Origin: an uncultured virus (IMG/VR IMGVR_UViG_2799112289_000001)
Lineage: Duplodnaviria; Heunggongvirae; Uroviricota; Caudoviricetes
Virus record (IMG/VR): IMGVR_UViG_2799112289_000001
Length of the DNA stretch: 31,126 nucleotides
Reading direction: 5' to 3' (one strand)
Positions 1 to 31,126 of this stretch are shown here, piece after piece. A model generated the notes under the pieces. It did no database searches. It was given only the letters and a program-made list of their open reading frames with translations, and was not told the DNA's origin. The position numbers were made by a program, and so were the translations under genes. Position 1 is the stretch's first letter. Each line of letters starts with the position of its first letter.

Positions 1-64
1 AAAAGGAAAATCACAGCGCACCATCGCCGCGAACGGTCACCCCGTAGGCGATCGGATCGCTCCT

Positions 65-385
65 ATGATCGCGTCCCAAAGCAAATATATCGCATTCGGT
101 ATCTTTCTCATCGCCGTCGGTGCCAGCACGCCCGCCAGCGCGATATCTCGGGTGAGCTCAATGAGCCACTCCTGCTCCCAGCTGCGTCAGATAATTAATA
201 CTCAAGGGGCCGTCATCGTCACCCATCCCGGTTCGCGCGCTTCGGGGACTTTATACGACCGATACGTCAGCGACAGCCGATATTGTGCTTCCGGAGACGT
301 TGCGACCGACGACTGGGTTCCCGCGCAAGATGGCAGCTGCCGTCTTTCTAACTGTCAGACCTACGAGCCGCCATTTGACAATTGA
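65..385 (+). CDS. Small exported Cys-containing hypothetical protein (host flank)
   Basis: 106 aa ORF with a hydrophobic N-terminus ending in ASA (signal-peptide-like), four Cys and a YDRYV motif. Confidence 0.7.
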   Translation: MIASQSKYIAFGIFLIAVGASTPASAISRVSSMSHSCSQLRQIINTQGAVIVTHPGSRASGTLYDRYVSDSRYCASGDVATDDWVPAQDGSCRLSNCQTYEPPFDN

Positions 386-619
386 AGGCGACCGTTCGTC
401 GTCGCCTGTGCGAAATCATGCAGCGGTGTTCGTTGTGCTGGTTCTATTGGCGCCGGCTCACGAACGTCGCCACGGCGATGCAACTCGTTCTGGGCGCGGC
501 CCACCATTTCCGAATTCATGCGACTAGACCAATAACAAGCTATAGCAAGATTTCCTGTTTGGTTTCCGGCACATCTGACTTAGAGAAAAGCCAGATGTGT
601 TCGATAGGAAAGATACTCC

Positions 620-1090
620 ATGATCATTAATCCCGAACGCGACGCCTCAGATTTGTCGGTTGATCGCGAGTTTTTCGATCTGCTCACCGGAAGTTATGCC
701 CATATCGTCGGGAGGCCTCTTGTCGGCGAGGGGCAGGGGCCGGGTTGGCTTTATTACGATGCCCCCTTTGTGGTCGTGGCGCACAATACCGACGCTGATC
801 CGCGTTTCATCTATGCCAATAAAGCCGGCCAGGCTTGTTTCGAATATCCTTGGGACGAATTTACCACTTTGCCGTCGCGTCTTTCGGCTGAGCTTCCCAA
901 TCGGGCCGAACGTCAGCAATTGTTGGATGCGGTTACACGCGACGGTTTTATCTCGGGTTACCGCGGGTTGCGAATTGCAAAATCGGGACGGCGTTTCTGG
1001 ATGGAAGACGGCATCGTCTGGCAGCTCATCGATCGCGACGGAAATCGGCGCGGGCAGGCGGCGACGTTTTCGAAATGGAAAGACGTGTAG
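620..1090 (+). CDS. MEKHLA (PAS-like) domain protein (host flank)
   Basis: Motifs APFVVVAH..DPRFIYAN, LPSRLSAE, GYRGLRIAKSGRRF, GQAATF match stand-alone bacterial MEKHLA proteins; AGGA upstream. Confidence 0.85.
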   Translation: MIINPERDASDLSVDREFFDLLTGSYAHIVGRPLVGEGQGPGWLYYDAPFVVVAHNTDADPRFIYANKAGQACFEYPWDEFTTLPSRLSAELPNRAERQQLLDAVTRDGFISGYRGLRIAKSGRRFWMEDGIVWQLIDRDGNRRGQAATFSKWKDV

Positions 1091-1219
1091 ACCGGGTCGG
1101 CGGGAGCCCCGCTATCGCAGGAGCAATCTGATGCCGGGTTAGAGCCGTGACAACGCGATAGATGGCGACGATGACAGCTTCTACGTCGCGAATCGGCGGA
1201 AGTTCACGCCGTTGATCCG

Positions 1220-1241
1220 CCCCTTGCTTTGGTGGCAGGGG
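1220..1241. terminator. Possible hairpin between the convergent host gene and leftward phage operon
   Basis: CCCCTTGC-TTTGGTG-GCAGGGG imperfect inverted repeat; no clear U-tract. Confidence 0.3.
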
Positions 1242-1256
1242 AAATCTGCAGGGATA

Positions 1257-1640
1257 TCAAGCCACCGGTTCCAATGCCTTTTCCTGTTCGATTTCGCGAG
1301 TTGTATCGTAATCGGTCTCACTAGACTGTTCATATTCGGCGGAGAAGAACTCGGCGGCGTGACGGCCGGCAGATGTCCTGTCGTTTTCGATCACGGCGGC
1401 GATGCGCCGGAACAGTTCGGCCTCAAAGCCGCCTGCGTTATTGACGTGGTTCGGCCGTGCCAACCGCGCGCCTCCGTCCAATCGGATCGCGGAGACATAA
1501 AACTCGCCATCGTAACCGTCTCCTGCCGATGTCAATTCGGCGCTGCCGTAGAGGAGCAGGCCCGTTTCCCAGCGGTCGCAGAGGTTGATAGTGAGTTCGT
1601 CGAATGAGTATTCACAAGAAAAAACGGCGGCAGACATCAT
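1257..1640 (-). CDS. Acidic hypothetical protein, leftward early operon
   Basis: ATG at 1640 overlaps the upstream TGA (TGATG coupling); 127 aa MMSAAVFSCEYSFDEL... Confidence 0.7.
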   Translation of the reverse strand: MMSAAVFSCEYSFDELTINLCDRWETGLLLYGSAELTSAGDGYDGEFYVSAIRLDGGARLARPNHVNNAGGFEAELFRRIAAVIENDRTSAGRHAAEFFSAEYEQSSETDYDTTREIEQEKALEPVA

Positions 1641-1972
1641 CACGCGGCCATTTGTGCAACTGATACGAGCGATTTGGCTGACAGGTGATGGATCTCCTCC
1701 ATCATCGTTGCCCGATCCCTGGCAATTGACATCCCAAAGGGTCTGGCGTCGATGCGCAGCAATTCCAGCCATAAGTTTGCAATTCGCTCGGCTCGGCTCT
1801 GGTCTTCAGTTTTGGTCGCCTCGGTTGCTTGTTGGCGTGCCCATCTCCAAGCCCTCGAGAGTGCACGGGCGAACCATTTACGCCGGGCGGCCGCGGTCGA
1901 AGGCCGGCATAATCGCGTGTCTTGGTGGTAGAGCGTCCAGGCGGTAGTCATGACATCGGGTATCGCAGGCAT
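1640..1972 (-). CDS. Hypothetical phage protein, first gene of leftward early operon
   Basis: AAGGGAAG RBS before ATG 1972; helical protein with VMTTAW...FARALSRAW motif of a kind seen in small phage early proteins. Confidence 0.7.
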   Translation of the reverse strand: MPAIPDVMTTAWTLYHQDTRLCRPSTAAARRKWFARALSRAWRWARQQATEATKTEDQSRAERIANLWLELLRIDARPFGMSIARDRATMMEEIHHLSAKSLVSVAQMAA

Positions 1973-2113
1973 GAATGACGTCTTCCCTTTCTGCACCCGT
2001 TGGGTTGCAACATCGATATTCATCCGACCTCCGATCCGGTTTCGCTGACTTCACGCAAGATCCCCAGACTTGCGCGGGCTCATTCCGTTTCGGGCCGCCG
2101 GCTCGTGAAAGGC

Positions 2114-2185
2114 AAACTGTCATATGGCACGATATGTGTCAACATATTTTGTGTCTTTTGATTGAAGAAAAACACAATAGATGTT
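2114..2185 (-). promoter_or_regulatory. Leftward promoter with three operator-like boxes (OL-like)
   Basis: TTGACA on minus strand (2142-2137), 17 bp spacer, weak TGn-CAGTTT -10; boxes GGCACGATATGTGTC 2126-2140, AACATATTTTGTGTC 2141-2155, AACACAATAGATGTT 2171-2185. Confidence 0.7.
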
Positions 2186-2274
2186 CTTTTGTTTCCGCTA
2201 AGTGCACCCTGTCGATTCGCTTCGCGTAAGCTGGAAGCGGATGGCTGACGGGGCAGGGGAAGAGCTGTGCCGCT

Positions 2275-3066
2275 CTATTTCCTGGCAATATGCCCGCAGA
2301 TGCGCCCGATGATCGTCAGCCGCGCCAATTCCACCGTAAAGGTTTCCAATGCCGGGTTGTCGGAGATGATCTTGACCTGGCTCGGCTGGGTGAAGGGAAC
2401 GCGCTGGAGGCGTTTGATCTGTGGTTCTGAATAGCCGTCGCTGATGGCATAGACCGTGTCGGTCGCCATCTGGTTCTGCGAGAGATCGACGATCACGCGG
2501 TCGCCGGGCATATAGGTGGGCTGCATGGAATCGCCGATCACTTCCATGATGATGGTATGGTTCGGCGATGCCTTTGCCTCGTTGCGCAAATAGCCCGAAG
2601 GAATGAGCCATTCCGCAACGATCTTGTGGCCAGCGACATTGCCCGCGCCGACTGGCAGATTGATGACTTCGCCGACAATGCCGCTGCCGGCGCCGAGTTT
2701 GACGTCCACCTCCGGCGTCGCGCCTTCGATCTTCGGCTGCCAATGCTCCCGGCTGTAGCTGAGCTCTTCGCCGCCCTCGGCAAATCCCTCATTGTATTGT
2801 TCATCGGGATCGAAGGAGGTGACCACCATGCGTGGTCCTGGCCGCTCCACTTTCCTTGAACCTTCGCCGGTCAGAAGATAGCCGGCAGTAGTGCCAAATT
2901 TCTTGGCATAGCGATCGGCGATCTCGGGTCCGAATTCGTTCTGACCGTTTTCGTGAGCCCGATAGGTGGACAGGCCGATACCAAGTGCCTCCGCCGCCTT
3001 CGTCGCCGAGGAATAATTTGCGGCTTCGCGCGCCGCCTTCAGTCGTTCGCCCATGGATTTCTGCAT
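2275..3066 (-). CDS. CI/LexA-like repressor: XRE HTH plus S24 autopeptidase domain
   Basis: N-terminal HTH (ERLKAARE...AAEALGIGLSTYRAHENG), cleavage-site-like LGAG, catalytic Ser motif VIGDSMQP, catalytic Lys motif IKRL, C-terminal IIGRI. Confidence 0.93.
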   Translation of the reverse strand: MQKSMGERLKAAREAANYSSATKAAEALGIGLSTYRAHENGQNEFGPEIADRYAKKFGTTAGYLLTGEGSRKVERPGPRMVVTSFDPDEQYNEGFAEGGEELSYSREHWQPKIEGATPEVDVKLGAGSGIVGEVINLPVGAGNVAGHKIVAEWLIPSGYLRNEAKASPNHTIIMEVIGDSMQPTYMPGDRVIVDLSQNQMATDTVYAISDGYSEPQIKRLQRVPFTQPSQVKIISDNPALETFTVELARLTIIGRICGHIARK

Positions 3067-3089
3067 GATCCAACACTCGCAAAATAATT

Positions 3090-3137
3090 AACATAAATCA
3101 TGTTGACATCGACATTAATAACAACATATTTTGTGTC
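3090..3137 (+). promoter_or_regulatory. Rightward promoter overlapped by two operator-like boxes (OR-like)
   Basis: TTGACA 3103-3108 with CATATT (16 bp spacer) or TATTTT (18 bp spacer); boxes AACATAAATCATGTT 3090-3104 and AACATATTTTGTGTC 3123-3137. Confidence 0.75.
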
Positions 3138-3224
3138 TATCAAGGTGTCGGCGGCGAAATTTGCTGCAGGCTGAAGTGCCGAGGCGGTTTGCGTTCGGCG
3201 AACAAGGGTTTTGGGAGTGATCGT

Positions 3225-3431
3225 ATGATCTCGACTAGGAAGGGCCGAATGTTGGATTTGAGCTCAGGTTATTTCGACTTCTTCTGGGGCTGCCCCGGCT
3301 GTGGCCGGGCATTGTCGATTGCGGAGGTGATCGAGCGGCACTGTGAAAGCTGCGACGAGCACGTGCAGCCAACGGAGATGTTCGATCCCGGTTCGATCGG
3401 GAGCAAGCCCGGTACGGAGAAGGCGATATGA
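3225..3431 (+). CDS. Small zinc-ribbon protein
   Basis: GGGAG RBS; CPGC-x13-CESC; alternative start 3249; stop overlaps next ATG (ATGA). Confidence 0.65.
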   Translation: MISTRKGRMLDLSSGYFDFFWGCPGCGRALSIAEVIERHCESCDEHVQPTEMFDPGSIGSKPGTEKAI

Positions 3432-3661
3432 GCGAGATGATTCAAGGTTTTCTTGCCTGTGTCGGTGCCGCCCTATTCCTGATCTGTGTTCTTGCGGCTC
3501 TGAAGCCGATCATTTCGTCATGGATATCTGACAGCGAAGAGCATGATGCCAGCGGAGCGCTGGAGGGAGATCTGGTCCATTTCCGGATGACCGAAGATGA
3601 GCATCAGCGAGAGGCCAACCAAAGAGGGCGTCGAGCACTTTGGTCATTCGGGCCACGCTAG
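3428..3661 (+). CDS. Small membrane-anchored hypothetical protein
   Basis: GGAGAAGG RBS, ATGA coupling, N-terminal hydrophobic helix followed by acidic tail. Confidence 0.65.
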   Translation: MSEMIQGFLACVGAALFLICVLAALKPIISSWISDSEEHDASGALEGDLVHFRMTEDEHQREANQRGRRALWSFGPR

Positions 3662-3764
3662 AGATTCCATGCGCCGTGAGCGCGGACGGCCTGCTGCTAG
3701 GCGTTTGAACCACTTCTAAAATTTAATTCGAAGAGCTGGCCCGAGGCGGCCAGAGGAGGTTTCC

Positions 3765-4055
3765 GTGAATGAATTTCAAATCGGTACTGAAGCTGTCGCC
3801 GGAGGTCATCTCGGCTGGATACGCAAGGTCCACCGCGCCACGAATGAAGTCCTGAGGGACCATCGCGGCGAACCCATCGTCTTCTCGACCCAGGATGCGG
3901 CCAAGGCGGCGGCCGGTGAGGCGATGGTTGCTTATCTCAACACACCGATGCTGCGCGATGGGGCGAGGGTGGAGGCGATGTCAAAGGCGGACGCCCTATT
4001 CAAGCCTAAGCATCCTTTTGCCGATGCCGGAGCTGCGAACGGGAAGGTGGCATGA
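3765..4055 (+). CDS. Hypothetical phage protein
   Basis: Strong GAGGAGG RBS before GTG; 96 aa. Confidence 0.7.
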   Translation: MNEFQIGTEAVAGGHLGWIRKVHRATNEVLRDHRGEPIVFSTQDAAKAAAGEAMVAYLNTPMLRDGARVEAMSKADALFKPKHPFADAGAANGKVA

Positions 4056-4111
4056 CCAAAAACTGCCGCTGATCGCGTTCATTTTTCTTCCGGAAGGGAG
4101 GCAATATACCC

Positions 4112-4528
4112 ATGAGCAAAGGCAGGCTCGACACTCTTCTTGACGGCCTCGGCATCAAGTTGGTCCCGGTTCATCGCCGTCGCGCCCCGGCGCAAAGCCA
4201 TGCGCGCGGCACAATGCAGGAGATTAGGGGGCAGCACGGCGACGGACATCTGGTCTTCGTGTTGCGCTGTATTCGCCAGACCGGCAACAATCGTGACGAA
4301 CTATGGTCAGACACGATTGGAGCCGTCTCCGACATCCTCGTTCAGCGTCAGGATTGGGCGCTGCAACGGCCTGGCGATCTGCTGGCCGCCTTCGACGATA
4401 TCGCGCTTGGCGCTTTGCGCGCCGACGCCGTGGCGCGGCGGCCGTGGCCGGTACGCGCGACGCTTCGGATTTTGATCTATCGGGAACTGGAGAAACGAGT
4501 TGATGCACCACAGCGCCTTGCAGTTTGA
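4112..4528 (+). CDS. Hypothetical phage protein
   Basis: AAGGGAGG RBS; 138 aa helical protein overlapping the next gene. Confidence 0.8.
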   Translation: MSKGRLDTLLDGLGIKLVPVHRRRAPAQSHARGTMQEIRGQHGDGHLVFVLRCIRQTGNNRDELWSDTIGAVSDILVQRQDWALQRPGDLLAAFDDIALGALRADAVARRPWPVRATLRILIYRELEKRVDAPQRLAV

Positions 4529-5168
4529 TGACTTGTCGGAACGCGCGGCTGAGATTGCCGATCTAAGCCTGATAGTTCGTGCCCGTTTCATTGAGGCTGC
4601 CGACACGATGATCCATCTTGACGTGCGCGGTGTACGCCCCGATCAGGTGCGCACGCTTTGGCCGGATGTTCTTCCCGAACCAACCGATCATGCCGACATT
4701 CGCATCCGTTATCGCCCGAACGCAGCGGCAATCAGTCGTGCCGAAGAAGTGCTGCAAGGTTGGCTGCTGACACATGTCAGGGATGAGGAGCGCCGTATCC
4801 TGCTTTCCCGATGGTCGGTCTGTCTTGCCGCGCCCCATGTCGCCGGTTCCTTCCGCGATTTTTGTGGCAAGACCGGCCGGGTGAGGCGAACGGCAGAGCG
4901 GCGGATTCAGAGTGAATTTCAAAGCGTCGCCAATGCGCTGCTCGCAATTTCGCCCTCACTGCAGGAACCCGATTGGTCACGCATATCGCCGATGATGCCG
5001 AATTCGGGTGGCAGTCTCGAGCGGGTGAAAACACCGCTCGTGAAGCATGAGACGCATTGGCTGCCGGAAGACGCAAAGCCGGTATTCGATGCGGCCAGCC
5101 CGGAACTGGCGGCATTGGCCAAGCGACTGGAACGAGAGAATCGGCGGCGTGCAAAGATGAGAGCTTAA
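4503..5168 (+). CDS. Putative late transcription regulator (DUF6362-like; Q-like position)
   Basis: RFIEAADT...WP...PNAAAISRAEEVL..W pattern recalls DUF6362; HTH-like segment SFRDFCGKTGRVRRTAERRI; last rightward gene before the packaging operon. Function inferred from position. Confidence 0.6.
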   Translation: MHHSALQFDDLSERAAEIADLSLIVRARFIEAADTMIHLDVRGVRPDQVRTLWPDVLPEPTDHADIRIRYRPNAAAISRAEEVLQGWLLTHVRDEERRILLSRWSVCLAAPHVAGSFRDFCGKTGRVRRTAERRIQSEFQSVANALLAISPSLQEPDWSRISPMMPNSGGSLERVKTPLVKHETHWLPEDAKPVFDAASPELAALAKRLERENRRRAKMRA

Positions 5169-5180
5169 GCTCGCGCGCTC

Positions 5181-5205
5181 AGCCCCGGTCCAACCCCGGG
5201 GCTTT
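5181..5205. terminator. Intrinsic terminator-like hairpin between convergent genes
   Basis: AGCCCCGG-TCCAACC-CCGGGGCT perfect 8-bp stem followed by TT. Confidence 0.6.
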
Positions 5206-5222
5206 CGCCGTTGGGATTGATG

Positions 5223-5969
5223 TTAACCGCCCCGACTTTGCTGCGGCGGGTCCCCCTCAAATGCAAATACTCCGCTTGGCCTCGAGCCACCGGAGGCATC
5301 GCCAAAATCGGGCACGGCATATTCCGCCAGCAATCGCAGGCGCGAACGCGGCAGATGGGCGCGCCATGGATCTCCGATCAGGATTTCGATACCCTGCTGC
5401 AAGCAACGGTAAAGAAATGCGGTAACGTGTTCGGCAAGCGCGGCCTCATAAAAGAGATCGCCGACGCAGACAATGTCCGCGGCGGGAGGCTCGCCTTTCG
5501 TCAGATCGGCAAGAACCGGTAGAATTGTCACGTCATTGACGGCGGCATTCAACGCCATGGCGGCAACGGCATAGGGATCGACGTCGACCGCGACCACCTC
5601 CGTTGCGCCTGCCTTTGCGGCCGCTATGCCGACAATGCCTGAGCCAGCTCCCAGATCGAGCACGCGGCGGCCAACGACGGCGTCAGGCCGGTCGAGAAGA
5701 TACCGCGCCAGTACCAATCCTCCACCCCAATAATGCGCCCAGTAGGGTGAGCCAAACTCCTGATCCTGCTCGGCAAGCCGCCACAAGCCGCTTTGCGGTC
5801 CGGCCTTATGCAGGCGAATCTCTGGAATTGAAGGGACAGGCAGGACGGGGAGATTGGCGGAGATGAAGTTCCGCGCTGCGTCAATCTTCGAATCCCATTC
5901 GCTCATAGGTATCGTGCGGATCTGTAAGAGATCTTGATCGGGATGATGTCGATCGTGTTTATTGGTCAT
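5223..5969 (-). CDS. Class I SAM-dependent methyltransferase (PrmA/METTL20-like putative protein lysine methyltransferase)
   Basis: PYWAHYWGGG..LARY, motif I VLDLGAGSG, VAVDVDP, GDLFYE, GDPWR; start uncertain (5969 or 5906); the track's 6167 start is probably over-extended. Confidence 0.85.
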   Translation of the reverse strand: MTNKHDRHHPDQDLLQIRTIPMSEWDSKIDAARNFISANLPVLPVPSIPEIRLHKAGPQSGLWRLAEQDQEFGSPYWAHYWGGGLVLARYLLDRPDAVVGRRVLDLGAGSGIVGIAAAKAGATEVVAVDVDPYAVAAMALNAAVNDVTILPVLADLTKGEPPAADIVCVGDLFYEAALAEHVTAFLYRCLQQGIEILIGDPWRAHLPRSRLRLLAEYAVPDFGDASGGSRPSGVFAFEGDPPQQSRGG

Positions 5970-6026
5970 TCGCTCGTCTGATGCTGAAGCCGCTTCGAGG
6001 GAGGAGGAGAGTAATCTTGCTTCGAT

Positions 6027-6153
6027 CGTCGGACGATAGAATGCGATATTTTGATGTGATTTCAAATGATTATCTGTGGCGTCGTCAAAGATTTCCCAAT
6101 CCTTGCAGCCGCCTTGCCGATCAAGGGTGTCGCCAACTGCGCCGAATTGGGGT
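6027..6153 (+). pseudogene. Degenerate copy of part of the late-regulator gene (4884-5009), in the presumed late promoter region
   Basis: RRTIECDILM*FQ...ISQSLQPPCRSRVSPTAPNWG versus RRTAERRIQSEFQ...ISPSLQEPDWSRISPMMPNSG; one stop and one 1-nt indel. Confidence 0.6.
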
Positions 6154-6260
6154 ATTGATTTTGGCATGATGAGAACAGTTGCAGCGACGCACTGTTGACC
6201 GCAAGCGGCTCTTTGTCAGGCGCTTGTTTCCTTTCAACGTTCCATCGGAAATTCCAAAGC

Positions 6261-6608
6261 ATGTCCACTGCCGACAAGCCTGTCGCGCCGCGCAAGCCGC
6301 GTGTCCGCAGGCGCAAGACCGTGTCCGCCGGCGATACGCCGCTCGACTATATGCTGAAAGTCATGCGCGACGACGAGGCGGATCAGAAACGGCGGGATGA
6401 AATGGCGAAGATCGCCGCATCCTACGTTCACCAGAAACCGAGTGAACGCCAAAGTGGCGGGGCCAAGGGCGGCCAGAGTTTCACGATCGACTTAACCAAT
6501 GCCACGGATGAGCAGCTTGCGACACTCGAATCCCTCTTCGGTCCGCTTGCCGGACCCGGCGGCGATGATGGCAGCGATCCGCGAGGAGAAGACGAGACGC
6601 AAGGCTGA
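6261..6608 (+). CDS. terS: Terminase small subunit (putative)
   Basis: TPLDYMLKVMRD...RRDEMAKIAASYVH motif; immediately upstream of and overlapping terL. Confidence 0.7.
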   Translation: MSTADKPVAPRKPRVRRRKTVSAGDTPLDYMLKVMRDDEADQKRRDEMAKIAASYVHQKPSERQSGGAKGGQSFTIDLTNATDEQLATLESLFGPLAGPGGDDGSDPRGEDETQG

Positions 6609-8049
6609 GGCGGAGCAGGCCGAACTCGCCCGGCAGATTGCCGAGGATGCCGAGGGTATTCGGGCGCGGTGTCAGTCGCTTGTCGGTTTCGTCCGCGAGG
6701 CCTGGCACGTGATCGAACCATCCGTCGACTATGTCTATGGTTGGCATATCGACGCCATCTGCCGACATCTCGAGGCGGTGACGTCCGGCGAGATCACACG
6801 GCTGCTGATCAACGTGCCGCCTGGGACGATGAAGTCGCTGCTCTGCGGTGTCTTATGGCCCGCTTGGGAATGGGGACCGAAGAACATGCCGGAGATGCGT
6901 TATCTCGGCTCATCCTATTCGGAACACTATGCCAAACGCGATAACAGGCGCATGCGCGATCTCGTCGCCTCGGAATGGTATCAGACGCTCTGGGGCGACC
7001 GGGTTAAGCTGACGAGGACGGGCGAGACGGCCTTTGCCAATACACGCACCGGCTTTCGCCAGGGCGTGCCGTTTTCACGGCTAACGGGTGGGCGTGGCGA
7101 CCGAGTGATCATCGATGACCCGCATTCCGTCGATGGTGCGGAATCCGAAGCGGAACGGCTGTCGACCATCCGCACCTTCCGTGAATCCGTGCCGACGCGG
7201 CTCAATGATCCGCAGCGTTCGGCAATTGTCGTGATCATGCAGCGACTGCACGAGGCGGATGTTTCCGGCACGATCCTGACGCTTGGGCTCGGCTACGAGC
7301 ATCTGATGTTGCCGATGGAGTTCGAGCCGGAGCGTCGTTGCCGAACATCGATCGGGTTTGCCGATCCGCGCACGGAGGAGGGCGAGTTGCTCTTTCCCGA
7401 GCGGTTTCCGCGCGCCGTCGTGGAGCGGGATAAGGTGCCCCTCGGTTCCTATGCCGTCGCTGGGCAGTTTCAACAGCGGCCATCCCCGCGCTCCGGCGGC
7501 TTGTTCCAGCGTGGCGACTTCGAAATCGTCGATGCCGTGCCGGCGGGCGCGAAGCGCTGTCGCGCCTGGGATTTTGCGGCCTCGAAGGAACGTCCGGGCC
7601 GCCAGCCGGACTGGACGGTGGGGCTGCGCATGGCTGAGGCCAATGGCGTCTTTTATGTCGAAACTATCGCCCGTGGCCGTTGGTCGCCGGCGGAGGTCGA
7701 GCGCAATTTGAAGAACATGGGGACGCAGGACGGACCGACGGTGATGATCCGCATGCCTCAGGATCCCGGTGCCGCCGGCAAGGCCGATGCCGAAACGAAG
7801 ATCAAGCTGCTTGCCGGCTTTCCAATAAAGGTTTTGTCCATCACCGGTGACAAGGCGACGCGCGCCAAGCCGGCTTCCGCGCAGGCGGAGGCTGGAAATG
7901 TCAAATTGTTGCGTGGTGATTGGAATGAGGCGTTCCTCGATGAAGTCTGCGCCTTTCCAAATGCGCAGTTCGACGATCAGGTGGATGCTTTCGCCGACGC
8001 GCTGAACGAGTTGGCGCTGGGCTCCTCCTTCAGCTTCAAGAATTTCTAG
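6565..8049 (+). CDS. terL: Terminase large subunit
   Basis: Walker A LLINVPPGTMKS, Walker B VIIDDP, coupling motif IMQRLH, nuclease AWDFA and DDQVDA; start uncertain (6499-6568). Confidence 0.95.
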   Translation: MMAAIREEKTRRKAEAEQAELARQIAEDAEGIRARCQSLVGFVREAWHVIEPSVDYVYGWHIDAICRHLEAVTSGEITRLLINVPPGTMKSLLCGVLWPAWEWGPKNMPEMRYLGSSYSEHYAKRDNRRMRDLVASEWYQTLWGDRVKLTRTGETAFANTRTGFRQGVPFSRLTGGRGDRVIIDDPHSVDGAESEAERLSTIRTFRESVPTRLNDPQRSAIVVIMQRLHEADVSGTILTLGLGYEHLMLPMEFEPERRCRTSIGFADPRTEEGELLFPERFPRAVVERDKVPLGSYAVAGQFQQRPSPRSGGLFQRGDFEIVDAVPAGAKRCRAWDFAASKERPGRQPDWTVGLRMAEANGVFYVETIARGRWSPAEVERNLKNMGTQDGPTVMIRMPQDPGAAGKADAETKIKLLAGFPIKVLSITGDKATRAKPASAQAEAGNVKLLRGDWNEAFLDEVCAFPNAQFDDQVDAFADALNELALGSSFSFKNF

Positions 8050-8098
8050 GCCTTCCGGATGAGGGCTAGTCCATCACATAAATGCCAAAGGATAATCC

Positions 8099-9496
8099 AT
8101 GGGACACGTACTCTCGATGGTTCGCGATGGGCTGGTGAGCCTTGCGTCTCGCATGGGGACCGACCGAGACAAGGCAGCCTCGGTCTTCTATGCCCAGCCA
8201 ATTTTGACCGACGAACAGATCATTGCCGCCTACCGTGGCTCTTGGCTGCCGCGCAAGATCGTCGACATTCCAGCGCTGGATAGTTGCCGCAAATGGCGCA
8301 ACTGGCAGGCCGAGAGTGATCAGATCGGGGCAATCGAGGCCGAGGAGCGCCGGCTGAACCTGCGCGGCAAAGTACTGGAAGCGTCTAAGAAGGGGCGGCT
8401 CTTCGGTGGCGCGGCTTTGTTCATCGGCGCCGGCGACGCCGATCCCTCGCGGCCGCTTGATGTCGAGCGCATCGGCAAAGGCGGATTGAAGCATCTGACG
8501 GTGCTGACGCGTCGTCAGCTTGCCGCGGGAGAGATCGACCGCGACCCGACCTCGGAATGGTATGGCAGGCCGAAATTTTACACGCTGACCGGCGCTAACG
8601 GAGTGCAGGTCGCGATCCACCCGTCGCGACTGGTGATCTTCAACGGCGCCATGGCGCCGGACGAGGATTTTGGCGGGACGTTGGGGCAGGCCAGTCACGG
8701 CTGGGGCGAGAGCGTGCTCACTGCAACCTTAGATGCCATCAAGAATGCCGACAGCACGGCGGCCAATATCGCCAGCCTCGTCTTCGAAGCGAAGATTGAC
8801 ATTATCAAAGTGCCGCAGTTCTCGGCGAATATAGGCAATCAGGCCTACGAGGATGCCGTGTTGCGCCGCTATACGCTGGCCAACACCATTAAGGGGGTAA
8901 ACGGCACGCTGATCCTTGATGCCGAGGAAGAATACGATAGCAAGAGTGCGCCGCTAGCAGGACTGACTGACATCCTCATGGCCTTCATGCAGGTCGTCTC
9001 CGGTGCCGCCGATATTCCAGTCACCCGCTTGCTCGGCCAATCCCCCGCGGGCCTCAACGCCACCGGCGACGGCGATATGAAGAACTATCATGATCGCATT
9101 CAGGCGATCCAGGAACTCGACTTCACGCCCGCCATGTCCCGCCTGGACGAATGCCTCATTCGTTCCGCAACCGGCGTCCGCGATCCAGATATCTACTACG
9201 CGTGGGCGCCCTTGGAACAGATGAGTGAGAAGGAGAAGGCCGACATGTTCAAGACCAAGGCCGACGCCGCGCGAGCCTTGTTCGGTTCAGCTTCCGGACA
9301 GGAGATCATCTCGCGGCAAGCGTTGTCGCAGGCACTGGTTAATACGTTTGTCGAGGACGGATCGTTGCCGGGGCTGGAGGCGGCAATCGAGGAATTCCGC
9401 GGGTTGGACCAGGTAGGTCAGCCAGCGACTGTTCCTGAAAACAACGGGGAACATAACCCGGCATCGGGCAAACCGCTGAGAAGCACCGCCGCCTAG
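8099..9496 (+). CDS. Portal protein (DUF1073/HI1409 type)
   Basis: KIVDIPA.D, RLFGGA, IHPSRL, GAADIPVTRLLGQSPAGLNATGDGD..NY.D motifs; follows terL. Confidence 0.9.
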   Translation: MGHVLSMVRDGLVSLASRMGTDRDKAASVFYAQPILTDEQIIAAYRGSWLPRKIVDIPALDSCRKWRNWQAESDQIGAIEAEERRLNLRGKVLEASKKGRLFGGAALFIGAGDADPSRPLDVERIGKGGLKHLTVLTRRQLAAGEIDRDPTSEWYGRPKFYTLTGANGVQVAIHPSRLVIFNGAMAPDEDFGGTLGQASHGWGESVLTATLDAIKNADSTAANIASLVFEAKIDIIKVPQFSANIGNQAYEDAVLRRYTLANTIKGVNGTLILDAEEEYDSKSAPLAGLTDILMAFMQVVSGAADIPVTRLLGQSPAGLNATGDGDMKNYHDRIQAIQELDFTPAMSRLDECLIRSATGVRDPDIYYAWAPLEQMSEKEKADMFKTKADAARALFGSASGQEIISRQALSQALVNTFVEDGSLPGLEAAIEEFRGLDQVGQPATVPENNGEHNPASGKPLRSTAA

Positions 9497-9553
9497 TAGT
9501 TCGCGGGCATACCACCATCAACCAAAGTCGATTTCGACCAAGGGGCATCCATC

Positions 9554-10669
9554 ATGAATTTTACAGACATTGTCACCGTCGCGGGAACGCGGCGGACCGG
9601 GGACGGCTATCTTGTGGCCGATGCCCGGATCGCTCGTACAGGTATTCAGAGCTATCTCGGCGCGGAGATCGGCAGGCCGGAGATGCGCACTGTACGGGTC
9701 TATCGACCGGGTGCGGAAGTCTTTTCCGAGGATACGCTGAAGAGTGCGGCTCACCGACCGGTGACAAACGAGCATCCGCCGGAAATGGTTACGTCGGAAA
9801 ACTGGAAAAAGTACTCCGTCGGCCAGACCGGCGATGAGATTGCCGGTGAGGGAATTTTCATTCGCGTGCCTCTTATGGTTAGCGACGAGGCGGCCATTCA
9901 GGACATCGAAAGTGGCAAGCAGGAACTATCCGCCGGCTATGTCTGCGATCTCGATTTCACCGCCGGTCTGACGCCTGCCGGCGAACTCTACGACGCTATC
10001 CAGAAGAACATTCGCATCAATCACATTGCCATCGTGCGCCGTGGCCGTGCGGGATCCCAAGTCCGCATCGGCGATGCAGCCGCACCGTGGGGCTGCGCTC
10101 CTCTCGCAGCCCCACGTCCTGTTTCCGATCACCAGCAGAAGAAGGAAGGGACGATGTCTACAAAGACGATCATCGTCGACGGCGTCGAGTTCGAGGTCAG
10201 CGACCAGGCTGCTGAGGTTATCGCCACGCTGCAGCAACGGCTCGTCGATGCCGACGTCATATACCAGAAGGCCATCGCCACTCGCGATGCCGAGCTGCAT
10301 GCCGCCAAGGCCGGGCTTATGTCCGATGCAGAGATCGAACGGCGGGCCGAAGCCCGCGCCGATCTCATCGGGCTTGCCAAAGCGATCATCGGTGATGTGA
10401 AGACATCAGGTCTTTCCGATGCGGCAATCCGCAAGGCGGTTGTCGTCGCCAAGGTCGGCGAAGGGGCGGTCGAGGGCCGGTCGGAGGTCTATATCGACGC
10501 TCGTTTCGACATGCTGGTCGAGACCATCCGTGAGACGCCGGATCGTTTTACCGCCGCCGTCAAGGACGGCATCGCCACATCGCAGACATCGATGTCCGCG
10601 GCGTTCACCGCCTATGCCGCCATGGTGCGTGACCTGCAGTCCGCCCATCTGCCGGCCAATCCCATCTAA
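9554..10669 (+). CDS. Prohead protease/scaffold protein (DUF2213 type)
   Basis: ARTGIQ.Y, PVTNEHP, ELSAGY, NHIAIV..GRAG motifs; helical C-terminal half. Confidence 0.88.
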   Translation: MNFTDIVTVAGTRRTGDGYLVADARIARTGIQSYLGAEIGRPEMRTVRVYRPGAEVFSEDTLKSAAHRPVTNEHPPEMVTSENWKKYSVGQTGDEIAGEGIFIRVPLMVSDEAAIQDIESGKQELSAGYVCDLDFTAGLTPAGELYDAIQKNIRINHIAIVRRGRAGSQVRIGDAAAPWGCAPLAAPRPVSDHQQKKEGTMSTKTIIVDGVEFEVSDQAAEVIATLQQRLVDADVIYQKAIATRDAELHAAKAGLMSDAEIERRAEARADLIGLAKAIIGDVKTSGLSDAAIRKAVVVAKVGEGAVEGRSEVYIDARFDMLVETIRETPDRFTAAVKDGIATSQTSMSAAFTAYAAMVRDLQSAHLPANPI

Positions 10670-10696
10670 TCAGGTCAACGAAAAGGAGACGCTTCA

Positions 10697-11167
10697 ATGG
10701 CGACTTATCAGACCACCTATGGAAACGCTCCTCAGAAGGGCCTGCACGGGCAGATCGCTTCAGAGGAAAAATCCAACAAGATCAGCCGCACGGTGGAAAA
10801 TGCCGCCGGCATCAAGTTCGGCCAACCGGCTCAGCGCGGCCTCGCCGATCACGGCGTTGCGCCCTATGCCGCTGGCGGCAAGTTTCTCGGCATTGCCGTG
10901 TTGACGCCGACCGTGCTGCCCGGTGCCACGCAGGTGGACGGCTATGCGCAGTTCATCACCGGGGCCTTTCTGACCTCGGGCCAGATGTATGTGCGGGCGG
11001 GCGGTACGGTCGCCGACGGTGACGCCGTCTACTACAACCCGACCACCAACGCCTATGTCAACGCGGCCGGCACCGGCATCGTCGGTCCCATTCCCGATTG
11101 TTTCTTCGACACGAGCGGCGGCAATGGCGACATCGTCGAAATCTCGCTCAAGCACAGGAGCGCCTAA
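10697..11167 (+). CDS. Capsid decoration/cement protein
   Basis: AAGGAG RBS; Gly/Ala-rich beta protein (IKFGQP, FLGIAV, GQMYV) between protease and capsid genes. Confidence 0.75.
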   Translation: MATYQTTYGNAPQKGLHGQIASEEKSNKISRTVENAAGIKFGQPAQRGLADHGVAPYAAGGKFLGIAVLTPTVLPGATQVDGYAQFITGAFLTSGQMYVRAGGTVADGDAVYYNPTTNAYVNAAGTGIVGPIPDCFFDTSGGNGDIVEISLKHRSA

Positions 11168-11170
11168 TCC

Positions 11171-12142
11171 ATGAACCAATTCGTTCGACAGCATTTCGCC
11201 GACGCCCAGGCGGCCTATTCCTTCGTCATCGCGCAGGGCCGCAATATCGAGACGCGCATCTATCAGCGCCGTTATCCCACGTTCAACTACGGCCTGCATG
11301 TGCCCGTGGTCACCGAGGGCAACGAATGGGCCGCTGGCACGACTTTCTTCACCGTCGACAGCGCAGGCGAGGCGAAATTCCTCTCGGGCGCCGGCACGGA
11401 TATGCCCTTCAATCAGTCGACCCGCGACAGCGCGAGCCATGATTTCGCGATGATCGGCTCTGGCTGGGAATGGAATCTGGAAGAGGTCAATCAGGCGGCG
11501 CTCTACAATCTCGATCTCAACGCCTCCAACGCCATTTTTGCCGCCGACAAAATCGAGCGCCTGTTGAATTCCGTCGCCATGATCGGTTCGACGGAGAAGG
11601 GATGGACCGGGTTCGTCAACGATCCCAACGTCTCGCGCGTCGATGTCGCCGCCGACGGCACGGGCAGCTCAACGCTTTGGTCGGCAAAGACGGCCGATCA
11701 GATCTTGCGCGATGTCAACGATTTGATCGGCGGTGTGCGCGAAAGCACGGGCGAAGTCGAATGGGTGGACAGCCTGCGCCTGCCGCCGGAGGCCTTCCGT
11801 ATGATCGCCACCAAGCGGCTTGCCGACGGCGACGGCTATATCACCGTGCTGGAATTCCTGCGCCAGGGCAATGTCTACACGGCGGAGACCGGCCAGCCGC
11901 TGGATATCCAGCCGCTGCGCGAGCTTGCTACGGCATCCCAGGACGGCGGCGGCCGGATGGTCGTCTATCGCCGCGACCCGGAAGTGCTGCGCTTCCATCT
12001 GCCGATGCCGCGACGCGTGCTGCAGCCGCGTCAGAAGTCGATCATGAGTTTCGAAACCGGCATCATCGCCCGCACCGGCGGCACGGAAGTGCGACTGCCG
12101 GCCGCCATGGCCTATGGCGACGAGATCACGGCTGCGGCGTGA
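11171..12142 (+). CDS. Major capsid protein (DUF2184 type, HK97 fold)
   Basis: 323 aa; IETRIY, G..GFVNDPNV, ILRDVN, RMVVYRRDP, RTGGTEVRLP.A..YGD motifs; position. Confidence 0.9.
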   Translation: MNQFVRQHFADAQAAYSFVIAQGRNIETRIYQRRYPTFNYGLHVPVVTEGNEWAAGTTFFTVDSAGEAKFLSGAGTDMPFNQSTRDSASHDFAMIGSGWEWNLEEVNQAALYNLDLNASNAIFAADKIERLLNSVAMIGSTEKGWTGFVNDPNVSRVDVAADGTGSSTLWSAKTADQILRDVNDLIGGVRESTGEVEWVDSLRLPPEAFRMIATKRLADGDGYITVLEFLRQGNVYTAETGQPLDIQPLRELATASQDGGGRMVVYRRDPEVLRFHLPMPRRVLQPRQKSIMSFETGIIARTGGTEVRLPAAMAYGDEITAAA

Positions 12143-12151
12143 TTTGATCTT

Positions 12152-12179
12152 TCCTCTCTCCGTTTCGACGGGGAGAGGG
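12152..12179 (+). promoter_or_regulatory. 12-bp UUCG-loop hairpin after major capsid gene
   Basis: TCCTCTCTCCGT-TTCG-ACGGGGAGAGGG (two G-U pairs); no U-tract. Confidence 0.6.
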
Positions 12180-12212
12180 CCTGCGTCCTCTTCATTCACC
12201 GCCGGAGTTCTC

Positions 12213-12710
12213 ATGCCTGCATCGTTTTACGGCACGCTCGATGCTGCCGATATTTATTTTGCCGATCGCGGCATTACAGTCTGGGCCGCGGCCGGCGAAG
12301 ATGAGCGCGCGGCGGCGTTGCTGCGCGGATCGCAGGTCGTCGACGGCTTGTACGAACGGCGGTTTCCCGGTCTTCGCGCTGGTGGCTACGACCAGGTGCT
12401 TTCTTGGCCGCGCAAGGCTGCCGTCACCGCCAACGGCGAGAGCATTCCCGAGGACGTCGTGCCGCTGCCGATTACTTACGCGGCCTATGAGGCGGCGGCT
12501 GTCGAGCTTGCCGAGTCCGGTAGCCTGAGCCCAGTTGTCATCGCGGCACAGGCCGTCAGGCGGGAAAAGGTCGGGCCACTGGAGACGGAATATGTGGTGG
12601 CAGGATCGCCAGCCGACATTATTGCTGCGGTAAGGCCGGTAATGACCATTCTCGACGGTCTGCTCTATCCCTTCTTGCGTCCGGTTTTGCCGGGCATTCT
12701 GGTGGTGTGA
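12213..12710 (+). CDS. Head-tail adaptor protein
   Basis: GGAG RBS; ADIYF..RG...W, Q.LSWPR, REKVGPLETEY motifs; position after capsid gene. Confidence 0.8.
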   Translation: MPASFYGTLDAADIYFADRGITVWAAAGEDERAAALLRGSQVVDGLYERRFPGLRAGGYDQVLSWPRKAAVTANGESIPEDVVPLPITYAAYEAAAVELAESGSLSPVVIAAQAVRREKVGPLETEYVVAGSPADIIAAVRPVMTILDGLLYPFLRPVLPGILVV

Positions 12711-13066
12711 TGACAGGCTTTGACTACGCCAAAAGCCGCGCCACGGCCGAGCGGTTGATCGCCAAGTTCGGCCAGCCGGCTCAGCTTAGGCGCATCACCA
12801 ATTCGGGTTCGGACTACGATCCGGTGCAGACGAACCAGGACTTTGCCTGCATGCTGGTCGATCTCGATTATACGCAGGTGCATATCGGCGATACCCTGAT
12901 CCAACGCGGCGACCGGATGATTTATCTGTCCACGGCGGGGCTTTCGATTGCGCCGATGCTTGCCGACAGATTGCTGATTGCCGGGATCGAGCATGCGATC
13001 GTCGATGTGCTGCCGCTGTCGCCGGGCGGGACTACGGTGTTCTGGCAATTGCAGGTGCGCCAGTGA
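12707..13066 (+). CDS. Head closure protein
   Basis: FDY....TA.RLI.KFG, GTLIQRGD-like and W.LQVR motifs; coupled to upstream gene. Confidence 0.75.
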   Translation: MMTGFDYAKSRATAERLIAKFGQPAQLRRITNSGSDYDPVQTNQDFACMLVDLDYTQVHIGDTLIQRGDRMIYLSTAGLSIAPMLADRLLIAGIEHAIVDVLPLSPGGTTVFWQLQVRQ

Positions 13067-13311
13067 GCGCTTTTGCCCGTTTTCGCGCTGCGCTTGCTCT
13101 TTGGTTGCTTCTCCGGTTCCTCCTGGCACTCGATCGGTTGATGTCACCATCCCAAATCGAGCGGCCGGCAAGTCGGAGTATGGCCCGGAAAAGCGGCGTC
13201 TCCGCAATCCGCGTGCGCTACGGCGCTTTGACCTTGCTAGATTTCGAACGGCCCGCTCCTTCATCGGGTTTGCGAGCGTGCCGTCAAAACCGAATCATTT
13301 CAGAGGGCTGA
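13063..13311 (+). CDS. Hypothetical ORF or gene remnant
   Basis: GTGA-coupled start, fills the gap to the next gene; hydrophobic N-terminus, no recognised family. Confidence 0.35.
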   Translation: MSAFARFRAALALWLLLRFLLALDRLMSPSQIERPASRSMARKSGVSAIRVRYGALTLLDFERPAPSSGLRACRQNRIISEG

Positions 13312-13315
13312 TGCA

Positions 13316-13735
13316 ATGGCCTCTTCCAATTTCTCCGCTGCCGTTTCCGCCTGGGTCGAAAAGACCAAGCGGCGGATGGAGGATGTTGTTCACACCTCGT
13401 CCCGGTTGTTGGCCGAGGCCGTTGTCGAAGGCACGCCCGACGATGGCGGGGCTCTGGCGCAATCCTTCCGGGTTTCGGGTTCGGCGATACCGGTCTTGCG
13501 GGCAGGGGCGTCGCCCGATCCTGCCTCTGCCGGCAGCTTTGGCTTCGATGCTGCGCCGGTCAATCTGGCGATCCTCGGCGTGCCGCTCGGCGGCATGATC
13601 TATATGGGCTTTACCGCACCCTATGCGGCCGCCGTCGAATTCGGCAACGAAGGCAAGGCGGGCGCCGGCATGGTGCGACTTGCCGCGCAGCGCTGGTCCG
13701 ACATCGTCGAGCAGGCCGTGCGCGAGACGGCTTAA
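13316..13735 (+). CDS. Tail completion protein (HK97 gp10-like)
   Basis: TP.D.G.L..S, YAAAVEFG and GMVRLAAQ.W motifs. Confidence 0.8.
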   Translation: MASSNFSAAVSAWVEKTKRRMEDVVHTSSRLLAEAVVEGTPDDGGALAQSFRVSGSAIPVLRAGASPDPASAGSFGFDAAPVNLAILGVPLGGMIYMGFTAPYAAAVEFGNEGKAGAGMVRLAAQRWSDIVEQAVRETA

Positions 13736-13771
13736 AGCAAAGCTTCTTCAACTCACAATCAGGCAGGATAT

Positions 13772-14203
13772 ATGGCGACGGCAACGGACGCACTCATTCT
13801 GGCTGCGCTGCTGGATCACCTGGCGGCGCTGACCTTCACACCGCCGCTACCGGTGGCGCAGCCCGGCATCGCTTTTCCTCCTTCGGGAGAAGATAAGCCG
13901 GATAATTATTTGGCCGTCGCTTTCCTGCCGAACCGCACCCGGCAGGTGACGCTGGGCGACGACCCGCAGCAAAAGCGCGGGCTTCTACAGGTGTCGGTCT
14001 ATTGGAAGGCCGGCGCCGGGTTGATCAAGCCGCTCGATACCGCCGGCCTGATCATCGAGCATTTCAACAACAAGACGCTGTTTGCCTCTGACGTGAAGAT
14101 CACGATCAGCGGCGAGCCGTGGGCCTCTGGCCCGATCCAAGAGGATGACCGCGTGCAGATACCGGTCACCATTCCCTACACCGCCTTTGAACCGGAGAGA
14201 TGA
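13772..14203 (+). CDS. Tail terminator protein
   Basis: GLLQVSVY...G.G and IPVTIPY motifs; precedes tail tube. Confidence 0.75.
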   Translation: MATATDALILAALLDHLAALTFTPPLPVAQPGIAFPPSGEDKPDNYLAVAFLPNRTRQVTLGDDPQQKRGLLQVSVYWKAGAGLIKPLDTAGLIIEHFNNKTLFASDVKITISGEPWASGPIQEDDRVQIPVTIPYTAFEPER

Positions 14204-14206
14204 TCC

Positions 14207-14692
14207 ATGGCGAACAAAAGTACCAAGAAGGGCTCCAAGGTCTACGTATGCGAGACCGCCCAGAATACCGATCTGACGGCCAGCACCTATGCCGCGCTGA
14301 CCTGGGTGCAGGTCGGCAAGGTCGGCAATATCGGCGATTTCGGCTCCGACTCCACCATCAACAATTACAATACGCTGGACGAGCCGGTGCAGCAGAAGCA
14401 GAAGGGCGTCTCCAATGCGGGCGACCCGGAGCTTGAGATCGCCTCTGTCGCCGACGATGACGGCCAGGTCATCCTGCGTACTTTCGGCGACCCGCTCAAC
14501 GTCAACAACATGGCGATCAAGATCGAGCGCAACGACGCGCCGCAGGGCATGACCAACACGATCTTCTATTCGCGTGGCGTCGTTTCCGGCCCGCTCTATC
14601 CCGGCGGCGGCTCCGACGATTTCGATCTGGAGAAGTTCAAGATCGGCCTCAACCAGCTGCCGATCCGCGTCGATCCCGTCGCAACGCCGTAA
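14207..14692 (+). CDS. Major tail tube protein (non-contractile tail)
   Basis: YAALTW..VG.V..IGDFG, KQKG..NAG, DDGQ.IL motifs; no sheath gene nearby. Confidence 0.85.
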   Translation: MANKSTKKGSKVYVCETAQNTDLTASTYAALTWVQVGKVGNIGDFGSDSTINNYNTLDEPVQQKQKGVSNAGDPELEIASVADDDGQVILRTFGDPLNVNNMAIKIERNDAPQGMTNTIFYSRGVVSGPLYPGGGSDDFDLEKFKIGLNQLPIRVDPVATP

Positions 14693-14711
14693 ACGCGCTC
14701 TTACGAGCCCA

Positions 14712-14734
14712 CGCGCGCTCAAGCCGGGCGCGCG
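14712..14734 (+). promoter_or_regulatory. GC-rich hairpin after tail tube gene
   Basis: CGCGCGCTC-AAGCC-GGGCGCGCG 9-bp stem (one G-U). Confidence 0.5.
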
Positions 14735-14770
14735 GCCACTTCCGTATTTTCCAACCGATAAGGTGTTTCC

Positions 14771-15172
14771 TTGGATATCTCCAGTCTCGTCAATTCCGAA
14801 GATCTCTTCGAGCTGCAGCTCCTGCATCCGGCAACCGAGGAGCCGCTCGGCATCTCCCTCATGATCCGCTCGGCCGAGAGCAACGAGGTGAAGAAGATCG
14901 TTCGCCAGCATAGCGATCGCTTCCTCGCCAGCCGCAAGAAGAAGCTGACCACCAGCAAGGTCGAGGCCGAATATCTCGACAAGGCCGCCGCCGCCATCGC
15001 TTCCTGGAATTGGGGCGAGCAGCAGTGGAAGGGCGAGCAGCCCGAGCTTTCCTTCGACAAGGCCCGCGAAGTCGTCGAGGAGGCCGGCTGGATCTACGAC
15101 CAGGTGGCCGGCGCCTCGGAGGACCGCGCAAATTTTATGAAGAGCTTGCCGAAGGGCTCTCCGAAGCCGTAA
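14771..15172 (+). CDS. Tail assembly chaperone (gpG-like)
   Basis: TTG start after AAGGTG; LLHP.T.EPLG, WIYDQV...RANF; between tube and tape measure genes. Confidence 0.8.
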   Translation: MDISSLVNSEDLFELQLLHPATEEPLGISLMIRSAESNEVKKIVRQHSDRFLASRKKKLTTSKVEAEYLDKAAAAIASWNWGEQQWKGEQPELSFDKAREVVEEAGWIYDQVAGASEDRANFMKSLPKGSPKP

Positions 15173-15501
15173 GGATCGTCGCACGCTACGATTGCGTGCG
15201 CGACAAGAACGGCGAAACCCGGCGCGAGCGCAACGAGGCTTTCGAACTCGACAGTCCGGAAGCCGAAGTGCCGGAGGCCGGATATGCGCTCTGGGACTGG
15301 TTCTGGGACCTCCGTTCTGCGCAGGCTCCCGGATTTTCCGGCCCGGCGCCGCTCTCCCACCAGGAAATGCTGGCCTGGCTGCGCCTGACCGGCAACCTCC
15401 TGCGCCGTGAGGAGATCGCTGTGTTGAAGGCGATGGATGGGCGCTATTGCCAGGCCGTGGAGGAGGAGACGGAGGCGATCAGGGCGCGGGAGGCGGGGTA
15501 G
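14771..15501 (+). CDS. Tail assembly chaperone frameshift product (gpGT-like)
   Basis: -1 frame stays open to 15501 with LWDWFWDL..., PLS..E..AW..LTG, E...L..MD motifs. Confidence 0.75.
15130..15160 (+). other. Programmed -1 frameshift signal
   Basis: Slippery heptamer A-AAT-TTT (15130-15136) in frame, followed after 4 nt by hairpin AGAGCTT-GCCGAA-GGGCTCT. Confidence 0.8.
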
Positions 15502-15520
15502 AGGGTCTGGTTATAGAACT

Positions 15521-16327
15521 TCAGTAGGTAAGTCTCACATTGTCTACGGCAGCGCCGGCGTCGGTACCTTGTATGCCGACGTAGCTGCAGGCCGCTTCAA
15601 TCCGCTGATATCGGCTTTGGACGATGGCGTTTGTGCTCAAATAGACATAAAACTCTACCGGTCTCAGAACGCCTTGATCGAACTGTTTCAGCTTCTCTTC
15701 CCGCATCGAAGGGCTGTCGTCGGTCTTTTCAAGGTAGCTTGCGAATGCACTGCGACCCATTGGAAATTGGGCTTTGGAATGGTCAACTTGAGTATAGGTA
15801 GCTGATGAACCCAGGCGAAATTTCAATGCAGCTTCGCAGGTTGCCACCATTGTTAGCACCGCTGCAGGTTTTGATGGTGTGGCCGCTTTCCACTCACTCG
15901 TGTTTTGAGGAAGAGGCTTCTTTTCTGGCTCAGCGTAGCCAAATTCTTGGTTGCACGCGTCAACCTCTTTGGTCGCCGCAGAGGTCATTTTGTCGAAAAA
16001 GTCGGTAGTTGCCCCTGCATTGAATAGCTTTACGTCTTTCCAGAGACGAAAGCAGAACGAGGCTCGAATATCAGGAAACTCCGCTCGGCAACTATCTGCT
16101 TCAGCAACCATGAGAGCTAATGAACCATATGTCTTTTCTCCTGCTTTCGCACGGACTTCTTCTCTCAATGCATCGGTGCATTTGAATTTTCGTTCGGCAA
16201 GCTTGGCAGCCTTCTCCTCCTGCCATGCCTGGTAGTATTGCCAGCCAACAACACCGCCGACAATCGCGGCGCTCGCGATTACCACTACGCATGCGGTTGC
16301 GATCAAAGCTTTTAGCCAAACGTCCAT
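15521..16327 (-). CDS. Membrane-anchored accessory (moron) protein; C-terminal domain paralogous to the neighbouring lipoprotein
   Basis: 268 aa, N-terminal TM helix, paired Cys, antisense to tail operon, lower GC. Confidence 0.8.
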   Translation of the reverse strand: MDVWLKALIATACVVVIASAAIVGGVVGWQYYQAWQEEKAAKLAERKFKCTDALREEVRAKAGEKTYGSLALMVAEADSCRAEFPDIRASFCFRLWKDVKLFNAGATTDFFDKMTSAATKEVDACNQEFGYAEPEKKPLPQNTSEWKAATPSKPAAVLTMVATCEAALKFRLGSSATYTQVDHSKAQFPMGRSAFASYLEKTDDSPSMREEKLKQFDQGVLRPVEFYVYLSTNAIVQSRYQRIEAACSYVGIQGTDAGAAVDNVRLTY

Positions 16328-16480
16328 AAGTGTCTCTCAGAAATTTTAAGGAGTACCAGTGGGGTGCCGTTACTTCAGCTGAACAGCCGTCTGAATGTGT
16401 CGCGAATCCATCCCGTATAGGGGAGTGCACGCGGAGAATGCAGTCAGAAGTAGCTGAAACCTCATAGTCGCCCGCTTTTC

Positions 16481-16936
16481 TTAGCGCTGCGTCTCTAACC
16501 ACTCCGCGTTCGTTTTGCCGTCAACCATTACGTAGAGACGGTCCGCTCTGGAGGTGTCTTCATTGTCAGTTGGATACTGACATCTGGAGGTGCCGCGAAT
16601 TGGTGTGCCATAGGCGTTAGGAGCATCGTAAGTTATGAGAACCTCAAACATCTGAGGTTTTACACGGCCTCGGTCAAAATCCTTCATCCTGGCTCCCTGG
16701 ATGAGTGGCCCATATTCGTCCCCGGCCAAATAACGTTTGTAGTCGTCGCGGCCGAGAGGCTCTTTGGATTCTTCGATTTCGACCCGCTTGTATCCTGCCG
16801 GCGCTATAAGTCTCAGTTTCAAAACCTCTTCGCACACGGTCACCAATTTCGATTCAGAAAAATTACAGCCGCCAATGGCTGGCAGCAGAAGAGCCAGACC
16901 GGCCAATCGCCACAATCTAATCACGAAATCCCCCAC
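16481..16936 (-). CDS. Putative lipoprotein (moron)
   Basis: Lipobox-like LLLPAIGG-C; DAPNAYG motif; antisense to tail operon. Confidence 0.8.
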   Translation of the reverse strand: MGDFVIRLWRLAGLALLLPAIGGCNFSESKLVTVCEEVLKLRLIAPAGYKRVEIEESKEPLGRDDYKRYLAGDEYGPLIQGARMKDFDRGRVKPQMFEVLITYDAPNAYGTPIRGTSRCQYPTDNEDTSRADRLYVMVDGKTNAEWLETQR

Positions 16937-16975
16937 TCAAAGCGCAGGGTTGTATTTCGCATGTTTTGAAAAGGT

Positions 16976-19627
16976 ATGCCAGTGACAGATATTGCAACTT
17001 TGGGTGTGAAATTCACGATCGTTGGTGCTGATCAGGCTGCTGCAGGCATAAATCGTGTTGCTGTTGCGGCAGACAACGTTGAGATGGAAGTAGGGGCGGC
17101 GGCTCGCGCGATTAGTACGCTAGGCGTCAAAGCGGCCGCAAGCACAGGAGCGATCGGCAAAGCGACGGCTGTCATGATAGAATGGAAGAACAGCTGTTCT
17201 TCTACAGCGGGAGCCGTTGACAAGGTTGCGGGTTCACTCACCGGCATGAATGTAGAAAGCCAGAGCAACCAAAATTCAATCGAGGCGGTGAGCATAAAGG
17301 CGAAAGACCTGAAGGATGTCCTCATTGAAATGGGCACCCGAATGGCAAGTGGCGACTCCCCATTTATGATTGGCCTTCAACAAGGCGGAAAATTGGGCGA
17401 AATGCTCAGCGGAGCAGGGGGGCTTACTGGGCTTGTGAAGGGCTTGGGCAATGCATTTCTAACAATGCTTAATCCCATAGGTTTAGTAACGCAGGCGCTC
17501 ACCTTCGCAGGAGCTGCCGCAGTACAGTATTTTTTAAACGCTGGCCGAGACGTTAAGAGCGTTGACGAGATACTGAAGCGACATGCAGAGCATATTGCAG
17601 AGCTCGGGCCGACTTATCAGAAAATGAACGAGCAAAAAGAAGAGGCTTTAAAGCTAGGCCCCACTATTACAAACGCCAATCTGAAAGACGATTACAAAAA
17701 CGCCCAGAAGACGCTCAAAGCTGAGGGTGAAAAGGCGTCTCGTTCAATTCTTGCGGATATGCTTGGGCAGCAAGCGCCTTATGCCGACCAGATATTATAT
17801 ATACCGCCAACTACTTTTGATCCGGCGATAGAAGCCATCGACAGATTCAATAAATCGATTGAATCTGGGAAGATAAAGGCGATAGAATTTCAGAATGAGA
17901 TAATTGAGCTTCAGAATTCTGGTAAAATAACAGAGGAAGTTGCGGGAAAACTGCGAGAATATTCGAGCAATGCAGTTGCAGCTCAAAGTAAACTATCGGT
18001 CTTGCGTGATAAAATCGACCCTGTTGCACAGGCATTTGCCGAGATGCAGGATAAGGTTAGTAAAATAAATCCCTTTGGTGCCAGTAAACTGCAGGAACCT
18101 CAACGGGTGCTTGAGGATTTGCTTCGAAATTTGCAAGCAAATCAAAGCAGTGCAGAAGAACTGAATCAGAAAATCCGCGAACTCAGCAACGCTCATCCTG
18201 ATCTCTCTCAGGCTTTGGAGGAAATTCGGCAATTTGGTTTGATCGCCCTACAAGCAATGAAGAATGTTCAAGGTTTGGGTAACGCGGTGCGTACCACACC
18301 CCATTCCAGCCGCTATTCTCAAGAGGAAACAGTTAGGCGCGTAAAAAATTTCGATGATCGATTTGGTCCAGATGCCGGTGCTCCCGTCAAATACAGCGAT
18401 ATACGCGAACGTCTGAACGCACAAAAAAAGGCACTTGAGCCGCCAAAAACTATCGACAATGGAGCAGGGCTCGGCTCAAGCCGCGGTCTGATTCGCCCAG
18501 CCCAAGAAGCTACGAGCGCATATGATACGCTGCAAAAATCCGTCGAGTCTCGTATCGAACAAATGCGGACGGAAGCCCAAACTATAGGGCTTAACAGCAT
18601 TGCCGTCGAAACTTTGAAAATGAATTTGGAGCTCTTGCGCGCAACAGAAGATAAGTCTCATGCGGCGGCCCCCGGCCAAATACAAGATATCAAGAACAGA
18701 ATTGCACAGTACAATGCCTTGGCGACGGCGACCGCGAATGCCAAGCTCGCGGGCGATATCCAGTTCCAGCAGGAACAGATGGGCCGCTCGACCATCGATC
18801 AAACGGTCGCTTCGACGCAGAAGCAATATGGCCTTCCGATCGACATGAATTCGGCCTCGGCCAATATCATTCGCTACAATGAACAGCTGAAATACGCCCG
18901 CGAGCTTGCCGGCGATTTCGCCTCGACGCTCGTCAGCGGCTTGCGCAATGGCGAAGGCCTTTGGAAATCCCTGGGGAAAGCGGCGATTTCCGTGCTCACC
19001 AAGATTTCCGACACGCTACTGAACGATGTGCTCAACAGCCTGTTCAAGGTCAACAGCGCAGCCGCCGGCGGCGGTTTGTTTGGTGGCGGAGGGCTCTTCG
19101 GTGGCGGCGGTGGCCTGGATCTCGGCATCCTTGCGCAGTCGCCTCAGGCGGCCGCCGCGATAGCGAGCGGTTCGGGCGGGCTCTTTGCCGACGGCGGCTA
19201 CACCGGCGCCGGCGGGGTTAATGACCCCGCGGGTGTCGTGCATGCCGGCGAGATCGTCTGGAGCCAGAAGGATATTGCCCGGGCCGGCGGTATCGGTGTC
19301 GTCGAGGCGATGCGTGTCGGGCGGCGCGGTTATGCCGATGGCGGATTGGTGGCGGAAAGCGGGCCGCAATTTTCGAGGGCGCAGCCGAATGCCTCCGTTC
19401 CCAACCATCGCCTCAAGGCCGTCAATCAGAACAGCGCTTCCGGCGCCAATTCCGGTGTGCATGTGACGGTCGGGGTTTCGGTCGATGAGAACGGTAATCT
19501 GAAGGCCTATGTGAAGAATGTCGCGCAGAGCGAGGCGAAGAGTTCGACGCGGCAGGGGCTGAACGATTTCAATCAGCAGCTTCCCGATCGCGTCGCGCAG
19601 ATCAACCGCAATCCTCGGAGGCGTTGA
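16976..19627 (+). CDS. Tail tape measure protein
   Basis: 883 aa helical; lambda-type SGDSPF.I.LQQGG motif and C-terminal FADGGYTG.GG...PAGVVH.GE motif. Confidence 0.92.
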   Translation: MPVTDIATLGVKFTIVGADQAAAGINRVAVAADNVEMEVGAAARAISTLGVKAAASTGAIGKATAVMIEWKNSCSSTAGAVDKVAGSLTGMNVESQSNQNSIEAVSIKAKDLKDVLIEMGTRMASGDSPFMIGLQQGGKLGEMLSGAGGLTGLVKGLGNAFLTMLNPIGLVTQALTFAGAAAVQYFLNAGRDVKSVDEILKRHAEHIAELGPTYQKMNEQKEEALKLGPTITNANLKDDYKNAQKTLKAEGEKASRSILADMLGQQAPYADQILYIPPTTFDPAIEAIDRFNKSIESGKIKAIEFQNEIIELQNSGKITEEVAGKLREYSSNAVAAQSKLSVLRDKIDPVAQAFAEMQDKVSKINPFGASKLQEPQRVLEDLLRNLQANQSSAEELNQKIRELSNAHPDLSQALEEIRQFGLIALQAMKNVQGLGNAVRTTPHSSRYSQEETVRRVKNFDDRFGPDAGAPVKYSDIRERLNAQKKALEPPKTIDNGAGLGSSRGLIRPAQEATSAYDTLQKSVESRIEQMRTEAQTIGLNSIAVETLKMNLELLRATEDKSHAAAPGQIQDIKNRIAQYNALATATANAKLAGDIQFQQEQMGRSTIDQTVASTQKQYGLPIDMNSASANIIRYNEQLKYARELAGDFASTLVSGLRNGEGLWKSLGKAAISVLTKISDTLLNDVLNSLFKVNSAAAGGGLFGGGGLFGGGGGLDLGILAQSPQAAAAIASGSGGLFADGGYTGAGGVNDPAGVVHAGEIVWSQKDIARAGGIGVVEAMRVGRRGYADGGLVAESGPQFSRAQPNASVPNHRLKAVNQNSASGANSGVHVTVGVSVDENGNLKAYVKNVAQSEAKSSTRQGLNDFNQQLPDRVAQINRNPRRR

Positions 19628-20271
19628 TGGCCGTTTCCTATCCTTACAGCCTGCCGGACTTCGCCGATCTCCTGAAGATTTCGGGCGTGGTCTGGGATAT
19701 CCAGCGCAATGACGAGCTTTCCGGCTCCGGCGATGGCCGGGTCTGGCAGGCGGAGCTGGCGCCGCCGCTCTGGACGGGAACGGTGACGCTGGCCGACATG
19801 TATAATGACGAGGCGAAACAGATCGCCGCCCGCATCCGCAAACTTCACGGCGCCCAGGAGGCGCTTTTTCTTTATGATCCGCTGTCTAGATATCCGCAGG
19901 CCGATCGCGACGGGACAAAGCTCGGCAGCGCTGGTGTCAGCATTGCCGCGCTCGGAGCCGACAATGCCTCGATGAGCCTCAAGGGGCTGCCGGAGGACTA
20001 CAGGCTCACCATCGGCGACAAGATGCAGATCGCCTATGGCGACCGTTTTGCCTTTCTCGAAGTGTCCGAGACGGTGGCCGCTAACACCGCGGGCGTCACG
20101 CCCGTGTTCGGCGTCTTTCCGCATCTGCCGACCGGCATAACCGCCAATCTGGGCGTGGCGTTGCTGCGTCCGGCCTGCAGATGCGTCGTCATGCCGGGCA
20201 GCCACAATCCCGGCACCGCGAGCGGCCCCATCACCACGGGCGCTACCTTCAAGATCATTCAGAAGAAATAG
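19627..20271 (+). CDS. Distal tail protein (putative)
   Basis: TGATG-coupled to tape measure gene; P.W.G.VTL, L.G....F.LYDP motifs. Confidence 0.7.
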   Translation: MAVSYPYSLPDFADLLKISGVVWDIQRNDELSGSGDGRVWQAELAPPLWTGTVTLADMYNDEAKQIAARIRKLHGAQEALFLYDPLSRYPQADRDGTKLGSAGVSIAALGADNASMSLKGLPEDYRLTIGDKMQIAYGDRFAFLEVSETVAANTAGVTPVFGVFPHLPTGITANLGVALLRPACRCVVMPGSHNPGTASGPITTGATFKIIQKK

Positions 20272-20274
20272 CCG

Positions 20275-20898
20275 ATGAAAAACATCACTTCCGCTTTCCT
20301 CGCGGCGCTGACCGGCGCGCGCGACACAGGGCTCGTGCCCCGTCGTTTCGTCTGGATCACCGGCAAGAGCTTCGATACCGGGGACGTCGCTTCGATCGGT
20401 CTTTGGACCGGGGACGACGATATCGACATCTCCGTCATCTCCGGTATCACGGGCGTGTCGGAGGGGCGGACCTATTATGGCGGCCTCAATCTTCAGTTGA
20501 GCCCGATCGCGCGCACGGCCGATCTGACGGTTCAAACCGTGACGATCACCATCGGACAGATCGCGCCGGTCGCGCAGCAGCTCCTGCGCGGCTACGATTT
20601 GCGCCTGGCGCCGGTGGAAATACACGACATGACCTTCGATCCGGTCACGCGCCAGCCGAGTTCCGCGCCGGAAATCTCTTTTCTCGGCATCGCCGACGGC
20701 GCGCCGATCAAGACGCCTGTTGTCGGCCAGGACGGCGATATCGAGATTTCTGCCATCTCGGCCGCCATCGCCATGCTGGAGCGCAACAATCCGGCCAAAT
20801 CCTCCTATGAGGGCCAGAAGCGCCGCAGCGGCGACGAGTTTGGCCTTTATTCCAGCACCGTTGCCAACTGGCAGATCCCCTGGGGGCAGAAAGCATGA
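20275..20898 (+). CDS. Tail tip/hub protein (gpL-like position)
   Basis: GLWTG.D, RTYYG, S...Q..R.GD, I.WG C-terminus; position. Confidence 0.7.
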   Translation: MKNITSAFLAALTGARDTGLVPRRFVWITGKSFDTGDVASIGLWTGDDDIDISVISGITGVSEGRTYYGGLNLQLSPIARTADLTVQTVTITIGQIAPVAQQLLRGYDLRLAPVEIHDMTFDPVTRQPSSAPEISFLGIADGAPIKTPVVGQDGDIEISAISAAIAMLERNNPAKSSYEGQKRRSGDEFGLYSSTVANWQIPWGQKA

Positions 20899-21320
20899 CC
20901 GAGCTCCTGAGGGTCAAGAACTGGCGTGCCTGTTTCGTTGCCGAAATCGACCGCCTGAAGCGGACGCCCTTTGCCTGGGGCAGCCATGATTGCGGGCCGG
21001 GGCTTGCCGGCAATCTGGTGCTGGCGATCACCGGCGTCGATTGCGCCGCGCAGTTTCGCGGCGAGTATTCGACCGCCGCCGGCGCGCTGAAAACGATGAA
21101 GGCGGCCGGCTTCGACAATCTGGCCGATCTCGTCGCCACCATGCTGCCGGAAATCCATCCGAGCGAGGCGCATATCGGCGATATCGCCGCCATTCCGCAT
21201 GAAGGCCCCTTCGGATACGCCCTCGGCGTCGTCAATGGCGAGCGCATCTTCGTGCTGCGCGAGACCGGCCTCGGCACTGTCGACCTGCTCGACGCCAAGC
21301 GGGCTTTTAAGGTCGGCTGA
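20895..21320 (+). CDS. NlpC/P60-like tail assembly protein (gpK-like)
   Basis: PFAWGSHDC, A.TG.D, GDIA motifs; ATGA coupling. Confidence 0.8.
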   Translation: MTELLRVKNWRACFVAEIDRLKRTPFAWGSHDCGPGLAGNLVLAITGVDCAAQFRGEYSTAAGALKTMKAAGFDNLADLVATMLPEIHPSEAHIGDIAAIPHEGPFGYALGVVNGERIFVLRETGLGTVDLLDAKRAFKVG

Positions 21321-21426
21321 GCCGGCACGGAAATTACGCCTTTCCTCATCACCTATCGGTGACTTGTCGCTGTCGATCTCGTCGGCGGCGCACTCTCTTC
21401 ATGCGTCATTCGAGGTCGCCAGATCC

Positions 21427-24400
21427 ATGAAATTCCTGATCCTCCTCTTGAACGTTCTCGGTTTCTGGCTGATGGCGGATGCTGCCCATGCCGATCCGAT
21501 CAGCCTGGCGATCACCGCAATCGCTCAAGCTATCGGCTCGATTGGTTCCATCGGCATTATCGGCAAGCTGGTGCTGACCGTCGCCCTCAATGTCGGCCTG
21601 TCGCTCATCGAAAAGGCGATGGCGAAGAAGGATCAGCCGCAGCCAGCCGGGACCAAGCTTGAGATCAGCATGGGGGACGATCACCCCATGTCTTTCGTCA
21701 TCGGCAGCTATGCAACCGCCGGCAAGCGCAAATATGCAGGCACCTGGGGAGATGACGGCAAAACCCCGAATGCCTATTTCACCGATGTCATCGAGATCGG
21801 CAGTCTGCCCAACTATGCCGGCGAGCGCGGCCTGACCAGCGTGTGGATCGACGACCAGGAAGTCGGCGTGCTTTGGGAAGAACCGCATCCCGACGGACGC
21901 GGTTTTCCTGTTCTCCAATATCGCGTCGATGGCAAGGATTACCTTTGGATCAAGTTTCTCGATGGCACTCAAACGAGCGCTGATCCATTTCTGATGGCGC
22001 AGTTCGGCGCCAATGCCGACCGGCCGTGGAAGCCGACGATGATCGGGCGGGGATGCCAGGTCGTGATCCTGACGGCTCGCTACAACAGCGATCTCTTTTC
22101 CGGCATTCCGGCCGGCCTCTACCAGCCGCATCCGATACAGCTTTACGATATCCGCAAGGATTCTTCCGCCGGCGGCAATGGCGTACATCGCTGGGACAAT
22201 CCGGCCAGCTGGGAGCCCTCCAGCAATCCGGCCATCATGATCTACAATCTGGCGCGCGGCATCTACTATGGTCAGGAATGGGTCTGTGGCGGCCAGAACA
22301 TCGCCGCCTTCTGTCTGCCGGCTGCGAACTGGATGGCGGCTGCCAACGCCTGCGATGCGGGGGTCACTCTTGACGACGGCAGCGCCGAGCCGGCATTTCG
22401 CGCCGGTTATGACGTGCAATGCGATCAACAGCCGCTTGACGTCGTTTCCGAGCTTCTGAAGGGCTGCAACGGCCGCATGGCCGAGGTCGGCGGCATATTC
22501 AAGATATTGATCAGCGCGCCGGGTGGCGCCGTCTACTCCTTTTCCGATGACGACATCGTCGTGACCGAGGAGCAGGATTTTCAGCCGTTTCCGTCGCTTT
22601 CGGACACCTACAACGCCATCGAAGCCACCTATCCGGAACCGGCCGAAAAATGGGCGACGAAGGATGCGCCCGGCCGCTACAACGCGGATCTCGAAGCTCA
22701 GGATGGCAATCGTCGGTTGCCGGCGCAGATCCAGTTGCCGGCCGTGCCATTTGCCAATCAGGTGCAGCGCGTCGGTCTGGCAATGATCCAGGACTACCGG
22801 CGCTTTCGCGTGCAACAGATAGCGCTGCCGCCGGATGCCTATCCGCTGGAGCCGAACGATGTCGTTTCCTGGACTTCGGCGCGCAACGGTTATGACGAAA
22901 AGAAATTCCTTGTCGTCAAGGTCGAGCCACAGCCGAATTTCCTGATCGTCGTCACACTGAAAGAAGTCGATCCCGCCGACTACGACTGGCACAGCGGTCT
23001 GCAACTGCCCATCGCTACCGGCTGGATCGGCCCGATTGCGCCACCATCACAGCCAATGGTCGGCTGGACCGTCGAGCCGGCGACCGTGAAAGACGCCGGC
23101 GGCATCGATCGTCGGCCGGCGATCAAGATCAGCTGCGCGCCGGATATGGACGATGTCGAGCGCGTGTGGGTGCAAGTCCGGCTGAAGGAGACCGGCGATA
23201 TCGTCTTCGATAGTGACAGCACTCGTTATGCCTCACCGTTCTCCTGGGTGCTCTCGGGGCAATGGACGCTGTCGAACACCGACTACGAGGCGAGGGGCCG
23301 TTACGTCCCCAAGTCCAACCGCGCCACGGATTGGTCGGCCTGGCTGGCAGTCAAGACACCGAATGTCCTAATCCAATCGGGCGACGTTCTCGATGGCGCC
23401 ATCATCGCCTCCAAGATCGCCGACGCGGCCGTGACTGCCGAAAAGATCATGGATGAGGCGGTAAGCAATCTGAAGCTAGCCGATGCGGCCGTTTCGACAG
23501 CCAAGATTGAAGTCGCGGCGGTGACCGCGCAGGTGCTTGCTGATCAGGCGGTAATTTCGTCGAAGTTGGCCGATGCTGCTGTGACGGCTCAGAAGCTCGC
23601 TTCGGAGGCGATCGACGCCACCAAGTTTGCCTCCAGCATCGAGCCTGTCGGGATCGCCACGGGTGAGAGCCTGCCGACCACCAAATCCACGACGACGATC
23701 GTTTGGAACGGCAAGCTCTATCGCTGGGACGGCACTGCCTACGTGGCGTCTGTTGCGTCCACTGACATCACCGGCCAGCTTGCCTCGTCGCAGATTGCCA
23801 ATGGGGCCATCGGCAATCCGCAGCTTGCCGCTTTGGCGGTCGATGCAAGCAAACTCGCGGACGGCTCAATCAGCGCGGCGAAGCTCGCCGCTGCTGCCGT
23901 TGATGCGACCAAGCTTGCGTCTAGCATAAAGGCGGTCGAGATCGTTTCGGCTCTGCCTTCTACAGGTAACGTCGAAGGCCGGTTCGTCTATTTGACAACA
24001 GACGAAAAGCTTTACCGGTACACCGGCAGCGCATGGACTTCAGCGGTCCCGGCCACGGATGTTGCCGGGCAAATCGTCAGCACGCAAATAACCGATGGTG
24101 CGATCTCGACACCTAAGCTTGCGGCCGGCGCGGTCATCGCATCGACCATTGCGGCCGGTGCGGTAACAGCGGGCGCAATCGCTGCCAACGCGGTCACGAC
24201 AGGGAACATCGCGGCAGGCGCGGTTACGGCTGGACAGATAGCCGCGGGCGCGATCACCGCCGACAAGATGGTGCTTGGCGACTTCACGAACCGCGTCGAA
24301 AACCCGAACTTTGGCGCGGGCGATGTTAGCTGGTCGAAGTCCACCGGCATCACCATCGTGAATGACCCGGCAAACGCCTACGTCGGTAGCTGGTATATGA

Positions 24401-27400
24401 ACGTCGGCGTAGGCGCGACTGGCCTCGCCTCCAGAAATTCGAACATCTTTCCCGTCCTTCCTGGCGAGCAGTATTTCCTGCAGGTGTTTGCGAAGGCGGT
24501 GGGGGCACCCAACAATCCCCTCACGGTGCGTATGCGCTTTCTGCTGGCAGACAAGATATCACTCGTCAGCGCACCAACTGTCGGGAACTACACGGCTGCC
24601 GACACGGCATATATTGAGAGGAACGCGGTTATCACCGTTCCGGCCACCGCTATATACGCATGGATCGACGTAACGGTGGCAGCCGGGTCTATCACCACAG
24701 GTGGCTACGCTCTTGGTTTCATTTCCTGCCAGCGCCGCGATACGGGCAATCTGATCGTTGACGGTGCGATCACGGCTACCAAGATCGCAGCCAATGCCGT
24801 TGCGGCGGCCAATATCGCGGCAGGCGCGATCACTGCTGACAAACTGGCTATCGGCAGCGGCGGCAACTTCCTGTCGAATTCTGATTTCTCGGCTGGCCTT
24901 GCGAATTGGAGCTATGAATACTCCAACGGTCCTGGATTTACGGTGTCCTACCGTACCGACACCTACGCACCTACAGGCGGTGCGATGCAGATTTTCTGCG
25001 CGAACAACACGCAAGGTATCGAATATGGTGTCGCTCCTACCATCGCTACAGTCAACTCCACAGGGTTCACGATAGGGCAGGTCGCCCGATACCCCTGCGT
25101 GGCGGGGCAATGGTTTGAGTTTTCAGGCTATTATCTGGGCCTGAATAGCAACGGCCTTCTGCCCTATATGGGCTTTTTCGATGTAAATGGCGCAGCGTTA
25201 GCATACCCGAACGCGGGTATTCTCCCAGCAGCGCAAAACATCGACCCGCATTTCAACTTGGCCAACTACCAAAGGTTCTGGTTCAAGGCGCAAGCTCCCG
25301 CTGGCGCGGTGACGTGCGTAGCGTTCCTGCGCCACAAAGGCACTCTGCCGAGTCAGGCAAACAGTTATATCTTCCTGACGCGGCTGTATTTCGGCGAGGC
25401 TAACGCGAACCAGTCACAGCCCACCCCCTGGTCACCATCTGGCATCACGATGGTTTCGGGCGGCAATATCATCACAGGGGCGATCACGGCGGATAAGATT
25501 GCGGCTAACACCATCACTGCCGCTCAAATAGCTGCGGACACCATCACCGGCGCTCAAATCGCTGTAGGCGCTATCTCAGCCTCTGAAATAGCTGCCGATG
25601 CCATCACGGCGGCCAAATTGGCATCGAACTCCGTCACCACGGACGCGCTCGCGGTTGGCTCTGGCAAGAACCTGCTGCAGAACGCAGGTTTCACTATGGG
25701 CATGGATTGCTGGGTGATCAGCTTCGCGAGTGGCCCGATCCCCAGCCCAATTTTTCGTATCCGTGCCGTCACTGAAACATGGGCCGGACCGAACTGCCCG
25801 ACCCTGATGCTTTCTTATGGCGCACCGTCAGGCAACAACTATTACAGTGACGTTCAATGGTTGCGGCCTGACGCCCCGACGCTGCCGAACAGCCTCAAAT
25901 ATGGCGTGCCCTGTGCTCCGGGCGACTGGTTCGAAGTGTCCGCCTACGTCTCTGCCCATCGCTGCTTGGTCGAGCTGCGGCTGCAGTGGATCGGTTCAGA
26001 TGGCCTCGCTGTCGGCTATTCCACGGCCAATCAGAACAACGGTATAGCTGGCAGCCCGACCAATCCGGACCTCTGGACACGTCTCAGGTGCGTTGGTGCT
26101 GCTCCTGCCAATGCGGTCGCGGTGGCCATTCATGTCCGCAAATGGGAAACGATCGCCGGCCAAACTGATAGCTATATGTTCCTCAACAAGCCGATGCTCT
26201 GCCGTTGCCCGGCGAACGCGTCGGAGTTTACGCCCTGGAGCGATGGTGGCGTGGTGATGATCACCAACGGCGGCATCGTCGCCGACGCCATCACGGCCGA
26301 CAAGATTGCCACCAACGCCGTGACGGCGGATGCGATCGCAGCCAATGCGGTGACAGCCGGCAAGATCGCGGCGGGTGCGGTGACTGCAACCACCATTGCG
26401 GCCGCGACGATCACGGGTGACAAGTTGGCGGCCAATACGATCGGTGCTTCCCAGATCGCGGCCGATGCCATCACCGCAAAGCAGCTCGTGCTGACCGACT
26501 TCTCCAACATGGCCGACAACGGCTGGCAGGCAGGCAGCATCGACGGTTGGACGACGCAAAACAAACAGAACTTCTACCTCGACAACGGCCAGGGCGATGC
26601 TTCGGGCTACCTCCTGCAGTCGCTCGGCCGAGACTGCGCCTATTCTAACTTCGTCGCGGTCTCGCCCGGTGAAACCTATGCTTTTGATGTTTGGGTTCTT
26701 AATACCGATGCGAACTTGGCCAATGTCTATGCCTTCGCGCGCTCGCCTTCAGGCACGGTGTCGCCTGTACTAATTACTGGAACGAACACCAAAAACGCAT
26801 GGGTGCGCCTTCAGGGCAAATACACCGTGCCCTCTGGCATTACAGCGCTTGCCATGGATTTGCAGGTCAACAAGACCGCAGGAGCAGGGAACTCTTGCTA
26901 CTGGTCGCGGCCCGTCATGCGCCGGGCCGTCAGTGCCGAGCTGATCGTCGACGGCGCGGTTACCGCCAACAAGATCTCGGTGAACAGCCTTGATGCGCTT
27001 ACCGCCAATCTCGGTGCGGTCAATATCAGTTCGGCCGTCATCGGCTCGCTGCAGGTCGGCACGTCTAACATCTCCGGAGGAGCGGTCACTGCTGTCGGCG
27101 CCGGACGCGTCGCTGGCACGCAGACCATCGGCGCTGGCGGGACCATCAATCTTGTGAGCTGCGTCGTCAATGTTGCCGGCGATGGCCGCGTCGTGATCGA
27201 CGCCATGACACTCGGCCAATTCAACCAGAATGGCGGTAGCCAGAACTCCCAGCCGGTCGGCTGCAACATCTTCCGCGACGGGGGCGCGATCTTCAGCCAG
27301 ACCTACTATCTCGGCGTTGTTCAGACCGTCGTCACTAGCACAGGTGGCAGCAACAGCCAGACCTCTCAAGCGACCTATACGGCCGGCCTTGTGGCGGTCT

Positions 27401-27519
27401 CGGGCCTATATGACGCTCCCGGCGCGGGCAACCATACCTACATCCTGCAGATTTTTTGCCCCGGCAACACCATCGGCTGGAACGAAAGCAACATCACCGC
27501 GACAGCGCTCAAGAGGTAA
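21427..27519 (+). CDS. Tail tip/host-specificity protein (gpJ-like) with modular repeat and CBM-like C-terminal region
   Basis: GAGG RBS before ATG 21427; 2030 aa; LYDIRKDS, W..SSNPA, W.AAANACD J-like motifs, then repeat blocks and beta-rich domains. Confidence 0.88.
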   Translation: MKFLILLLNVLGFWLMADAAHADPISLAITAIAQAIGSIGSIGIIGKLVLTVALNVGLSLIEKAMAKKDQPQPAGTKLEISMGDDHPMSFVIGSYATAGKRKYAGTWGDDGKTPNAYFTDVIEIGSLPNYAGERGLTSVWIDDQEVGVLWEEPHPDGRGFPVLQYRVDGKDYLWIKFLDGTQTSADPFLMAQFGANADRPWKPTMIGRGCQVVILTARYNSDLFSGIPAGLYQPHPIQLYDIRKDSSAGGNGVHRWDNPASWEPSSNPAIMIYNLARGIYYGQEWVCGGQNIAAFCLPAANWMAAANACDAGVTLDDGSAEPAFRAGYDVQCDQQPLDVVSELLKGCNGRMAEVGGIFKILISAPGGAVYSFSDDDIVVTEEQDFQPFPSLSDTYNAIEATYPEPAEKWATKDAPGRYNADLEAQDGNRRLPAQIQLPAVPFANQVQRVGLAMIQDYRRFRVQQIALPPDAYPLEPNDVVSWTSARNGYDEKKFLVVKVEPQPNFLIVVTLKEVDPADYDWHSGLQLPIATGWIGPIAPPSQPMVGWTVEPATVKDAGGIDRRPAIKISCAPDMDDVERVWVQVRLKETGDIVFDSDSTRYASPFSWVLSGQWTLSNTDYEARGRYVPKSNRATDWSAWLAVKTPNVLIQSGDVLDGAIIASKIADAAVTAEKIMDEAVSNLKLADAAVSTAKIEVAAVTAQVLADQAVISSKLADAAVTAQKLASEAIDATKFASSIEPVGIATGESLPTTKSTTTIVWNGKLYRWDGTAYVASVASTDITGQLASSQIANGAIGNPQLAALAVDASKLADGSISAAKLAAAAVDATKLASSIKAVEIVSALPSTGNVEGRFVYLTTDEKLYRYTGSAWTSAVPATDVAGQIVSTQITDGAISTPKLAAGAVIASTIAAGAVTAGAIAANAVTTGNIAAGAVTAGQIAAGAITADKMVLGDFTNRVENPNFGAGDVSWSKSTGITIVNDPANAYVGSWYMNVGVGATGLASRNSNIFPVLPGEQYFLQVFAKAVGAPNNPLTVRMRFLLADKISLVSAPTVGNYTAADTAYIERNAVITVPATAIYAWIDVTVAAGSITTGGYALGFISCQRRDTGNLIVDGAITATKIAANAVAAANIAAGAITADKLAIGSGGNFLSNSDFSAGLANWSYEYSNGPGFTVSYRTDTYAPTGGAMQIFCANNTQGIEYGVAPTIATVNSTGFTIGQVARYPCVAGQWFEFSGYYLGLNSNGLLPYMGFFDVNGAALAYPNAGILPAAQNIDPHFNLANYQRFWFKAQAPAGAVTCVAFLRHKGTLPSQANSYIFLTRLYFGEANANQSQPTPWSPSGITMVSGGNIITGAITADKIAANTITAAQIAADTITGAQIAVGAISASEIAADAITAAKLASNSVTTDALAVGSGKNLLQNAGFTMGMDCWVISFASGPIPSPIFRIRAVTETWAGPNCPTLMLSYGAPSGNNYYSDVQWLRPDAPTLPNSLKYGVPCAPGDWFEVSAYVSAHRCLVELRLQWIGSDGLAVGYSTANQNNGIAGSPTNPDLWTRLRCVGAAPANAVAVAIHVRKWETIAGQTDSYMFLNKPMLCRCPANASEFTPWSDGGVVMITNGGIVADAITADKIATNAVTADAIAANAVTAGKIAAGAVTATTIAAATITGDKLAANTIGASQIAADAITAKQLVLTDFSNMADNGWQAGSIDGWTTQNKQNFYLDNGQGDASGYLLQSLGRDCAYSNFVAVSPGETYAFDVWVLNTDANLANVYAFARSPSGTVSPVLITGTNTKNAWVRLQGKYTVPSGITALAMDLQVNKTAGAGNSCYWSRPVMRRAVSAELIVDGAVTANKISVNSLDALTANLGAVNISSAVIGSLQVGTSNISGGAVTAVGAGRVAGTQTIGAGGTINLVSCVVNVAGDGRVVIDAMTLGQFNQNGGSQNSQPVGCNIFRDGGAIFSQTYYLGVVQTVVTSTGGSNSQTSQATYTAGLVAVSGLYDAPGAGNHTYILQIFCPGNTIGWNESNITATALKR
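23392..26990 (+). repeat. Blocks of degenerate 30-bp (10-aa, ~GAITADKIAA) coding repeats separated by unique domains
   Basis: At least six blocks near 23392-23640, 23770-23930, 24070-24270, 24760-24850, 25470-25655, 26270-26490. Confidence 0.85.
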
Positions 27520-27523
27520 CTCC

Positions 27524-27955
27524 GTGACAGCGTTAGAAGACCGAACGATTCACTACATCATCCATGGCCCGGACGGCAAAATCCGTCAGAGCGGCGACTG
27601 CGCCTTGAGCCTACTGCCGGATTATGCCGGCATCTATGGCGAGGGCTTTAAGGCTATCGAAGTGCGAGCCGACCAATACCGTCGCGATATCGACGCGCAT
27701 TGCTATGTCCTCGACGGCATCATCACCACCAAGGGCACAGCCGTTGACGTGACGGATTTCACCATCAAGGCCGATGGCACGGAGGAGGTGCGCTTTGCCG
27801 TGCCGGCCGGAACCTCGGTCATTCATGAGGGCCGGATCGTCGCCGTCGCGGACAATGTCTTCGAATTCGTCACCGATGTGCCCGGCGATCACAAATTTTC
27901 TTTCCAGTCACCGGCCGCCTATCGCGATTTCGAGGTGACGATTCATGCGGTTTGA
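27524..27955 (+). CDS. Tail fibre-associated hypothetical protein
   Basis: AAGAGG RBS before GTG 27524; G.IRQSG, IKADG.E motifs; directly after the tip gene. Confidence 0.7.
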   Translation: MTALEDRTIHYIIHGPDGKIRQSGDCALSLLPDYAGIYGEGFKAIEVRADQYRRDIDAHCYVLDGIITTKGTAVDVTDFTIKADGTEEVRFAVPAGTSVIHEGRIVAVADNVFEFVTDVPGDHKFSFQSPAAYRDFEVTIHAV

Positions 27956-28364
27956 TCATCGTGCCGACCTCAGCCAGCTCAAGACACAGATGATGGCCGA
28001 AATCGATCATCAGGTCGCCGTCGTTCGCGCCCTGTTCGTTACCCTCATACCCGGCCAGGAAGCCGTCTATTCGATCAAACGGCAAGAGGCTCTGTTGATC
28101 GTTGCCGATCTGCAGCAGGGTGCCAACGTACCCGATGGAGAGACGCCTAACCTTACTGCCGAAGCGGCCGACGATAGCGTTAGCCGTTTCGAGAAGGCCG
28201 TCGAGATCTTGACGCGAGATCAGCATTGGGCGACGGGGGCGCAGATGATCGAAAGCCGCCGCCGATCGGCAAAGGCCGCCCTCGCAGTCGCAACCACAGC
28301 CCCCGATATCCGCGCCGCCGCCGCCATCGATTGGCGGGACGTGCGCGCTTATGCCCAAACCTAA
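27945..28364 (+). CDS. Tail fibre-associated hypothetical protein
   Basis: GAGG RBS; PGQ..VY..K..EA and IE..R..AK motifs. Confidence 0.7.
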   Translation: MRFDHRADLSQLKTQMMAEIDHQVAVVRALFVTLIPGQEAVYSIKRQEALLIVADLQQGANVPDGETPNLTAEAADDSVSRFEKAVEILTRDQHWATGAQMIESRRRSAKAALAVATTAPDIRAAAAIDWRDVRAYAQT

Positions 28365-28380
28365 GCAAAAAGGACTGCCC

Positions 28381-29034
28381 ATGTATCGCATTGACAGCAT
28401 GTATGAACCGATGGTGGAGGCGCTGCTTGCAGCCCGTGCCGAGAACAAGGCCGATCGCTGGATGGCGTGCGTCGCCTTCTGGCTCGGCCGGCAGCAGATC
28501 TACAATGTCGCCGATTACTGGCTTGCGCTCGGCGCCAAGATCACTGCGGGACTGCCGGCCGCCGACAAGGATGCAGTCCTTGATCAGCTCAGCAAGCAGG
28601 AAACGGCTTTGGTCGATGCCGCTGGCGATTGGCCGGAAACGCCGTCCAGCCTTGTTTCAGTCGTCGCCGGTTGGTCACCGGAGCCCGTTCCCGTCGATCT
28701 GCAGGCTTATGCTGCAGCCAAGCGCTACGCGGTCGAGACTGGCGGCATCGTGCTTAACGGCATGTCGGTGATGACCGATCGCCAGAGCCAGGCGCTGATC
28801 ACCGGAGCCTATGCCTACGTCCAGGCTAACCCGACCGTCACCGTGAGTTTCAAGACCCCAAGCGGCTTCGTCAATCTGGCGGCCGCTGAGGTGACCGCTG
28901 TCGCAAATGCGGTCGGCGCCCATGTGCAGGCGAGCTTCGCTGCAGAAGATGCGGTTGTCCAAGGCATCGCGGCTGGCACGATCAAGACGGCGGCGGATAT
29001 TGACGCCTTTGCGTGGTCGGCGGTTGCAGCGTAA
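28381..29034 (+). CDS. DUF4376-like tail fibre assembly-associated protein
   Basis: AAAGGA RBS; KRY..ETGGI, TDR.SQ..ITGA, HVQA.F..E motifs. Confidence 0.75.
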   Translation: MYRIDSMYEPMVEALLAARAENKADRWMACVAFWLGRQQIYNVADYWLALGAKITAGLPAADKDAVLDQLSKQETALVDAAGDWPETPSSLVSVVAGWSPEPVPVDLQAYAAAKRYAVETGGIVLNGMSVMTDRQSQALITGAYAYVQANPTVTVSFKTPSGFVNLAAAEVTAVANAVGAHVQASFAAEDAVVQGIAAGTIKTAADIDAFAWSAVAA

Positions 29035-29047
29035 GGGGAAGAACTTC

Positions 29048-29230
29048 ATGCCTACCCTTGTGAATTCTCTCAGGAAACAAAATGAGTTTCTGTAAGGTGA
29101 GGTTGAACGTTTTGCCAATGCTGTTGACGAACTTACCGAACAGGTGGCACAGGCGCGAGCGCAACAGAGGTAAAATAAGATGCTGAAGTTGCGTCTGAGA
29201 GGCCAGGAATGGGCCCCGTCGGTGAAGTAA
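29048..29230 (+). pseudogene. Possible decayed coiled-coil gene
   Basis: AAGGGGAAG RBS then MPTLVNSLRKQNEFL*GEVERFANAVDELTEQVAQARAQQR*NKMLKLRL... Confidence 0.35.
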
Positions 29231-29430
29231 CGATGATCTCGCCGGGCGGTGAAGCCGTACAGAGTGGTCTCTGCGAAGTTGCAGAAACGTGACCCCCCAG
29301 TTGGAATAAAAGAGCCTAAAAGTTTCCGTCCGCTATGGAGGAACTAGGCGGCTAGATTGCCAGTATTGAGGAAGATCCAAGCGATCTTCAGAGCTCTGTC
29401 GCCGAATCTACAACAGCCAAAGGACCATTC

Positions 29431-30063
29431 ATGGATCGCGCGAAATTCTTCGCGGCGGTGCGTTTGCCGTTGTTCGGCGGGCGGCTGTCGCAAAATCAGG
29501 TGAACGGCATCGAGGCCATCCTCGACAGCTGGGAGGCGAGCCCCTTCGATGTGCGCTGGCTCTCCTACATGCTGGCGACGACCTATCACGAAAGCGACAA
29601 CACGATGTGCGCCATTGTGGAAAATCTCAACTACTCTGCCGCGGGCCTCAAAGCGATATTTCCGAAATGCTTCACGGCAGCGCAAGCGGCGACCTATGCC
29701 CGTCAGCCGCAACGCATAGCGAATCGCGCCTATGCGAACCGCATGGGCAATGGCGACGAGGCAAGTGGCGATGGCTGGCGCTATCGTGGGCGGGGTCTGG
29801 TGCAGATTACCGGTCACGACAACTATGAAAAATATGGCATTGCTGATGAACCCGACCTGGCACTCGATCCGGCCAAGGCTGTCGAGATCTTGCGCGACGG
29901 CATGATCAATGGCCGATTCACCGGCAGAAGGCTGGCCGACTGCTTCGGCGCGACAGTGACCGACTGGATCGGCGCTCGCAAAATCATCAACGGCACTGAT
30001 CGGGCCGCGGACATTGCAGGCTATGCCAAGTCCTTCGCCGCAGCGATCGAAGCAGCGCGTTAA
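29431..30063 (+). CDS. Endolysin, glycoside hydrolase family 19 (chitinase-like)
   Basis: YMLAT.YHES, ENLNYSA, GDGWRYRGRGLVQITG..NY, ARKIING motifs; AAAGGA RBS. Confidence 0.92.
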   Translation: MDRAKFFAAVRLPLFGGRLSQNQVNGIEAILDSWEASPFDVRWLSYMLATTYHESDNTMCAIVENLNYSAAGLKAIFPKCFTAAQAATYARQPQRIANRAYANRMGNGDEASGDGWRYRGRGLVQITGHDNYEKYGIADEPDLALDPAKAVEILRDGMINGRFTGRRLADCFGATVTDWIGARKIINGTDRAADIAGYAKSFAAAIEAAR

Positions 30064-30126
30064 TCGGCATCGCCGGACCGCGACAGCACAACACAATCAT
30101 TTTCCCTTTAGCAAAAGGATTATCAC

Positions 30127-30444
30127 ATGCGCGCTCTGCTCTTTGCGGCGGCGGCCGGGTTTGCTTTGTCCGGTTGTCAGACTGCATCGCTCAATAGCTC
30201 GATCCAGCAAAGTCTTCAGAAGGCCTGTCAAGCATTGGAAACAGCGCATGCCGCTTTCATGTCCATCGCCACGCTCGGTGCAGTCAAGCAGTCGGTCATC
30301 GACAAAGAAGCCGCGGTTTACATCGGCGTTCGAACACTTTGCGCTGACCCGGAGCACGAAACAGCAGCGGAAGTCCTGGCACAAGTGGCGCAAGCCTACG
30401 CGACAATCAATGCTGCGCTCAACATCGCCCGACAGGTACAATAA
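30127..30444 (+). CDS. Lysis-cassette lipoprotein (possible spanin)
   Basis: Lipobox LSG-C at residue 17, helical body; directly after endolysin. Confidence 0.7.
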   Translation: MRALLFAAAAGFALSGCQTASLNSSIQQSLQKACQALETAHAAFMSIATLGAVKQSVIDKEAAVYIGVRTLCADPEHETAAEVLAQVAQAYATINAALNIARQVQ

Positions 30445-30471
30445 ATTTCACCTTTTCATAAAGGAAACCTT

Positions 30472-30723
30472 ATGTTGAATACCAATGCTCTGCACAATGC
30501 TTTGAATATACTGATCACGTTGTCGGCGTTGTTGGTCGCCATTCTGCTGGCGACGGGCTGCACGCAGCTTGGCGACGGCACACTGGAATGTTCGCAATCC
30601 CTTATCGGTCCGAGTTTCACGGCCTATGTCGTTGCCGCCCTCGGGGCGCTCAAGATGGTAATCAATATTACCCGCGACGGGCTTCCCGGCTTGGTGAAGC
30701 CTCAGCCGCCAGTCGTTAAATGA
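30472..30723 (+). CDS. Two-TM membrane protein (holin/antiholin-like)
   Basis: AAGGA RBS; two hydrophobic helices around a Cys-x9-Cys loop; lysis cassette context. Confidence 0.65.
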   Translation: MLNTNALHNALNILITLSALLVAILLATGCTQLGDGTLECSQSLIGPSFTAYVVAALGALKMVINITRDGLPGLVKPQPPVVK

Positions 30724-30796
30724 GAGCGGCCTCCTTGGCTATCTTAGTTGGAAGGAAGCCGTAGATTCTCATTTCAAGATCTTGCAGAGACAGGTC

Positions 30797-31126
30797 ATGA
30801 CGGTCAACGAATTTCTCGATGCGTTAGGCATCAAGGTCGGTGTTGTCATCGCTGGCCTCTCCGGCGGCATTTTGCGCGGCCTATCTCGTCGTCGATACAC
30901 CACGCGAGAAATCGTCGCATCACCCATCTGCGGGGCGCTGGCGGCGGCTTATTTGACAGAGCCGGCGCTTTACTATCTGCGTGCCGTCAATTGGCCATTG
31001 CCGCAAAAAGACGTTGCGGCCATGAATGCCACGGCCTTCGTGGTCGGTGTCTGCGCCATGTGGATCGCCGACTTGATTTTCGATTCGATTTCGCGGTGGA
31101 TCAGAGGCGGAAGGGCCGTGCCCTGA
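30797..31126 (+). CDS. Putative holin (three TM segments)
   Basis: Three hydrophobic segments, IAG..GG motif, basic C-terminus. Confidence 0.65.
   Translation: MTVNEFLDALGIKVGVVIAGLSGGILRGLSRRRYTTREIVASPICGALAAAYLTEPALYYLRAVNWPLPQKDVAAMNATAFVVGVCAMWIADLIFDSISRWIRGGRAVP

Follow-up and report, generated by a model that had tools for sequence, protein, structure and literature searches.

A Mainly Vertically Inherited, Apparently Immobilized Prophage Derivative Under Purifying Selection in Rhizobium, With a Plausible GTA-like or PBSX-like Function

The defective prophage PBSX of Bacillus subtilis, like its relatives in that species group, acts as a phage-like bacteriocin; these prophages occupy about 30 kb at a fixed locus and form particles with small heads and a contractile tail. 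They encode their own repressor, late activator and terminase, head, tail and lysis genes together with a variable tail-fiber region; neither integrase nor replication genes are present. Sensitive strains are killed by the particles, whose DNA consists of short, random host fragments. In the lateral transduction of Staphylococcus aureus, excision-delayed prophages package DNA in situ from the pac site into adjacent host DNA; these prophages excise later and are fully mobile. By the general definition, GTA particles contain host DNA without favoring their own coding genes. Known GTAs, according to PMC11841831, package 4-14 kb of DNA, too little to hold the genes that encode them, and the definition given there includes a TerS without a specific DNA-binding domain. 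Here we describe a phage-derived locus of Rhizobium for which a GTA-like or PBSX-like function is plausible, judging from its gene content and evolution.

The window, that is the whole stretch of 31,126 nucleotides analyzed, corresponds to G000:C1:570187-601312 of the host genome. It holds a siphovirus-type gene cluster at 1257-31126, 29.9 kb in length and complete with repressor, early, packaging, head, tail and lysis genes. Host genes adjoin both ends: on the left a MEKHLA gene at 620-1090 (Pfam E 2.9e-48), as the initial annotation had proposed, within a flank of host genes plus a tRNA-Met, and on the right metabolic genes that begin 300 bases beyond 31126 and run for 20 kb. The latter occupy the place where integrase and replication genes with att repeats had been considered as a possible refutation of immobility. 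No att repeats, that is direct repeats of more than 12 bases common to both ends, were found, nor was a tRNA fragment at the right end. Profile searches with Pfam, PHROGs and NCBIfam returned no integrase, recombinase, helicase or primase in the element, and a six-frame HMM scan of the complete genome placed no recombinase within 400 kb of it, the nearest tyrosine and serine recombinases lying at C1:2226603 and C1:1030869, respectively. No integrase was found in the variable left flank of relatives either. Homology between species begins at 1245-1350 and ends at 31110-31129; the right end of the element is the holin stop.

The left-end gene (1257..1772, minus strand) encodes a protein of 171 aa without a family in Pfam, PHROGs, NCBIfam or PADLOC; its stop codon is the left boundary of between-species homology, and its dN/dS is 0.09-0.36. 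A cI/LexA-like repressor gene (2275..3066, minus strand; phrog_4 1.2e-38) combines an N-terminal HTH (PF12844 1.6e-8) with a C-terminal S24 self-cleaving peptidase (PF00717 1.5e-15), and is 86-98% identical in amino acids across 20 copies with dN/dS 0.02-0.09. Next to it lies a predicted divergent promoter/operator region (3067..3188), for which a promoter scan gave TTGACA-16/18-CATATT/TATTTT and the palindrome AACAT-N5-ATGTT; the blocks ACATAAATCATGTTGACAT, TCAACATAATTTGTGT and TATCAAG are kept there in 28 copies, including deletion remnants. Three small early genes follow on the plus strand (3189-3431, 3428-3661 and 3765-4055; weak PF12773 match, phrog_32205). The first is zinc-ribbon-like and occupies the Cro position, and the third shows dN/dS of 0.02-0.16, while the first two vary more.

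The early operon continues with e4 (4112..4528, plus strand), a highly conserved helical protein of 138 aa with 27 homologues at 59-93% identity in several Rhizobiales genera. Its AF2 model (pLDDT 90.8) has no clear match in the PDB, the best being a weak one to the DnaD-like domain 2zc2_B (Z 4.8). The adjacent DUF6362 protein (4500..5168, plus strand; PF19889 2.9e-8; AF2 pLDDT 74; dN/dS 0.05-0.10) matches the Q21 antiterminator complex 6jnx_P best in VIA-align (Z 6.7, 121 aligned); many chains of sigma-factor region 4 (Z 4-6.6) and AlpA (Z 5.0) are further matches. Scores of this size are all prone to noise. The protein is likely a late-gene transcription regulator with a sigma region-4-like HTH. 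The early region at 1257-5168 had been described as free of mobility and replication genes, and Pfam, PHROGs and NCBIfam indeed give only the HTH+S24 repressor and DUF6362. It is followed by a SAM-dependent methyltransferase gene (5223..6167, minus strand; PF06325 1.7e-14 and other class I MTase models; PADLOC mad2 7e-14, type II MTase 1e-4), probably an orphan DNA methyltransferase.

All remaining genes but one lie on the plus strand. TerS (6195-6608) and TerL (6499-8049) are recognized by phrog_641, phrog_38 (4.4e-73) and PF17289; the PHROG matches of TerS are weak only, and it has no PDB sequence match. TerL is intact and 86-96% identical in 15 full copies and five remnants. The head module (8099..12142) comprises a portal (8099-9496; PF06381 3.6e-115), a DUF2213 protease (9554-10669; PF09979 1e-55), a cement protein (PF22758 1.3e-30) and the major capsid protein (11171-12142; PF09950 9.7e-66), which is 94-99% identical in amino acids among copies with dN/dS 0.02-0.06. 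Adaptor Ad1, head closure, an 82-aa ORF, neck, tail terminator, tube and a tail assembly chaperone pair occupy 12114..15501 (phrog_477, 161, 169, 179, 158 and 313; PF13554; PF23812). A variable insert of low GC (15502..16975; GC 0.49-0.51), shared patchily across both clades of carriers, contains a moron (16481-16936, minus strand); the ORFs at 15437-15805 and 15805-16008, with dN/dS above 1, are probably not genes.

The tape measure gene (16976-19627) is accompanied by Dit (distal tail), a tail protein and DUF6950 (16976..21320; PF06791, phrog_8892, phrog_1302, phrog_2048, PF22262), and no tail sheath family was detected among the tail genes with Pfam or PHROGs. A giant host-specificity/fiber protein of 2106 aa (21199-27519, start uncertain) and three tail-fiber-associated genes downstream form a module at 21199..29034 (PF13550, PF02018, phrog_5616 7e-165, PF14301). 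The fiber ORF is unbroken in all 15 copies, measures 1645-2376 aa and is just 59-78% identical; being intact yet variable is expected of a part that still meets cell surfaces. The lysis cassette (29431..31126) consists of an endolysin (29431-30063; phrog_181 9.6e-57), a lipoprotein (30127-30444), a 2-TMD protein (30472-30723) and a 3-TMD holin (30797-31126; phrog_2359 1.3e-6) as the last gene of the element. The frame 30748-31125 was rejected as the last gene, since three-base periodicity sets that of the holin. ORFs are unbroken from TerS through the endolysin and many gene pairs have overlapping stop and start codons (e.g., 12707/12710, 13063/13066, 19624/19627 and 20895/20898), in agreement with the first reading of this DNA.

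Comparison with related phages points at modules that the element may have lost. Four distant prophages carry e4 together with DUF6362. In two of the four a DnaB-type helicase gene, missing from the element, lies immediately upstream of e4, accompanied in the vicinity by methylases, cII and RecT/PDDEXK genes, which the element also lacks. The 40 best phage records with a related capsid protein all measure 45-56 kb, versus 29.9 kb for the element. Among 50,697 records there is no close free phage, the closest reaching capsid identity of at most 55.5% and TerL identity of at most 48.3%. These observations bear on the idea that the element is still an autonomous temperate phage, which would rely on host Xer or RecA, on a novel recombinase encoded by one of the unassigned end genes, or on e4 as a DnaD-like replication organizer that recruits a host helicase. 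The intact morphogenesis genes and switch, the several end and early proteins without a known family and the weak DnaD-like match of e4 (Z 4.8) are compatible with it, as is an exchange of the head module between species described below. We nevertheless consider it highly improbable, given the small size, the missing helicase and the lack of att repeats and of a tRNA fragment, as well as the distribution of the copies: these are confined to one locus and one subclade, with left module and host flank sharing clades and matching in dS.

A close capsid gene (at least 94% identical) is present in 26 of 173 Rhizobium species genomes, all of them in one subclade, the R. tropici/rhizogenes group, and within about 45 species whose MetH is at least 91% identical to that of the window's genome. 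The initial annotation had suggested synteny in related genomes as a check: in 21 of the 26 carriers capsid and host MetH lie on one contig, 26-33 kb apart and in the same orientation, whereas in the other five the capsid is on a separate contig or MetH has no match. Copies at least 94% identical were never found at a second locus in the 173 genomes. The 15 full copies that were fetched are collinear with the window from ~1250-1350 to ~31110. Outside the clade, G123 has an empty site, where ~1.6 kb separate the 3' end of tRNA-Met from the right flank.

Congruence with the host tree, also proposed as a check, holds in part. The same two clades are recovered by trees of host flank, left module and head module, and dS from cI through the portal matches that of the host flank (~0.4-0.7 inside the window's clade, 1.0-1.5 to the other clade). 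The head module, however, pairs G127 with G181, a grouping rejected by the host flank (p-AU 4.7e-5) and the left module (2.7e-4); conversely, the host grouping is rejected by the head module (7e-5). The groups for these tests were named after the trees had been inspected. The topologies indicate at least one exchange of the head module between species, and hence an inheritance that is not purely vertical. In the tail genes dS is flat and low (0.07-0.6) whatever the clade, which implies that gene flow or synonymous constraint is involved.

Purifying selection maintains the switch, packaging, head, tail and lysis genes in most carriers. Of 300 core gene-by-genome cells from the 15 full copies that were fetched, 296 are intact, meaning that the frame stays open along at least 85% of the protein. 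For 17 structural and lysis genes median dN/dS is 0.147 (n=249), versus 0.052 for host flank genes, at a host dS of ~0.7-1.3; the check on dN/dS thus speaks for purifying selection. A neutral simulation over 6796 structural codons yields 55-180 in-frame stops and never fewer than 34. The initial annotation had also named a sporadic distribution with pseudogenized structural genes in relatives as evidence against a domesticated element, and this is seen in part. Sixteen sister species of the subclade hold deletion remnants only, of at least seven deletion types that each remove all structural and lysis genes; among the 15 full copies, in-frame TAG codons interrupt the tape measure gene of two, and in one an IS-like insertion separates this gene from that of the chaperone. 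Particle production is therefore dispensable in many lineages. All of this would suit a cryptic prophage that decays slowly and has no particle function, its structural genes looking conserved through repeated renewal by recombination with related phages or elements, and the usual fate being deletion; head-module exchange, the compressed tail divergence and the patchily shared mosaic low-GC segment fit this picture as well. We judge such decay unlikely because neutrality predicts tens of stops, in contrast to the intact frames and median dN/dS of 0.147 seen at dS up to >1. All 16 full copies lack integrase, so their divergence arose wholly in the immobile state. The absence of a close free phage among the records and of close copies at a second locus also argues against refreshing, which would require intact donors that are themselves under selection.

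cI through DUF6362 is retained in 13 of the 16 remnants, and in one further remnant this part lies outside the fetched stretch; these genes have the lowest dN/dS (median 0.065), and remnants, too, show conservation of the switch region. The benefit to the host could reside in the left part (repressor, e3, e4, DUF6362 and the methyltransferase, which matches a defence-system model), possibly as superinfection immunity or defence, with the structural half as a tolerated passenger. This seems quite unlikely to us, as it leaves unexplained ~25 kb of structural genes without stops or frameshifts in 13 of 15 copies and with dN/dS 0.02-0.35; a passenger would decay.

Altogether, sequence comparisons indicate that the element is an immobilized prophage derivative, vertically inherited in the main and under purifying selection, long maintained and independent of RcGTA. 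Particle genes kept intact at one locus suggest that the bacteria still use the cluster, perhaps in order to move DNA between cells or kill rivals. We consider it rather probable that it is what remains of an immobilized siphovirus of ~50 kb, mainly vertically inherited, that packages host DNA or kills. The original phage, a temperate siphovirus of about that size, would have inserted next to a tRNA-Met gene in a common ancestor of the R. tropici/rhizogenes group, after which the modules for integration, recombination and replication would have disappeared. Mainly vertical inheritance with some module exchange between species would have followed; other lineages have deleted the structural and lysis half. 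DNA damage would lead to cleavage of the S24 repressor; the early operon, whose last gene encodes the sigma-4-like DUF6362 protein, would then switch on the late operon, and assembled particles would ultimately be let out by holin and endolysin. Without self-excision and replication, and with a capsid lineage that holds ~50 kb for a 30-kb element, a headful terminase would be forced to load chromosomal DNA in situ, which would give particles with host DNA, as in GTAs or lateral transduction, or PBSX-like killers. More tentatively, and as a possibility that we regard as unlikely, the element could be an independently evolved gene-transfer element that works by obligate in situ packaging: upon SOS induction ~50-kb headfuls, starting near terS and proceeding rightwards, would export its own structural genes and the neighboring chromosome to strains of the R. 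tropici group, where left-part remnants would serve as homologous landing pads for regaining the structural half. Such transfer could explain the exchange of head and tail modules between species, and also why copies are either intact or deleted in an all-or-nothing manner.

The view of an independently domesticated, inducible element, advanced at the outset, is thus upheld as to the absence of an integrase, of detectable replication genes and of att repeats, the single locus in at least 21 species, the co-divergence of left and head modules with the host and purifying selection; it is weakened by the 16 remnants, the tape measure stops and the head-module exchange. A functional lambdoid prophage would have an integrase, att sites and a replication module, which the element lacks. 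As expected of GTAs in general, the phage-derived structural cluster is fixed and vertically inherited (same locus in 21 of 26 carriers, shared clades), without excision, integration or replication genes of its own, save for the caveat of the weak DnaD-like match of e4. Like RcGTA-type elements, it is a vertically transmitted head-tail cluster of phage origin in an alphaproteobacterial host, under purifying selection and lost in many lineages, and the PF13550 host-specificity domain is common to both. It differs from RcGTA in its head families (PF06381, PF09979 and PF09950), as previously claimed, in combining everything, lysis genes and a cI switch included, in one 30-kb unit, and in that no CtrA box was found; the g12-type GTA_TIM gene (PF13547) is absent from the host genome, the Caulobacter control being positive. 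Since its capsid lineage is that of 45-56 kb phages, it is unlikely to share the classic GTA trait of a head that cannot accommodate its own genes; the head can probably hold the whole cluster.

With PBSX the element shares a repressor-controlled terminase, head, tail and lysis cluster of ~30 kb at a conserved locus without integration or replication genes, as well as a likely late activator and a variable tail-fiber region. Unlike PBSX, to which it probably has no sequence relationship, it has a predicted siphovirus-type tail, for which Pfam and PHROGs gave no sheath gene, an S24 self-cleaving repressor and a capsid lineage found in 45-56 kb phages rather than small heads. Lateral transduction offers a model for an unexcised element with a headful terminase, from which ours differs in the absence of excision genes and of an identified gene for in situ replication. 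Finally, the 'grounded' defective prophages, the subject of the review PMC6379469, resemble the element in being immobilized by loss of mobility genes and vertically inherited, with the rest under selection; whereas such remnants usually keep few genes, the element keeps a whole 25-kb morphogenesis and lysis set at a host dS of ~1.

Taken together, the sequence comparisons describe the phage-derived cluster at 1257-31126 as an immobilised, long-maintained derivative of a temperate siphovirus. Genes were called from ORF listings and family scans, and their reality was judged by dN/dS and by the three-base periodicity of conservation. The phage-like unit directly succeeds a host MEKHLA gene (620-1090) and begins, as the initial annotation had it, with a leftward operon adjoining that gene: a 171-aa gene of unknown function (1257-1772) and a cI/LexA-like repressor with HTH and S24 domains (2275-3066), both on the minus strand. 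A divergent promoter region of 120 bases separates the repressor from five small plus-strand early genes, the last two of which encode the 138-aa protein e4 (4112-4528) and a DUF6362 protein (4500-5168); a SAM methyltransferase follows on the minus strand (5223-6167) and is the sole PADLOC match among 15 proteins of unknown function. The late operon then runs uninterrupted through TerS (for which a PDB sequence search gave nothing significant), TerL, a PF06381 portal, a DUF2213 protease, a cement protein and a PF09950 capsid to the adaptor, head closure, neck, tail terminator, tube, chaperone pair, tape measure, Dit and tail protein genes, and on to DUF6950, a 2106-aa fibre, three fibre-associated genes and an endolysin. 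The last real gene, recognised by three-base periodicity across 16 genomes, lies at 30797-31126; its 109-aa product has three hydrophobic segments and matches a PHROG holin family. The packaging, head, tail and lysis genes had already been reported as unbroken. Because homology between species ends at the holin stop codon, the end of the window is the true right end of the element. Four further ORFs (15437-15805, 15805-16008, 30014-30478 and 30748-31230) show dN/dS above 1 and are probably not genes.

The surroundings offer no means of mobility. The window corresponds to positions 570187-601312 of contig C1 in its genome, G000 (G000:C1:570187-601312), and lies within a 2.56-Mb contig. To its right, a nitronate monooxygenase gene begins after 300 bases, and the next 20 kb hold metabolic genes, metH among them; to its left are MEKHLA, a sulfatase, a tRNA-Met 2.8 kb off and then more host genes. 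An integrase just beyond the window was considered and rejected, as the 20 kb on either side hold host genes only. Six-frame HMM searches of the whole 8.0-Mb genome yielded six tyrosine-recombinase and three serine-recombinase matches, the nearest of each at 1.6 Mb and 0.43 Mb from the window, respectively, and no integrase was found in the four variable left flanks of relatives that were scanned. The reported lack of integrase and replication genes is thereby upheld for the families scanned in the window and its 20-kb flanks and, for recombinases, out to 0.43 Mb; past 31126, where such genes with att repeats would have spoken against domestication, there is host metabolism. Traces of integration were sought as well: direct repeats joining the element ends do not exceed 12 bases, and a tRNA-Met fragment at the right end is found neither in G000 nor in any of 15 other genomes.

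Related loci are recorded under the names Rhizobium lusitanum, R. tropici, R. rhizogenes, R. hainanense, R. freirei, R. multihospitium and R. mayense. The capsid gene is at least 94% identical in 26 of 173 species genomes of the genus (the window's genome counted), and every carrier belongs to a set of ~45 species that match the MetH of the window genome at 91% identity or more. The proposed check for synteny at one locus turned out positive, with capsid and host metH on one contig, 26-33 kb apart and in the same relative orientation, in 21 of the 26 carriers; the other five either have the two genes on separate contigs or gave no metH match. Fifteen full copies that were compared are all collinear with the window from ~1250-1350 to ~31110, at a nucleotide identity of 67-92% that is similar to that of the flanks. 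Capsid homologues of 82-86% identity, found elsewhere in genomes and in further genera, were rejected as full-length versions of the element's phage: they have only the head module in common with it and are different mosaic prophages.

Maximum-likelihood trees were built for the host flank (4.3 kb), the left module from cI through portal (5.1 kb) and the head module (3.3 kb). Each of them splits the species into two clades of seven and nine with identical membership, so that the suggested congruence with the host was borne out for these modules, apart from a head-module grouping of the species genomes G127 and G181 that goes against the host. From cI through portal, the genes have diverged at synonymous sites as far as the host flank genes (dS ~0.4-0.7 among members of the window's clade, 1.0-1.5 between them and the other clade), and since all 16 full copies are free of integrase genes, this divergence built up in an immobile state. 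Open frames nonetheless cover at least 85% of the protein in 296 of 300 core gene-by-genome cells, the four exceptions differing at a protein end only, and each of the 15 copies encodes the fibre in one unbroken ORF of 1645-2376 aa. Neutral simulation by random substitution (200 runs at each rate) over the same 6796 codons gave 55-180 stops at 0.1-0.5 substitutions per site, with a minimum of 34. The dN/dS test likewise came out in favour of selection, with a median of 0.147 for 17 structural and lysis genes and 0.052 for the host flank genes. In most carriers, selection has preserved the complete virion and lysis programme, an argument for continued particle production.

Inheritance has been mainly vertical, as the clade trees indicate, with module exchange between species; three features bear on the exchange. 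First, the head-module grouping of G127 with G181 is rejected by the host flank (p-AU 4.7e-5) and the left module (2.7e-4), and the host grouping by the head data (7e-5), for test groups picked after the trees had been seen. Second, the tail genes from terminator to DUF6950 (13772-21320) give a compressed tree and a low, flat dS of 0.07-0.6 (0.07-0.20 for the tail chaperone gene) that does not scale with clade and lies well below that of the host flank and the rest of the element, a pattern suggestive of either interspecies gene flow or constrained synonymous sites. Third, a low-GC segment at 15.5-18.7 kb is common at 82-90% to G022, G139, G001, G181, G180 and G113 and replaced in others, a patchy sharing that cuts across host clades. 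This mosaic segment (15502-18743, GC 0.49-0.51) comprises a minus-strand 151-aa moron (16481-16936) and the N-terminal part of the tape measure.

As to origin, ten species outside the subclade of the R. tropici/rhizogenes group have the locus without the element, and in the element-free G123 the tRNA-Met 3' end is ~1.6 kb from the conserved right flank. Both suggest an old integration beside a tRNA gene, and other islands may have been inserted later between tRNA and element. The stretch from tRNA-Met (17160-17235 of L007, the left-flank locus) to window 1257 is a hotspot whose islands differ by species: the window genome has sulfatase and MEKHLA, G022 hydrolases and LysR, and the second clade an ABC transporter together with a two-component system. 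In G165, a 16-base repeat of the tRNA 3' end lies 2.2 kb downstream of a partial tRNA copy. At the right edge, the nitronate monooxygenase gene directly after the holin (302-1393 of the right-flank locus L008; window 31428-32519) is confined to the window's clade and some remnants, consistent with later insertion or deletion there; the second clade has ~146 bases between element end and conserved flank. The closest TerL, 48% identical, comes from a Rhizobium phage, and the genomes in the best 40 phage records for a related capsid protein (34-55% identity) all measure 45-56 kb. With its 29.9 kb, the element resembles a phage of this kind that is short of ~20 kb of genes for integration, recombination and replication. 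Four distant Rhizobiales prophages with e4 were examined; a DnaB-type helicase stands directly upstream of e4 in two of them, whereas nothing is encoded at the corresponding window positions 4055-4112, and further left these two prophages carry cI, a cII-like gene, RecT/PDDEXK genes and DNA methylases.

The structural half is not kept everywhere. Sixteen species of the subclade have only a remnant, left by deletions (window coordinates) from 9084 to 33259 in six species, ~5870 to 33259 in two, 10003 to 30684 in two, and 9084 to 30797, 9801 to 30797, 6457 to 30662 and 6399 to 30748 in one each; two species have smaller relics. The junction of ~9084 with L008 ~2133 (window 33259) is identical in G014, G019, G117, G056, G183 and G147 and joins the portal gene to a host AP-endonuclease-like gene across imperfect microhomology of just ~5-9 bases. 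G014 belongs to the window's clade and the other five to the second; the three junctions read (G014, G019 and G117) are clade-specific right up to the junction, and G100 has the same left endpoint. Either a recurrent hotspot or an old polymorphism may underlie the shared junction. Among full copies, the tape measure frame of G088 (L066-L068) and G099 (L040-L042) is interrupted by in-frame TAG codons, three stops in all, two of them in CAG-rich context; genuine nonsense mutation, sequencing error and suppression are all possible explanations. A third, G180 (L063-L065), has an IS-like insertion of ~7 kb between chaperone and tape measure genes, with two copies of a 390-aa ORF and IS3-like ORFs, and looks like a composite transposon inside the late operon. 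The initial annotation had named sporadic occurrence with pseudogenised structural genes as evidence against a domesticated element; the 16 remnants and two TAG copies agree with this in part. Remnants retain cI through DUF6362 in 13 of 16 cases, and this retention of the regulatory half where the structural half has often been deleted leaves room for a selected function in the left part of the element, although such a function would not account for a virion and lysis programme intact in most carriers. The same pattern shows that the benefit is conditional.

The retained early proteins have few known relatives. Neither the DUF6362 model (pLDDT 74) nor the e4 model (pLDDT 90.8) had a Foldseek match at E < 0.001, and PDB sequence searches with both gave nothing significant. 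A structural search without Foldseek ranked a Q21 antiterminator complex best for DUF6362 (Z 6.7, 121 residues), followed by many sigma-factor region 4 domains (Z 4-6.6) and AlpA (Z 5.0); chance matches between helical proteins are frequent at such scores. The model tentatively suggests a late-gene regulator, which fits the gene's position just ahead of the late operon. The best structural match of e4 is a DnaD-like domain (Z 4.8), and it is without a clear structural relative. Homologues of this protein from several Rhizobiales genera share 59-93% identity; it was present in 8 of 400 genomes sampled from the order and nearly always travels with DUF6362, which is likewise present in several genera; among 50,697 phage records, e4 has two marginal matches only and DUF6362 none. 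As a pair of uncharacterised prophage proteins, the two deserve separate study, and the element gives context to both of these widespread Rhizobiales families. The switch region, kept in all 28 aligned copies, contains a good sigma-70-like promoter and a palindrome. A scan for CtrA and alphaproteobacterial LexA boxes gave no CtrA site and two LexA-type sites, the latter off promoters and at chance level.

Lacking excision and identified replication, and with a capsid lineage from phages larger than the element, headful packaging would have to draw on the chromosome in place, which would give particles filled with host DNA or particles with a killer function. A term search of the literature, including genome papers on the R. 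tropici group, returned no description of the element, which is no proof of absence. Its hosts are agriculturally used bean symbionts and plant-associated rhizobia, and the ~26 species with an intact cluster against at least 16 sister species with defined deletions constitute a natural experiment, in which one can ask what the host gains from keeping a virion factory; the strains are culturable, so that the question is directly testable. With regard to known systems, the element is, in line with the initial annotation, no relative of RcGTA: the genome is devoid of a GTA_TIM gene and its sole PF13550 domain is that of the element's fibre. If particles are made, the element would represent a phage domestication independent of RcGTA and BaGTA, unusual in having an SOS-type switch of its own, a head of full size and one compact locus.
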